Made by a program: the position numbers and the translations under genes. Below are positions 1 to 64,000 of a stretch of DNA of 64,000 nucleotides, piece after piece. Origin of the DNA: Schmidtea polychroa (Eukaryota); NCBI GenBank assembly GCA_044892525.1, contig CM097885.1, positions 80,104,001-80,168,000 of the forward strand, given 5' to 3'. How positions within the stretch are numbered: the stretch's first letter is position 1; each line of letters begins with the position of its first letter. Below the pieces are notes generated by a model. It was given only the letters and a program-made list of their open reading frames with translations, had not been told where the DNA came from and searched no databases.

Positions 1-524
1 ATTATTAAGATGTAAACATATAGATAAGATAGGTCTAACTACTCAGCAATATACCGATATAACATTAAGCAGAGGACACAAGAATATCACAACACGTTTT
101 CCTCAATTTGGATATTTGAACAAACGATATACGAGTCAATTGTTTATGGAGTAGTCGATGTAGCTTCGGCAAAAAGTACCTCAGGTTTCCTCTATTTCCC
201 ATCTCATTCTATTCATAAACTGATGTAGAACTTTCGTCCATTGTGCTTTTGCATCGTTATTCATCTCTGATCTCTGATTGGTGGTTTCTTCCGATAGTTT
301 TTTTTATCGTATCATTTTCTACAACGATATACTTTTAATTTTACTTTATCTCTCATTACTGTGATGGTTTATGATTTTCTTTTTGTACTAATCATTTTAG
401 TGACATTTTCGCTATATTTTATAGCTTTATGACATATGGCTACCCTACTTTTATTATATACAAAATTTATTCGGGTATATACACCTATATTTACAATTAT
501 ATTTACTGTTAAGTACATCATTGT

Positions 525-1110
525 TTATTCGGTCCTCCCAATTCCTTCCTTTTTGAATGATATTTTGAAATATGCAGTGTCGTCTTTTATCATTCTTTTG
601 AATTTTTCTTGTGAGATAAACCGAGGTGCCCCTGTTCCGAATCCTTCTTGACACTCTGGTCTATGGTAGCACAAGCTAATGGTATCGGTTTTGAAACCTT
701 CCTCATGCATTGTTGTGCTATCCATTTTTGCTAAATTAACCCTTGCCTTAAATGACCATTCTAGTACTTCGCCGTACTCACTTTTACACAATAGAAAAAA
801 TGTGTGTCCCTTTTCCTGTTTCATCTCCATCTAAATATACTTGTATTTTCATTTAGAACCCGTTCTTCCAAGATAGGAATGCTGGACTCGTTACGGCTCT
901 TACTTTTCTTCTTTCGCTTGTTGGATTTTGGTCTTTATTCCCGGCAGTTTCCATATGTCTGGGGCTACTGGTATTCCTTCCTTATCTATTATTTCTATTA
1001 TTTTCTTGTTTTCTCTCCATTTCTTCTTGCATTTGCTTAGGAGTGACTACTCTCTCCATCATCTGTTCTCTGGCTTCTACGAATGCGTGGTTGCCAGTTT
1101 CTCTGGTTGC
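525..1110 (-). pseudogene. TRAF coiled-coil/MATH domain remnant
   Basis: Broken frames give IWKLPGIK...TSPAFLSWKNG...FFLLCKSEY..LEWSFKARV...RPECQEGFGTGAPRFI, matching the MATH domain of ORF 43198-44586. Confidence 0.88.
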
Positions 1111-3208
1111 TAATAATCTTCGACTAATATTTTCGCTATGGTTCGGGCTTTTTGATCTGCAAACGCTTCTGGGAACTTTGTTAGGTAATCGGTTACCACT
1201 AATATGTAGATATTTCCTTTGTCAGGTTCTGGTAATGGTCCCACTAAATCCATTGAAATCATCGACATCGGTTCTGCTGGTACCGGCATTGGCGTTAACG
1301 GCGCCTTCCATTTCGTTCCCATATTCATTCTTGTTGCGCAGATTAGACAATTCTTAATCCAGTTTGTTACATGATCGGTTATTGTAGGCCATAAATATTT
1401 TTGTTTCATTCTTGCTAACGTTTTCTTTGATGACATATGTCCACCGAGTTTGACATCGTTATATTGTGTTAGTAATTCCTTTCGTCGATTTTCCGGAACA
1501 CACATTAGTCGTTTTTCTCCATCCATGATGAGTAACCATTCTTTTTCCAGTGCGTATCGGTGACGGTGTTTATGCTTATGTTCTTTGAGTTTTTGATCTT
1601 TCTCGCATACTTTTGTTTTCCCCGATCTTACGTATTTAATAATTTGTATTAATTAAGTATCTTCCTATTCATCTTTTCGTAATTGGCAAAAATCAAGATC
1701 TTCTGCTACCATCAGACATAGCTGTCTTGTTTCTTGATCTAGCAAGTCTAAAATATGAATCTTGACATACCGTCTGTATTGGCATTTGCTCTTCCGGCTT
1801 TGAATTTTATAAATGTTGAATATTCTTGTAACTGCTTGGCTCATCTCATTAATCTGCTAGAAGCTTCTTTGTGTTGTCCTAATCAAACTAATGGCTGATG
1901 ATCCGTTGTGATACATATTACGTGTGCCTATAACAAATATCGAAAATTTTTGATTGTTTGGATAATTGCCAGTGCTTCTCTTTCTGTTACTGAATAATTT
2001 TTCTCGTGTTTCTTGAATGTTCTGCTATAGTAGTCAATTACTCTTTCTTTTCCTTCTTCGTCTAGTTGTCCTAATATTGCTCCTGCTGCATATCCACTTG
2101 CGTCGGTTGCTAATTAAAACTACTGTTTAAAGTCCGGATGGACCAATATTGGTGCTTCGATTAACTTATCCTGCAATGTTTCGAATGCGATTTGTTGTTC
2201 ACTTTTTATTGTCTTTTTTGACTAATTCCTGGATTGGTTTCGCGATTCCTGCGTAGTTTTTGATGAATTTTCGATAATAACCGCACAATCCGAGAAATTC
2301 TTGCACTTGCGTAACGGTTTTAGGAGCTGGACAGTTCTTTATCTTTTCTAAATTTCTTGGATCCGGTTCTTTTTCATTTGCTGATACGATATGTCCTAAG
2401 AAGGTCACATTTTCCTTTGCCCAGTTGCACTAGGACGGCTTAAGTTTTAATTTCCACTGTCTCAGGCGAATAAACACATTCTTGATGTCTTCTAAATGTT
2501 GTTCGAATGTAGCTGAATAAATTAATAAGTCGTCTATATATATACCATACATTGTTTGATTCCATGAGTTACAAAGTTTATATTACGTTTGGAATGATAC
2601 TGGAGCGTTTGCTAATCCGAATGGAATCTTTCGAAATTGATATAAATCTCGGCCTAAAATGAAGGTGGTTTTCTCCTTGTCTTCATCTTTAACTTTGATC
2701 TGCCAGTATCTTTTAAGGTCTAGTGACGTAAAATATGCTGCTCCTTGTAGTATGAGTAACATCTCGTTAATATCCAGTAAGGGTACATATCTCTTTTTGT
2801 TACTGCGTTCAGTTTCCGATAGTCGATGCAAAATCTTTGCGTTCCGTCTTTCTTTTTCACCATGACGACTTGAAATTGCCAAGGTGAACAACTAGGTTCT
2901 ATTACTTTTGCGTCTAACATCTTTTGTACTTTTGTTTCTGCGATCTCTTTTTGCATTTCTGCTAACTTATATGGACGTATTGCGATTGAAGTATCATCTG
3001 TTAATGGGATTGCGTGTAACGTGGCATCACTAAATCGGGGACAGTCTTTGTATTCCATAAATAACTTTTGCAATTTTCATTTTTCCTCTTCAGTTAATAT
3101 CGTGCTATCGATGGTCCATAAATTTTCTCTCCCCTGTTTCGTTATCTGCTTTTGGCAATTCAATATCCATCATTGGCGTTAATTTGCCCAATCTTTCGTT
3201 TTCGTAAT
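1110..3208 (-). pseudogene. pol: pol remnant (RT - RNase H - N-terminal integrase)
   Basis: ORF fragments: PFGLANAPVSFQ, YIDDLL near 2530, FLGHIVS, FLGLCGYYRKFI, GGHMSSKKT..C..C, MDLVGPLP, VVTDYLTKFPEA. Confidence 0.93.
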
Positions 3209-4599
3209 GAGGCGGTGGTAGTATTGGTAATGATCAAATGGATAAGAACCACCGAAAGATGCAAGTGAAAACCAAGAAGCCGAAGAAGATAGCCAAAGGT
3301 GAAGAAGTTCGAATACGGTATCCCCACTGAAAATTTGAATCCAGAAGAATACGAAGTAGTAGAGGGTCCAGGATCAAGCAAACTATGGATGCCAGAACTA
3401 CCAAGAATACCAACACCAGACGAATGGGCAAACGAAGTTGATATATACCGACTAACGGACGAAAGGTATGGGGGAATGCGCACGTTGCATTCAGGTCCCA
3501 TACCAACATTGGTATAGAAAGATGAGGAGTCGTTGTAAATAATGTATATAAACGGAATGTTAAAAGTAGTCTATAGTAGTAGTATGTACAAAATAAAAGT
3601 AGTAAAGTAAAACTATATGTTCAAAATCAGAAACGAGTATGATGAGTATGTATTATAAATAGGAAATGAATCAGAGAAATGAGGAACAAGCACATCAAAC
3701 TGGGATACCACACGTTGTTGAGATGGGATATCAGCCACTAGTGAATGTTAATCCAGTAGAAATAGTAGAAATACAAATTCGATGATACATCAACCAAGTC
3801 AGTCAGCAGGATACATGTGGAGAGCAAAATGCAAATTAATGATCCAATTAACAAAACAAACCCAAAAACATTGGATACGTAATCAGACTGCGTTAATAGA
3901 AATCATCAATAGAAATGCGAAGTATATTACGCGTAACAATAATCCTGAAATGAGACAATTTGTGATTCTAATCGTGATTCTAAGAACTTTGATTTCAAGC
4001 TGACAATAACGAACTATAACTGATAACATTGATTTCGAACTAATCCATTTGATCAACCATTTGAGTATGGCAATTTGATTAAATTTTATGTAGACCGGCC
4101 TCGGTCTTCTGTCTCTTCATCTTTAAACCCATCTGTAGCATCGAGTGTATTAGTATAATATTTTTATCAATGTGGGTATTGAGGTCGCGACCTTGTAGAT
4201 CGTGGACCCAACTGCGTGTAGGCACTTGCAATCATTCTGAAAAATAATTTATCTTGAACTTTTGATTCAAATTGCGCATCGCAATTTTAGGGGTCCCCGA
4301 GTGTTTTATGTTGGACTAGAACTGAATTCTAGACCCACATCTTAGAATTGTGACGGAATGTGGTGGTACAAAACATGCAGACCGAGCATTAAGTTTACTT
4401 AAATAAAGATATATAAAACACCAAGAAAAACAATGATAATAGAAAGATAATATACCCAAAAATAAAACATCTGAATTAAAACTAAATTAAAACATCGCAA
4501 GAAGTATAGCACCGAAACTTACTCAAACACAACCGAAAAACCCAAAACAACAGAAACAAACTCGAATAACGGCGATTATTGTGGTTATAGTACATCATT

Positions 4600-5010
4600 G
4601 ATATCACTTTTGGTGTTATTATGTTCCACTCACTATTGGCATTATTGTTATTATTTTTACGCTTACTAGTATTAGTATTATTACCTTCATTTTAATTATT
4701 AGTATTATCATTATACTTAGGATTGTCATTACCAATATTAGTATTATTAATGTTACTATTATCATCATCGCAGTTATTACCGTGAGTGCCAGCCCAAGTA
4801 GCCCTATTTCCAATTCCATAATTATTATATTCTGATTATTGTTATCATTTATTCATTTACATTAGTCTCAACTCAACCATGGTTATCCTAATAATTTTAT
4901 CATTGAACAATTTTTGATATTCATACGGCAATTGATTAATTAAATAACATTATTGGTTATAACAGTATTAATAATATAATTAGCCAACTTATATTGTTTT
5001 ATTGTTATAT
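4600..5010. repeat. Low-complexity ATT/ACT/ATC-rich tract
   Basis: Degenerate trinucleotide periodicity is directly visible. Confidence 0.6.
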
Positions 5011-6419
5011 TGTTATATTGATTTTTTTTTATTTCCCACTAGCTAATATTGACCAATAGTCACGCACTAAACCCTCAATCTAATTATAGTAACCCACCCC
5101 TTTAAAATACCCATTTTTAAGTAAGAACAAAATATAACCAACCCTACACCCTAACTCCCACAAATCAGCCAATCACAGATGGCTGAGAGGAAATTCCTAT
5201 CTCGACATCTCCCATAGCGAGAAGTTTGTTTTTAATTTAGTTTTAGCTAGATACCAAGGACCTTCTCAAGTGGTAAAACATCAATTGTATTCTGAATTAC
5301 GCTGGAAACAGCACGACAAGGTAAAATGTTTGATTACCTGTAACCAACCACTGTAATATTTTAGTTTTTTGTTCAGTATTTTCTTGTTCGTACCGGGCCT
5401 ATTTTAAATTCCTTTTCTCAAAAAGTGAGTGAGTCTTTTGTCAAATAGTACGGAATAATTTGCTTCCGCTGTGATGAAATCTTTTCTTTGTACTTCGTAG
5501 ATCAATTCTTTTGGTGGTTAATCAAAAACGTTTTCAAAATTTTTTCTTGATTTTTTTTGTTCTCGGTGAGTTTCTCCATTCATACTTTTAATTAAATTGG
5601 TTAAATATATTTTTTGATGTTTCTATTTCTCTTGATATTTTGATCTTTGTTGAGAATCTCAGGTAGGTGTATGTTGTCGGTGCATTTAATTTACATTAAT
5701 TAAAAAATTAAAATTTTAAGAATTTTTGAATTCTCCAGTTTGTGATTTTCTATGAAATTAGACAATTTTATGTAAAATTAGCTTTTAAAACTTAAACATT
5801 TTCTAATTTTCATAAATTTCTTTTTTGTGTCAATTTGGTTTATTTGGAATTGCCAATAAAAGGGGTTACTGAATTAAGAGAACTAAACTTAGAGAAAAGA
5901 AATTAGTGTAATTTAAGATAGGGGGAATGTTGTAATTGTTCTGAGTGTAAACGACTAGGTATAAAGTTATATTGAGTGTCAATTGACACTAAATCTTTGC
6001 TGGGGACAGGATAGAGAAATTTTCGAGCGTTTGAGTAAATTTTTGAGATATTAGAACTAAGAATATGCGCTATGGGTGATTTTGAACCCCGGATTTTTTG
6101 ATTAATGTTGATATTGGGTCCAAATAAACTCATGTATTAGTATATTGGTATATACGTAGTATTCAGTGAATGTTAATATTGATCATTAAATAATCTAATA
6201 ATTATATTTAGTGTTAAGATTAGAACGATTTGGCCCAAATTTTTGATCCCAAGAATAGGCTGAAGTGCAATCTAGAGAAATGACAGAATGTTGTCACCGG
6301 CTTGAGGGCACCTGATTCTGCCCAAGCAAATAAAAGTCAGAAATCAAAACAGGATGCTCCAAGAGGTACGCTCAAAAATTACGAAATCAAATAAAATTAA
6401 CTAATAAGAAATTGGACGA

Positions 6420-6720
6420 ACAGATCAGGATACCATTTGGTCTATAGATTGTCCAAATATCAACTCGGTATCATCGTGAATTCACAGTGTCTCTACAGAA
6501 AATCACGTATTTCGCCTCAACTTTAACGGACGACTTACTTGAGAGTGCGGTGCTAACAATGTGAGCGTCAAGGAACACCACAGAATTGGATTTGGTCAAA
6601 ACGAAATGTGCATCGCATTCGTTGATGCATGTGGAACTGAGGATAATTCAACGCCTTTCATTACCTCATGAGTCAACTCCCTACCGAGCTGACAGCGAAG
6701 AAATGAAAGAACCTAAATAA
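6420..6720 (+). pseudogene. Possible hAT (Charlie/SPIN-like) transposase C-terminal remnant
   Basis: My translation ...FASTLTDDLLESAVLTM*ASRNTTELDLVKTKCASH resembles the hAT dimerisation tail (RSRLTDEHL...LVK.KQCQ.SH). The similarity is weak and the frame contains stops. Confidence 0.3.
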
Positions 6721-9332
6721 ATCTTGTAAACGTACAAATTAGTTTTTTTATTAATTTGCATTGTCGAATTTTGAGCCTACATGTGCAATACTTTGATGAA
6801 AATAGATAAAAAATGGTTTGAGATTTTGGTTGTTGCCAACAGTCTTTTCAGTGAACTAAATATTGTCAATCAAAAATAACTTTTCACTTTAATATGTTTC
6901 CATGAACGCAAATTTTATTTTATTGTCATATTATTTGCATAGGTTATAAAAACTTCCATTAAACATTTCCATGTTGGAATTTTAAAATGATTTTTGTATG
7001 TTAATTTTTATTGATATAAATATTTGGATGGTAAAACTAAATTTTCTCATTAACTTGGTTAAAATAAAAAATAAATTTTGACTTATAGGTAGATTTGATA
7101 ACTCCCAAAACCTCGAACCTGGGAGATTATAAAATTGCGAACAATATAACGCTTAAGAAATAATATAACAGGTGTTTTTCCCCTTTTTTGCTTTACACAT
7201 GTTAGTGATTTTAACTATCTGATGACTAATATCATAAAGATTTAAACAAAACAATTATTTTTACATATTACATAGTACAGTTTACAAATCATGCTATTTT
7301 TGTTTGTTTTTAAAATTGTATTTTTCTTGTCGTCGCGCTGACTCCAATAGCTTTGGTGAATTAAGTAAATGTTCATGAAATTCCTTACAGGAAAACAAAA
7401 AATTATTCGAAAAACAGAAATATCTCGGACATATCCCGGGTCATAGTTAACCGGGAGATGGGAGACGAAAGCCGATTCCCGGGTTACTCCCGGAAAAAAT
7501 GGGAGAGTTGGCAAGCCTACTTACAGGGCAGTGATAATCGTCTTACTTCCGTAAATAATTTCGATTATTATGCTTTAAGTGTTTTTCTCTGCATCTAAAC
7601 ATAATTCTCGGGGAATATAAATACTATTTACTCCATAGGACAACAATCTACCATATCTTATCTTCAAATCTGCTAAAATTATCCTAGAAGAAAAGGAATT
7701 TATATTAAAATTGAAGAAATTCCTAAAATATTTTACAATATTGGAAATAAACAATCAACATTTTAGAAATTTTAGAATATCCTTACAAAAATACATTCTA
7801 ATAGTTAGTTTATATAATTTTAAAATTTTCTATTTTTTATAAATTTCATTTAAATATTTGTGTTTATAAATTTTGAATGAAAATTCCAATAAGGGGGCTC
7901 TGAATAACTAAGTTAGGGGGAGTAAAATTATGAAACAGAAATTAAGCATTCACAAATAAATAAACGATATGAATGTTAATAACCAGTTTAAAATTTGGAT
8001 TGTCATCAAAATTGCAATATATTTGTGCTGAGGATTGGGTGGGAAAGTGTTTACACATAATTTAAGTAGATAGTTTGAGTGAATGTTAGAGGAGTGGAGC
8101 CATGAATGTCTAATATTTTATAAGGTGCAAAAATTTTTAAAGTGTGCAATGATCATGAAGGACTGCCTTAACGAATGATAATAGAATGCCTTTTATCAGC
8201 ACTCTAAATACGAAAAATTCAAAATTTGGTTTTTGGGTGCCACCCAAGCTACACCGTACCTTGCTATTCACGGCGAGTGTAGCTTGTTCTATTTGAGTTT
8301 TGACTTTTGGTTGTGACTGTCTTAATATGAACCCAAGATTGAACCACATCTGTTGTCAGATGATAGGAAGTAGATCAATAGCTTTGATATTACATTTCCT
8401 TTGGTGCGACAACCCATAATCCTTTTTTAATTACTTTGATCATGGTCTTTCTTAAATAAATTCGACCAATAATGATTTCACTTTATTCATCATCTTTCGC
8501 ACTCTCTTTTTTAATGTTTGTTTTATTTGCTATTAGGATAGAAGTCTTACAAGTCGATTCTAGGAAACCTTTGGCGTTTAATGATTTTAATTAGTTAAAT
8601 TCAAGCTGTTATGTTCGTAGGTTTTAGAAACATAATGTATTATCATTGATTTTGAATTGGCTTGATATCGTTAAGTGTTTTTTACACATTGAAACAAATC
8701 GGTAAATTATCAGTTCTGGACCAACAAGAGGAACGAAATTAATGTTACACAATGGAAAGGAATTCTCAATAAACTTAGAATAAATACTAAACTCGCTTAT
8801 TTAAATAGAGCAGCCAATTTAAATATGTCTTGCAATATATCTATCTAATTAATATTTTATTAATCTACATGGTTACCTTATTTTTAAGATGTGGCTTAAT
8901 CATAAATGAAGGCTAATCAACGTTAATTCTGATTGTCTGCAAGCTTTATTAGAAGCTTAATAGTTAGTTGATTTCAAACAGCTTGCCACAGCACTTCATA
9001 AATAATGGATTATCTTTTCAATAGTATTTTTTTGCTTTGTAATTAATTTTTCACAAAATAATTTTGAAAACTGTAATGCTAATAAATTTTAATAAATTTA
9101 AATGAATCATCTAATTAAGTATTAATGTATCAAAAAATTCTATTTCAAAAATTATTCTTATTATAAAAACTAAAATTTAATATTTTACAAATAAAAAAAT
9201 AATAATACTTTAAGGATACTTTTAGGTTGAAAATTTTCTGAACTCTTTTATCGTTAAATTTTTTAAAATAATGGTTTTTGTTCGAATAATATTTTCTTTT
9301 TTCTTCAAATCAAATTTCATTTTAAAAATATA

Positions 9333-12107
9333 ATGCAAATATGGTATGTCTATTTTGTTGAAGATACCAAAACTCCATTATTAATCCAAGCTTATCATGC
9401 CCTAGACGGAATGGAGAATGCTAGTTTAAGCTGGATTAAAACGGATGATATTTTACAAACTACAAATTTTAATAAGCATTGTTCTTATATTTTTGGATAC
9501 TTTGAAGGAAAATCAATTGAGTATTTAAAATATCACAAAATCTTGACTTTCGGGCCTCAGTGTTTATTGGATTACTTGAGAAATGATGAAACTTTGCCAA
9601 CAACGGAAATTCCATTATTTAGTACAGCTTTAAAAAACGTCGAGGTTTGTTTTACTGGTTTCAATGAAGAAATCAAAAAAGAATTGAGCGATAAAGTTTT
9701 TATGATGCATGGAACGGTTAGTAAAGATTTAAACGATTCTGCAAAAATTCTCGTATCTCCATCTGTCGGAACTCGTAAATATCGAGCGGCATCAGAAATT
9801 GGTATTCCCGTCGTTTCAAAAGATTGGGTTGACAAAATTTGGGAAATAACCCAAAATACAGATCCTTTAAGTGGTATGGATGAGTATTGGATTGAACAAT
9901 ATCGAATACCCATCTTACACAATTTACAAATCAGTTTAACCGGATTCTCCATATTAGAACGAGAAGTGATAGAAAAGATTATCAAAAAATGTGGCGGTTT
10001 TTATAACCCAGATTTAACAGTGGGAATTTGTACTCATTTGATAGCAATGGAAGCTTCTGGTGAAAAATTCGAATGTGCAAAAAAATGGAAAATTCTAACA
10101 GTTCATTGGAAATGGCTGGTGGACTCAGTGAGAAAAGGATACGCTTGTGATGAAAAGAAATATTTATTATCCGGTAAAGCCTATGTTCCCGGTTTGTCTC
10201 AACAAACAGATTCATCAAGCAGTAATTCGGCGGCTCAAACTGATAAAATCATTTGTGATAAAATTTGGAAAGATTGTGTGATACAGTTCCTAGATTGCGA
10301 GCCGGAATTTGTCGAGAAATGGGCAAGTGTAATCAGTGAATTTGGAGGCGAGGCTTGTAAAAACTTAACGGATTTATCAGTAGTCTTTGTAACCCACATC
10401 ATTGTGGGCGATGTCAGTAAATTGAAAGAAAAAGAAGATGATATTACCTATGTGAACTGTGATTGGCTGCAAGCCTGTTTAGACGGGAAAACCTTATCAG
10501 ATCCGAAACAGTTTGCTATCGAAATCCCCAAATCACCGATAACCGTTCCGATTAGTTACCCGATACCGGATTTATCAATAAATTGGGATCTGGTAGAGCA
10601 GTATAGTTCCAATCCGTATGACGGTAATTCCGAACATATCAACAATGAAAATATCAATCCAAACTCTTTCGGTCTTTTTCATGGATATCGATTTTTCCTC
10701 CACAACTTATCAGCGATCCAAATCAAAGCCGTTTCAAATTTAATCATCAACAATTCCGGTATAATACATTGTTCTCCAGATGACGCCAGTCATGTTGTGT
10801 TAGCGGATTGTTTGTGCCAGTCACAGAATCGGCACTGTCGAGACGTGGTTACGGTTTTCTATCTCACCGAATGTGTGAGGCAGAAACAGTTGCTGTCAAT
10901 CGAATCGGATTTCATGTTTACTCAAATGGACATCAATCCAAATATCCTCACTGGAACAGTTCTCTCGTTCAGCGGATATTCAGTCGACGAAAGAACTCTA
11001 TTGAAATCGATTTGTTCCGCTGCCGGTGCGACCGTTCAAGATCAAATGTCACGGAAACCGGTTCCCGATAAAAATATTCTCGCTACGACACATTTAATAA
11101 TTTCAAAACCGGATAGGAAAAAATTCCCATCGAGTAAGAGCTGGAACATCCCCGCTGTTACTAAGCGCTGGATCGGGGATTGTATTGCTCACAGAGAGAT
11201 GGTTTCCAGTGATTTATACTCACTGGAACTCGAGGGTAACTCTGGAAGGAAAGGCAATACGGAAATCAAGCAACAAATCAGAAAAAGAAAAGCCAGCGAA
11301 GAAGTTGATATTCGACCAATCAGCAAGCGGAAAATCTGTGATGATTCTAAATTGATTGGAAACAAATCGGAATCGGTTGGTAACAAATCGGAAAGGATTT
11401 TTGTGTTTTGCACAATAGACAAAGCGCGTTATGGAACGTTTCGTGATGCTGTTAAGAAATTAGGGGGAACATTGGAATTGGGGCAGGATTTCAATGGGGA
11501 ATTCACTCATTTGCTGTCTGGAAGGCCGGGGAGAACTGAGAAATATCTCGCAGCAATTGCAGCCGGCAAATGGGTGCTGCACACGTCATACGTTGATGAT
11601 TCGGTGGCTGCCGGTCATTGGTTGGAGGAGGATCGATATCAGTGGGGGGGACCGCGAACCTCTGAGTTCATTGAGTCGGCATCGGTAGTTTGTAGCTTCA
11701 CAAAATTTGATTTAGCCTTGGTTGAGGCTGCAAAGCGATTCCATGACAACGGTGGCGGGCCGTTTCGAGATTGGCGGGTGTGTTTGATTGAAGAAAGGAA
11801 AAAGTTTGAAAAGATGTCAAGAATTATCGAATCTGGCGGAGGAACTATTGTGCCTCTAATCGAACCGATAAAGGAATTGTCTGTCACGCATTTCCTTGTG
11901 AATAAGCACCTCTGTTCCGGTTTGAGTGATTTCTCGAGCCATTCTTGTTATGAGATTGACCTGATTCCGTTTTATTTATCTGCTCGCAATGAGAGTGAAA
12001 GGAAAAGGTTGATGAAAAAGTTCACTGTTCCAGTTTCAGAGATGAATAGGTTATTGGGAAAGATCAATGAGACATCCAGATGTGTCAGAAAGTCTAAAAC
12101 ATCTTAA
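9333..12107 (+). CDS. TOPBP1: TOPBP1-like multi-BRCT checkpoint/replication scaffold, single-exon ORF, 924 aa
   Basis: BRCT0-like N-terminus, then BRCT1 (CFTGF..KYRAASEIGIPVVSKDWV), BRCT2 (ISLTGF..CTHLI..KFECAKKWKILTVHWKWL), BRCT3, BRCT4, BRCT5 (LSFSGY..ATTHLII..WNIPAVTKRW), BRCT7 (FTHLL..RTEKYLAAIAAGKWVLHTSYV) and BRCT8 (GPFRDWRV). Confidence 0.88.
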   Translation: MQIWYVYFVEDTKTPLLIQAYHALDGMENASLSWIKTDDILQTTNFNKHCSYIFGYFEGKSIEYLKYHKILTFGPQCLLDYLRNDETLPTTEIPLFSTALKNVEVCFTGFNEEIKKELSDKVFMMHGTVSKDLNDSAKILVSPSVGTRKYRAASEIGIPVVSKDWVDKIWEITQNTDPLSGMDEYWIEQYRIPILHNLQISLTGFSILEREVIEKIIKKCGGFYNPDLTVGICTHLIAMEASGEKFECAKKWKILTVHWKWLVDSVRKGYACDEKKYLLSGKAYVPGLSQQTDSSSSNSAAQTDKIICDKIWKDCVIQFLDCEPEFVEKWASVISEFGGEACKNLTDLSVVFVTHIIVGDVSKLKEKEDDITYVNCDWLQACLDGKTLSDPKQFAIEIPKSPITVPISYPIPDLSINWDLVEQYSSNPYDGNSEHINNENINPNSFGLFHGYRFFLHNLSAIQIKAVSNLIINNSGIIHCSPDDASHVVLADCLCQSQNRHCRDVVTVFYLTECVRQKQLLSIESDFMFTQMDINPNILTGTVLSFSGYSVDERTLLKSICSAAGATVQDQMSRKPVPDKNILATTHLIISKPDRKKFPSSKSWNIPAVTKRWIGDCIAHREMVSSDLYSLELEGNSGRKGNTEIKQQIRKRKASEEVDIRPISKRKICDDSKLIGNKSESVGNKSERIFVFCTIDKARYGTFRDAVKKLGGTLELGQDFNGEFTHLLSGRPGRTEKYLAAIAAGKWVLHTSYVDDSVAAGHWLEEDRYQWGGPRTSEFIESASVVCSFTKFDLALVEAAKRFHDNGGGPFRDWRVCLIEERKKFEKMSRIIESGGGTIVPLIEPIKELSVTHFLVNKHLCSGLSDFSSHSCYEIDLIPFYLSARNESERKRLMKKFTVPVSEMNRLLGKINETSRCVRKSKTS

Positions 12108-13293
12108 TTCTTTTTATTTCAAATAGATTATATTTTGTAAATGAATTTGTTTATTATTTTGTTGAGTGAAAATAATATTTTTATATAGTAATGAATATTT
12201 TATTTCTCTAATGTTCCTTTGGGGTCATGCGCCCATCAGGTTAAATTATTTTTTGAATTTCACTGTCCAAAATTCATGTTTCTATATTCTAAAGCAATGA
12301 ATACCCAATTTTGACTTATGCTATGAAGATATTTGTATAGGACGTCTCAAGGTGTTGCACTTAAACTCGCTTTAGACGGTCAAAGACTGAGTACTTTTTG
12401 AAGCCGTTACTCCTGACCTAAACTATTATCTAATTTAAAATGTGGTGTAAAACTTGATGAATTAGAAAAGGCTGTTATAAAAATGGATTTGAGGATACAT
12501 TGAATTTTAAAGCCAAGTTTGAAACAGATATACAATTTTTTTAAATCCTTAATAATAATCGGTGGTCAAACTTAATCAATGGGTCCAGCACGTTTAGAAT
12601 CATGACTATGCATCATTAAAGTTTCTTAGATTGTGAAGATGAACATGCAAACAATAGTTTAAAGAGAAAGTATGACTCTCAGAACGACCAAAATACTGTC
12701 ATCAATCAAATGGAAGCATTTATCGACCGGAGTAAAAAACTCTAAATCACAGCGAACCATACGATCACAAGCACCTAGATTCAACAACGCAAATCCCCAA
12801 AACAAGAATCTGAAAATAAGAATTATTAATAATTGGAAACTCTCGTTGAAGGTTTTTTTTGTATTTTTTATTGCTAAAATATTGGTATCTTTTGAAATTT
12901 ATTTTGGTTTTGAAGTTAAAAGAAATACTCGTATTGGAATTTCGCGAAATAAATTGCTAATCATTGTTTATAATGTTCTAATTGAAAAGTGCAATCAATT
13001 CAAAAGTGTTGAGAATACCTAAATTATAAAATAAAAATAATCATTAAATGCGTTAAATGATTGGGGGAAATAATGATAAAGGAATGGAGTATTCTTCTGA
13101 AACTCAATGAAATAACAGTGAAGAGAGATATTGAAAAATGAGAAGGGAACAGAAGAAAATCAATAAATACAGACAATTAAATAAGAGTCATTCATAATTA
13201 ACAAGTACAAGCGCAAAAGAAGCAAAACAAAATTTAGATCATTTTGTTATATCAATGGCCTACTTGAGATTAAGAAAAAAAAGGCATGGGAAA

Positions 13294-13441
13294 NNNNNNN
13301 NNNNNNNNNNNNNNNNNNNNNNNNNNNNNNNNNNNNNNNNNNNNNNNNNNNNNNNNNNNNNNNNNNNNNNNNNNNNNNNNNNNNNNNNNNNNNNNNNNNN
13401 NNNNNNNNNNNNNNNNNNNNNNNNNNNNNNNNNNNNNNNNN
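13294..13441. other. Assembly gap (N-run)
   Basis: Run of N. Confidence 1.
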
Positions 13442-14152
13442 GAAAAAATGATAGCCATTAGGGTTAATTTACAGATAATAATTATTATTAAGAATCATTT
13501 ACTATAATGGTGTAAAATATTATTTTATGGATGTCTAACATTAAAATAATAAACATTACAAACTTTGTGATACCCAGTGCAAATTCCAATAGTAGACTAG
13601 TTTCGACCTTTTGGCTCTCATCAGTACTATACAGGAGACTCGAATATCTCTCTTCGCGCCTGGTAAGTATACAACATTGTTGATTAAACTCTATTGCATA
13701 CTTTCCCTGGTACACTGGAAATCACATCACTTGCCAATTAGATAAATCACACAAAAAAATATCTGCAAACATTTTCGGCAGGGTTCGGCTCTTATCGAAT
13801 GTTTTTTTCTTTCTTCATTCACCGGAAATCACGATAGAGAGAGTCATGTGTACACGGTAGTACATAGTTGGACAGGGAATAACCCAAAGCGTGGGTACGG
13901 GACAAATAAAATTCGCTCGCAGTGGGCACACACAGTTTGATATAAGGACCCGATCGAGAACCCGGTCGATTATCAATGGTGAAGAAATGATCAGAAAACA
14001 GGAACGTCATCAGCCGGCCGGTATCGAGCGTCCAAGCTTAAACGACAAGACAAACAGAAGCTCCTAGAACAGCCCAGTCCGCACCACACAACTATCCCAC
14101 AACGAGAGTGGTTGTGGACAAAAATCGAGGGTTTTCCATTACTGATTAATTA

Positions 14153-16653
14153 CACTAGAGCCTCGAGTTGCGTTGTCTCAACTTGCGTCCTTTCGAGTTG
14201 CGCCAAAAAAATTTTCGATACCCTAATTTCGAGTTGCGTTGCTAATTTTCGAAATGCGTCGAAAAAAAGTTTTAAAATAAAATTTAATCAAAAAATAGCA
14301 TAACGTCTATATTCAAAAATTAAACTTTAAACCGAAACTAGAATGCCATGATTTATTTTTAAATGCAGCTGCAAATGAAATAATTTTTTATTGTGTATTT
14401 ATTATTATAAAAGTCTAGTTCTTAGTTGTTTGCATAACTTATAACTTATAACGTTTAAGTGTTTCTTGCTTTTTTAATAATAATTGTTTTAAATTCTAAA
14501 AACTCAATTACAATATATATATACATTTCTCAAAGGTATTACATTTTGTTTATTGTTTTTTATTATTTTTTTGGTTTGTAATTGATTTTTTGAAATATTT
14601 TTTATTGCCCTATTGTAGAATAGAATTATGAATCGTAAACGATCGTCAGATGAAAATGGTAAAAAATCTACGAAAAGAAATAAAAAAGTAATATCTTTGG
14701 ACGTAAAACATGATATTTTACAACGTTTCCAAGCGGGAGAAAAAGCGGTTTTCATTGGCACAGCTCTCGGGCTAGCTCCAACAACAGTAAGAACTATCTG
14801 CAATCGCGATGCAAAACAAATCAAAACATTATATGAAGCAGCAACAGATTCCCAATTAAAAAAGTACTGTTATAAATCGAAATGCATTAATAGTTAAAAT
14901 GGAATCTCTACTTTTAATTTGGATTGAACATCAAACTCAAAAAAGTATGCCGCTGAGCAATATGGTTATTCAATCCAAAGCCAAATCTATTTACGATGAT
15001 CTGAAAGAAAAACTTCCAATATCGAATAAAGCAATTTATGAACAATTTAACGCTAGTGGTGGATGGTTTGAGCGTTTTAAATTTCGCGGAAATCTGCACA
15101 ACATTTGTTTGAAAGGTGAGGCAGCTAGTGCAGATCTCACAGCAGCAAATGATTTTAATAAAATATTGAATGCTGTTATACAGGAAGGTGGCTACAGTTC
15201 TAAACAGGTGTTTAATATTGATGAAACAGGTTTGTTTTGGAAACGTCTGCCGAAAAGAACCTATATAGCAAAAACAGAATCTTCGCACCTGGTTTAAAAG
15301 TAAGTAAAGATCGCCTAACTATACTTCTTGGAGGCAATGCCAATGGTGACTTCAAACTAAAACCATTGTTAGTTTATCAGGCTGAGAATCCAAGAGCTCT
15401 AAAAGGTGTTGATAAAAGAAATCTTCCTGTGCATTGGCGATCTAATAAAAAAGCTTGGGTCACTGTTTCTTTGTTTGTTGATTGGTTGGTCAAATGCGCC
15501 ATTCCTGAGTTCAAAAACTATTGCAAACGGGAAAATTTAACTTTTAAAATATTGGTACTACTGGATAATGCACCAGGACATCCAATATATATAGATGATC
15601 TATCAGATAATGTAAAATTTTTATTTATGCCTCCAAACACAACTTCACTTATTCAACCAATGGATCAAGGAGTAATCTCAAATTTTAAGTCATACTATAT
15701 TTGCCGGACATTTAAACAGCTACTGCATGCTGCCGATGCAAATGAAGAAACTTCTATGGCTGTATTTTGGAAAAACTACAATGTATTGAAAGCTGTTAAA
15801 AATATTGGTGATTCTTGGGCAGAAGTAAAATCCTCTTGTATGAATGGTGTATGGCAAAAAATATGGCCAGAATGTATCACAACTTTTTCGGAAGTTGACG
15901 ATGTGCCATTAGTTCGGGCAGAAATAGTTAACTTAGCCCAAGAAGCTCATTTCGAAGGATTGGACGAGGCCGATTTCGATGAAATTTTAAATGTAGAAGA
16001 GGATTTTGATGTTAGTACCTTAGATTTAATTGAAATGGCTCAAAATATTTATGAGAATGACGACAATTCCGTAGAAGTACCAGAAGTGAAACAATTAACA
16101 ACAAAGGGTATGGGGAAAGCAATTAAATTAATATCTGAGGCATTAGAAATATTTGTTGCAGAAGATCCAGATACTGATCAAAGTACAAAGGTTACTCAAG
16201 CTGTAGAGGCTTCCATCAGCTGTTATAAAAAAATTTATTTGGATAAAAAACAAAAGGCAGTTCAAATAACTCTGAATAATTTTATAATAAAACAACCAAA
16301 AGAAAAGCAAACGCCAAGTCCTGAACCAACGTATGAATAAGAATCTGAATAAATTCTATAAATTTATGTTGCTTCATTATTTTACATTATTTTAAAATTC
16401 TATTAATGTTTGCATTAGTTTTTGGTTTAATAAAACTTATTAAATAATAGTTAATCTATTCATACCTATTTTTTATTTAAATATGTAGCAATATAACTAA
16501 TTTTTTTTTAAAAACATGGATTTCAGATTTTATCGGAACCTATTATATAAAAACAAATACAAATGTATGCAAAATTAAAATTCGAATTGCGTTGTTTCGA
16601 GATGCGTCGCGATTTATTGGAACGCATTAACGACGCAACTCGAGGCTCTAGTG
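14153..16653 (+). mobile_element. Tigger/pogo-family (Tc1/mariner) DNA transposon, full length, 2501 bp
   Basis: 24-bp TIRs CACTAGAGCCTCGAGTTGCGT(T/C)GT with one mismatch; TA target duplication at 14151-14152 and 16654-16655; internal transposase. Confidence 0.95.
14628..16340 (+). pseudogene. Tigger-type DDE transposase broken by two frameshifts (ORFs 14628-14897, 14899-15297, 15237-16340)
   Basis: psq-type HTH (ISLDVKHDIL..LGLAPTTVRTI), CENP-B HTH (FNASGGWFERFK), VFNIDETGLFWK, KDRLTILLGGNANG, LLDNAPGH, PPNTTSLIQPMDQGVI. Confidence 0.93.
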
Positions 16654-16938
16654 TAATTTGTTTTTTCACATAAACTTTCCCTGTGAACAGCTCATTAAAT
16701 TTTCATTATAATTTCTTAACTCGTCTATCATTTGGCGTTCAACCATATTGATTTTTGATTTTTAGTAAATTTTAATTAATTTTGCACTTTTATTGATTTT
16801 ACCAATATTTGTTATGCTTCCCTTTTATATATTAATTTTTTTGGTTTTTGCGTTAACCCCAACATATCTCCTCATTTAATTAAGATTCGTTTTCGAATAT
16901 ATTCATTTATTAATTATTTATTTATAATGGTAGAGTAC

Positions 16939-17743
16939 TGTTGGGGTTAGAGCAAAAACAAAATAAATTTCACAGGGTACCAGAAAGCAGAACAAAAATT
17001 GGTAAAATCAATATAAGTACAAAATTAATTAAAATTTAATAAAAATTAAAAATCAATATCGAACGGGTGTATCGGGTATGGTTGAATGCCGAATGGTTAG
17101 ACGAGGTTAGAAAGCATAATAAAAATGTAATAGAGTGACCATAGAAAAAGTTAATAAGGAAAAACAAATTAATTAAAATTAATTAATCTGTAATGGAAAG
17201 CCCGAGCCAATGGAAAGCCCGAGCCCATGGGAAACCCGATCACTGAAGAAAACCCGATGCGCAGTGAGACCCGAGACACCAGATAAGGGAATAACAATTC
17301 GAATAATAATTGGAGGGTAAATAAATTAAAATAATTGTCGAACCGTTCAAAATTTACTTCGGGTGCCCGGGGAAACAATTAATTTCATTTTGTTAGATAA
17401 TTGGCCTCTTAAAAACAGTATAAAAGGAGAGCTTAGAAATGAGCAAGCGGCCATTTGGTCGAAGAGAAAAAGGAAAAAGCTAAACAGAAAATTCAGCAAG
17501 GACAAGTCAAAGAAGAAATTTGTGAATTATAAAGAAGCAAGATCGTAGAAGAAAAAGTAATTACCCCTTGGGTTTCTTACCTTAGCGAACCAAATTCAAA
17601 TTGAGAGAAAGGTGCAAATAGTGGCAAATTGTAATTGTGATAAAAAGCGAATAAAGTTATTCTGTGTTGAGTTTTCATTGATTTGGTAAAATAAGGACAC
17701 GAGGAGTCAGAGAAAGGACCGACTTACAAATAAAAACTCAACA
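16939..17743 (+). repeat. 5' LTR of element A (805 bp, TG...CA)
   Basis: Starts TGTTG and ends CAACA. TATAAAA at 17419-17425, AATAAA at 17650-17655, 17-bp tandem AATGGAAAGCCCGAGCC near 17192-17225. Confidence 0.93.
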
Positions 17744-17746
17744 TTT

Positions 17747-17764
17747 TGGTGAGCCCGACGTGAT
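17747..17764 (+). promoter_or_regulatory. Primer-binding site, tRNA-Trp-like
   Basis: TGGTGAGCCCGACGTGAT starts 4 nt after the LTR end. Its complement ATCACGTCGGGCTCACCA differs by 1 nt from the metazoan tRNA-Trp 3' end as I recall it (ATCACGTCGGGGTCACCA). Confidence 0.8.
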
Positions 17765-18139
17765 CAAGTCGGCAGTGAATATTGTGGAAAAGTGAAAAGA
17801 GAAAATTAAAAATAATTGAAAGTTGAATATAATTGCCGAGATATAAAGTGGAAATTAAATTTGTTAAAGAGAAATTAAATTGAAACAGAAAAGGAAAAAT
17901 TGAAATTAAATTTGTTAAAGAGAAATAAAATTGAAAAAAAAGAGAAATTGAACAAATTGTGCAGTTGAAATAAAAGAGTGAAAGTTAACAAAATTTAAAA
18001 GATATTGAAATAAAGTTGTGGAAAAGTTACAAAATTTATAAAAACTATTATTGGAAATTAATTCAAAATTAAAACAAAAGGTAAAGTTAAAAATTGTAAT
18101 TTTTTAAAATTTAGACGAGAAACAGTTGTCCAAGAGAAA

Positions 18140-20233
18140 TTGTATAATCTGAGAAGTAAAAAACACTTGGAAAATATGGCGACGAGCAACTCAAATATCA
18201 ATGAACAAATCTCAGTGTCTACTACTCAAGCGAACAATGGAAATGATTATGCCAGTTGTCAAAAGTTACCAGTTGAGCAATATGGAGGAGATCCAGTCGA
18301 ATTTGTTGACTTTATGGCAGATTATTACATGTATGCTACAGCTTATGGATGGAGCCAAGCAACTATGGTACAACGTCTACCATTATATTTAAAAGGAGCT
18401 GCGCGAGAGGCTTGGCAACAGATTGATAAACGACCTATAGTAAATGATTGGACAAGATTAAAAGATGCGTTGGCAGCCAAGTTGATTGGAGGAGATATAA
18501 AGAGAATGATGCGCCAAAAGTTCTACAGTCGAGTGCAAAAGCCCGATGAATCCATAAGTGAGTTTGCTTATCATTTAACTACTCTTGCAGAGAAAGCGTT
18601 CGAAGTAAAGCCAGATCAAGAGGAAGTGGCAAAGCAAGTCAAAGAATTACTTCAGGACCAATTTTTGACAGGAGTCAAGAAAGAAATCAAAAAGGCTTTA
18701 TGTTTTGTTGATTTTACAAATTTTGATGACTTGATTAGAAAAGCCATGAGAATTGAAATGAATCTTAAAACGACTCAGTCAAAGGCGGAATCATTTGCGA
18801 TTATCAATGAGCCTAGAGATAGATCTATAACCCCAGTCAGCGATAACTTGCTTCAAAGATCAACCAGTCCATCTCCCAAGTTCAGAGTGAAATTTGAACC
18901 AAGAAAGTCAACAGACAGTCCAAATGAGGAAAGAGAAAGAACTCTACAATGCAGTCATTGCCAGAGAATGGGTCATCACATAAATCAATGATGGTTTAAA
19001 AATAACATTCGAAGAAGCCCTAGTCCGGTTCAGTGTGATTACTGTCAAAGAAAAGGACATAGCAATAACCAATGTTGGTTCAAAAATAACGAACAACGTA
19101 GTCCAAAGGGAATGCGATCAGAATGGCTGAAAAGTAATGGTGAGAAAAGTTTTAACAGAACGAATATCGGTAACCAGAGAACTAATGATAACATACAATA
19201 CTATTATTGTGGAAGGAAAGGACATGTCACTCGAAATTGTTTTGCAAGATCCAGATCTCCATCAACATCACCCTCACCGCAAAGAGACAGAGTTAACCTA
19301 CAAGGCCAAATCCAATGTCATTCCTGTAGAGGCTATGGACATATGGCTAGATCTTGTCCAAAGAGTAATAATATATTTCAAAGGCCGATATTAAAGAAGA
19401 CGAGATTTCAGAAAGACAAATCGCAATCTGACAATATAGCTTTTGCGCAAACAGATGATTTTAACGAGAGGATTGAAAATGAGATGAAGCAGATGAGTAG
19501 ACGCTTGGATCGATTAATGTGCAAATTCGAATCGGACGAAGAATTGAGTAACCACGTGATGTATGAGTCGCAATCAGAAGGATCAGAGACAGATTCTAAA
19601 GAGAAATTGGATAAAGAAGACATAGAAAGAGAAAAAGTAACAATGATTATACTGAGGATCAACAAATTTATTAAAGAGAGAGCAACAGAAACATCTAAAG
19701 TAATCTCATCGCTAAAGGAATTGAGTCAAATGACACTGAGCATACGAAAATTGAAAAATGTAATTGAGTTATGTGCCGATTATTATGATACCAATTTAAA
19801 AGACGAAAAGGAAATTGAAAATGTGATGAAAATATTTGGAAAAACGTATCGAGAAAGTACATGGTTAGATTTTATTTTAATTAATGTTTTAGATGAAAAG
19901 GAGAAAGAAGTAGCTTGCATTCGGTGTGAAGCAGGAGATTGTGTAGATGATTTAAAGAATAGATTAAAAGAAAACAATGGGAAACAGATACTAGAATTGA
20001 AGTTTAAAAATCGATGCTTACGCAATGATGAGTTTTTAATTGATTGTGGTTTTATACCAGGAAATAAAAATAAAGTGATAGCAAAAATGACAAGATGTTA
20101 TGAAAATGTAAAAATTGATCCACAGAAAATTGTAAATGAGCTGAGAGAAGCTTTTGATGAGTGGAATAAAAATGCAATTGATGAAAAGTTAAAATTGGTA
20201 GAGGAAACGGAATTTGACGAAAATAGTAAATAA
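18140..20233 (+). pseudogene. gag: Gag (capsid plus four CCHC-type knuckles) followed by a helical and a ubiquitin-like domain; in-frame stops at 18989 and 20231
   Basis: Retrotransposon gag motifs (LPLYLKGAAREAW, RVQKPDESISEF); knuckles CSHCQRMGHHINQ*, CDYCQRKGHSNNQC, YYYCGRKGHVTRNC, CHSCRGYGHMARSC; UBL-like segment ending LKFKNRCLRNDEFLIDCGF. Confidence 0.88.
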
Positions 20234-20347
20234 GAAATTGTAAATGTAGTACGTCCATACACTCGAAATAAAAACTCTTAATATAAAGAAATATTAAAAG
20301 GTTTATTACGAAAATTTGGAAAAGAGATTAGAGAGACCAGGATAGAA

Positions 20348-21382
20348 TTGAAACCATTTGTAATAGCATTAGATTATAAAAATGAAGGAAAAATAGAGTA
20401 TATAGAAGAACATTGGTGTACCAAGGTTGGTAAATTACGAAAAAGAGCCGCTGAAAGAATGGGAAAGGATGGAATTATTCAATTGATATTTAAAAGTGAA
20501 GAATTAGATGACGATGAATATTTATACGATTGTGGGTTTATACCTCAAGAATTAGATGTAGACGGATATTTATGTTCAGATACAGGATATTCAATAAATT
20601 ATGTAATTGTAATCAAAAATCAGATATCAAATAAAGTATATGAGTCCGACAGGTCAAATAATGAGATAGAAAGGGGTGATGAAAATGAAGGTGTACTAGA
20701 TAACAAGGACATAGGAACTAATGATAAAGATAAAAGTATAATAACAGAAGTATTAAAGGAAGGGCAAGTAACCAAAAATGAAATGAATAGTGAAATAAAG
20801 ACAAAAAAGCCTAGAACTTTGTATGAAATAAAAAAGAGCCTGGTGAAGTCAGAATTAGAAGTGGATGAGACAAAAGAGTTATTAAAGAATTTAGTTAAAA
20901 TAGTATATCCAATGTTCGAAATAAAAGTGGGTACAAAGTGCGAATTGGGAGACACAGTGAATGAAATGGAAAAGAAACTTCCTAGTGTTATGCAGAGATT
21001 TGGTGAAAATGATGACTTTTGTAATAGAGGGGTCATGAAAACTTTGACGGAAAATGGAATTGATAAAGAAGTAGTACTAACAAGCTTAACATATGCAGTT
21101 TTAGAGATAGGAGCTCATAAGATAATGGAATCAGATGAATTAGAGAATTTGATAGATGCAGCTGCTCGAGTTTTAAATGAATACTTAATGAATTGGATAA
21201 AAAGGAATGGAGCTTGGACCAAACTAGTAAAAGTGCTTACGATAAATGAAAATAATGAAATTAATATACCTCATAAATCGCTAAACGGGGGAGTTAGCCC
21301 AATATTGAGAAAAACGATGGTATTTCCATGGGTAATGTTTATGATAATTGTTTTGTGCGCAATAATTACCCAGACAACCTGT
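20348..21382 (+). CDS. Ubiquitin-like domain plus Bcl-2-like domain plus hydrophobic anchor/signal segment (part of the ancestral polyprotein)
   Basis: UBL: IQLIFKSEELDDDEYLYDCGF. BH2-like LNEYLMNWIKRNGAWTKL (about 21175-21225). Hydrophobic MVFPWVMFMIIVLCAIIT. Confidence 0.75.
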
Positions 21383-23497
21383 ATGACTGCATATGATTGT
21401 TCACAAACGGAAATGGGAAAAATTTATTCGGTGATAGATGTGTCAGAATGCTCGGATGCATACCCGAGAAAACTAAAGATTGAAAAAGATGTAAAATATC
21501 ATGTATATCAAGAATCTGATTTAAGACGAACGAAAGTTCGAGAATGTATAGTTAAACATACTACATTTATATTTTATTGTGGGAAGTGGAGCCATACTTC
21601 ATTGATAAAGATGTAAACAATCCCAAGGCCAGTGGAAGTTATGCCAGAAAATTGTTTAGCAGGATTTCAAACAGAAGAATTGAAAATAAGTTCGGAAATT
21701 AAACTGAAGGCAAAAATAAATCATAGGACGAGAGAAACGGTGGTTACGAAGGGATTAATGAAGCAAGGCGGAGATTGTGAAGGGGAACCGTACAAAGTCA
21801 GTGGTAAAATTATTCAAAAAGCAGTGGTGATAGAAGAATATCTAACGGAATTGAGAGAATTTGAAGGAGCTTTTGATGATGATACGGGGAAGTTACAGAC
21901 CCACCCATTTTGTAATATGAAACAAAATAACTGTCAAACGGGGGAATCAATTCTTGTTTATGAAGTAAAAACTAATGTATGTAACTTAGCGCATTTAAAA
22001 ACGATGAATTTCAAAGAAATTAGTGGAGAGCAGTTTAGGGAAAGGCCTGACAATATTAATGTAAATTATGGAGTAAATATGACAATCAGATCAACGCCCC
22101 TTTGGACAAGAAAAACAGCGACTGTATTAATGTCAATAATTCCGATGGACGCCATGCGTTTTATATTAAAGGAAGTTACCAATAAATGTGGTCAGACGGT
22201 GTACTCCACAAATTACAAAGGAGTTTACGTATCAACAGTAATAGTACAGGAAGCTAAAACTAGAATTCATACGGGTGATATTAAATTAACCCATTACTTT
22301 AACAATAAAATTGATTATTTATTTCATTATAGTCAGAACACAATGGAGAATATCTATCGAGAAATAATCTTAAATGATTGTAAATTAAATAAAGAAATAC
22401 TTCGAAATCGAATGGCAATGACCATCACAAACCCAAATTTGGTTGCACCCATGTTAATATCAGAAAATGGAGTATTTGCGAGAATCTTCGGAGAAGCTTT
22501 ATACAGTTATAAATGTAAGGAAGTGTCAGTAAAAATAATGAAATATGAAAAATGCACTAATGAATTGCCAGTTAGCGTCGATGGGAAGATGCGATTTATG
22601 GAACCAATAACACGGATATTACTTGACGAAAACACAAAACCAAAATTACTCCAGTGCAATAGATTGCTAGCCCCGTTATACCGTTTGGCACCAGATTCTT
22701 GGGTAGCATTACCCGATTACCGAGGAGTTAGAACTCCAGATAAATTGGAATTAATCAATTTAGAGTATTTAGTGAACTTTACATCCCTAAATAAAATGGC
22801 ACAACTAGGTTTCTACGCAAGCGAGGATATAGAAGAAGCTCAAAGAAATTTATTATTTCCATCAAAGAAAGAACGGGTGATATCAGAAATGATTGATACA
22901 ATATTACCAAACGGAGAGAGTAAGGTTAATTATGAATATCTCCTAACGCCAGATCATTTCAAAAAAGCAACGTACAAAACGATGGAAAAGATTTGGGGAA
23001 AATTTATGTTCTTAGGACAAGCGTGTGCTGGTTTGATTGGCATCTATGTGATCGTAGTAACAACAAAGGTGATACTATCTCAAATTTTATCTGCTCATAG
23101 AATATATAAAATATCCGGATGGTCATGGAAAATAATTATTGGTTGTATTCCGTTTATAGCGAGATTTTTTATTACTCATCATCAATATAAAGAAATGGCG
23201 AATGTGAGAGCACAGGTAAAAACTGATCAAAAGAGTGAAGAATCTTTGTGTGAATCGAGGGACAGAAATAGTGGCAATAACGACAATAATGACAATGGCA
23301 GAAACGAGCAAATGTATTTTAGAAAAGAAATAATGAAAAGCGAGGTAAAACCAGAGTCACGATGCCTACTAGAACAGATGCCAAAACTTACAGGAATCGA
23401 CACTCTCTCAAAATGGTATACACCGGTATTCCTTCCAACAGCACCAACATATCCAAGTGAAAGGCTAAAAGAAATGAAACCAGTAGAACATGTTTAA
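21383..23497 (+). pseudogene. env: Chuvirus/gB-type envelope glycoprotein; in-frame stop at 21614
   Basis: AYDCS..YSVIDVSEC, FYCGKWSH, CKLNKEIL..ITNPN, GEALYSYKC, CTNELPV..FMEPITRIL, C-terminal TM segments (22994-23172). Collinear with the env of element B. Confidence 0.85.
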
Positions 23498-23548
23498 CTA
23501 GAAACCGAAAGGATTGAACCAACAAGTGCCGAAATAGAACGGAAAAAC

Positions 23549-24955
23549 ATGCTCGGATTACCATGTAGTTATGCGTTGATGACAATAGGAAATAGAGGCA
23601 AACAACCTCGAACAAATATACTATTTAACGAGAGAAAGGTCAAAGCCTTGTTAGATTCCGGTTCCAGTCATACTATAGTGTCAGATAAACTGTTGACAAG
23701 GGAAAAGAGAGCAAAGATGAAACCGACGAATAAAGTTATTAAATCAATGTCTCACAATGTACTGAATATAATCGGGAAGCTAGAAGTCAAATTAATTATT
23801 GGTAATCAAGAAATAACACATTATGTGTCAGTAATGAGTAAAAGCCCTGTTGAATGTCTAATTGGTATGGATGTTATGGAGCAACTGCGAGGAATTGCGC
23901 TGGATCTGACAACAGGAAAATTAATAGAGGGGACAATTATAGTTCATGCTAATCGTTGTAAGAAAGTGCCGGCAATGGAGAGTGATAGATACCCGTTAAG
24001 ATCGAAAAAGAACAAATCAGTAGAAGAAAAAGTGGTCAAGCAAAAAGTTATTAAAAACCCAGTACCCTTAGGATATACCACTAAAGTCTTATTAATAACA
24101 ACAATAATGCTACTAAATGTTTTGGGAACAAATGCAGGTCGATCTTTTCCAAAGTATGCAATAAAAAGGGTCCCATTATTGGAGAAAATTCATATATATT
24201 CAACATGTACCCAAATATTATGGTTTTATCTGTGTGGGTCAACGGAAGAAATAGAAATAAATAATTTATTAAATCACTTTGACCCACCTGTAAAGTTGAA
24301 TTTCAATAAAAATATTTTCGTGGATCGTCAATTAACAGTCAATTATGAATACACTTGGCAAATAACAGAGTTACTATTTCAAAATAATAATACAAAAATA
24401 CGTAATATAACCCAAATTGAAATATTAACAAAAAATTTAAACAGTCTGGTTTCAATAGAACCAGTAGTGAATGGAATCGACGTATATTGGGAACCCCACG
24501 AATCCCAAAAAGTGAAATTAATCTTCCAAAATAATATTATCGATACATTAAACATCAGAAAACCCTTTGTCCATTACAACAATTTAAAATTAAATCAAAC
24601 GTATGATATCGTTGTGCAATATTATGAAAAGCTTTTGCGTGAAAATGGTACCGAAATCGATAACCAGTGGGTAAAAATTGAGTCTATTCGACAATCCATA
24701 AAATTGGAAAATGAACCAAATCGTATTATTTTACGATATGATAATCAAAAATGGATAGCCACACGACAAGCGATAACCAATAAAAAAGTGGAAATTTATT
24801 ATTGTGGAAAACTGCAAGCTATATTGCAAGGTAATATTACATCTAAAATATTAACATTTCAGCAAATACGTTCAAAGTCAACTTCAAAAATTGTGATTGT
24901 AAAGATAAATATTATCAACGTGCTTTTCATCCCGATCATTGGAAAATCGTTCTAG
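23549..24955 (+). CDS. Aspartic protease fused in-frame to an integrase C-terminal remnant and a signal-peptide/FN3-like ectodomain
   Basis: ALLDSGSSHTIV and CLIGMD, then IIVHANRCKKVP (integrase tail), hydrophobic VLLITTIMLLNVLGTNAG, and FN3-like VYWEP...NNLKLNQTYDIVVQ. Confidence 0.8.
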   Translation: MLGLPCSYALMTIGNRGKQPRTNILFNERKVKALLDSGSSHTIVSDKLLTREKRAKMKPTNKVIKSMSHNVLNIIGKLEVKLIIGNQEITHYVSVMSKSPVECLIGMDVMEQLRGIALDLTTGKLIEGTIIVHANRCKKVPAMESDRYPLRSKKNKSVEEKVVKQKVIKNPVPLGYTTKVLLITTIMLLNVLGTNAGRSFPKYAIKRVPLLEKIHIYSTCTQILWFYLCGSTEEIEINNLLNHFDPPVKLNFNKNIFVDRQLTVNYEYTWQITELLFQNNNTKIRNITQIEILTKNLNSLVSIEPVVNGIDVYWEPHESQKVKLIFQNNIIDTLNIRKPFVHYNNLKLNQTYDIVVQYYEKLLRENGTEIDNQWVKIESIRQSIKLENEPNRIILRYDNQKWIATRQAITNKKVEIYYCGKLQAILQGNITSKILTFQQIRSKSTSKIVIVKINIINVLFIPIIGKSF

Positions 24956-25296
24956 TGGAAAGTAAATCTATTCGATTACAATTTGATACAACTGAGGCAG
25001 AAAGCTCAAAATATATGCACAATTCATCAACCAATGTGATTCATCAACTCATAAATGACATTAATTCTTCTCTTATTAATGGAACACAAATTCCAAGAAA
25101 CAAAACTACATTCTCATTATCAAATGATTTTGAAAATACTTATGTTATTTGGTCATCTATCATCATCAGTGTGACACCATTTTCCATTATCATTCTTCTC
25201 ACTCTACTGATGTACTTTCAAAGACATAACAGACAATATGAATGTCAATCCAAGACCTCAAAACCTTGGATTGTCTACGAGGAAACATGGGTCTAG
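24955..25296 (+). CDS. Frameshifted C-terminus of the membrane protein (TM plus short tail)
   Basis: TM-like YVIWSSIIISVTPFSIIILLTLLMYF followed by basic QRHNR. Confidence 0.6.
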   Translation: MESKSIRLQFDTTEAESSKYMHNSSTNVIHQLINDINSSLINGTQIPRNKTTFSLSNDFENTYVIWSSIIISVTPFSIIILLTLLMYFQRHNRQYECQSKTSKPWIVYEETWV

Positions 25297-25812
25297 TGAG
25301 ATACATTTATTCTGCATGCAATTATGATATTATAATGGTACTGTATTAGTAGTAACTTTTATTTTATGATAGTTGTAAAATTTGCACCTTTCAATCAAAG
25401 AGAAGTATGATGGGCTAAGAGGGAATTAAACACAAAATTTTATGGGAAAGAAAATTTAACAACTGTACATAAGGGGTCGTAAAAATAATTAAAATCAGTT
25501 TAATTAGTTAAAACAAAGAAAATAAAATCTGTCAAAATTAAATAGGTAAATTTTTATTAATATTTATTATTTATACAGTGATCACCAAGGCAGTGCCCCT
25601 GAGGTACTCTACCGTGTTGATCACTTCAATCTTAAAATCTAACAATTGATTGATTATTGTTATATATATATCATGATTAATAAAAACTTTCCCTCGTCTT
25701 ATATATATTTTGGCGTCCCATCCCATAATTGAATATTAAATTAAATAAATTAAATAAATTAAATAATCAAAGCGAATAAATGAACACATAAATAAAGTAA
25801 TCAAATAAAATA

Positions 25813-26021
25813 NNNNNNNNNNNNNNNNNNNNNNNNNNNNNNNNNNNNNNNNNNNNNNNNNNNNNNNNNNNNNNNNNNNNNNNNNNNNNNNNNNNNNNNN
25901 NNNNNNNNNNNNNNNNNNNNNNNNNNNNNNNNNNNNNNNNNNNNNNNNNNNNNNNNNNNNNNNNNNNNNNNNNNNNNNNNNNNNNNNNNNNNNNNNNNNN
26001 NNNNNNNNNNNNNNNNNNNNN
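25813..26021. other. Assembly gap (N-run)
   Basis: Run of N. Confidence 1.
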
Positions 26022-26227
26022 CGTTATTATCATCACTATTTTTAAATATTATCGTACTATTATCATATTATTATTTTACTATTATTACTATTATTATTAA
26101 TTCACTACTATTATTAGTGATACTATTATTATAAGATTATTATAAAGTATCATTATGGTATTGAGAATACTCTACCATCTTAATAAATAATTAATAATCG
26201 AATAGATTCGAGGACGAATCTTAATTA

Positions 26228-26240
26228 AAGGGGGGAGATA
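26228..26240 (+). promoter_or_regulatory. Polypurine tract of element A
   Basis: AAGGGGGGAGATA immediately 5' of the 3' LTR. Confidence 0.9.
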
Positions 26241-26938
26241 TGTTGGGGTTAGAGCAAAAACAAAATAAATTTCACAGGGTACCAGAAAGCAGAACAAAAA
26301 TTGGTAAAATCAATATAAGTACAAAATTAATTAAAATTTAATAAAAATTAAAAATCAATATCGAACGGGTGTATCGGGTATGGTTGAATGCCGAATGGTT
26401 AACGAGGTTAGAAAGCATAATAAAAATGTAATAGGGTGACCATAGAAAAAGTTAATAAGGAAAAACAAATTAATTAAAATTAATTAATCTGTAATGGAAA
26501 GCCCGAGCCAATGGAAAGCCCGAGCCCATGGGAAACCCGATCACTGAAGAAAACCCGATGCGCAGTGAGACCCGAGACACCAGATAAGGGAATAACAATT
26601 CGAATAATAATTGGAGGGTAAATAAATTAAAATAATTGTCGAACCGTTCAAAATTTACTTCGGGTGCCCGGGGAAACAATTAATTTCATTTTGTTAGATA
26701 ATTGGCCTCTTAAAAACAGTATAAAAGGAGAGCTTAGAAATGAGCAAGCGGCCATTTGGTCGAAGAGAAAAAGGAAAAAGCTAAACAGAAAATTCAGCAA
26801 GGACAAGTCAAAGAAGAAATTTGTGAATTATAAAGAAGCAAGATCGTAGAAGAAAAAGTAATTACCCCTTGGGTTTCTTACCTTAGCGAACCAAATTCAA
26901 ATTGAGAGAAAGGTGCAAATAGTGGCAAATTGTAATTG
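26241..26938 (+). repeat. 3' LTR of element A (truncated by gap)
   Basis: Matches 16939-17637; I see only a 1-bp indel and one substitution. Confidence 0.95.
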
Positions 26939-27143
26939 NNNNNNNNNNNNNNNNNNNNNNNNNNNNNNNNNNNNNNNNNNNNNNNNNNNNNNNNNNNNNN
27001 NNNNNNNNNNNNNNNNNNNNNNNNNNNNNNNNNNNNNNNNNNNNNNNNNNNNNNNNNNNNNNNNNNNNNNNNNNNNNNNNNNNNNNNNNNNNNNNNNNNN
27101 NNNNNNNNNNNNNNNNNNNNNNNNNNNNNNNNNNNNNNNNNNN
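26939..27143. other. Assembly gap (N-run)
   Basis: Run of N; hides the end of the A 3' LTR and its TSD. Confidence 1.
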
Positions 27144-27868
27144 TAATAATAGCAATAATACTGTTGGATGATGAGGGTATGCCCATTATCACATTCACCC
27201 TAAACAAATATTACAAGACGGGGCCTAGAATGTACCGAGTAAATATATGTGCCGAAGAAAGGCAATAAATCCGAACTGAAATCATGCAACCCAATTAAAT
27301 CCAAAAATAATTCAATTAATCTAAGTCAAGTCAAAAACAATCTTAAAACATGACAATTAACTATCCTTTAACTATTTGACAATTAATTATTTATGTGTAT
27401 TTTTGTATTGTATGTAAATATCATTTATGTGTATTTTTATTTGGACAATTAATTACGATCATTTTATTCTTTAACTGTTTATTTATTGATTAATTTTTAT
27501 GTACAAACATGGTTTTGTGAATATTTTATTAATTAATGTTTATCATACACTTAACGTTATAATAAGAAGGGGATTAAATAAATAAAGCGAATTATTATAA
27601 AATATCAATTATTATAGTCAAGATAAATTATTTAAAGTACAATGAATATATTTAATTATATTTTGACAATATAAGCCGAAAATAAAATCAGAAGAATAAC
27701 ATAACATCTGCTATAAGAAATAGCATAAAATAAATATAATATGATTGTTAGAAGAAGACATAGTTTCACAGAAATCTTTATTCACTACAAAAAATCTAAA
27801 CGGAACACACAATCGTTATTGTACATTGAATTACGTAATCTACAAAAGGGAGAATTATTAGTTTAAGT

Positions 27869-28082
27869 CAGTGTTTCTCAAACTATGGGTTGCGACCCAT
27901 TTTGGGTCGCGAAAGAATTTTTGGTGGGTCGCGATGACTAGAATAACTAGAGTTAAATAGAGTTATTCTCATTAAATAAACATTTATTTTAAAATTAATC
28001 TTTGTCATGTGGGTCGCAATAAAATTTTTGGCATGAAATGTCAAAAATTTGGGTCGTGATCAAAAAAGTTTGAGAACCACTG
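27869..28082. mobile_element. hAT (Charlie-like) MITE, 214 bp, inserted in the 3' LTR of element C
   Basis: TIR CAGTG(T/G)TTCTCAAACT; 8-bp TSD GTTTAAGT at 27861-27868 and 28083-28090; the other LTR has the empty site. Confidence 0.93.
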
Positions 28083-28239
28083 GTTTAAGTGATACTGCTG
28101 ACACAGAAGACAAACATACTTACTTAATTTAGTTATACAAGCATTCCCGCATCATTCAATAGATATCAAGGTCTAGTGACCTGGTTATGTAAGTAATTCG
28201 TTGGAAATTATTATATCATCTTACATCACCCTCCATTTA

Positions 28240-29822
28240 AAACTTTTGATCCATTCTACATTTCGAATTATTTCTTTGCCTTGCTTATTCTTTAGAACAT
28301 AGCTTCTGTCATGTCGTTTTCCAGTTATTTCATAAGGCCCTTCATAACGTTCATCCATCTTTCTAGTATTTCGTGCTTATTCATTGTCTTTGATCCATAT
28401 GCAATAACTTGTTCTTGTCCATTACTACTCAACTGCGAAAGCACTCCCCCAATCGTATTGAAACTAGCATCTGTATCTAAAATAAAGGTTTTTCATAAAT
28501 CCGGAAATCCTAGTACTGGGGTAGACGTTAACGCTTTCTTTAGCGTGTTGAAATTTGTTTCACATTCTTCAGTCCATATAAGTTTATTTTTGTTAGACCC
28601 ACATAACCTTTCTAATGGTCTTGCATACTTGGCGTAATCTTTAACAAATTTTCGATAATAATTTGTTAAGCCTAGAAAGCTTCTTAAATGTTTAATACAT
28701 TTTGGTTTTTCATATTCTTGCATTGCTTTTATCTTTTCATAATCTGTCCTAATACCATTTTTATTTATAATGTGTCCCAAAAATTTTATTTCTAGTTTGT
28801 TAAAACAACATTTTTCTAAGCTTATTTTCAAACCAGCTTCTTGAATCTTTCGAAAAACTCTTTCTAGTCTTTTTTTATGTTCGATTTCATTGTCTGCAAA
28901 TATAAGGATATCGTCTAAATAGACGATTACTTCTCTCCAATTAAGATGACCCAAAACTTGAGTCATTAATTTTTGAAAAGTTGCTGGGGCAGCTGCAATT
29001 CCAAAAGGCATTCGGTTAAAACAATATTGACCAATATTCTTTGATTGTCTTTTGGAAATGCAGTCTTTATTTTTGATTTCTCTTCCAATTCCATTTGATA
29101 ATAGGCATTACCGAGATCGATAGTGCTAAATATCTGTGCTCCATTTAGGATATCCATCATCTCTTCAATATTTGGTATTCGAAATCGAGGTCTCTCCGTA
29201 ATTGCATTTAGTGCCCGAAAATCCAAACATATTCTAATATCTGATTTATTCTTTTTTAACACACATATTCTTTTTTCCACACCGAGTCACATTTTTTTAT
29301 AATTCCTGCTTCTTCCATGTCTTTTAGCATGTCTTGTATTTTGTGAGCAATATGAATCGGCTGACGTCTAGGATTAATTGTCACTGGGCTACCTCTAGTA
29401 ACTATCTTATGTTTAATTAACTGTGTTTTTCCTACATCCCATTTATTTTTCATGAATATATCCGAAAATTCTTTAAGTAATTTATTAATCGTTGGGTTGA
29501 TAATTCCTTTCAAATTGTTTTCTTCTAAATTCATTAATTGATTTTTTAATTTTACTTTAGTTATTGCCTGTAATTTAATATCAAAACAATTCATCATTTC
29601 TACGCCTGCAATTACGCTCGGGTTAATCTTATTTGCCACAAAGAATCTTATTACCAATTCTAATCCCGAAATTCTCACTTTTAGTAATATTGTTCCTATG
29701 ATTTTAAGTGTGCTCTCGTTTGCACATGTAACCATAATATTGGATTCCCCTATTTTATCACGCATCTTTAATTTACTAACAACATCTTCGCTAATCACGT
29801 TTATTCTAGCCCCGGTATCCAA
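28240..29822 (-). pseudogene. pol: pol remnant of C: protease, RT and N-terminal RNase H; integrase absent
   Basis: LDTGARINVIS; ICLDFRALN; MPFGIAAAPATFQ; VYLDDILIF; FLGLTNYYRKFV; LDTDAS; several frameshifts. Confidence 0.9.
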
Positions 29823-29852
29823 AAGACAATCAACTTTTATTTTATTTTCCAG

Positions 29853-31221
29853 TCAAATACCTACACTAGGTTTGCCATTCATTCTTTCGTAAACGAATTT
29901 AGGTGCAAAAGGTCTTTCTTTATTTTCATTAACTTTATTATTAATTATATCGATTCTCATAATCTTATCAATTTTGTTATTAATTTCATAAAAACTATAT
30001 TCAAAATAATTTTCAAAGTCAAAACATTCACAATCATTCATAATTACATCATTAATTTTTAAATCATCTTTAAATTCATTCATTACGGAAATCTTGAAAT
30101 CACAAGCATTCAAATTCAAACATTCTGTGTCAACAATATACTTACTTAAACCAAATTTATGGCTCCTAGCAACTCCCTTGAAACTGGAGCCTCCTCTTTT
30201 AGCTGTTTGAAATCTTTTTGCATGTCATCCTGTTGAATCAGCTCTCTTTCCTCGTATTCGTAGTCGTATATCGCATTGCATTGTCTTCGATGTGGTTCTC
30301 TGTCTGAAGATTGGTTTCTGCTTTGATATTGTCCTCTGGATCCAAATTGTTTTTGATTTCTATCATAATTTCTTCCGTTGTAATATGCTTCTGTTTTAAC
30401 TGAATTTCTTCTGATGTCCCAACATTGATACTTGAAATGACCATTTTTGGAACATTGAGAGGATTTTACGTTTGGGCATTCTGCTCGAATATGTCCTTGC
30501 TCTCCACACGCCCAACATCTCTGCAGTTTAAATCGCCTGGTCCCGTTCTTCCAGTCACTTTTATTTGGCATATTGAAGTTCACGGCCTCATTGGTTCTAG
30601 AGTTAGAAAATATTGGCGTCTTATTCTGTTGGTACAACTGAGTTTTTCTCGGACTTTTGACTGTCTCCGCATATGATTTATTTTCATGTAGAGATGCTAG
30701 TGATTGTTCACTTGAAAGCTCTTTTTGAATTTCTTCCATTCTTGATATCACTTCCTTGGCCTTATCTACTGATTAAACTTCTCTTAATTTCAATTCTTTT
30801 TTTGTTTCCATATCTTCCATTGCATTCTGCATTTAAAATAACATTAATGCCGGTTTTGTTAATTTGTGTCGAAGAACATTGTCGACGAGCTTTTCCACTT
30901 TATTGAAAAATTCGGTGCACGAGTCATTTCCTTTTCGATATCTTAAAGCTGCGTCTAGATCCATGGCTAGATTTTTCCTTGGCTCGAACGCTTTTCTTAA
31001 TCTTTCTTCATAGCCTGAATAATCGCTCTGTACTTCTTCATATTTCTGGATCAACTCTACCGACAGAAAGGCCTTAGTAACAATTTCTTGAATTTCTTGC
31101 GGTTGTTGAGTGAATTCGAAAAATCTCTTCAATTCCAAAATAAAAATTTCTAAATCACCATTTGGCAGCAATTGATTAGGTGGCTTGATATAGTTCTGGA
31201 GTCCTGGCGTGGTCGCCATGT
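29853..31221 (-). pseudogene. gag: gag of C with CCHC knuckle, frameshifted
   Basis: CWACGEQGHIRAEC; ORFs 30833-31258, 30146-30751 and 29853-30119. Confidence 0.8.
31201..31218 (-). promoter_or_regulatory. Primer-binding site, tRNA-Arg-like
   Basis: rc TGGCGACCACGCCAGGAC abuts the LTR. The + strand GAGTCCTGGCGTGGTCGCCA resembles the tRNA-Arg(TCG) 3' end as I recall it. Confidence 0.75.
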
Positions 31222-31601
31222 TAGAAAAAGACATAGTTTCACAGAAATATTTATTCACTACAAAAATCTAAACGGAACACACAATCGTTATACTATTTAT
31301 AGTACATTGAATTGCGTAATCTACAAAAGGGAGAATTATTAGTTTAAGTGATACTGTTGACACAGAAGACAAACATACTTACTTAATTTAGTTATACAAG
31401 CATTCCCGCATCATTCAATAGATATCAAGGCCTAGTGACCTGGTTATGTAAGTAATTCGTTGGAAATTATTATATCATCTTACAATGATAATAATATGAT
31501 ATAAAAAAACATCTGGTAAAATATATTACAAAATTATTCCGTGCGTATAGGCCGGAAATTAAAATAATTTGTTTGTTAATCTTAAGGAATAGTATATATA
31601 C

Positions 31602-31870
31602 CAGTGTTTCCCAACCTTTTTTAGCTCATGTCCCCCCTAGCTGAATTTTTTTTTCTTTTGTCCCCCCTATGCAAAACATTTTACAGTTTTTAAAAAATTT
31701 CCAACTATTTTTATTGATATACGTAATTAATAGATAAAGATTAATTTTTTTATTCAATGAGACAATTGACTCTGATGGAAAATAAAGAAAACGTAACTCA
31801 AACCTAAAATTAACATATATTCCCTAAAATTGAAATTGCCCCCCTGGAAATACAAATTGCCTCCCTGGAA
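31602..31870. mobile_element. Possible truncated hAT MITE
   Basis: Begins CAGTGTTTCCCAACC, a Charlie-like terminus. No matching second TIR found. Confidence 0.35.
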
Positions 31871-33402
31871 TTTATGTTTTTAACCTTCCTTTAGTTTTAA
31901 ACTATCGATGTATATTTTGATAAATAATGTTTGGACAAGGCTTTCTAGTCAGGAAATTAGAAAAACTCAGTACAGAAAAAGTTTGTTAAATTGTAAAAAT
32001 TGATCCAAAGTTGAAAACTAAATGAAGATAAATGAAATCTTAAATAAAAACAATTCCAAAAATATGATTATTACATTTGACAAACCGTTTGTTTAAAATA
32101 ATTAATTTTAAATTTTATGATTTCCTTGGTTAATATTATATTTAAATGACTAAGAATTTTCAAATATTAGATTTACCAAATTTTGATAATACATATCCAA
32201 GCAAAGATGATAAAGGTGGTTCACTAAATGAAGTTCTTGGAGTGTGTGAGTATCTCTGTCGACCTGATATATGCATCCTAAACATTCAAATTGAAAATAT
32301 TAAGATCAAAGCAGTCGATGCAAAACAAGCAGTTGCCAAACGCATGTTATATGCTAAACAATGTATATCATCATTTCATATCAAAGTAAATATTGTTAAT
32401 AATTTGATAAAATAAGTTTACTTCACAGACAGTTTATTATAAATGATTTTTATGAAAAATTAAATTTTATAAATGTTAACAAATTATAATAACTTATCTT
32501 TTGAGAGTAAGCTATCTATGAATATTGAAATAATTAAATCAATATTTTTTTTATTTACCAAAGTATTGGTTTATGATTGAGGATGTGAATGAAAACATTC
32601 CCACTCAACATAAAGAAGTTATGAGTTGTTTGTTTAGACTTTCCATGATTCATTTTTACGACGCCAAACGATTTTCCTATTTTGCGTTTGTATTACAAGA
32701 ATATAATCTCATCAGAACGACACTAATTTCTTCAATCACAAATTATTAGATGGATATTCCTTATGATATTTCAGCAAAGCTATTCTGCCCAATATTTGAA
32801 GAGGCCCTTATATTCACATTCAAACTTAAACCTAATTATATAATTCTATTTATATATTTTGGCATTTAAAATAAATATTTTTTAAACACTTTTAAATTCA
32901 CATGAAAGCATAGAAGTCCTTCTTTTTCAAAAGCAAACAATCCATCAACATTCATCTCTCGTACATATAATTTATTTGTCATTTTAATCATTCACATTAT
33001 TAGTCAATAAAATTGGTAGATTAATATTTGATAATAATAAATTATGGTTGCTGAAAATTCTCAATTATGGATGAGTTTAAAGAAAAATTTCTTCTGTCTT
33101 CCCAGTTGATAATTGTTATTTGTAATTCTGAGGATATTTTTCAGTTTTCCAGATATTATTATTATTTTTATAATAATTTAATAATGTATAATAATTATTA
33201 ATTATAATTAATAATATTAAAAATTATTTATCATTATCATTTTTAATTTTATTATTTATTATTATTATTAAAATTATTTAACAAATAAATGATAATTTAA
33301 GCCTTTTGATGCAAAATATATATCGAATAAAATGAAAAAATTTCGATTAAAAAAAATCAATTATTTATTAATATTATTTATTATTATTATTATTTAATAT
33401 TA

Positions 33403-33831
33403 TTGTTGCAGTCTAAATGTTTTGCTGATTACATTTCAATTAACTCGATTGATAAGAGTTTTCGATGCCTTGGAGTGATTGTTTTGAGATTGAATGATTT
33501 CAAGATTGCTCAAGATATTGCAAATTTATTAATTGAAAAACTGGAGCATTCAATAAAAATTGACATTAGTCTCGAGAAATCCGAAGAAACGCTAAGAGAG
33601 GCTCGTCAAAAGGCGAGCATTGGTGCTGTTGTCGATGCAAAATTAAAAGCCCAGTCAATGAATGCCGCCGGTCAGAAAGTTCAAATAGTTGTTGTCAAAC
33701 AAATCGAAGAAACAGAACGTCCTCTTCGTGATTGCAAGTTGAATCAAGAAATGCGACAATTCAATTGGACAACAGAGATCGATAATCAATCGCTCCTGAT
33801 TCTCAGCAAAGTCCAATTATCTTTCAAATGA
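33403..33831 (+). CDS. Possible coding exon of unknown function
   Basis: 142-aa open frame, less AT-rich than its flanks, with an acceptor-like TTGTTGCAG at its start. No recognisable domain. Confidence 0.25.
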   Translation: MLQSKCFADYISINSIDKSFRCLGVIVLRLNDFKIAQDIANLLIEKLEHSIKIDISLEKSEETLREARQKASIGAVVDAKLKAQSMNAAGQKVQIVVVKQIEETERPLRDCKLNQEMRQFNWTTEIDNQSLLILSKVQLSFK

Positions 33832-33905
33832 AAATTTTATTTGTTTCCTCATCATTGGTTGTGAAATGACCAATCAGATGATGTCATATCGGCTTTCAGG
33901 AGTTA

Positions 33906-34104
33906 NNNNNNNNNNNNNNNNNNNNNNNNNNNNNNNNNNNNNNNNNNNNNNNNNNNNNNNNNNNNNNNNNNNNNNNNNNNNNNNNNNNNNNNNNNNNNNN
34001 NNNNNNNNNNNNNNNNNNNNNNNNNNNNNNNNNNNNNNNNNNNNNNNNNNNNNNNNNNNNNNNNNNNNNNNNNNNNNNNNNNNNNNNNNNNNNNNNNNNN
34101 NNNN
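33906..34104. other. Assembly gap (N-run)
   Basis: Run of N. Confidence 1.
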
Positions 34105-34406
34105 AATCGTAACATTTAACTATTTTTTTCATATAATCAAGATACTCTAGTTAGCTTTGGGGAATTATAAATTGATCTAATTATTGCACATTTTTACCGT
34201 TATAATTGAGATCAGATTTATTTGCAAATAATTTTGGCGCTTTGTTAATGCAAAAATCACATATTAATTTCATTATGGGTGTCCCACAAAAAGCCACAAA
34301 TGTGGGTAGTGGCGAATCTATGAATGAATTATGGAGTGACGTTTAAAAATTACTGAATATATGGGAAATGTTTTTATAATTTATTTTCATTTTCACAAGT
34401 AAACAT

Positions 34407-35652
34407 GTGCTATGTAAGTCATTTTTAAAGGTGAAAAATTTATCAGCAGGATAATTTATTGAACTTATATATACAATTTGTCAATTTTCTGAGAATTTTT
34501 TCGGGCAATTAATTGATATTATTATTGTTATTTTTAAATGAAAATCCAGATCTTAAAAAAATGTCTTGAATATCATTCTATTAGATAAATTTATGTCCTT
34601 TTTATTATATATAGACGAAGACAAATTATTGGTTTTTAGATTAGATTCCTTGGACATTTGAAAAACAATTTTAAATAAATTTTGTAATTTAATTTAATTT
34701 AAATAATTTATAATTTAATTTATTTCACCTTTATGGATTGATCTGTTTTCTATATACTAAAAAGGTAAAATTTTAAATATTATCTGATGTTCATAATTTT
34801 CATTATTCCTGCTAAAACCCCGCGATAATGCATTTGTTCCAAATCCTCATCTTTATTCGACTGCCTAAATATTTTAGCAGAAGTAATTTTAAAAGTAGCT
34901 CTTCACTAATAAAAGGTTGTAGATCCATGATCTAATACAGATTAAAATTACTTCTGCTAAAATATTTAGGCAGTCGAATAAAGATGAGGATTTGGAACAA
35001 ATGCATTATCGCGGGGTTTTAGCAGGAATAATGAAAATTATGAACATCAGATAATATTTAAAATTTTACCTTTTTAGTATATAGAAAACAGATCAATCCA
35101 TAAAGGTGAAATAGTGCTATGTAAGTCATTTTTAAAGGTGAAAAATTTATCAGCAGGATAATTTATTGAACTTATATATACAATTTGTCAATTTTCTGAG
35201 AATTTTTTCGGGCAATTAATTGATATTATTATTGTTATTTTTAAATGAAAATCCAGATCTTAAAAAAATGTCTTGAATATCATTCTATTAGATAAATTTA
35301 TGTCCTTTTTATTATATATAGACGAAGACAAATTATTGGTTTTTAGATTAGATTCCTTGGACATTTGAAAAACAATTTTAAATAAATTTTGTAATTTAAT
35401 TTAATTTAAATAATTTATAATTTAATTTATTTCACCTTTATGGATTGATCTGTTTTCTATATACTAAAAAGGTAAAATTTTAAATATTATCTGATGTTCA
35501 TAATTTTCATTATTCCTGCTAAAACCCCGCGATAATGCATTTGTTCCAAATCCTCATCTTTATTCGACTGCCTAAATATTTTAGCAGAAGTAATTTTAAA
35601 AGTAGCTCTTCACTAATAAAAGGTTGTAGATCCATGATCTAATACAGATTAA
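34407..35652. repeat. 539-bp direct duplication separated by a 168-bp inverted copy of its interior (DUP-TRP/INV-DUP)
   Basis: 34407-34945 = 35114-35652; 34946-35113 is the reverse complement of 34721-34888. Confidence 0.9.
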
Positions 35653-36517
35653 CATTTTTGTTGTATCTACTTTATCCACACTTTTGTCGAAGAAGTTTAA
35701 ATTTCAAATTAATTCTGTAAATTGACGCCAATTTTTGACGCCAATATAAGAAAAAGAGAGTAATGAAATCACCGGTCGCATGGGACTACCTCTGCACACT
35801 ATAATCGCCGAGTATTTCAATGGGTTTGTGGACTTCCGATAGAAGCCACATGGCCGACTTCAGTTTAGTCCCTCTTATTTTATACTCTAATGAAGCTAAC
35901 CTTGGGCAACCTGCTCCCCTATGACTTATTCCTCATGCTATTGTGTGAGTCGATATTGTTGCGGGTACACTCGGATGACCCCTTTCTAGTGCAGCTTTAG
36001 TCTAGAGGATGAATGCCCACCTCAATTTCGCCCGTCATTTATTTGGTCATCGCCGAGCGGGACCCGCACATAACCTACACTCCAACATAGCACCCGTGAA
36101 TTGCTTCACGTTGGAACTGTGCTATGCCGGCGAGACGCCAGTAAGCAGGTGAGCCAGCTCCTTCGGACTACTCCTTACTGAGGCCTCGACTTTCCAACCC
36201 TGACTGCCGATAGAAGGACTTACGTCTACTCATTCCGTCGCCCCATCGCAATGTTTCTAGCTGAGTTTGCCAACTGACTAATGCTCCTCATAATTTTGTG
36301 ACTCTCAATACCATTTATCAATTTCAACTCAACTGTCCTAAGATGAACATAAAAAACGTATACAGACAAAAATGGTTTATTATTAAGATTATCACACAAA
36401 TATATTTGACACCTATACAATAAAATTCACGACAACAGGAAAAGAGACAAAGGTAAAAATGTTATCAGACAATGTTCGGGTCATTTCAGTGAACGAAAAC
36501 CTTTTACGGAGAAGTTC

Positions 36518-37267
36518 TCATTTCTCCCACTCCGAGTCTGCCAATAGATCTTCCAAATCGAAAAATTCGGAGGCATTTTCCTCCCAGGTTACACCAGCGG
36601 CGGAGATGATTCGCCCTGAGATCACTGATGCTAGATCGATTGCTGCAGGAGGGTTGATGACTTTGATTGGATGATCCGACGACTTCCGGTTCTGTTTGGC
36701 GGTTACGCGTTCCCGCTGTTTCTTTTTGCGTTCGGCTCTCGATAATTGCCGACGCTTTGGCTTCGATGCCGTTTGATTGGTCGGGGGTGCTGCAGAGGTA
36801 GATGCCATCGCAGGTAGCACTTTACTGGTTCCGGTAAAGATGATTTCTGGTTCTTTAGGTGAGAGCTCGGTCTCTACGCACCCATGGCAGGACTTTCCGA
36901 CTGGAGCTGAAAACCCGCCAGAGATATCATGATGTGCTGGGAAAAGATTACTGGCTTCATTAATTGGGATCTTCGCGATCTTCCTTGTAGTTGCTGCCTG
37001 GACGTATAATTTGTGTAGCGCCTCCGACTGCTCTTTTATCAGGCTCCTCTGCGCCCGACTCTCCGAAATTAACGCGTCTCTACAGTGCTCGCTTCGGTGC
37101 AGCTTCTTCTGAGCCTCCTTCATCTGGGTGGGACTAAACCATGTCCCCTCTAACTCATCTATCCTTCTTTTGTGCTTTCCGATTTGGGCCTGGAGCTCTT
37201 TGATAATTGAATTCTTGTCGGAGCAAGAAAAACAAGGTCGAAGAACGGTCTTGGAATTTGGCAACAT
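36518..37267 (-). CDS. LTR-encoded 249-aa protein (CxxC x2, coiled coil, basic NLS-like segment, acidic tail); 3' LTR copy
   Basis: Intact ORF identical in both LTRs; preceded by a strong acceptor (rc TTTTTTTTATTTTTCTCCGCAG) 9 nt before the ATG. Confidence 0.7.
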   Translation of the reverse strand: MLPNSKTVLRPCFSCSDKNSIIKELQAQIGKHKRRIDELEGTWFSPTQMKEAQKKLHRSEHCRDALISESRAQRSLIKEQSEALHKLYVQAATTRKIAKIPINEASNLFPAHHDISGGFSAPVGKSCHGCVETELSPKEPEIIFTGTSKVLPAMASTSAAPPTNQTASKPKRRQLSRAERKKKQRERVTAKQNRKSSDHPIKVINPPAAIDLASVISGRIISAAGVTWEENASEFFDLEDLLADSEWEK

Positions 37268-39719
37268 TTTGAGTGACTGCGGAGAAAAATAAAAAAAAAT
37301 GAAAATAATTAGATCAACGGGAGTGTCACCATCTGACTACATTCATACTTTACTGATCATAGACAAAAATATGGGTTTACCAGTCAAGACAAGTCCTACT
37401 ACGCGATGGATTCTCGTACCCTTTCGGGGCTTTAATTATAAGAAGTTAAATCGATCAAACCAGATTTCGCACAAGGAAAAAGGAAGATATTACTATTTGT
37501 GAGAGGAATTCTAGGTCTATGAAAATGATTATTTATTTACTCCGCTTGGGGTCATTATTTCACGTTTACCGAGAATCGATTTAAATTGTCGACTTCTCCC
37601 CCCGTACGAGTGTTTTTAATGAGTGCATCATGTACTGGGGTCGAGTGACTATCTATGGAAAAGGGGTCCATAATGCCTGTTGATTAGTTCCTACAGGATA
37701 AACGGAAGGTTATTTAAATTTTTAATTGTCTATTCATTCTCTTTAATTACTCACATATGCGTTTTACCTGGTTTACATAATATTTATTTAACAATATTCG
37801 ATATTAATATTAATGATAACTATGTCAAAAAATGAAATAATTTCGGTGCCATTCATGCTAAGATAATAAAGGGAGAATAATCATAATTATGATCGAGGTT
37901 ATCATTAAAATTAGTGTCTTTATAACAACTGAGCACGGTATCAGTGTGAGCTAGTAGCCGACCATACCTGCTGGGTAGATAAGGTAATGTCAGCCCAGTG
38001 ATTGACTCTTAATCCGGAGCGGTAAAATCTGATACCTGTCGGTAGTTTAATTGGTTAATAGAAATTCCATCTGGTATGTTCGGTCTGATTTTACATGAGT
38101 AGAGACGGTGTGACTTTACCCACTACGCTTGGCTACTGTGTATGTCGGCAACTGGGTGACGCATGCAAGGTGCGTTTTCACACTCTTGATTATACCGATC
38201 GCTGGTAATGTAGGTCTTAAATGTTTGTATGCTGACATGTTCTCAGATTTTTATCTACTGCGTAATCACTCACAATTCTCCTGCGTATGGTGATGATTTA
38301 CTAATCCTCACCGGATTATTGGAAAAATTATAATTATCTATATTGCAAATGTTGGATACAGCTTGCTCCAAGGGTGGATTTTTCGTCTTTAATTCCTCGA
38401 ACATAGTTTATCGAGCTACTCTCTAAGTGCTGGAGGATTTCTACCTATCCCTACTGGATTGCCAGCCCTATGAAATACTGGAATTTTATATTTAATTAAC
38501 AAGATCATCGGTTAACTTGAAGAAATATATTTTTCTTGGCTCGAATTAGTTGCATTTTTCATTTTTAAATTATTTGATGCTAATAGTTCGTGTAATTATG
38601 ATAATTAATTATAGGTAAATCCTTTTATATAGAATTCTAAAAATTTATTATAGCAAATCATTTTATATAATTTAAACTCTTATTTGGAACGAACTCGTTT
38701 TATGCAATTCTAATAATTATCTGAAATAAATCATTTTACGTGGTTCTACAATCTATTCGTAAACAGTCATTTTAAGTAATCTTAATACTTATCTGAAGCA
38801 ATCTACTTTGAACTCCCTTGCAACTATGTCTTTAAGAGAACTTTTAGATGAACGGAATAATAGTTCTAAAGGTCATAGGCTAAAAATTGGTCGGAACAGA
38901 TTCTGAGTGAAAAGTATGAACATCGAAGATCTATCACATATAGCCCCACTAATGTCTGAACGATTATTTGACGCACAACTTACATCGATGATAGAGAAAA
39001 TTTGGCTTAGTAGAAACGATATTTGAAGACGATAGGGTGACACCCTCAATCACTGCGCGAATACCTAAGAATCCTCCGATTCATTTATTACATATCTTTG
39101 TTTTCAATCACTATATGACTATCAATTTTCTGCCACAATTTGCCTATAGATTTTGGTCGCACCTTCAGCGATTGGACCCGTGAAGAAGCCCTCACATTTC
39201 GGCCCAATCTAGCTGCGTGATTGAAATGAAATACCCTATGTCCACCGGTGGAGCTCCCGGAGGCACCTCACACCATGACATAGAGTATCTCAACGCCACG
39301 TTCCTCAAAAATTTAATTAACATAATAATAATTCGTAAAAATAATTCATCAAAGAAAAATCAATAATTCCTAGAAAGTAAATCATTTATTATTAAATAAC
39401 CAGATCATTAAATCAAATAACATGCTTGAAATCAAACGAAAAGAAAAGGTAAAATCTTTAAATTTAAATTATAATTAGATTATACCATTACTTATAAATT
39501 CAAAATAAGAAATCCAAAAATCCTTACCGAGTGTTTCAAATAGGCTGAGTCGAAACGTACTAAGTGGAATTGGTTAATACTAGAATCGATTATAGATTTA
39601 GATGAGGTTTCTTGAATCTTGGAATAGTCCTTGTGATGATCCTGTAAGTCAGTGTCTGTTGCTGTGAATCGCTAGTTCTATAGTAGTTGTTGGATTAACG
39701 GTAATGTTAATGAAAATAC

Positions 39720-39807
39720 ACTTACCTATAGCAGTTGTTGGATTAACGGTAATTATAATGATTTTAATGTCTGCTTATATATTAGTTTTCTATTTACGCG
39801 GACCAAT
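39720..39807 (-). promoter_or_regulatory. Putative LTR promoter and first splice donor
   Basis: rc TATATAAG at 39774-39781, CCAAT at 39803-39807, and rc AG|GTAAGT at 39720-39725. Confidence 0.45.
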
Positions 39808-40460
39808 CAGAATTGAATACCGCCTTATTTTATTAATTTAATTTATTTTCCTTGTTTTTGGGTTATTTCTTCCTATTTTCTTTATTAAAATTATGTTTTA
39901 TTTATTTTCCTTAATTTCCTTATTATCTAATATATTTTACGTTATTTTTCGTCATTCTATTGTCCTATTTTAATTTTTCTTATTTTTATATTTTTTTGTT
40001 TTAATTCCTATTTTCTAATTATTGTTTTTCTTATGTTCTATTCTATTTTGTTCGTAAATTTGTTTATTTTATTTCTTTATTTTACTTTAGTACATTTGAC
40101 CTAATCTCCCAGCTACCCTTCGGCTCAGCCCAACAAATCACTCGGGGACCCATCAAAATTGCGTCCCGCAATTGCATAGTTATCTTACTTCATGCATTCC
40201 TAAAAAGGATATATCGAAACAATTATACTACAATAACAAGAAAAATTTTTTATTCTAAGATATAGGTCAAATCAAGATCAAGCAAGTATCACTTAAGGTG
40301 ATAGTTTGTATATACAATAAAAGTTTCCACATATGATAACACAAATGTTTGAGTTAGAGTTTATGAACTGTTAACCATTTGATGCTTCTGCTGGCGGTTG
40401 TTGGTTGGTTTGGGTATTGATGTTGAGCTAGGTCTGACTGTTAGAATTTGGCTGGATTGG

Positions 40461-41030
40461 TTAGTTACTCGGGATTCGAGGTCGGAATGGGGTTGGGTTA
40501 AGATTTGTCAGTGGCACTTCTTGAGGATTTCTGTTCGAGGTTACTCTTATTGATGTCGAGATTCTACATCTATTTCTAACTTCGTAAATTTTCATGAGTA
40601 TTGGTAGACATAGGAGGAGGGTCTCTGCGATCACCACATATATGAGATAATGGGTGTCATTGATTTCGGGAGGTGTTTTTGGCTTTTCTACAAGATTTTC
40701 AAAATTCTCTTGTTGCATTTGTTGTTCCAACTGGTCGAATTGTTGGATTTGTTCGAGGATTTGTTTGTTTATCATTTTACAAATGGGATTCTTTTTACAC
40801 ATTGTTTGGATGTTGTTGATGTGTGATCGGGTTGATTGAATGGTTTGGATGATATGGGTTTTTACTGTCATAGGGTATGTGCATTGGCCGGATTCTTGTT
40901 TAGGTTCTTGATTTTGATTTCGGTAATCTCGTACGATTTTCGGTTGGGTGCTTACTTGTTTGCTCTCCATCAGAATCATCAATACCGTCATTGTTATCAT
41001 CATCTCGCCTCTCATGATACTATTATACAT
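40461..41030 (-). CDS. Accessory putative type I membrane protein, 189 aa
   Basis: N-terminal hydrophobic MMITMTVLMILM, three Cys, Q-rich helix, TM-like YLIYVVIAETLLLCLPILM. Confidence 0.6.
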   Translation of the reverse strand: MYNSIMRGEMMITMTVLMILMESKQVSTQPKIVRDYRNQNQEPKQESGQCTYPMTVKTHIIQTIQSTRSHINNIQTMCKKNPICKMINKQILEQIQQFDQLEQQMQQENFENLVEKPKTPPEINDTHYLIYVVIAETLLLCLPILMKIYEVRNRCRISTSIRVTSNRNPQEVPLTNLNPTPFRPRIPSN

Positions 41031-41071
41031 TCATTATGGTTTATTTACAATTGGTTTTAGTGACCCTTAAT

Positions 41072-41836
41072 TTAATGATTCTGATTTGGGTTATTTTCGG
41101 CGATTCTCATCAGGGTGGATTCCGCTTTAATGACTCTGTGTCTTAACTCGGGCAGCATTTCCAACTGTCTGTTTTTTTTACGGGCCTCCCTTTTCATGTG
41201 CCTTATCTCCTTTTTCAGTCTTCTAATTTCTTCCCGTTTTTTGTCGAGATTCCTTTTTAGTTCGATTTGTAGGAAATCTTGTTCGTTTTCCTGCGAAGGG
41301 TTTCGTTGTTGTTGTTGTTGTTGTTGTTTTCTCTCGATCTCTTGGTATTTGCGAATCCATTTCTTCATTTCCTCACTTTCTCGTTGTTTTTCCTCCAATT
41401 GTTGATTTAATTTATTTATAGTTATTTTGCGTTCTTTCGCCTCTGTTTTCCAATAATCCTGGATTACTTCCTCTGCTTTGAAGCTTGCCCTCTCTTGCCA
41501 TAGTTCTTCTGCAATCTTTTCCCAGTTTCTTCCTCGTTTTCTCTGTTCGTGAAGTCGTTCATTTTCTTCTTCTGCTTCTCTTTTTACTTCCCCTAGTACT
41601 CTGCATTCTTTCTTTAATATCTTTATTATTTTCCGATCTTCTATATACTTGTTTACCAGTCTCTCGTTTTCACACTTCTCCTCCCGTAACTCGGCCTTTA
41701 ACGTTTGTGTTTCTGTTGTTTCTGCTACAATTTCTCCTTCTTCCACGTCACTCGTGATTTCTATCATTTCCTCGATTTTCATATCTATAATATGTACAGT
41801 TAATGGTGCGCTATAGTGCGACTTATACGTATACAT
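41072..41836 (-). CDS. Accessory coiled-coil protein, 254 aa, with polyQ
   Basis: Long E/K/R heptad-rich ORF in element sense. Confidence 0.65.
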   Translation of the reverse strand: MYTYKSHYSAPLTVHIIDMKIEEMIEITSDVEEGEIVAETTETQTLKAELREEKCENERLVNKYIEDRKIIKILKKECRVLGEVKREAEEENERLHEQRKRGRNWEKIAEELWQERASFKAEEVIQDYWKTEAKERKITINKLNQQLEEKQRESEEMKKWIRKYQEIERKQQQQQQQRNPSQENEQDFLQIELKRNLDKKREEIRRLKKEIRHMKREARKKNRQLEMLPELRHRVIKAESTLMRIAENNPNQNH

Positions 41837-41949
41837 TTATATAAAATTTAATAGTTCGGGTTACAGTCCCTTGAATACTTTTACGATACTTTAATTTTTT
41901 TGTTTGGGATATACGTCCCGATTTTTTGTTTTTATCTTTTTATTCACCC

Positions 41950-42588
41950 TTATACGAAGGTTTCCTCCTGTCCCACATAACCTTCATCACTATCGACCGC
42001 TGGATGCAACTGTATCGCAATAGGGTCATAGGGTAGGTAATATTGGGGGATTTGAGCTCTCAATTCATTAACTTCGTCTCTTAGAGCTCGAGTGATATTC
42101 AGCTCTTCGTCGAGCAGATAAGTGAGATACCTTGTTTCTTCGTCTTTCGCCTCTACTTGTCTATCTAAGGCCTTGATTTTCTCGTCGCCCTTCCATTTTT
42201 CAATTTCTATTTCCAAGTTTTTGATATTTTCGGTATACATTTTCCTCTCGTTTTCTAACTTTCTGTTTTTTCCCGCTAGGACCATGTTTCTTTGTTCTAA
42301 CGATCCTTGTAATCCATTAAGGTCTCTTTTCATCTCTTCGACCTGATTTACTAATTCCACAACCCGTCCTGCTTGCTGGGTTATCATCTCTTCCATTGCG
42401 GCATTCTCGTGCTCTCTTATGTCGCATTTTATTGCCAAATGTCGCTCAAACTCCATAGCCTTCATCTGCCATGTTTGGCTTCGGGCGGCGACCTTTTTCA
42501 ACCGTTTCAGTTCTTCCTTTATTATTAAATTTTCCTCCCATTTGCCCTGTTCGCTCTCATATCCGAGTCTCATGGGCAATTCTTTCAT
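41950..42588 (-). CDS. Accessory coiled-coil protein, 212 aa
   Basis: Heptad-rich ORF whose ATG overlaps the upstream stop (ATGA at 42585-42588). Confidence 0.65.
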   Translation of the reverse strand: MKELPMRLGYESEQGKWEENLIIKEELKRLKKVAARSQTWQMKAMEFERHLAIKCDIREHENAAMEEMITQQAGRVVELVNQVEEMKRDLNGLQGSLEQRNMVLAGKNRKLENERKMYTENIKNLEIEIEKWKGDEKIKALDRQVEAKDEETRYLTYLLDEELNITRALRDEVNELRAQIPQYYLPYDPIAIQLHPAVDSDEGYVGQEETFV

Positions 42589-43004
42589 CTCTTTTTCATT
42601 TCACTGTTTTGTCTTTTCCATTTTCTCGCTTCTGCTACTAAGTGCATCATTTTCCTTCCTTCTATTTGCTTTTCCGCTTCGCGCTTGGTGTTCTCATCGG
42701 TAAGTCTCTTTCTCGCTTCCTGCACTAGCTGCTTTAAGTAGTGGCTGTGCGCTTCTTGGCGGGTATTTTCTAGTGACGCCCATTTTGATGCTCTTTTGCA
42801 TGCTTCTGCTTCCGCTCTTAAGTTGTGTATTAACCATTGGTATTTACTATTCTCATCCTCTCTAGCTTCTTCGATGTGATTTCGGGTGAGATTAGTTAGT
42901 TGGAACATTACTTTGTTCCATTTTTTGTTATGTTCTCGGGGAATTTGTGTCTTGTTGACATTGGTTGGGGCTATCGCAGTTTCGGTTATTTTCTCTTGTG
43001 CCAT
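42585..43004 (-). CDS. Accessory helical protein, 139 aa
   Basis: Sense ORF with acceptor-like TTTAG 4 nt before the ATG; a homologous decayed sequence occurs in copy D near 200-300. Confidence 0.6.
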   Translation of the reverse strand: MAQEKITETAIAPTNVNKTQIPREHNKKWNKVMFQLTNLTRNHIEEAREDENSKYQWLIHNLRAEAEACKRASKWASLENTRQEAHSHYLKQLVQEARKRLTDENTKREAEKQIEGRKMMHLVAEARKWKRQNSEMKKR

Positions 43005-43197
43005 CTTCTAAATCATAGACATCGATTAATCTTTTTATTATGAAAAAGGAATTTATTCATTATTTACTGTTTCTTTGGAAATTTTCGTATCATTTTTGGG
43101 TTTTCGTATTTAGGGTTTTTCATACTTATTATATAATATTTTATTGGTTATATACACCGATATTTATAGATTATTATATACAACATTATTCGATTGG

Positions 43198-44586
43198 TTA
43201 CTCCGTTCTACCCTTCTCCTCTTTCCTCACGGTCATCTTGATATATACTGTGTCATTCCTTGCCATATCTTCTACTTTTTGTTGCCGGATGAACGTAGGT
43301 GCTCCTGTTGCTGATCCTTCTTCTTCCGTAGGTCTCTGGTAACACATTTGGTTTCCCGTTGTCTTGAAGCTTTGCTCGTGGATGCTTTGGTCATTCATTA
43401 GTGCAATATCAATTTTTGCCTGGAACGGCCACTCTATTATTTCGTCATACTCCCCTTTGCATAACAGAAAGAAGATCGAAAAATGTGTATCTAATCCGGT
43501 TCCGTCCCCGTTGGGATATATCTTCATTTTCATTTTGTACCCATTTTTCCAAGAATGGAATGCAGGACTTGTTATTCTTGTCTCTTCTCCGGTTTTTGCT
43601 TTTCGTATTCTTTCTTTTACTCCCGTTATTTTCCATATGTAGGGTGCTGTTGGGGTTATCTCATTTAGATTTATTTCCCGTATTTTCTGATGTAGCTCCT
43701 TGACCTGATTATTACTGATTTCTATTCGGTTTATTTGCATCTTTATGTTTGCTCGGGCTTCTTCGAACGCTTCCCTTTCTTCTAGTAGTTCTTTGACTAA
43801 CACTTTCCACGATGTTATCTCTATCTCCATTTGTTTTACTTTCTCTTCGCTTTCTTGTAACGCAGTCGACCACATTTCTGCGTGGGTTGAAGCATTTTCC
43901 ACTAAATGGTGCGGTAATTCTCCTCGGTGTAGTAGTTTCTGACAGCCCCATTTACCTAGTACACATGTCATTCTTTTCTTTTCACATTCCTTTAGGTGCT
44001 GTGCCACCTTTATTATTTCCCCTTGGTTACATCCGTTTGGGCACTCCCCACTGAACTCTGCACATACCTTTTCCTCTTGGACATTGTGATGTTTGAGGGT
44101 GAGATTTTTCCACGTATCTATTTCTCCACAATGTTCACATCTTTCCAATCTCTCTTCACACTGCCTTTGATGCTCTTTTTCTTCGCTTACTCGAATGGTT
44201 TTATGGCACCTTTCACACTGGCCGATTCTGTACATACATTCTCCCATATGTTGCACTACTTTCCATATTACTCCTTTCCATTCGCATGGGGCATTTTTAC
44301 ATCCCAGATTGGTGTTTAACATGTCTTTCACTGCGGCTTTATCCTCGTTAGTGTCTTCTAAACTCGATATTCGTGTTTCTTTACACACCGGGCACCACTG
44401 TGGTCTATTCTTTATTGCTTCACTGATGCATTCCTTACACAATCTGCATCCACATTGGGTTTGGTGGGGTTCCTTTAGCAACTTTTCACATATTCCGCAC
44501 ATAACATGTTTGTGTATTCTGATCGTTGTAGATTTTCTGACTTGTTCGACAATCTCCCCGAACTCTTCTCTTTGTCGTTTATCCAT
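43198..44586 (-). CDS. Full-length TRAF-family E3 ligase/adaptor (RING - TRAF zinc fingers - coiled coil - MATH), 462 aa
   Basis: RING CGICEKLLKEPHQTQCGCRLCKEC..CPVC; zf-TRAF repeats; MATH YIWKI..SPAF..GYKMKMKIYPNGDGTG..HFSIFFLLCKGEYDEIIEWPF. Confidence 0.95.
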   Translation of the reverse strand: MDKRQREEFGEIVEQVRKSTTIRIHKHVMCGICEKLLKEPHQTQCGCRLCKECISEAIKNRPQWCPVCKETRISSLEDTNEDKAAVKDMLNTNLGCKNAPCEWKGVIWKVVQHMGECMYRIGQCERCHKTIRVSEEKEHQRQCEERLERCEHCGEIDTWKNLTLKHHNVQEEKVCAEFSGECPNGCNQGEIIKVAQHLKECEKKRMTCVLGKWGCQKLLHRGELPHHLVENASTHAEMWSTALQESEEKVKQMEIEITSWKVLVKELLEEREAFEEARANIKMQINRIEISNNQVKELHQKIREINLNEITPTAPYIWKITGVKERIRKAKTGEETRITSPAFHSWKNGYKMKMKIYPNGDGTGLDTHFSIFFLLCKGEYDEIIEWPFQAKIDIALMNDQSIHEQSFKTTGNQMCYQRPTEEEGSATGAPTFIRQQKVEDMARNDTVYIKMTVRKEEKGRTE

Positions 44587-44671
44587 TCTATAATTATATA
44601 TACATATAGTTCTTATCGATACAGGTTCGATATTTTATTTACAATTATTTACATTTTAAGCTAGGTTTGGT

Positions 44672-45031
44672 TTATGGTTCGGAAGAGTCGGCTTCGTGTC
44701 CGCTCTCCTCCCTATTCATTAGCCATTCTGACCAGTCTTCTATTTCTGTCTGTTCTGCTTCCTCCATCATTCTGTCTATTTCAATTTCCTGTCGACGGCT
44801 ATATTGGGTTATCCTCTCTATCTCTCTTTGCATTTGTTCGATTTTTAACCTCTGGTCTTCAATTATCTTCAAATAACTAAATCCTCTGTTCATACTCTCG
44901 ATTAGGTTTCTGTGCATCGTCAATCCTTGTTCTTGCAAATTGGACACTAATTGTGCTAATACGGCACATTGTTGCTTCCATAATTCTTCAGTTACTGTAT
45001 TGTAGTTCATTTCGTTATTTCCTTGATCCAT
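44672..45031 (-). CDS. Accessory small helical/acidic protein (about 119 aa from first ATG)
   Basis: Sense ORF between the polyprotein stop and TRAF; the ORF-track start at 45055 is TTG. Confidence 0.55.
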   Translation of the reverse strand: MDQGNNEMNYNTVTEELWKQQCAVLAQLVSNLQEQGLTMHRNLIESMNRGFSYLKIIEDQRLKIEQMQREIERITQYSRRQEIEIDRMMEEAEQTEIEDWSEWLMNREESGHEADSSEP

Positions 45032-45191
45032 TCTTAATTTATATACACTTTTCAACTCTTATTTAAATTAAATTTTATTTTATGATTCCCGTTATTGTAT
45101 AATATTGATACCGCGCTTGTATAAAGATATAGTACTGTTATATACATAAGATATACTTACTTTTTACAATTATATACAGTCATATTCCTTT

Positions 45192-46194
45192 CTATATACG
45201 TGAGTTTGGAGGGCGCTGTGCGTTCCAGGCCTCCACCCACTGCTCTGGTTTGATATCACTTGGTCGTTTCACTCGATGTTGGAAATTTCTGATTCGGGTC
45301 ATTTCTAGTTCTCCGCGATGTCGTTTATCTTTAATTATTTTTATTGTTCCCCCCATTATGATTAGGAATGCCCCTGTTATTATTATCCCACTGATCCACA
45401 TCATCTGCTTCACGCTTATACTCTCTGGTTTTTCCTTGTTTGTTAATGTTGATATTGCTTCTGTACTTTTCTCGTTCCCTCTTTTGCCATTCCCTTTCAT
45501 CATCTCTCGTATTCTTGCTATTTCCTCGTTCATACCCTCCTTTGCCATCTTTTGTATTTTTTCCATCTCTTCCTCCGAAACATAGTTGTCCTGAGCTTCT
45601 TCGCCGGTTTTCTTGTGCTTTCCTCCTTCGTCCTTTTCGTCGTGGTTTTTTCTTTTCTTTCCTCTTTTCCCCGGGTATCGTCGGCATTCTCTTTTTGATT
45701 CGTTCCTCCAGATACAAACCGTGTATTCCTTCGGGGGCTGCTGCTGCGTCACATATTGATGGCATCTCTCACCTGGTCCTAATCTTGAAATACAGACTTT
45801 GTGCTCTTTTCTTGGTTGGAGCTGCGTTATTACTACTTCACCACCTTTTCCTAGGTGTACCTCTTTTCCTTTAACGTTCGTTATTCTCTTCCCGTCTCGA
45901 TTTCGGTATGCTTCTTGTATTCTTACTTCTGTTATTGGTTCTGTGTCCTCATTTATCAGTACTAGTTTCTGATACGCTCTAGACATGCATCTTCCTAGTA
46001 TGCACCTTTCCTTTAAGTCCCATTCTTCCTTTAAATCCCACTGCTGCTCTTGTGCTTGCTTTTTCTTTTCTTGTTTTAGTTCCTCCATTTTGCCATCTTG
46101 ATTCTCCGCTTCTTTGGTTTCTTTTATCGTTCTCGTCCCTCCATGAGCTGTTACTAACTCTATCATGGTAAGCATAATTATCATTAATATCATA
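45192..46194 (-). other. Polyprotein domain: C-terminal type I membrane protein
   Basis: Signal-like MILMIIMLTMIELVTAHG (46141-46194); two Cys-pair repeats P.KE..VCI.R....C..Y; TM MMWISGIIITGAFLIIMGG (about 45345-45405). Confidence 0.7.
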
Positions 46195-49100
46195 TTTGTC
46201 TCTATTTCTTTGTTAGTGAAAGGTAGGCATACCCTCTGTTTTCCATTATTCGGTTTTTCCTCCTCTTTGGTCTTGGTTCCCGGGCTGTTTCCCTCTCTTT
46301 TCGTATCCGAATCCTTGTTTTTCGGTTTATCCTCTTCCGGTTCTCTTTTCTCTTTATCCTCCTTTCGGCCTTTTCCGTCATTGTCATCGTGTTTATCTCC
46401 CCCGCTGTCGTTTAAAATGTCGTCCTCGACATTTATATCGTTCAATAATCTGCGATATGCTGTTAGCACTCTGTTTCTTGCTAATTTTGCTTCGAATTCA
46501 AACTCTTTTCTGCCCGTTGCAGCGTGTCTCTTTCTATTCCATTCTTTGACTAATTCTCTTAATTGAATGCGACGATGTTTCCCAATTCTTTGTTGCTCGC
46601 TCTGATTTTGCGTGAATTTGAGGTCTTCTCTGTTTAGTACTATTAAAATAATTTTTGGTGTCCCCCCTTTAGTTAATGTATTTTTTACCATCGCGTTTTC
46701 TCCGTTTTCGTAGAATTCGTTTATATTTATCGCATATTTATTACTTTGTGGTACTCTCCATGTTAATAATAATTTCATTGCTTCCAGATTTTTCCGTACC
46801 GTATTCCATTGAAACTGAGCTGTGTTTTTGCATATATTTTCAACTTCTTCTTTTGTCGCATTTTTGCAAATAAATCTGATCATTTCTAAGTTTGGCTGTA
46901 TGGTTGCCCAGTCCATTGTGGAGTTCCCTTCGTTTGACTTTTCGTCTAGTCTCGATCCTGATTGATGTAGTATGTGGAGTGTTTTTGGGTGTATTTTTGT
47001 TATAGCTGCATACATCATGGCGGTTTCGCCTTGTTCATTTTTCGTGTTGGTTTCCTCGCCCATATCCCCAAGGATTCTCATGATCGTTATTGCTCTATTT
47101 TCTTTTGCTGCTAGTATTGCTTGTTGTAGGGGTGTTCTGGAATCCTTCGTTACCATCGTAAATGCTCTAGGTAAAAAGGTTTTGATTTTCCCGATATCTA
47201 AACCCGTGGTTTGATCTCTTGCGTATGTGTGGACGGCTTTTATTATTTTTGACAATATTATTTCGTCTGACAACTCTAGCATTTCCTCAAAGAATACTTC
47301 TTTCGCTTTGCGTATTATTGCCTCTTGATCTATACTCATTGATTTGGTTTCGATGACGTTGTTTGTGACCGTTTGGTTCGTTGTCGACTTTGGTTCCCTT
47401 GATTTCCCATACCTTATTTTCGTTTTCTTTCCGTTTGGATTATTGATTCGTTCCTCTGCTGTAAGTATTTGGATAATATCCAGGTAATTCTCGCGGATGG
47501 TATTCATTGTGTCCATCATATATAACACACTCACCGTTTCCCAATATTTATTTCGTACTTGGTTAGTAAATTGGAATAGTGATTTTTCGAATGTGTCGAT
47601 TCGCTTTTTTGCTAACTGTTCATCTTTATGATTTGTGAATTTTATCCCTCGTTCTAGTAATTGATTCGGGATTTCGAATAAATGATGTCCTTTCATGGCT
47701 TCTCTCATCAGCGTGTTCTCTCCTCTCGTGAACGCTTCGTTTACGTTGATCATATAATCATTTTTAAATGGATTTCTCCATGTAATTAATATTCCGGTAA
47801 TTGTTGTCAGTTTTTCTTTGATCGCTGTTAATAATCCATCATACATGTTTCCGACTTCTCGATTGTCCTCATATGATAATAGTTCCATCAACGACGTGAA
47901 CGCCTCGGTACTTTTCCCTTCGATAGCATGATGTAGTGCGTTTTTCTGCTCGTGGTCTTGTGTAGTTATTTTTGATCCCGTGTCAAGTAATGCGGTTATA
48001 ATGTCTTTTGTTTTGCCTCTGTTTACTGCTATCATTAATGGTGTGTAACCTTGGTTGTTTTCTTGTTCTGTTGATCGCTTGCAGTCGTGAAATGCTTCTA
48101 TTGTTTCTAGTATTTGCTCGTTGTTACCTACTTTCATGAGTTTGTGTAATGGTGTGTCTCCGTAATGATCTGTTATTGTAAATAATATTGGCCATTGGCT
48201 TTTGACTACTCGCAATAATGGGTGTGTCCTTTCTCTATTTGCATAGTTTTCGATCATCGTCAATAATCCTCCTAATATTTCGAAATCTAATCGATCTTTT
48301 GCCCATCCAGGTATTTTAATTTTTACCTCTTTTACAATCTTTTCCGCTTCTGATGGTTGGATACCCAATCGTCCCGTCGTGGGTTCGGCGAGTTGTTGCA
48401 TCATGTTCATTCTGTAGGTTTGCGAACGTGTGGTTAATGTACGGCCTTCTGGTTGACTGGTGGCTGTTTTTGGAATTGATTTGCATCGTGCCACGTTTAC
48501 GTATATTGGCCTGGTAAATGGATTATTTACCAATTTCACTCTTACATTGGTTTCGCCTACGAATAAGATCTCATATGGTCCTTTTCCGTTCCGTTGTAGC
48601 TTTTTTGTGGTTCCTGGAATCAGTTCTGGGGTCTCGATCATCACCCAATCACCTGTTTGGAAAGTGTGTTGCTTCACGTTTTTCTTTCGATCGTGTAAAT
48701 CTTTATAACTTTCCTGGTAGAACTTGATATTTAACCCCGCGGTTTCCCAAATTTCCTGCATTCTCTCTTTGAATTTCGTAACATAATCGTCTATCTCCAT
48801 GTATTGCGATATTGGTGGTTGGTATTCCAGGTCCATTGGCATGTTGCATTCTCTCCCGTACATTAATTTAAATGGGCTCATTTTTGTTGACGCATGAATT
48901 GACATTCTATAAGCCATAAGACATAGATTTATGTATTCATCCCAATCTCGCTGGTGACGATCGACGTAATTCGATAGCATTTGGATAAGTGTTCCGTTGA
49001 ATCTTTCCGTCATCCCGTTGGTTTGAGGATGATATGGAGATGTTCTTAGTTTTGCGATTTTGAAATAGTTTGTCACTTCGCTCATTATCTCGCTCATGAA

Positions 49101-52100
49101 ATTAGTTCCTTGATCGGTTAATATTTGCTTCGGCGTTCCATATCGGCAACATATTTCTTCCACTAAGATTTTTGCGATTGTTTTAGCTTTTTGGTCTGGC
49201 ATCGCGAATGCTTCTGGGAATTTCGTAAGAAAGTCTGTGATCACTAGAATGTAAACATTTCCTTTATCCGACTCTGGTAGTGGACCAACTACGTCCATGG
49301 ATATCATCGTCATCGGTTCTATTGGTACTGGCATTGGCGTTAAAGGCGCTTTCCATTTTGATCCAGTATTTTTCCGTGTTGCACATGTTAGGCAGTTTTT
49401 CACCCACTCGCTTACGTCTTCCGTTAGGGTTGGCCAAAAATATTTTTGTTTCATTCTTGCTAACGTCTTTTTCGATGACATATGTCCTCCCAATCTACCA
49501 TCGTGATATTGCGTTAGTAAATCCTTCCGTCGGTTTTCTGGCACACACATTAATCTCTTCTCTCCATCCATTATCAGTAACCAATCTTTCTCTATAATAT
49601 ATCGATGTCGGTGTTTATCCATATGTTCTTTTAATTTTTGATCTTTCGCATATTCCTCCGTCTTTCCGGTTTTTACATAATCGATAATCCGTTTCAGTTC
49701 TACGTCTTCTTGTTGGTCCTTTCGCAATTGACAGAAATCTAAATCTTCCGCTACTATTAAGCATATGCGTTGCATTTCTGAATCCACCAAATCTGGGAAA
49801 ATAAATCTTGACATACAATCGGCGTTGGCATTTGCTCTTCCCGCTTTGAATTTTATAAATGGGGAGTATTCTTGCAATTGCATGGCCCATCTCATCAGTC
49901 TACTGGACGCTTCTTTATGTTGCCCTAACCACACTAATGGTTGATGATCTGTGGTTATACATATCTCATGTCCCCATAGTAAATATCGGAAGTGTTTGAT
50001 AGCTTGTATTATAGCCAATGCTTCTCGTTCTGTTACCGAATAGTTCTTCTCGTGCTTTTTGAATGTTCGACTGTAGTATCCAATTACTCTTTCTTTACCG
50101 TCGTCGTCTAATTGTCCCAAAATTGCGCCTGCCGCGTACCCGCTTGCATCCGTTGCTAATAGAAATGGTTTCTTGAAATCGGGGTGTACGAGGATAGGTG
50201 CTTCGATTAGTTTGTCTCTCAGCGTTTCAAACGCCTCTTGTTGTTCCTTCCCCCAAATGAACGAAATGTCTTTCTTTACTAATTCCTGGATTGGTTTTGC
50301 AATTCCTGCATAATTTTTGATAAATTTGCGATAGTATCCGCATAATCCTAGGAATTCCTGAACTTGGGAGACAGTTTTCGGTGCTGGACATGTTTTTATT
50401 TTCTCAATGTTTCTTGGATCTGGCTCTTTTCCTTTAGCTGACACGATGTGTCCCAAAAACGTGACTTTTTCCTTTGCCCAATCGCATTTTGATGGTTTGA
50501 GTTTGAGTTTCCATTGTCGCAATCGAATAAATACATTTCGGATATCCTCCAGATGTTGTTCGAATGTCGCTGAATAGATTAGCAAATCATCAATATATAC
50601 CATACATTGTTTGATTCCATGAGTGACAAAGTTCATACACCTTTGAAATGATGCTGGTGCATTGGTCAGTCCGAATGGCATTTTCCTGAACTGATATAGA
50701 TCTCGTCCCAACGTGAAAGCTGTTTTCTCTTTGTCCTCATCTTTGACTTTAATCTGCCAGTATCCACTTTTTAGATCTAAAGACGTAAAATATGCTGCCC
50801 CTTGCAACGTCAATAACATCTCATTGATGTCCGGTAATGGATAGGTATCTCTCTTGGTTACTGCGTTTAACTTCCGATAATCGATACAGAATCGTTGGGT
50901 GCCATCTTTCTTTTTTACCATGACCACTGGGAATTGCCATGGTGAGCAACTCGGCTCGATTACCTTTGCGTCTAGCATCTTTTGTACTTCCGCTTCGGCT
51001 ATTTCTTTCTGCATTTCTGCTAGCTTGTATGGTCTCAATGCAATTGGAGTTTCGTCTATGAGTGGTATTGCATGTAAGGTAACATCGCATGTACCCAAAT
51101 CTAAATCTGAGATGGCGAATATATCTTTATATTCTACTAATAATCGGTGCAATTTTCTCTTTTCGTCATCCGTTAACAATGTACTGTCGATTGTCCATAA
51201 TTCGTCGTCTTTGGTCATCTCGTTGGTCACTTTTGGTAATTCGATATTGATCATTGGAGTTAATTTTCCCAATCTTTCATTTTCGTAGATGATTTTGTCT
51301 TCTTCTTCAAAATTTGTGATGTTGAGCGGTATCACTCCTTCTTGGTTTATTGTGATTATTTCCCTTGCGAGTGGTAACTCTCGTCGCTTTTCAAATGACT
51401 TGCTTGGTTCAAAGATAACTTCTCCTTCCATACCCGTATCCACTTTTATCTGACAAATCATCTGCGATTTTGCTGGTACTATTATTTTTTCTGGACATCT
51501 GATTACTGCATTCATTTTGCATATTCTACTGGTTTTGTCTTTTAAACACATGGTTGTTAAGTCAATTACGACTTCTTTTAATAATTCTGGCATCAGATCC
51601 GTTCCGATTATGCATGGTACGCTAAGTTTTGGTATTACTGCCAAATACGTTTCAATTTCGTTGTCCTGGTATCTCAAAGTAGTCCACCATCTTCCGACCA
51701 CGTCTACTGTTTCTTTACTACATGCTATGATGTGTATTGTTGTTGATTCGATATCTTTCCAGTGTTTACTGGGAATTTGATTAATCGCTATCGCTGATAC
51801 ATTAGCTCCTGTGTCTATCATAGCATTGGTTTCTTTACCATTGATTTGGATCATGACTGTCACTGCTGGACCTCCAGGTAAGCTCATCGCGGCTATTGTT
51901 CTTACGTCATCTGCTTGATCTACACTTTTGGTACGTCGTGTTGGCATATAATGCATGCCGGGTTGACTCGGTAATTGCGGATACATATTTTGTGTCATGG
52001 TCAAAGCTGTTTGTGGTCCCACGATATCCGGTGGTATATAGCTTCCATTGGCGATCCAGGTATTTGTCTTTTCCTTTTCCCAATACGGTGCTGTTTCTAT

Positions 52101-55100
52101 CGGTTTTTCGTTTGGGTTTCTGTTTGGATATAAACATTTATCGTTCCCGTTATCATCGTCGTCACTATCGCTGTTAGATGATTGACTTCTGAATCGGTCC
52201 AAAAATTTTGGTTTATTCTTTTTCAATTGTCGCCTTGTTGCTTCATCGTACATTACTTTCCGGAATCGTCTGCCTACCTCCTCGTCGGTTCCTTTAATCT
52301 TTGTTAGTATTTTGATCAATCGCTTTATCCGATGAATGTCTTTTGAGTGACCATGTAATACCATGGTTTTAGCTAAAAATGGTAGAAAGCCTACTATCAT
52401 TTTCCAGTTAACTTTCTTTTCCCGCTTGTATATATCAAAACAAGCTAACATTTGTGTTAGTATTACTCTGACAATCTGAATTATGAGTATGATCCCCAAT
52501 ATTCCGGCCATCATTTGTCCAAAAACTAAGAATCTTCCCCACATGGCTTTCATCATGTTTGACGTAGCTTGTTGAAAATGGTCTGGCGATAATAGCAGCT
52601 CGTAATTCGGGCCTGATTGATAATTTGTTCCCCCAGTTATTGTAACCATATTTGACAAAATGGATTCTCGTCTGGCTGGGAAGAGTACGTTAAGTCGTGC
52701 TGTTTCTAGATCTTCTGGGGAATACATACCGCCGTTTGACACGTCTATAGGCTTGAAATCCAGCTCTGTGGCGAGTTCTATTAATCCAAATTTCTTGGGT
52801 TCCTCGGATATGGTTTTTCCCGGTAGCATCATCCATTTCCCATCGGGTCTTTCATATAAAGGTCCGTATGCATTAGAACAGTTAAAGAGATTTGGGTAGA
52901 AACCCACTGGATTCATAATTCTCGTGACTGGTTGGACGAATCGATTTTGTCCTTTATAACGGATTTCTAGTTCATTTGCACATCTCTTTTCGGGTAGTAT
53001 GGATTTTTCTGGCATTCGTGCATACGTCTTGGTACACTGGTATGTGTACATCACTTCTCCTACCATTCTACCAAAATGTCCGTCTGGTAATGGGAGTGAT
53101 GGCATCGTGTTATCTGGGTGCGTTATCGCAATAGCTAGCTTTGTTTTCAGTATTTCTTTATTCAATGAACAATCGTTTTGTATCAGATCGTAATATACTT
53201 TTTGTAAGGTCGTTTGTCCACGATGAAATAGAAAATCCATTTTATTATTTGCATATAAGTATAGTTTTACGTCCTCCGTTGCTATCTTTCCCACTGCTCT
53301 ATCGATTATTTGTCTCGACATATAGATACCAGCGTAATTGGTTTTATATACTATACTGTCGCACTTGGTGGTTTCTTTCTCTTTGATAAATCTCATACCT
53401 AGATCTGGATCGTCGGTAATTAATGCTGTTGGTGTTTTCTGCGTTGAGAGTCTTTTTTCTCTGGGAGATGGTGGCATTGGTTTTCCATTTCGCATTCTTA
53501 CTCTGTCGTTTCCATCCTCGTCGTTCTCGTTCTCATAAATTTCTCCTTTTACTTCATTGAACAAGGCACTTTTTAACAGTTGGAGTCGGCATTTTTGCGT
53601 GTTAGCTTCATAGATTATAGTTGATACTCCTGTCCTGCATACGTTTTCTGTAGCCCTACATGCCGGGTTGGTTTTCATTTGGTAATTATTTGCGTCAAAT
53701 TGCGCTTCGTATTCTTTTAATTCGACCGTATAGGACTCGATCACTACTTCTCCCGATATTACCTCGCCTCGGATCGTATACGTACCTCCGTTACATGACC
53801 CATCTGATGATTTTACTTTTCCGGATACGTAAACACTTTCGGTTTTAATCATTCCAGTTTGTCCGTGTATTGTCACTCCGTTATGCATTTTTAGCGCTCC
53901 GGTTCTAAATAGCTCTTTACAGTCCTCTCGTTGTATTGATACGATTTCTTTATCCAGACCGGGTAGTATAAGAGTCGAATACGAATATTGTCCACAGTAA
54001 TATGCGAGTACCTTTTTTGATACTACGCATTCCCTTGCTTGCGTTCTAATAAAATCTGATTCTTGGTATACATGGTAGGTAACCTTTGTTCTTACTATGT
54101 CTAATTTGTTGGGTGACGCTTGTCGGCATTCTTCTATGTCTCTCAATGAGTATTTATCTCTCATTATCATATTATCACAATCGTAGATGGTAAAACCCGT
54201 TGCTCCACTTGTGCACAACATCCATATCATCATAGTCATCATTAACGAATTTATCGATGCTTTTCTGCTTGCTGGGTCTTTCATGGGTAGTTCCCATTCT
54301 AGTTCATTCAACAACTTCTTCAATCTAACTTGCATCGACCTTTCTTGCTCATTTTTTCGTGGCGCTTGTATCAGTCTTTTCCATCCTCCGGCACGAATAA
54401 TATGTGGTTCAATAGTATTTTCTATGATTGAAATGGTCATTTCCACATGATTTGCAAACTGTTTATTTGGTATTTTCCTCGCAGCTAGTCCCATCAAATT
54501 ATACATCAAATACGTGATTACCACTAGATGATGTTCGTCATCATTTGCATTTGTCGTGAGCTGTTCAATCACTCTCTTTGTTTCATCCCAATCCGTTTTG
54601 GTGGTTTTCGTTTTCTTTTTGATTAACTTTGGGATTATCCCTGCTACGATGTGCCATAATTGTCTTGCTTCCACACTCGCTACTTTCCGTTGCCACAGAC
54701 GTCTAAGTTGTGGGTTTGTTATTATTAACATATCTTTGATCAATTCTCGTATCCATTTTTCTCCTCTTTCGATCGTTGGTTGAGCTTCTTTTAGATCCCA
54801 TACTATTTTATCTAACTTTTCCAATCGAACTTGCCCTTGTTCTTGCTTTAATTGTTCCTTGGTTTTTAACTCAGACTTTTCTCCTTGTTTCTTAGGTCTT
54901 CCTTTTGCCCGTTTTTCCATCATCGTTCCGGCTTCTCTGGTATTTTCATATTGCGGATTTCTTTCGTTATCCGTTCTGGGTAATGAACTATCGTTATTTC
55001 TCAGCCACTCATTCCATTCATCTATTATTTTATCGGTTTGACCTTCTGGTGATATTCTTGTTGGTTCTCTTTGTTTCTTGAATTGTTCATCCGTTTCGGT

Positions 55101-58100
55101 TTCCGTAGTATTGTCGATGATTTCTCCGATGTTTAATTTTGTTGGTTGTTGATAACTTGTTGATGGTTGGTTGTTAGTCCACATTTCGGCTCCTGTCGGC
55201 CATCTCACTAATAGCGGTGATCTTTCTCCTGGTTCATCGTCGCTATCTTCGAGGATAATCTCTTCGACTTCTTCAGTTTCATTAGATTTACTTGGTGCTT
55301 TGTTCGGACTCGGAGTACTCAAACTGCCTTTTGTTGGTTTATTAATTTTGCTTTTCCTTTTCAATGGTTTTCCCAACGTTTCCGCCATTGTTAACACATT
55401 CGTCTCTTCCAATCTCATGGGTGTTATTCCGACGTCTGCATTATCGTCTAGTAATTTTCCGAATAGTTGCAGCTGGAATGGAGTTTCATATGCTAATTTC
55501 TTTTTTAATTCTCTAATTTTTGTTGTTGGATGCACCTTTAGTTCTTCGGTGCTCTTGTCCGGATACTTGATTCGGATGTGATACCTCTCCTGGGTGTCTT
55601 GTGCCCATTCCTGATTTCTCCATTTCCTAATAATTTGTTCTAGCTGTTCTGGATACCATTCATTATATTGCCGGTATTCCTCTATTGCCTTTGCCATTCC
55701 TCTCAGATTGTGGATGTTCTCTGATGTCTTTAAGATGATATTAGCCAGCGCTACTACCTGGCGTTTTTGATTTTTCGCACCTATTGCTAAAATATCGCCT
55801 AATTGTTTATATCTTTCTTTCTCTTCTCGTTCTCTTGCTTCTGTCGCTTCCTCGCCGTCCATATCGGCATATTCACGTTCCTTTTTCCGCATTGCATGAA
55901 TATGTCTCGCTTCATTTTCGCTTTCTGACGTGACGTCCGTCTCGCTTTCGTCATCTGATGTCTGTCCCTTTGCTTCCTCTTCATATTCTGGAGGTCCCTC
56001 TTCTTCCTCCTCCGATTCACTTTCTGTCCCGCCAATGTCTGTTTCTACGACGATTCCTTTCCGGATTTCCCATTCCTTATTCTCTGCATTCCACACTCTT
56101 TCCCATGGGGTTCGTCTGCAGGATCTGGTACTTAGTTTCGTGATTTTTCCTTGTAGTTCTTTTTCTTTTAACCATTGTTGGTGAATTTCAATTATTTCTG
56201 TAGATTTTTGATATAACGTTTTCATCCGGTCTCGTATTTCTTTTTGATATGTTACGTCTCTTGTTCGAAATTCATCCATTGGTACTATCCTGATTATCTG
56301 ATGATCGTCCCACATACCCATTTCACTCAACGAGGTGTCGTCCTCCGCTCGTAATATTATTTTATCGTACATCATGACTACATCATCTACCATACCATCA
56401 CTACTTTCGCTACGTACCTTTTCCGTTATCTCTTGGTTTATCTTTGATACCAAATCATCCACTTTACTCTGATTGCTCATTTTTATTCGTCGTTTTTCTT
56501 CGTTCGGTAACCATATGGTTATTTCCAACCTCTGTGGCTGGGTTTCTTTTAACCTTCCATATTTGTGAATCAAATTTATGGTTCTCCAATCACTCATTCG
56601 GAGCAATTCTGTATCTCGCAACCGGCTCATTAGTTCGTACATGGCTGGGGCTCGTCTGGTGATGAGTAAATCCCAGTTGTCTTCCACTTGTTCTTGAATT
56701 TGTTTGATCAGCTTGTCCAGGTTTCGTCTCAGAGTACATTGTTTTATTTGTTCTAATTTCAATTTGATATTAAAATCGTATTCTGCCTTGGCATCTTTAG
56801 CCCATTCGTAAAGGTTGGCTGGTTGTTTTTCTTTGTGCAACTTTAGTATTTGCGTTTCTCCTGGCCATATCAGTGCGTCTACTAAGTGCATATCTGGTTT
56901 AATCTGTTCTCCTTGGTATTGATACAAATATTCTTTCTTTCTCGAACTTCCCAAATGTTCTCGTATCCAATCGAAAAGTTCGTCGGTGACTGTATTTTTA
57001 ATCCATATTCTTTCAAGTCCTCTACTCGTTCCGATTTTTATTACATACCGCGTGGTATCAGCCTGCTTCATTTTTTCCATATACTTTTTTATTATCAACT
57101 TTTCCTCGCTTGGTATTAAATCTTCCTTGTTTCTTTCCAATTTCATCACTTTTTGTACGAATCGCCTGAATGGTATTACATCGATGAACTCTTGGTTCCT
57201 CACTACTACTGGGAGTATTTCAGCTACTTGTTTTATCGCTTCCTCCCTCTCTTTTCTCAACTTTATTTCGATATCCTCGTCTTCACTTTCGCTGGTTATC
57301 TCGCTTTCGCCTTCTTCCTCTTTGATTTCCCCTTTTGGAGGTTCGCTTATTTCATTTAGCTGTAGCATTTCTCCACTCAAACTGCTCACATAGTCTTCGT
57401 CTGAGGACGACGTACTTTTTATCCTTTTCATCATGTTAATGTGCAAATTTCTCATCCTTGGTACTCGCTTTAGTTTCTTTCTTTCAAATATCGTTGTTTC
57501 TTCTGATTCTAATTCTTGTAGCATTTGGTGGTTTAGTTGACTGGTTTGTTCCTTGCTCTTGTTATTTTCATCTTCTGTCTCGGTTTTCGCTTTATTATGT
57601 TCTTTTTCGATTTTATCTTTTATCTTTTTCCAGAATATTTTCTGAATTCTCTGGTTTCCTTTTAAAATCGTGGTTGAATTCTCTGTTTTCATTTCCGTTG
57701 TTGTTTCTTTTACCTTTTCTGGTTCAGTCATGGGTACTACCCTTGGGTTTTTCCCGTAATTGTAGCAATACTGGCTCTTCATGTCTTTTACTAACTTCAT
57801 CATATTTATTCGCAATGGTTGTTCTTGTCGTTGTTGGTTGCGTTCTTGTTTTATCCTCTCTTCCTCGGCCTGTAGTCTTTGCCATTCTTGTACATGTTGA
57901 TGCACTTCATAATTGTTGAGATTTTCGGTACTCCTCATCATACGTATATTCTGGGTTTGTTGTGGTGCTGATTCTTGTCTTGGTCTCATCATTTGTTGCA
58001 TCATCTGTTTCATCTGCGAAATTTCCTGCATAACGTTCATTTGTTTTCCTTCGTTAGGGTTACTTTGTCGTTGCGGATTCGCTATATAATTATTATTTCG

Positions 58101-59081
58101 CTGTGGTGGTCGTTGTTGTTGACCCCTTTCTCGGCAATCTCTGGAGATGTGACCTGGCTGACCACAGTTAAAACAACCTCTCAATTGGCATACATTTTCG
58201 GTATGTCCACGCCGTCCGCAACGATTACAATTTGAATTTCTATAACAATCTCTGTCCCAGTGTCCTGGTTTACCACATGTTCGGCACTGCTTGTTATCGT
58301 TCATATTTCGTCGATTATTAAAATTGTTCTCATTATTCAGGTTGTTACGATTACCATTATTCCCATTTGATCGTCCTTGTGGTGGTTTGAAAATTTGATG
58401 CGCTCCTGGTATAAATTGATTCATTTTCGGTTCTTGATTGTTGTTATCTCTGTTATCCGCTTTCGCTATTGCTGTCGCTATCCTCCCATCCTCTTGCATA
58501 ATATTCATTTGTGCTGGAAGGTGGAGCTCGCATCTTGTAGCCCAATCTATGGCTTCTTCTAACGTTTTGCACATCTGACAGCCTACGGAGGCTCTTACCT
58601 CTTCTCTGCGTAATCCCTCTATGAAATAACCGATCAGATTTTCTTCTGGTAATTTCCCATTCATTGCTTTCTTTGCCAATCTCCGCAATTCGCTGGCATA
58701 TAACGTAATGGATTCATTTGCTCTTTGTTTCCTATTTGCTAGTTCGCCCAACGCCTGGTTGATTGGCTTACTGGCTCCGAAGGTTTTCTTCAGGAATGTT
58801 TTGATATCTTCCCATTTTTCTAATTTCGTATCTCTCTCTTTAGCTTCTAAATAAACTTCTAATGCGCTATCGCACAAAAACAACGGCATCCTTTTACTAA
58901 TTGCTTCGGGTGTCCATCCACACACAGTGATATAAACTTCAAAATTAGTTATGAACGTTGCTAACTTGTTTGCATTTCCGTTGAACGGTTCTCCTCGGAA
59001 CTTTTCTTTATACTCGTCGGTTTTTACGGCATTCGTCATGATTGGTGTTCTAGATTCGTCTGTTTCTTTTAAATTATCCAA
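45192..59081 (-). CDS. gag-env-pol: Giant polyprotein Gag-UBLx3-Bcl2-Env-PR-RT-RH-IN-Ankyrin-membrane protein (4629 aa from TTG; first ATG at 59039)
   Basis: Uninterrupted ORF; domain motifs are listed in the sub-features. Confidence 0.97.
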   Translation of the reverse strand: MDNLKETDESRTPIMTNAVKTDEYKEKFRGEPFNGNANKLATFITNFEVYITVCGWTPEAISKRMPLFLCDSALEVYLEAKERDTKLEKWEDIKTFLKKTFGASKPINQALGELANRKQRANESITLYASELRRLAKKAMNGKLPEENLIGYFIEGLRREEVRASVGCQMCKTLEEAIDWATRCELHLPAQMNIMQEDGRIATAIAKADNRDNNNQEPKMNQFIPGAHQIFKPPQGRSNGNNGNRNNLNNENNFNNRRNMNDNKQCRTCGKPGHWDRDCYRNSNCNRCGRRGHTENVCQLRGCFNCGQPGHISRDCRERGQQQRPPQRNNNYIANPQRQSNPNEGKQMNVMQEISQMKQMMQQMMRPRQESAPQQTQNIRMMRSTENLNNYEVHQHVQEWQRLQAEEERIKQERNQQRQEQPLRINMMKLVKDMKSQYCYNYGKNPRVVPMTEPEKVKETTTEMKTENSTTILKGNQRIQKIFWKKIKDKIEKEHNKAKTETEDENNKSKEQTSQLNHQMLQELESEETTIFERKKLKRVPRMRNLHINMMKRIKSTSSSDEDYVSSLSGEMLQLNEISEPPKGEIKEEEGESEITSESEDEDIEIKLRKEREEAIKQVAEILPVVVRNQEFIDVIPFRRFVQKVMKLERNKEDLIPSEEKLIIKKYMEKMKQADTTRYVIKIGTSRGLERIWIKNTVTDELFDWIREHLGSSRKKEYLYQYQGEQIKPDMHLVDALIWPGETQILKLHKEKQPANLYEWAKDAKAEYDFNIKLKLEQIKQCTLRRNLDKLIKQIQEQVEDNWDLLITRRAPAMYELMSRLRDTELLRMSDWRTINLIHKYGRLKETQPQRLEITIWLPNEEKRRIKMSNQSKVDDLVSKINQEITEKVRSESSDGMVDDVVMMYDKIILRAEDDTSLSEMGMWDDHQIIRIVPMDEFRTRDVTYQKEIRDRMKTLYQKSTEIIEIHQQWLKEKELQGKITKLSTRSCRRTPWERVWNAENKEWEIRKGIVVETDIGGTESESEEEEEGPPEYEEEAKGQTSDDESETDVTSESENEARHIHAMRKKEREYADMDGEEATEAREREEKERYKQLGDILAIGAKNQKRQVVALANIILKTSENIHNLRGMAKAIEEYRQYNEWYPEQLEQIIRKWRNQEWAQDTQERYHIRIKYPDKSTEELKVHPTTKIRELKKKLAYETPFQLQLFGKLLDDNADVGITPMRLEETNVLTMAETLGKPLKRKSKINKPTKGSLSTPSPNKAPSKSNETEEVEEIILEDSDDEPGERSPLLVRWPTGAEMWTNNQPSTSYQQPTKLNIGEIIDNTTETETDEQFKKQREPTRISPEGQTDKIIDEWNEWLRNNDSSLPRTDNERNPQYENTREAGTMMEKRAKGRPKKQGEKSELKTKEQLKQEQGQVRLEKLDKIVWDLKEAQPTIERGEKWIRELIKDMLIITNPQLRRLWQRKVASVEARQLWHIVAGIIPKLIKKKTKTTKTDWDETKRVIEQLTTNANDDEHHLVVITYLMYNLMGLAARKIPNKQFANHVEMTISIIENTIEPHIIRAGGWKRLIQAPRKNEQERSMQVRLKKLLNELEWELPMKDPASRKASINSLMMTMMIWMLCTSGATGFTIYDCDNMIMRDKYSLRDIEECRQASPNKLDIVRTKVTYHVYQESDFIRTQARECVVSKKVLAYYCGQYSYSTLILPGLDKEIVSIQREDCKELFRTGALKMHNGVTIHGQTGMIKTESVYVSGKVKSSDGSCNGGTYTIRGEVISGEVVIESYTVELKEYEAQFDANNYQMKTNPACRATENVCRTGVSTIIYEANTQKCRLQLLKSALFNEVKGEIYENENDEDGNDRVRMRNGKPMPPSPREKRLSTQKTPTALITDDPDLGMRFIKEKETTKCDSIVYKTNYAGIYMSRQIIDRAVGKIATEDVKLYLYANNKMDFLFHRGQTTLQKVYYDLIQNDCSLNKEILKTKLAIAITHPDNTMPSLPLPDGHFGRMVGEVMYTYQCTKTYARMPEKSILPEKRCANELEIRYKGQNRFVQPVTRIMNPVGFYPNLFNCSNAYGPLYERPDGKWMMLPGKTISEEPKKFGLIELATELDFKPIDVSNGGMYSPEDLETARLNVLFPARRESILSNMVTITGGTNYQSGPNYELLLSPDHFQQATSNMMKAMWGRFLVFGQMMAGILGIILIIQIVRVILTQMLACFDIYKREKKVNWKMIVGFLPFLAKTMVLHGHSKDIHRIKRLIKILTKIKGTDEEVGRRFRKVMYDEATRRQLKKNKPKFLDRFRSQSSNSDSDDDDNGNDKCLYPNRNPNEKPIETAPYWEKEKTNTWIANGSYIPPDIVGPQTALTMTQNMYPQLPSQPGMHYMPTRRTKSVDQADDVRTIAAMSLPGGPAVTVMIQINGKETNAMIDTGANVSAIAINQIPSKHWKDIESTTIHIIACSKETVDVVGRWWTTLRYQDNEIETYLAVIPKLSVPCIIGTDLMPELLKEVVIDLTTMCLKDKTSRICKMNAVIRCPEKIIVPAKSQMICQIKVDTGMEGEVIFEPSKSFEKRRELPLAREIITINQEGVIPLNITNFEEEDKIIYENERLGKLTPMINIELPKVTNEMTKDDELWTIDSTLLTDDEKRKLHRLLVEYKDIFAISDLDLGTCDVTLHAIPLIDETPIALRPYKLAEMQKEIAEAEVQKMLDAKVIEPSCSPWQFPVVMVKKKDGTQRFCIDYRKLNAVTKRDTYPLPDINEMLLTLQGAAYFTSLDLKSGYWQIKVKDEDKEKTAFTLGRDLYQFRKMPFGLTNAPASFQRCMNFVTHGIKQCMVYIDDLLIYSATFEQHLEDIRNVFIRLRQWKLKLKPSKCDWAKEKVTFLGHIVSAKGKEPDPRNIEKIKTCPAPKTVSQVQEFLGLCGYYRKFIKNYAGIAKPIQELVKKDISFIWGKEQQEAFETLRDKLIEAPILVHPDFKKPFLLATDASGYAAGAILGQLDDDGKERVIGYYSRTFKKHEKNYSVTEREALAIIQAIKHFRYLLWGHEICITTDHQPLVWLGQHKEASSRLMRWAMQLQEYSPFIKFKAGRANANADCMSRFIFPDLVDSEMQRICLIVAEDLDFCQLRKDQQEDVELKRIIDYVKTGKTEEYAKDQKLKEHMDKHRHRYIIEKDWLLIMDGEKRLMCVPENRRKDLLTQYHDGRLGGHMSSKKTLARMKQKYFWPTLTEDVSEWVKNCLTCATRKNTGSKWKAPLTPMPVPIEPMTMISMDVVGPLPESDKGNVYILVITDFLTKFPEAFAMPDQKAKTIAKILVEEICCRYGTPKQILTDQGTNFMSEIMSEVTNYFKIAKLRTSPYHPQTNGMTERFNGTLIQMLSNYVDRHQRDWDEYINLCLMAYRMSIHASTKMSPFKLMYGRECNMPMDLEYQPPISQYMEIDDYVTKFKERMQEIWETAGLNIKFYQESYKDLHDRKKNVKQHTFQTGDWVMIETPELIPGTTKKLQRNGKGPYEILFVGETNVRVKLVNNPFTRPIYVNVARCKSIPKTATSQPEGRTLTTRSQTYRMNMMQQLAEPTTGRLGIQPSEAEKIVKEVKIKIPGWAKDRLDFEILGGLLTMIENYANRERTHPLLRVVKSQWPILFTITDHYGDTPLHKLMKVGNNEQILETIEAFHDCKRSTEQENNQGYTPLMIAVNRGKTKDIITALLDTGSKITTQDHEQKNALHHAIEGKSTEAFTSLMELLSYEDNREVGNMYDGLLTAIKEKLTTITGILITWRNPFKNDYMINVNEAFTRGENTLMREAMKGHHLFEIPNQLLERGIKFTNHKDEQLAKKRIDTFEKSLFQFTNQVRNKYWETVSVLYMMDTMNTIRENYLDIIQILTAEERINNPNGKKTKIRYGKSREPKSTTNQTVTNNVIETKSMSIDQEAIIRKAKEVFFEEMLELSDEIILSKIIKAVHTYARDQTTGLDIGKIKTFLPRAFTMVTKDSRTPLQQAILAAKENRAITIMRILGDMGEETNTKNEQGETAMMYAAITKIHPKTLHILHQSGSRLDEKSNEGNSTMDWATIQPNLEMIRFICKNATKEEVENICKNTAQFQWNTVRKNLEAMKLLLTWRVPQSNKYAININEFYENGENAMVKNTLTKGGTPKIILIVLNREDLKFTQNQSEQQRIGKHRRIQLRELVKEWNRKRHAATGRKEFEFEAKLARNRVLTAYRRLLNDINVEDDILNDSGGDKHDDNDGKGRKEDKEKREPEEDKPKNKDSDTKREGNSPGTKTKEEEKPNNGKQRVCLPFTNKEIETNMILMIIMLTMIELVTAHGGTRTIKETKEAENQDGKMEELKQEKKKQAQEQQWDLKEEWDLKERCILGRCMSRAYQKLVLINEDTEPITEVRIQEAYRNRDGKRITNVKGKEVHLGKGGEVVITQLQPRKEHKVCISRLGPGERCHQYVTQQQPPKEYTVCIWRNESKRECRRYPGKRGKKRKNHDEKDEGGKHKKTGEEAQDNYVSEEEMEKIQKMAKEGMNEEIARIREMMKGNGKRGNEKSTEAISTLTNKEKPESISVKQMMWISGIIITGAFLIIMGGTIKIIKDKRHRGELEMTRIRNFQHRVKRPSDIKPEQWVEAWNAQRPPNSRI
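46700..48180 (-). other. Polyprotein domain: two ankyrin-repeat clusters
   Basis: GDTPLH, GYTPLMIAV, QKNALHHAI; RTPLQQAI, GETAMMYAA, GNSTMDWA; duplicated flank L.TWR.P..N.Y.IN.NE....GEN. Confidence 0.88.
48480..51870 (-). other. pol: Polyprotein domains: protease (about 51540-51870), RT (about 50300-51060), RNase H (about 49790-50170), integrase with GPY/F tail (about 48480-49510)
   Basis: AMIDTGANVSAI; PFGLTNAPASFQ; YIDD at 50587-50598; LATDASG; HHCC, MDVVGPLP, TDQGTNF, HPQTNGMTERFN, GPY. Confidence 0.97.
52350..54195 (-). other. env: Polyprotein domain: chuvirus/gB-type envelope glycoprotein
   Basis: IYDC..YSLRDIEEC; YYCGQYS; CSLNKEIL..ITHPD; GEVMYTYQC; CANELEIRY..FVQPVTRI; furin-like REKR near 53452-53463; TM near 52460-52545. 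Confidence 0.85.
54370..54760 (-). other. Polyprotein domain: Bcl-2-like
   Basis: BH2-like IENTIEPHIIRAGGWKRL preceded by amphipathic helices; same position as the Bcl-2-like domain of element A. Confidence 0.72.
55380..57057 (-). other. Polyprotein domains: three ubiquitin-like folds, each preceded by a helical segment
   Basis: UBL1 about 56830-57057 (LYQYQGEQIKPDMHLVD), UBL2 about 56280-56535 (MMYDKIILRAEDDTSLSEMGM), UBL3 about 55380-55590 (HPTTKIRELKKKL..LQLFGKLLDDN). Confidence 0.7.
58000..59039 (-). other. gag: Polyprotein domain: Gag capsid plus three CCHC knuckles
   Basis: MPLFLCDSALEVY, RKQRANESITLYASEL; CRTCGKPGHWDRDC, CNRCGRRGHTENVC, CFNCGQPGHISRDC (about 58135-58290). Confidence 0.93.
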
Positions 59082-60401
59082 GGATGTGACTAAACTTTGG
59101 GCTGCTAGTTCTTCGGTTGACGTTGCTAAACTATTAGTTATGTCGGACAGACTTTCTCTGCTTCGAGATCGACTAGGGGTATATCCGAGATTTTCTTGGT
59201 CAAATATGGGTACTTGATTGGTTCTTCTTGATCCTTGTGATATTCCTCTTTGATGTTTAATAGATCGTCCTCTTTTGAGTTGTTGTAATTCTTCTCCTGA
59301 AAATAATACGTCTCCTGGCTTACTTGAAGATCTAAGATTGGGTTTATCCGTGATTCCTTTCTTACGCTTCTTGGTAATTAGCGGCTACTGAATCGGACGA
59401 GTTCGGATCTGATTGCGTTTCCTTCGAAAAGTATCCTGTATGAATCTGTTACTGAGATCCTGAGGAGATTTACTAGTCCTTGGCAGATGGCTGCTAATAC
59501 TATGAGGTTGAATATATCGGTGATTCGTTCGAAGTTGGAGATGTCGCTATCTGTATCTTCTTCCGTTCTGGAGTCTTCTGGTTGCTGTGTTTCTCGGTGC
59601 GGGTTCTGAATGGATTTATTCTTGGTCGATTGTCGATTTCCTCGAATTCCTTTTGTGCAGGTTCTGGATTATCTTGGTTGACTGGATTGGTTTGATATCT
59701 AAAATGAAAAAATGATCTCGTGTTGCATTTGCTTACACGACTTCATCATTCTTTCTACAACATTCAAACACAGACACCTTTTAGGTTTCTGTTTGTGCTT
59801 CCCCTATCTTTTGTGAACTCCTTTCCGCGGTTTATAATTTCCCATCAGCCCGTATTTTCCGTCGATTTTAAATTATCTATATGGGGTAGTAACAATTATC
59901 TATAAAGTCGTAATAATTATCTATTCGTTATCAATTATAGTAAAAATAGGTCGTTGTCGGTCTCTGCTTATTACCCCCCTTCGTTTTCCTCTTCCTTTGC
60001 GCTGTTGTCGCTATTTTACTTTTCACATTTACTATTATCCCACTCGGTTCTACTCTGAAACCGATAAAAATACATTTTCCCGGTTTAACCAAAAAAAATA
60101 TTCCGTAGAGTTTCTCTACTTCACTGGGATCCCTTTAATTAGTTGGTTACTTTCCTCTTTACTCATTATCATCGTTCGCCTATTCTTTATTCTCCATTAT
60201 CTCTTTAATTCGTTTCCTTCTTCCCTTTCCTTTTTCATTATAATCTTATTATCTTTTCCACGAGCTCGTTTATTTCCTCTCCAAACTCAAATTTTCGTAA
60301 TTATCTTTAATTTGTTTCTATCTAGCTTTAATATTCCTTTTCTCTATTAATTTAAATATTATTTCATTGTAGCTTAACTGCTATTTCTCATTTTTCTAGG
60401 C

Positions 60402-60845
60402 CTTTACGACTGGCTGGCACTATTCAACAGCTCAATCTTCTTCCTTCTGATCGGTTGGGCTTTTCACAACTCGACCTTACGACTGGCTGGCACTATTCAA
60501 CAGCTCAATCTTCCTCCTTCTGATCGGTTGGACTATTCAACAACTCGATCTTACGACTGGCTGGCACTATTCAACAGCTCAATCTTCCTCTTTCTGATCG
60601 GTTGGACTATTCAACAACTCGATCTTACGACTGGCTGGCACTATTCAACAGCTCAATCTTCCTCCTTCTGATCGGTTGGACTATTCAACAACTCGATCTT
60701 ACGACTGGCTGGCACTATTCAACAGCTCAATCTTCCTCCTTCTGATCGGTTGGACTATTCAACAACTCGATCTTACGACTGGCTGGCACTATTCAACAGC
60801 CCAATCTTCCTCCTTCTGATCGGTTGGACTATTCAACAACTCGAT
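60402..60845. repeat. Tandem array of six 74-bp units in the leader of B
   Basis: Units start near 60402, 60476, 60550, 60624, 60698 and 60772 (CTTACGACTGGCTGGCACTATTCAACAGCTC...GGTTGGACTATTCAACAACTCGAT); degenerate half-units continue to about 60925. Confidence 0.95.
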
Positions 60846-61461
60846 CTTAATATCTCCGAACTGGCTGGACTTTTCACAGCTCAGTTTTCGTTTTCCTTGA
60901 CCGGCTGGACTATTCTACAGCTCGGCTTTAACATTCCTTACTCTGCATGCTTCTACTTCTCTTTTCTTCTTTTACTCAAGATTACCATTTTCTCTGTCTA
61001 CCTTTAATTTGTCGACTTAATCTTTACCGCTTGGGAGTGTTTTCCCCTTTCTCCCCTTGCTCACAACGCATTGGCATGGTGATCAGTCATGCCGTAGAAA
61101 CTTCTCATCATTTGCGATGGTACCCCGTCCTACGCTTCTCACTTAGGTTGATCGGTTATCCCCTCCCAATTGGTTTTATCGTAAGATAGAACGTACCGCC
61201 CTAAGGTGGCTCGGTTTGTACCCTTACGGCCTATATTGGGACTAATTCCACGTTAGTTCGGTTTTCTTTTCGTTTGATTCAAAACAAAAAAATTATAAAA
61301 TATAATTAAAAGCCATAATTACTCAGTTCACAACAAAAATTTATTCACCATAAAAAATAAAAATTAAAACTTTAATCCATTTTCACACATCAATTACACT
61401 TATTCTCATTCAATAGCCGTGTAAATTCAATGTTCATAGATGTTACTGTATCTTTCACTAT

Positions 61462-61947
61462 TCATTCACCATAATAGACCATATGAGTTTCTTTTATCTC
61501 GTGCTTACATATCGTGCATCTTTTTAGCTCGTTCCCGCATTCTTCGCAGTGACTGAGGTGTCCACACGGCAAAAACAGTACGCGAATAGGACGAAGTTTA
61601 CAAGCAAGGCAAGTTCGTAGTAGAGTCAGTTTTTCTTGTATTTTCCGCTCGATTGTATCTGATATGGTATTTAAGGGATCTTTTATACGTTGATAATCAA
61701 GATTTAATGCTGGGTGGTTCAATCTCTCTTGATACCATTGGTACACGGTTTCCGGGTTTACCTTCCCATCTGGGTGACTTAGTCCTGTGGCTAATAACAT
61801 GTGGTTGGGAACGGCTGGTGTTTGCCCGATTGCTTGGAGTAATATGATGTTAATTCTTTCTCTCTTTTGTGTCAGCGTTTTAAGGGAGTCATTCTCGATG
61901 TTTATGAAGTTGATTAGTTGTTGTATCTGGTCTACGAATTCCGTCAT
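61462..61947 (-). CDS. IAP/MDM2-type C-terminal RING protein, 161 aa, upstream of gag
   Basis: CLACKLRPIRVLFLPCGHLSHCEECGNELKRCTICKHEI at the extreme C-terminus; acceptor TTTTTTTTAATAG 2 nt before the ATG; no BIR motif. Confidence 0.85.
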   Translation of the reverse strand: MTEFVDQIQQLINFINIENDSLKTLTQKRERINIILLQAIGQTPAVPNHMLLATGLSHPDGKVNPETVYQWYQERLNHPALNLDYQRIKDPLNTISDTIERKIQEKLTLLRTCLACKLRPIRVLFLPCGHLSHCEECGNELKRCTICKHEIKETHMVYYGE

Positions 61948-62257
61948 GTCTATTAAAAAAAATGTTTCAATAATATATAACTAATTAGTGGTTGTTTCCT
62001 CAAACATTCTCTTTTTTTAACTCGTTATCATTATTTTACTTTTATCTTATTTCTCCATCATTAAATTTGCTTTATTTATATTTTTAATTTTATTATTTTC
62101 TATTCGTGATTTATAATAAGATTCGATAAGCATTAGCCAATTTGCCCTCGCTAACCCATTGAAATCACTAACCCCGGTAAGTTCACTCTATTCGACAGAA
62201 ATTTACTCAATAACATCCCTATCCAGTTTACACTAGTCAATAGAAATTTCAATCTAA

Positions 62258-62275
62258 ATCCCGGCTGAGCCCCCA
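62258..62275 (-). promoter_or_regulatory. Primer-binding site, tRNA-Pro-like
   Basis: rc TGGGGGCTCAGCCGGGAT, 7 nt after the LTR end. The + strand AAATCCCGGCTGAGCCCCCA resembles the tRNA-Pro 3' end as I recall it (AAATCCCGGACGAGCCCCCA). Confidence 0.85.
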
Positions 62276-62282
62276 AAAATTA

Positions 62283-64000
62283 TGTTGCGGGTACACTCGG
62301 ATGACCCCTTTCTAGTGCAGCTTTAGTCTAGAGGATGAATGCCCACCTCAATTTCGCCCGTCATTTATTTGGTCATCGCCGAGCGGGACCCGCACATAAC
62401 CTACACTCCAACATAGCACCCGTGAATTGCTTCACGTTGGAACTGTGCTATGCCGGCGAGACGCCAGTAAGCAGGTGAGCCAGCTCCTTCGGACTACTCC
62501 TTACTGAGGCCTCGACTTTCCAACCCTGACTGCCGATAGAAGGACTTACGTCTACTCATTCCGTCGCCCCATCGCAATGTTTCTAGCTGAGTTTGCCAAC
62601 TGACTAATGCTCCTCATAATTTTGTGACTCTCAATACCATTTACCAATTTCAACTCAACTGTCCTAAGATGAACATAAAAAACGTATACAGACAAAAATG
62701 GTTTATTATTAAGATTATCACACAAATATATTTGACACCTATACAATAAAATTCACGACAACAGGAAAAGAGACAAAGGTAAAAATGTTATCAGACAATG
62801 TTCGGGTCATTTCAGTGAACGAAAACCTTTTACGGAGAAGTTCTCATTTCTCCCACTCCGAGTCTGCCAATAGATCTTCCAAATCGAAAAATTCGGAGGC
62901 ATTTTCCTCCCAGGTTACACCAGCGGCGGAGATGATTCGCCCTGAGATCACTGATGCTAGATCGATTGCTGCAGGAGGGTTGATGACTTTGATTGGATGA
63001 TCCGACGACTTCCGGTTCTGTTTGGCGGTTACGCGTTCCCGCTGTTTCTTTTTGCGTTCGGCTCTCGATAATTGCCGACGCTTTGGCTTCGATGCCGTTT
63101 GATTGGTCGGGGGTGCTGCAGAGGTAGATGCCATCGCAGGTAGCACTTTACTGGTTCCGGTAAAGATGATTTCTGGTTCTTTAGGTGAGAGCTCGGTCTC
63201 TACGCACCCATGGCAGGACTTTCCGACTGGAGCTGAAAACCCGCCAGAGATATCATGATGTGCTGGGAAAAGATTACTGGCTTCATTAATTGGGATCTTC
63301 GCGATCTTCCTTGTAGTTGCTGCCTGGACGTATAATTTGTGTAGCGCCTCCGACTGCTCTTTTATCAGGCTCCTCTGCGCCCGACTCTCCGAAATTAACG
63401 CGTCTCTACAGTGCTCGCTTCGGTGCAGCTTCTTCTGAGCCTCCTTCATCTGGGTGGGACTAAACCATGTCCCCTCTAACTCATCTATCCTTCTTTTGTG
63501 CTTTCCGATTTGGGCCTGGAGCTCTTTGATAATTGAATTCTTGTCGGAGCAAGAAAAACAAGGTCGAAGAACGGTCTTGGAATTTGGCAACATTTTGAGT
63601 GACTGCGGAGAAAAATAAAAAAAAATGAAAATAATTAGATCAACGGGAGTGTCACCATCTGACTACATTCATACTTTACTGATCATAGACAAAAATATGG
63701 GTTTACCAGTCAAGACAAGTCCTACTACGCGATGGATTCTCGTACCCTTTCGGGGCTTTAATTATAAGAAGTTAAATCGATCAAACCAGATTTCGCACAA
63801 GGAAAAAGGAAGATATTACTATTTGTGAGAGGAATTCTAGGTCTATGAAAATGATTATTTATTTACTCCGCTTGGGGTCATTATTTCACGTTTACCGAGA
63901 ATCGATTTAAATTGTCGACTTCTCCCCCCGTACGAGTGTTTTTAATGAGTGCATCATGTACTGGGGTCGAGTGACTATCTATGGAAAAGGGGTCCATAAT
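62283..64000 (-). repeat. 5' LTR of B (partial)
   Basis: Near-identical to 35957-37674; I noticed one substitution (ttatca at about 36317 vs ttacca at about 62643). Confidence 0.95.
62844..63593 (-). CDS. LTR-encoded 249-aa protein; 5' LTR copy
   Basis: Translation is identical to 36518-37267. Confidence 0.7.
   Translation of the reverse strand: MLPNSKTVLRPCFSCSDKNSIIKELQAQIGKHKRRIDELEGTWFSPTQMKEAQKKLHRSEHCRDALISESRAQRSLIKEQSEALHKLYVQAATTRKIAKIPINEASNLFPAHHDISGGFSAPVGKSCHGCVETELSPKEPEIIFTGTSKVLPAMASTSAAPPTNQTASKPKRRQLSRAERKKKQRERVTAKQNRKSSDHPIKVINPPAAIDLASVISGRIISAAGVTWEENASEFFDLEDLLADSEWEK

Follow-up and report, generated by a model that had tools for sequence, protein, structure and literature searches.

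The window, a stretch of 64,000 nucleotides of a Schmidtea polychroa contig, carries two LTR retroelements in opposite orientation, a compact one (A) and a giant one (B). The following features were assigned to element A:

16939–17743, forward: 5′ LTR, 805 bp, with TG...CA ends, 99.7% identical to the 3′ LTR over 699 bp
17747–17764, forward: primer-binding site, located by sequence, which we take to be tRNA-Trp-like
18176–19363, forward: gag with CCHC knuckles (PF03732, PF00098), stop at 18989
19628–19870, forward: helical bundle 1, 5′ of ubiquitin-like domain (UBL) 1 (match to a profile that includes A; the B model shows four helices)
19871–20110, forward: UBL 1 (the A4 alignment profile matches ubiquitin/ISG15; sister-family units singly match PF00240)
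20117–20347, forward: helical bundle 2, stops at 20231 and 20279
20348–20617, forward: UBL 2 (A4 alignment profile)
20840–21247, forward: Bcl-2-like domain with BH2 present and NWGR lost (profile match 20780–21247; PF00452 E 4.8e-4, below cut-off)
21308–21382, forward: internal Env signal peptide and predicted C-terminal anchor retained by Bcl-2 (hydropathy; (−3,−1) rule)
21383–23220, forward: class III fusion Env (PF24664 E 3e-71), stop at 21614, membrane segments at 23012–23065 and 23129–23176
23600–23890, forward: aspartic protease (PF13975 E 1e-7)
23930–23939, forward: junction of a ~3.0-kb RT-RH-IN deletion, spanned by 10 of 40 scored matches
24080–24130, forward: second signal-like helix, in the C-terminal part of the polyprotein
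26241–26938, forward: 3′ LTR, visible part

The reading frame of A is interrupted by stops at 18989, 20231, 20279, 21614 and 23495, so that for this copy ‘in-frame’ means in the same phase, not open. Programmed read-through of these stops was rejected, the stops being mostly private (of the copies that span the positions, 1 of 21, 1 of 22 and 0 of 27 have the stop). Compared with copies bearing a 3,419-codon frame, A is without ~3.0 kb of RT-RH-IN at ~23930, at a junction common to a pol-less subfamily, and without ~1.4 kb of a second ORF, and these losses partly account for its shortness. A is a stop-ridden, pol-deleted copy of one compact family (~14.3 kb, 805-bp LTR), which is less than half the size of B and is not giant.

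Element B is ~30.5 kb long with 4,179-bp LTRs and a 4-bp target duplication, and its end lies 2,461 bases outside the window. Its features, in coding order, were as follows:

62283–64000, reverse: 5′ LTR, running 2,461 bases past the window
62258–62275, reverse: primer-binding site, located by sequence, presumably tRNA-Pro-like
61462–61980, reverse: upstream RING ORF (PF13920 E 2e-11)
45192–59384, reverse: polyprotein of 4,730 codons (gag, three helical+UBL units, Bcl-2, Env, PR, RT, RH, IN, ankyrins, second membrane protein)
56844–57260, reverse: helical+UBL unit 1 (profile, of which it is a member by construction)
56241–56732, reverse: helical+UBL unit 2 (likewise a profile member by construction)
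55377–55832, reverse: helical+UBL unit 3 (pLDDT 80.5; UBL Z 11.5, rmsd 1.3 over 70)
54354–54779, reverse: Bcl-2-fold domain, model residues 21–162 (structure prediction and fold comparison)
54195–54269, reverse: internal Env signal peptide (model helix 189–210; (−3,−1) rule)
52335–54194, reverse: class III fusion Env (PF24664 E 4e-69)
51582–51857, reverse: aspartic protease (PF00077 E 1.4e-9)
45342–46205, reverse: second signal-like helix with an ectodomain and a transmembrane helix, located after integrase
43198–44634, reverse: accessory RING-MATH (TRAF-like) ORF
35957–40135, reverse: 3′ LTR, 4,179 bp

No BIR match was found in the single RING frame scanned (61462–61980), and no splice-like joint was seen when four contig sets, whose run types were guessed, were aligned to B. 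An FN3 label for the second ectodomain is a lead only (best Pfam E 0.099).

Jurka in 2007 and Grohme in 2018 are said to be earlier sources on Burro/GYPSM1. These planarian giant gypsy-like LTR retrotransposons are ~30 kb long and have one huge (~4,800-aa) ORF with gag, Ubi2/SUMO-like and BCL2-like domains, a mononegavirus-like env in-frame between gag and pol, PR, dUTPase-like, RT, RH, IN and ankyrins, along with TRAF/MATH and BIR-RING accessory cargo (Arkhipova and Yushenova 2019, PMC6431247). B, with ~30 kb, multi-kb LTRs and one ORF reading gag-UBL-BCL2-env-PR-RT-RH-IN-ankyrin, is a Burro-type giant gypsy element; likened by description, the two agree in size, giant ORF, domain set and MATH plus RING cargo, whereas in B the MATH domain is encoded by an ORF of its own downstream and the helical+UBL units number three. 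The UBL/Bcl-2/Env cassette is already published for Burro, which limits the surprise of the present case; the Burro section of that paper mentions no compact relatives, signal-peptide junction, second C-terminal membrane protein or Bcl-2-less relatives (PMC6431247).

The order gag, helical+UBL (two units in A, three in B), Bcl-2, hydrophobic helix, PF24664 Env and protease is found in one frame in both elements. A and B are 28% identical from Bcl-2 through the Env N-terminus (335 aa, E 1e-26) and 36% identical in Env (545 aa, E 9e-112), and both Envs scored above the cut-off for PF24664, the Monjiviricetes class III fusion glycoprotein, for which fusion activity is predicted. The preliminary description had both elements place UBLs, a Bcl-2-like domain and the same glycoprotein in-frame between gag and protease; the order and the phase hold, but the frame of A has stops and the glycoproteins are homologous rather than ‘the same’. 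It was right that the LTRs differ in length (805 bp in A, 4,179 bp in B), and, of its different tRNA primers, the difference between the primer-binding-site sequences stands, the tRNA names being putative assignments. In this genome, five compact families (frames of 3,050–3,440 codons) and three giant ones have the cassette order. No earlier mention of the compact families was found in the literature searched, and Grohme 2018, the 2026 Dev Cell Burro1 paper or their supplements may hold one. The A family differs from Burro in its 14 kb and in a DEDD exonuclease ORF in place of the ankyrin/TRAF cargo.

Regarding the helical+UBL units, the UBL of B unit 3 has a beta-grasp fold in the predicted structure (Z 11.5), and 6 of 13 UBL units matched PF00240 at E ≤ 0.5. 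UBLs as host-cleaved processing signals in the pestivirus style were rejected, as a C-terminal di-glycine occurs in 0 of the 5 units of A and B. A likeness by eye of the helical bundle to the TFIIS N-terminal domain was not supported by hhalign (E 0.13 at a probability of 0.5%, with 6 host rows for comparison), and the fold of the bundle is left unassigned.

The Bcl-2 assignment of the preliminary description was borne out, in B by the predicted structure and in A by profile and homology only, and the intervals it had proposed fit the domain in B and the profile match in A. The B model, which is middling (pLDDT 67, the other four models 50–59; best Foldseek E 1.7e-3), gave a VIA Z of 14.0 with an rmsd of 2.7 over 137 residues, and Bcl-2 folds made up the top 29 of 50 rows. 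In a profile search, all 12 element Bcl-2 domains matched PF00452 at E ≤ 0.1. The BH2 motif W-x4-G-G-W is kept, with the last Trp in 12 of 12 and the first in 11 of 12 (His in B), whereas the BH1 motif NWGR occurs in none of the 12, the nearest being N-R-D-K in families F4/F5; owing to this loss the anti-apoptotic function of the element Bcl-2 is putative. The domains are under purifying selection (dN/dS = 0.04, 0.12 and 0.22 in three family pairs, F1-F2 included, with dS near saturation), and in the B pair the linkers are almost as constrained as the Bcl-2 domain. Bcl-2 diverges fast (B versus B2: Bcl-2 34%, Env 59%, RT 91%). Divergent element Bcl-2 rows could be grouped in a tree by long-branch attraction.

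Like Bcl-xL, Hydra HyBcl-2-4, ASFV A179L and KSHV Bcl-2, the element domain has a full helical bundle and BH2, and the stretch from BH2 to a hydrophobic helix at the C-terminus is of comparable length (23–51 aa in 10 element proteins, 15–41 aa in 5 cellular ones). Unlike these cellular and viral proteins, to which it is 8–17% identical, it has lost NWGR and is part of a polyprotein, and its putative anchor is Env-derived, with a cleavage region instead of a free basic tail. The preliminary description had the C-terminal anchor of Bcl-2 sitting where the Env signal peptide must be; a hydrophobic helix does lie there, but by descent it is not the anchor of Bcl-2. The helix occurs in 10 of 10 Bcl-2-less relatives, which rules out its origin from the Bcl-2 tail, as well as in Pao-borne and free G proteins; by sequence and predicted cleavage, it is Env's own cleavable signal peptide. 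Signal peptides were called by hydropathy and a crude (−3,−1) rule. At one shared offset the rule held for 13 of 15 Bcl-2-bearing proteins, 10 of 10 Bcl-2-less ones and, among Pao-borne or free G proteins, 11 of 13 (of 16 such proteins, 3 had no junction and were left out). The total of 34 of 38 compares with 3–16 of 38 at seven other offsets; offset 0 scored 27 of 38. Two hydrophobic segments occur at the Env C-terminus, so a single return pass there is an assumption. After integrase, exactly two further hydrophobic segments were counted in 6 of 8 polyproteins; one has four, and one is incomplete in the sequence examined.

Outside relatives, of metagenomic origin, were found by a profile built from these elements and are mostly fragments; word-index protein searches gave few matches. 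Env was analyzed by a quick mixture-model tree and a careful LG tree, the first Env tree using 37 of 137 outside matches and later ones 13–18 of them; nine Env rows were not excluded on account of their outcome. Env-in-frame elements formed a clade of 19–23 rows (support 98–99), in whose basal rows P0029, P0035, P0039, P0040 and P0065 neither UBL nor Bcl-2 was seen (the gag end is missing in P0035, P0040, P0015 and P0017). The trees speak for a shared origin of the A and B domains: A- and B-type elements fell into one clade on RT-RNase H (98/97) and under the node joining UBL/Bcl-2 bearers on Env (only 83–94), and the 18 element Bcl-2 domains split from 15 cellular or stand-alone Bcl-2 proteins (98/96). 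The single clade of element Bcl-2 domains, set beside the rejection of a clade of the 9 Env rows that bear Bcl-2 (AU p = 0.0017), fits one gain and several losses, the RT-RNase H tree being in agreement, and a single capture of Bcl-2 followed by losses is likely.

The cassette had been proposed to be ancestral to the lineage; its common origin is supported, but it was not gained as one unit, because Env in-frame is older and Bcl-2 is absent from several nested lineages. This suggests a stepwise build, Env in-frame first and then helical+UBL units and Bcl-2. That gigantism came later was upheld by the interval from the last knuckle to Env, which measures 234–330 aa in basal relatives and 363–709 aa in most elements with the cassette and reaches ~1,330 aa in B, and by the existence of two giant lineages, as placing the giant B clade and P0142 (4,844 aa) in one clade was rejected (AU p = 3e-6).

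We consider it fairly probable that A and B belong to one gypsy-type (Metaviridae-like) LTR lineage with a cassette built stepwise, in which Bcl-2 is anchored by the Env signal and likely damps host death. The domain order, folds, common ancestry, losses, purifying selection and signal-peptide anatomy are results described above; cleavage, topology, ER location and function are what we infer, as follows. An ancestor would have put a class III Env of Monjiviricetes type, which brought its own signal peptide, at a site between gag and protease. In one sub-lineage helical+UBL units would then have been inserted and a cellular Bcl-2, lacking its native tail, captured a single time, after which some descendants lost Bcl-2 and others duplicated the UBL unit and became giant, at least twice. 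The product would be a single membrane-threaded polyprotein, whose internal signal directs Env to the ER lumen. Signal peptidase would cut three residues before a conserved Tyr-Asp-Cys, and the helix, remaining on the upstream product, would hold Bcl-2 by its tail at the ER membrane, facing the cytosol. A dual role of the helix as predicted Env signal and Bcl-2 anchor is plausible and compatible with this topology. The Env transmembrane helix would bring PR-RT-IN back to the cytosol, and the second signal and last helix would give a second surface protein, with four membrane passes in all; the cytosolic parts would be freed by the element's protease. The anchored Bcl-2 fold would most likely damp cell death or stress signalling in the host cell where the element replicates, through non-canonical contacts, which we propose because NWGR is gone.

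HCV core is anchored by the E1 signal in a comparable way, and at both HCV core-E1 and flavivirus C-prM the internal signal peptide also anchors, at its C-terminus, the cytosolic protein encoded upstream; these are unrelated RNA viruses, and the likeness to A and B is an analogy of mechanism only. Such capsid anchors are the model for a rather unlikely alternative, in which the Bcl-2 fold is a structural adaptor that, with the retained signal, tethers Gag to the membrane beside Env and replaces the matrix domain absent from gypsy Gag. The loss of NWGR in all 12 domains, the covalent Gag-to-signal link in every Env-in-frame relative, with or without Bcl-2, and the presence among the fold matches of poxvirus proteins whose Bcl-2 folds do other work (A52, N1L, A46) fit such an adaptor. 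However, the tether is kept in relatives without Bcl-2, so Bcl-2 is not required for it, and B carries RING and TRAF-like cargo as well; moreover, a Burro1 IAP is reported, in work cited by PMC13465017, to protect stem cells.

That Bcl-2 is released by the element protease or signal peptide peptidase, leaving the helix to serve Env without any anchoring, strikes us as improbable: the BH2-to-helix linker is variable (23–51 aa; dN/dS 0.41–0.86) and has room for a cleavage site, but its alignment across families shows no conserved motif, in F3 it is just 23 residues long, and the spacing is similar to that of cellular tail anchors. That recombination swapped UBL/Bcl-2/Env modules among compact and giant elements, or that Bcl-2 was captured repeatedly, such that the shared order is not a mark of descent, is highly improbable. 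In its favour, Bcl-2 presence takes 4 changes on the Env tree, and none of the three trees resolves the deep nodes among families; against it, the family groupings (B+B2, F1-F3, F4-F5) are identical in the Env, RT and Bcl-2 trees, each of which has a deep A-B divergence.

Returning to the Env signal peptide, the same signal-peptide junction was seen here in the Pao-type proteins P0119 and P0087. Anakin-type Pao/BEL elements are reported to carry a chuvirus-derived glycoprotein (PMC7642597, PMC10084718) and share the Env family PF24664 with A and B; unlike A and B, they have a BEL/Pao backbone, Env after integrase and no UBL/Bcl-2, and fall outside the Env-in-frame clade. More tentatively, Burro may be the greatly enlarged end branch of a broader and so far undescribed lineage of gypsy-type proviruses that are enveloped and make a four-pass polyprotein. 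There the Env signal peptide would be retained to hold Gag-side cargo at the membrane, and its junction would be a capture slot making a host Bcl-2 an ER-anchored viral death inhibitor, produced one-for-one with Env.

For the largest animal LTR elements, these results give an order of events in which anti-death cargo would be older than gigantism. The shared helix would offer a precise, testable route by which a captured host domain obtains a membrane anchor at no added coding cost, and the compact families provide a much simpler setting for studying what a retroelement Bcl-2 does in a regenerating animal.

In the AT-rich genome (781 Mb, four large contigs), the window holds two LTR elements, a compact one, A, on the + strand and a giant one of Burro type, B, on the − strand; the resemblance to Burro points to a planarian as the probable host. 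Both carry in a single frame, and in the same order, gag, units of a helical and a ubiquitin-like domain (UBL), a Bcl-2-like domain, a hydrophobic helix, the PF24664 class III fusion glycoprotein (Env) and protease; the placement of UBL, Bcl-2 and glycoprotein between gag and protease, noted in the preliminary description, is thus real. Identity between A and B was 28% across Bcl-2 and the start of Env, and 36% across the remaining Env. The elements and their neighbors are as follows (window coordinates).

From 16939, + strand: LTR of A, 805 bp
− strand: B, about 30.5 kb in total, with 4,179-bp LTRs and a 4,730-codon ORF
451-3210: degraded, internally deleted relative of B (DNA identity 76% in pol, 66% in the TRAF region)
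9267-12107: TopBP1-like BRCT ORF, intronless, 946 codons
16654-16937: inverted copy (about 75% identical) of the A PPT/LTR region, abutting the A 5' LTR as a near-palindrome
27746-31484: decayed gypsy element, gag then directly protease and RT, without Env; outgroup of the RT tree
34407-35656: direct repeat of 543 bp, its two copies flanking a perfect inverted repeat of 172 bp
60404-60924: tandem array of a 74-bp unit in the B 5' untranslated region

A is a damaged copy of a family of about 14.3 kb, with five stops interrupting the frame between gag and protease, and with about 3.0 kb of RT-RH-IN and most of the second ORF missing. This second ORF, mostly deleted in the window copy, encodes an ISG20-like DEDD exonuclease (genome stretch L032, 4605-6065). 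The pol deletion (junction at window 23930-23939; stretches L161-L166) was common to 10 of the 40 matches scored, and the pol-less subfamily retains gag, Bcl-2, Env and protease. Since several copies share the deletion, three of the A stops checked in other copies were nearly private and the LTR pair is 99.7% identical, A belongs to this subfamily, which was probably mobilised in trans.

The Bcl-2 domain of A matched Pfam under the cut-off (E 4.8e-4), and that of B gave no Pfam match when the whole protein was scanned. After excision, all 12 domains from six families matched PF00452 at E ≤ 0.1 (weakest: B, 0.089), and the best 60 of 148 matches of their joint profile against PDB were all Bcl-2 or Bcl-xL. 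The Bcl-2 fold suggested earlier was borne out for B by a predicted model of its domain (pLDDT 67), for which the top 29 of 50 structural matches were Bcl-2 folds (best Z 14.0, rmsd 2.7 over 137) and the first unrelated one came at Z 8.2; the best Foldseek E was just 1.7e-3. The NWGR (BH1) motif was found in 0/12 Bcl-2 rows, and a di-glycine C-terminus in 0/5 UBLs of A and B. Each UBL comes after a bundle of helices some 75 residues long, and in the predicted model of unit 3 of B (pLDDT 80.5) four helices are followed by a beta-grasp fold (Z 11.5). Bundle and UBL are duplicated as one unit, in 1–3 copies per element (for instance, window 19628-19870 and 55593-55829). Elsewhere, the genome also carries dispersed, free-standing Bcl-2-like genes in multiple copies, some of them apparently interrupted by a short intron (L054-L068), and a multi-copy TFIIS-N gene cluster, IWS1-like by eye, near one end of contig C2 (L147-L160).

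Among the matches listed (25 stretches and earlier tiles examined), the genome contains at least five compact families (frames of 3,419, 3,437, 3,334 and about 3,053 codons, the fifth known from broken copies only) and at least three giant families (about 4,730–4,810 codons), all with the order UBL, Bcl-2, helix, Env. A profile built from these elements gave 137 matches (P numbers) among 1.84 billion proteins, 22 of them scanned by Pfam and all by local profiles. Three grades of domain content appear among these relatives. P0029, P0039 and P0065 run from gag to Env to protease without UBL or Bcl-2, and the gag-truncated P0035 and P0040 likewise have neither ahead of Env. P0013 and P0025 carry the UBL unit without Bcl-2, as does P0021 by eye, where the UBL profile gave no match; the truncated P0015 and P0017 have no Bcl-2 ahead of Env. 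Bcl-2 precedes Env in P0004, P0005, P0007 and P0010. P0142 measures 4,844 aa counted from a point shortly ahead of Env to the terminus; its proteases are repeated, and Bcl-2 is absent ahead of Env. Tandem aspartic-protease domains in a single polyprotein occur in P0142 (up to six Pfam stretches), P0013, P0015, P0017 and P0065; exonuclease-like stretches were seen by eye upstream of Env in P0004 and P0040; and P0025, catalogued in a Flavobacteriaceae metagenome bin, is probably animal DNA within that bin.

Trees built on these relatives, which were ascertained by profile and include fragments, carry the caveats of moderate support and long branches. In them, the relatives with Env in frame formed one clade with A and B (Env tree, support 98–99). 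The grade lacking UBL and Bcl-2 fell outside an inner group containing A, B and all the others (83–94), recovered also by RT-RNase H (98/97), and the 18 element Bcl-2 domains formed one clade against 15 others (98/96); the common origin proposed for the A and B cassettes therefore holds. Yet a single clade of the nine Bcl-2-bearing Env rows was rejected (AU topology test, p 0.0017), so that the simplest reading of these sequences would be one capture of Bcl-2 followed by about three losses. The gag-to-Env interval is 234–330 aa in basal rows versus about 1,330 aa in B. Grouping of P0142 with B was rejected (AU p 3e-6, tested via its cluster mate P0017), and P0142 is a second giant lineage, separate from B.

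At the junction, a run of hydrophobic residues, with small amino acids in positions −3 and −1, ends three residues ahead of Tyr/Phe-Asp-Cys. This (−3,−1) junction was found in 13/15 Bcl-2-bearing proteins, 10/10 Bcl-2-less relatives and 11/13 Pao-borne or free G proteins (among which no junction was obtained for 3 of 16), against 3–16 of 38 at control offsets, except offset 0 (27/38). Its presence in the Bcl-2-less and the Pao-borne or free G proteins identifies the helix as the Env signal peptide, older than the capture of Bcl-2. A cleaved internal signal remains on the upstream chain, a behavior established for the core protein of HCV and the capsid protein of flaviviruses, and the Env signal helix would likewise stay there after cleavage. 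Because signals are so retained elsewhere, and the BH2-to-helix distance in the elements overlaps that of cellular tail anchors, one helix could by analogy serve as both Env signal and Bcl-2 anchor. Of the earlier proposal that a Bcl-2 anchor doubles as the signal, the Env-signal identity stands, whereas the Bcl-2 origin does not, the helix having come from Env. In 6/8 polyproteins, integrase is followed by two further hydrophobic segments, suggestive of four membrane passes that would leave both Gag and Pol in the cytosol. Compact, giant and Bcl-2-less members alike (P0015, P0025, P0040 and P0142 among the relatives) have polyproteins that close, after integrase, with a second signal-ectodomain-transmembrane module, whose ectodomain resembles FN3 by eye (best Pfam E 0.099):

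24080-24130: second module of A
45342-46205: second module of B

The Bcl-2 domain is kept by selection, yet evolves faster than Env (dN/dS for Bcl-2 = 0.04, 0.12 and 0.22, for Env = 0.04, 0.03 and 0.07, between B and its relative B3, compact families F4 and F5, and F1 and F2, respectively; values are rough at the dS of 1–2 in these pairs). Linkers in the B pair are constrained too.

The cassette is already known for giant elements: Burro was described with Ubi2/SUMO-like, BCL2 and mononegavirus-like env domains in-frame between gag and pol, and termed the first such case (PMC6431247). A Burro1 IAP protects stem cells according to a 2026 study cited in PMC13465017, and Burro is mentioned in PMC11410931. 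Our literature search, with most subscription papers outside its coverage, found no report of compact or Bcl-2-less relatives, or of the signal junction. To the known cassette, these comparisons add compact families, a history of stepwise assembly and loss, gigantism that arose twice, and an Env-derived anchor of predicted function.

Follow-up and report, generated by a model that had tools for sequence, protein, structure and literature searches.

An envelope-bearing, Burro-like retroelement of the planarian Schmidtea polychroa carries cargo genes kept by purifying selection

Planarian Burro/GYPSM1 elements have been described as carrying MATH/TRAF, BIR, ankyrin, BCL2-like, Ubi2/SUMO-like and dUTPase-like domains together with an env placed in frame between gag and pol, and were proposed to be integrated proviruses that meddle with apoptosis and ubiquitination (PMC6431247). 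A gB-type env in GAG-ENV-POL order has been reported for Schmidtea, with six S. mediterranea entries in supplement file 2, as have 'errantiviruses' with HSV/gB-type ENV in Platyhelminthes, Nematoda and Bryozoa (accessible parts of PMC13524379). The element type, its cargo list, its env and the hypothesis about them are thus already in print, which largely removes the novelty that the original prediction saw in the completeness of the inventory and in the env. What is new here is the purifying selection on the cargo, the predicted Bcl-2 and gB-like folds, and a putative second membrane protein ending the polyprotein. The literature that we searched, of which Grohme 2018 and its supplement were not part, held no published account of this selection or of the second membrane protein.

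The window analysed here (64,000 nucleotides of S. polychroa contig CM097885.1, to which all positions refer) contains, running past its right edge, a 30,505-bp gypsy-type LTR element on the minus strand with PR-RT-RH-IN order. It is almost certainly a Burro/GYPSM1-type Ty3/gypsy element with an envelope: as first suspected, its architecture matches the published one point by point (PMC6431247), including a size of ~30 kb or more, long LTRs, an ORF1 within ~4,600–5,100 aa and an env in frame after the BCL2-like domain. ORF1 comprises Gag, ubiquitin-like, Bcl-2-fold, envelope, PR-RT-RH-IN and ankyrin parts, TRAF and RING being separate ORFs:

35957..40135, minus strand: 3' LTR, 4,179 bp; the target duplication ATAT precedes it on the plus strand
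36518..37267 (second copy 62844-63593), minus strand: LTR-internal ORF, 249 aa, no Pfam family
40461..41030, minus strand: accessory ORF, 189 aa, one predicted transmembrane segment; 203–224 aa in most other copies
41072..41836, minus strand: accessory ORF, 254 aa, coiled-coil-like; dN/dS 0.14
41950..43004, minus strand: coiled-coil-like accessory gene, split here into ORFs of 139 and 212 aa
43198..44586, minus strand: full-length TRAF, 462 aa (RING, zinc-finger region, coiled coil, MATH); dN/dS 0.14–0.16
44672..45031, minus strand: accessory ORF, 119 aa; dN/dS 0.12–0.16; homolog at the same place in a sister family
45192..59039, minus strand: ORF1 polyprotein, 4,615 aa, no interruption
45333..46193, minus strand: C-terminal module of ORF1 (aa 4283–4569), with signal-like stretch, ectodomain with FN3-like motif and transmembrane segment
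46860..48242, minus strand: ankyrin repeats in two clusters (Pfam), not specifically IkB-like; dN/dS 0.13–0.15
48570..51857, minus strand: Pol, with protease (DTG, aa 2409), RT (YIDD, aa 2815), RNase H and integrase with GPY motif
52425..54242, minus strand: envelope, in frame between gag and pol; PF24664, E 4e-69
54342..54809, minus strand: predicted Bcl-2-fold domain (aa ~1411–1566); dN/dS 0.05–0.09
55365..55592, minus strand: ubiquitin-like segment, best supported of three candidates; Pfam ubiquitin match at E 9.8e-4, below cut-off
58110..59039, minus strand: Gag, with Retrotrans_gag (Pfam) and three CCHC zinc knuckles
60404..60849, no strand: 74-bp tandem repeat in the leader, 6 copies (repeat detection)
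61462..61947, minus strand: RING ORF upstream of ORF1, 161 aa, C-terminal cIAP/XIAP-type RING; dN/dS 0.18
62256..62275, minus strand: primer-binding site, which pairs with the 3' end of host tRNA-Pro(TGG) and lies 7 nt from the 5' LTR
62283..64000, minus strand: 5' LTR, continuing past the window to 66461 and followed by ATAT

The LTR portions comparable within the window (35957-37674 and 62283-64000) differ by 1 mismatch, and the full LTRs (35957-40135 and, with the adjoining genome, 62283-66461; ends TGTTG...CAACA) by 4 mismatches over 4,179 bp, in agreement with the expected near-identical LTRs of a young element. The end foreseen at 66461 was exact, while the target duplication is the 4-bp ATAT and not GATAT. 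Duplications of 4 bp also flank 8 of 9 other copies (the remaining one is ambiguous), and the LTR pairs of other copies, compared over overlaps of only 230–380 bp, are 99–100% identical in 7 of 9, 95% in one and without a match in another. Beside the 3' LTR, no clear polypurine tract was found in the sequence. The genome holds dozens of young family copies with full reading frames, and the element is a recent insertion, probably from a family still spreading in this planarian genome. The supposed intactness holds for ORF1, TRAF and RING but not for the gene at 41950-43004, a single ORF of 335–369 aa in 16 of 20 other copies. Among four presumed-RNA read runs compared with 40400-59400, one covers 30/30 bins (possibly DNA) and one yields nothing.

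Outside ORF1, the predicted full TRAF was recovered, with RING and MATH by Pfam and matches to TRAF1/2/3 structures at E about 1e-27. In a tree of 27 rows (part of 150 scored MATH matches, five family copies and the window copy), element TRAFs group in a clade of their own (99/99) that is separate from the main cluster of host sequences (100/99); we name no TRAF donor, since deep support is weak and the tree has neither root nor clade test. The RING ORF, 160–186 aa long in 20 of 24 other copies, is closest to cIAP2/cIAP1/XIAP (E 1.4e-10). BIR gave no Pfam match in the nine ORFs scanned and no motif or tblastn match in six frames of the whole window; the IAP-type RING is therefore real as a RING but not a complete IAP. 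For the same reason the element represents a Burro-like family and not Burro1/GYPSM1 itself, a likeness judged from published descriptions. Other Burro-type families in this genome have a Bcl-2-like domain directly before env, or TRAF plus a BIR-RING IAP, and a sister family combines MATH in a 4,791-codon frame with TRAF and BIR-RING ORFs.

Within ORF1, the ankyrin repeats were found as anticipated; their best PDB matches are generic ankyrin proteins, with Bcl-3 at row 27 of 29. As for the ubiquitin-like part announced, a Pfam ubiquitin match exists only for the segment listed above, the other candidates lying near 56265-56543 and 56790-57044 (the second candidate is weak, E 0.06, and the third without support). 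The interval between protease and RT, where Burro has a dUTPase-like segment, is a constrained stretch of ~125 aa (dN/dS 0.08) with no Pfam or PDB-sequence match.

The Bcl-2-like module stood up by predicted structure: searched alone, its sequence matched nothing in Pfam, PDB sequences, the Atlas or longer homologs, and its AF2 model (pLDDT 70) matched the Bcl-2 family in all of the top 35 VIA rows (best Z 13.4, rmsd 2.7, 137 aligned), the first unrelated row having Z 6.1. Foldseek gave no match to this model at E<=0.001. The test is partly circular because 8 of the 12 alignment rows were picked up via the Bcl-2 Pfam model; a Bcl-2 fold is nonetheless supported for the modelled domain. A BH2-like GGW is kept and NWGR, the BH1 motif, is absent. 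Among 150 scored matches to this region, 64 sit in an open frame 4,700 codons or more in length. The predicted fold resembles viral Bcl-2 proteins (ASFV A179L, Z 13.2; EBV BHRF1, Z 11.6; KSHV Bcl-2) and matches less well the NF-kB-inhibiting poxvirus group A52, N1, A46 and B14 (Z 6.5–8.7), so that the model sits nearer BH3-binding members of the Bcl-2 family than the NF-kB inhibitors of poxviruses. The viral proteins differ in that the element domain, known here from sequence and model, lies inside a retroelement polyprotein and shares ~10–13% identity. The targeting of NF-kB initially put forward is thus left uncertain and unsupported, planarian Rel-homology genes, of which seven are reported in S. 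mediterranea, also being highly divergent with no clear NF-kB identified (PMC13563047). A Rel-homology search of the present genome gave no match, but neither did its controls.

The predicted envelope protein is confirmed by its PF24664 match, and its model (pLDDT 87.5; herpes gB by Foldseek at E 5e-14) has a gB-like class III fold. It consists of a hydrophobic N-terminus, the gB-like ectodomain and a transmembrane segment (aa 2176-2194), with dN/dS 0.02–0.07. From its sequence layout, the C-terminal module of ORF1 is probably a second type I membrane protein and possibly bears FN3: Pfam fn3 matched in 0 of 6 members, the Atlas was blank, a single-sequence PDB search was negative, and a profile of five in-genome rows reached a fibronectin match at E 0.3–0.5 only.

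Comparison across copies shows purifying selection on the cargo, acting at the level of the element lineage. Cargo dN/dS was 0.05–0.18 (bootstrap upper bounds <=0.35) against 0.60–1.07 in non-coding controls, and the values near 1 of neutral drift were not seen. Across up to 21 copies of two subfamilies, drawn from best-match lists and biased towards intact ones, dN/dS was 0.02 for RT-RH (0.02–0.03 for Pol), 0.07 for env, 0.05 for Bcl, 0.05–0.06 for Ubl, 0.13 for ankyrin and 0.16 for TRAF; RING had 0.18 over 25 copies, and the close subfamily alone (15–16 copies) gave similar values. Selection on the death- and ubiquitin-related cargo is thus nearly as strong as on the envelope, which argues that the cargo is functional. 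Low dN/dS within ORF1 cannot single out one domain because the acidic linker (aa 1230-1400) is likewise constrained (0.09). The LTR-internal ORF has 0.18 in frame versus 1.25–1.63 in shifted frames, and the 189-aa accessory ORF evolves fastest (0.43). Gene order is common to both subfamilies, at 71% TRAF identity.

A Burro-type element using selfish counter-defence is, with a probability of about 0.6, the best explanation of the whole; for the mechanism itself, we lean slightly towards counter-defence. ORF1 would be translated into a single chain, to be cleaved by the element's protease and by host signal peptidase, the Gag, ubiquitin-like, Bcl-2, Pol and ankyrin parts remaining cytosolic and the envelope and C-terminal module entering the membrane. 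A protease-site motif, its pattern chosen post hoc, occurs 5 times, whereas shuffles average 1.4 and get to 5 in 6 of 500 cases; a second pattern showed no enrichment. Env begins ~40 residues past the Bcl-2 domain with a hydrophobic stretch that could act as the tail anchor of that domain. The cargo would serve the element itself: Bcl-2 fold, TRAF and RING ligase would keep the expressing somatic cell alive and dampen TRAF-dependent signalling in stress or immunity until copies or particles have been made and passed on. Against this reading, BURRO1 RNAi in S. mediterranea left the smedwi-2 phenotype unchanged (PMC8532177). It is doubtful, although conceivable, that Burro-type elements act as working retrovirus-like agents of invertebrates, with two-protein entry (a gB-like fusogen and a C-terminal FN3/stalk attachment partner) and with a TRAF/RING pair and a tail-anchored, BH3-binding Bcl-2 that keep infected gut cells alive.

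Rather than opposing death or immunity, the cargo might serve the element's own life cycle through polyprotein processing, ubiquitin-dependent budding or membrane sorting, an alternative that we consider unlikely. Late-domain ubiquitination is established in retroviral budding, and the position of the ubiquitin-like, Bcl-fold and ankyrin parts within the Gag-Env-Pol chain would suit such a role, as would a Bcl fold without NWGR and a RING without BIR. However, the element's full-length TRAF and the BIR-RING IAP that accompanies TRAF in the sister family are signalling proteins with no known assembly role, and metagenome relatives with gag-env-pol order, though mostly partial, show no TRAF or BIR by Pfam. 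Selfish counter-defence is also preferred to a benefit for the host, be it the stem-cell protection originally imagined or help in regeneration, which we regard as improbable even if survival-type genes are under purifying selection and TRAFs are expanded and expressed in planarians (accessible part of PMC6109357). Many dispersed young copies share the constraint, which fits selection on transposition and not one domesticated locus, and the element TRAFs stand apart from the main host cluster in the tree described above. In S. mediterranea, moreover, BURRO1 is piRNA-silenced and intestine-enriched, and transposon derepression in neoblasts is minimal (PMC8532177). Passive capture of host DNA now in neutral decay, to which the split accessory gene and the stops or frameshifts of some copies might point, is ruled out by the cargo dN/dS relative to controls, and gene order kept between subfamilies also speaks against it.

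The selection result bears on a question left open by PMC6431247, in a host suited to RNAi and with many young full-frame copies on hand. Should suppression of host cell death by the cargo prove true, the element would clearly exemplify, in a retroelement, counter-defences of the sort used by large DNA viruses. Family counts in planarian annotations may also be inflated by TRAF, BIR and Bcl-2-like genes that elements carry: a first look at the genome gave 1,551 MATH, 909 Bcl-2 and 309 BIR candidates, many scored ones recur with identical frame length, and those retrieved sit in elements.

With the gB-type GAG-ENV-POL errantiviruses, the element shares gene order and a gB-like class III ENV, LTRs and a primer site being present here too; the accessible parts of PMC13524379 mention neither Burro nor cargo and give no primer tRNA for the S. 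mediterranea entries, as against tRNA-Pro here. One env stretch in a row of its supplement, as far as accessible, resembles ORF1 by eye. The Burro-like element of Dugesia tigrina (PMC6431247) likewise has an ORF1 without MATH and TRAF/MATH in an accessory ORF, but this ORF lies upstream (downstream here) and there are two CCHC knuckles (three here). As far as Burro1-4/GYPSM1 of S. mediterranea are described in the accessible sources (Jurka 2007 and Grohme 2018 via PMC6431247), the present element differs in lacking MATH inside ORF1 and BIR, and in having its IAP-type RING as a separate upstream ORF. It shares with them a size of ~30 kb, a giant ORF1 (4,873 aa there, 4,615 here), a three-CCHC Gag, Ubl, BCL2-like and env parts in frame before PR-RT-RH-IN, ankyrins, TRAF/MATH, coiled-coil (Smc-like) parts and tandem repeats.

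Our analyses show that the minus-strand gypsy-type element at 35957-66461 belongs to a family that is transposing and that carries a complete replication set, an envelope modelled as gB-like, and cargo under constraint. Self-comparison of the window found 35957-37674 recurring at 62283-64000 with one mismatch and, with the genome read past the window end, the LTRs measure 4,179 bp (35957-40135 and 62283-66461), with four mismatches (0.1%) and TGTTG...CAACA termini. This comparison with the adjoining genome confirmed exactly the element end at 66461 given in the original prediction; a target duplication is also present, being ATAT (4 bp), one base shorter than the GATAT guessed. Duplications of 4 bp likewise flank eight of nine other copies, the ninth being unresolved. 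The primer site, seven bases inward of the 5' LTR, is the complement of the 3' end of host tRNA-Pro(TGG). This tRNA gives 1,577 pattern matches genome-wide and its gene forms a tandem array near 130.90 Mb of contig G000:C1 (period 475 bp). The main coding feature is the following:

45192-59039, minus strand: ORF1, 4,615 aa, with Gag, protease, RT, RNase H, integrase and ankyrin repeats

ORF1 also holds three CCHC knuckles and a viral fusion glycoprotein (PF24664, E 4e-69), and downstream of it lie ORFs of 119, 462 (TRAF), 139+212, 254 and 189 aa. The element had been called intact, which holds for the uninterrupted ORF1 but not for the split accessory gene: because 16 of 20 other copies have a single ORF of 335-369 aa in place of the 139- and 212-aa ORFs (three others read across the junction in frame and stop early, and one is without the region), the studied copy is not fully intact. 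Upstream, a 161-aa ORF encodes a RING nearest those of cIAP2, cIAP1, and XIAP; no BIR was found in the element's portion of the window. A single ubiquitin-like segment matches Pfam ubiquitin, below cut-off (E 9.8e-4), and two further candidates of this kind in ORF1 are weak or unsupported.

The rest of the window holds several other features. A degenerate, internally deleted Burro-type copy (451-3930, minus strand), in which an RT-RH-IN piece adjoins a TRAF MATH piece, is 73-80% identical in DNA to a sister family of the same genome. That family, present in many copies, has a Burro1/GYPSM1-like layout at G000:C1:21546000-21555000, with MATH within a 4,791-codon frame followed by a homolog of the 119-aa ORF, TRAF, and a BIR-RING IAP; host MATH/TRAF exon clusters (G000:C2, 105-124 Mb) lie apart from element-borne copies. 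A host gene at 9333-12107 (plus strand) is a single 924-aa, TopBP1-like ORF with several BRCT domains. Tc5/DDE_1 transposase fragments occupy 14899-16340 (plus strand), and a small degenerate gypsy element with CCHC, RT, and RNase H pieces and short direct repeats at both ends occupies 27746-31484 (minus strand). Directly left of the studied element, at 34407-35656, a 543-bp block is duplicated (99.8%) around a ~390-bp near-palindrome.

The Bcl region gives 935 first-look candidates in the genome, which is not a copy number; of 150 scored matches, 64 sit within open frames of 4,700 codons or more. Pairwise dN/dS per domain, with gaps and stops skipped, was obtained from 20 copies taken from best-match lists (24 for the RING ORF); 15-21 of 21 rows per domain, and 25 of 25 for RING, passed an 80% coverage filter. 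Values were 0.02 for RT-RH, 0.03 for IN and PR, 0.07 for env, 0.05 for Bcl, 0.05-0.06 for the ubiquitin-like segment, 0.13 for ankyrin, 0.15 for the ORF1 C-terminus, 0.16 for TRAF, 0.18 (0.09-0.35) for the RING ORF, and 0.10-0.21 for other accessory ORFs, with 0.43 for the 189-aa ORF. A 249-aa ORF within the LTR, read in frame over 6 of 10 rows, gave 0.18. The close subfamily alone, leaving out five divergent or incomplete copies, gave domain values similar to those above. Since an acidic ORF1 linker also shows 0.09, constraint on ORF1 does not single out individual domains.

A search with the envelope gave 933 relatives at E<=0.001, with other gag-env-pol polyproteins ranking first and free glycoproteins of ~650 aa after them. 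Its model (90 alignment rows, pLDDT 87.5) matches herpesvirus gB by Foldseek (E 5e-14, TM ~0.37) and by VIA (Z 9.9, rmsd 10.1, 429 aligned), and as modelled it is a gB-like class III fusogen. HBK71150.1, which carries the annotation of a Flavobacteriaceae bacterium MAG protein, is a gag-env-pol-type retroelement polyprotein, and its DNA is probably of animal origin, binned with bacteria. Three metagenome relatives with a gB-type env before pol have several additional aspartyl-protease domains, and one of the three has ankyrin and C2H2 fingers too. At its C-terminal end (aa 4283-4569), ORF1 has an ectodomain that lies between a signal-like stretch and a transmembrane segment. The same pair of hydrophobic stretches closes all five of the distinct long relatives that were compared, as well as two other families of the S. 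polychroa genome. A profile of six such ectodomains, cut around a motif noticed beforehand, retrieved Tie2 FN3 domains (E 6e-9 as a sum over the repeats) and fibronectin FN3 (E 1e-3); the five in-genome rows alone reached only E 0.3, and Pfam fn3 had zero matches among the ectodomains scanned. Judging from sequence profiles, the ectodomain is probably FN3. No paper in the literature searched evidently describes such a module; Grohme 2018 and Jurka 2007 may contain some of what is presented here as new.

The Bcl region alone had zero sequence matches in Pfam, PDB sequences, the Atlas database, and a longer-homolog search. It is 25% identical over 136 residues (two-sequence E 9e-6) to the matching part of a broken Burro-type element in the window, and a third Burro-type family of the genome has a Bcl-2-scoring domain immediately before env. 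The broken, distant element (18176-24955, plus strand; gag, CCHC, Bcl-2, env, and protease, spread over five ORF pieces) has a Pfam Bcl-2 match (E 4e-4) and an env region 33% identical to ORF1, and sits between inverted 699-bp blocks (16939-17637 and 26241-26938, 99.7% identical). In VIA, the top 35 rows for the Bcl model (12 element-borne alignment rows, pLDDT 70) are all Bcl-2 family (best Z 13.4, rmsd 2.7, 137 aligned; unrelated chains begin at Z 6.1), and Foldseek places Bcl-xL and BAK on top at E 0.02 only; this test is partly circular, because 8 of the 12 rows came via the Bcl-2 Pfam model. GGW is present and NWGR absent. Poxvirus NF-kB inhibitors score lower against the model (Z: A52 8.7, N1 8.4, A46 7.5, B14 6.5). 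Seven host-type Bcl-2 matches cluster at G000:C4, 89.95-90.83 Mb, apart from element-borne copies.

The ORF1 chain would be made whole and processed by the element's protease together with signal peptidase, leaving the Gag, ubiquitin-like, Bcl, Pol, and ankyrin products in the cytosol and releasing two membrane proteins; the hydrophobic start of env possibly anchors the Bcl domain. Checked post hoc, a candidate cleavage motif gave no more than a suggestive signal. The cargo most likely (probability about 0.6) serves a selfish purpose, delaying the death of the somatic cell that expresses it and damping that cell's TRAF-dependent signalling. In PMC8532177, BURRO1 is PIWI-silenced and enriched in intestine, with minimal transposon derepression in neoblasts, and BURRO1 RNAi did not rescue smedwi-2 RNAi. 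PMC13563047 reports that TRAF gene induction depends on TBK1 and that none of seven divergent Rel-homology genes is a clear NF-kB. That the cargo acts in element assembly is a distinctly less favored alternative, and it is similarly doubtful that the element is infectious, entering cells by means of two proteins and carrying functional anti-death cargo. A benefit to the host appears improbable. Neutral baggage can practically be set aside: cargo values of 0.05-0.18, against 0.60-1.07 for non-coding controls (LTR stretches, 5 of 10 rows, and leader stretches, 25 of 25, treated as codons), are not near 1, the ratio named beforehand as speaking against the original prediction.

The feature itself is real and was well observed; what was claimed as novel, its full inventory and env, is essentially already in print in PMC6431247 and PMC13524379. 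The former describes planarian Burro/GYPSM1 elements of >30 kb, with an ORF1 of 4,873 aa, MATH_TRAF, BIR, ankyrin, BCL2-like, Ubi2/SUMO-like, and dUTPase-like parts, and the first env found in frame between gag and pol, as well as a D. tigrina element whose TRAF is encoded by an accessory ORF, and hypothesizes integrated proviruses meddling with apoptosis and ubiquitination; the latter reports gB-type ENV in six GAG-ENV-POL elements of S. mediterranea. The studied element is another example of an already described kind. Unlike Burro1/GYPSM1, which has MATH in ORF1 and BIR, its family is without both, whereas the sister family in the same genome shares these two features with Burro1/GYPSM1.
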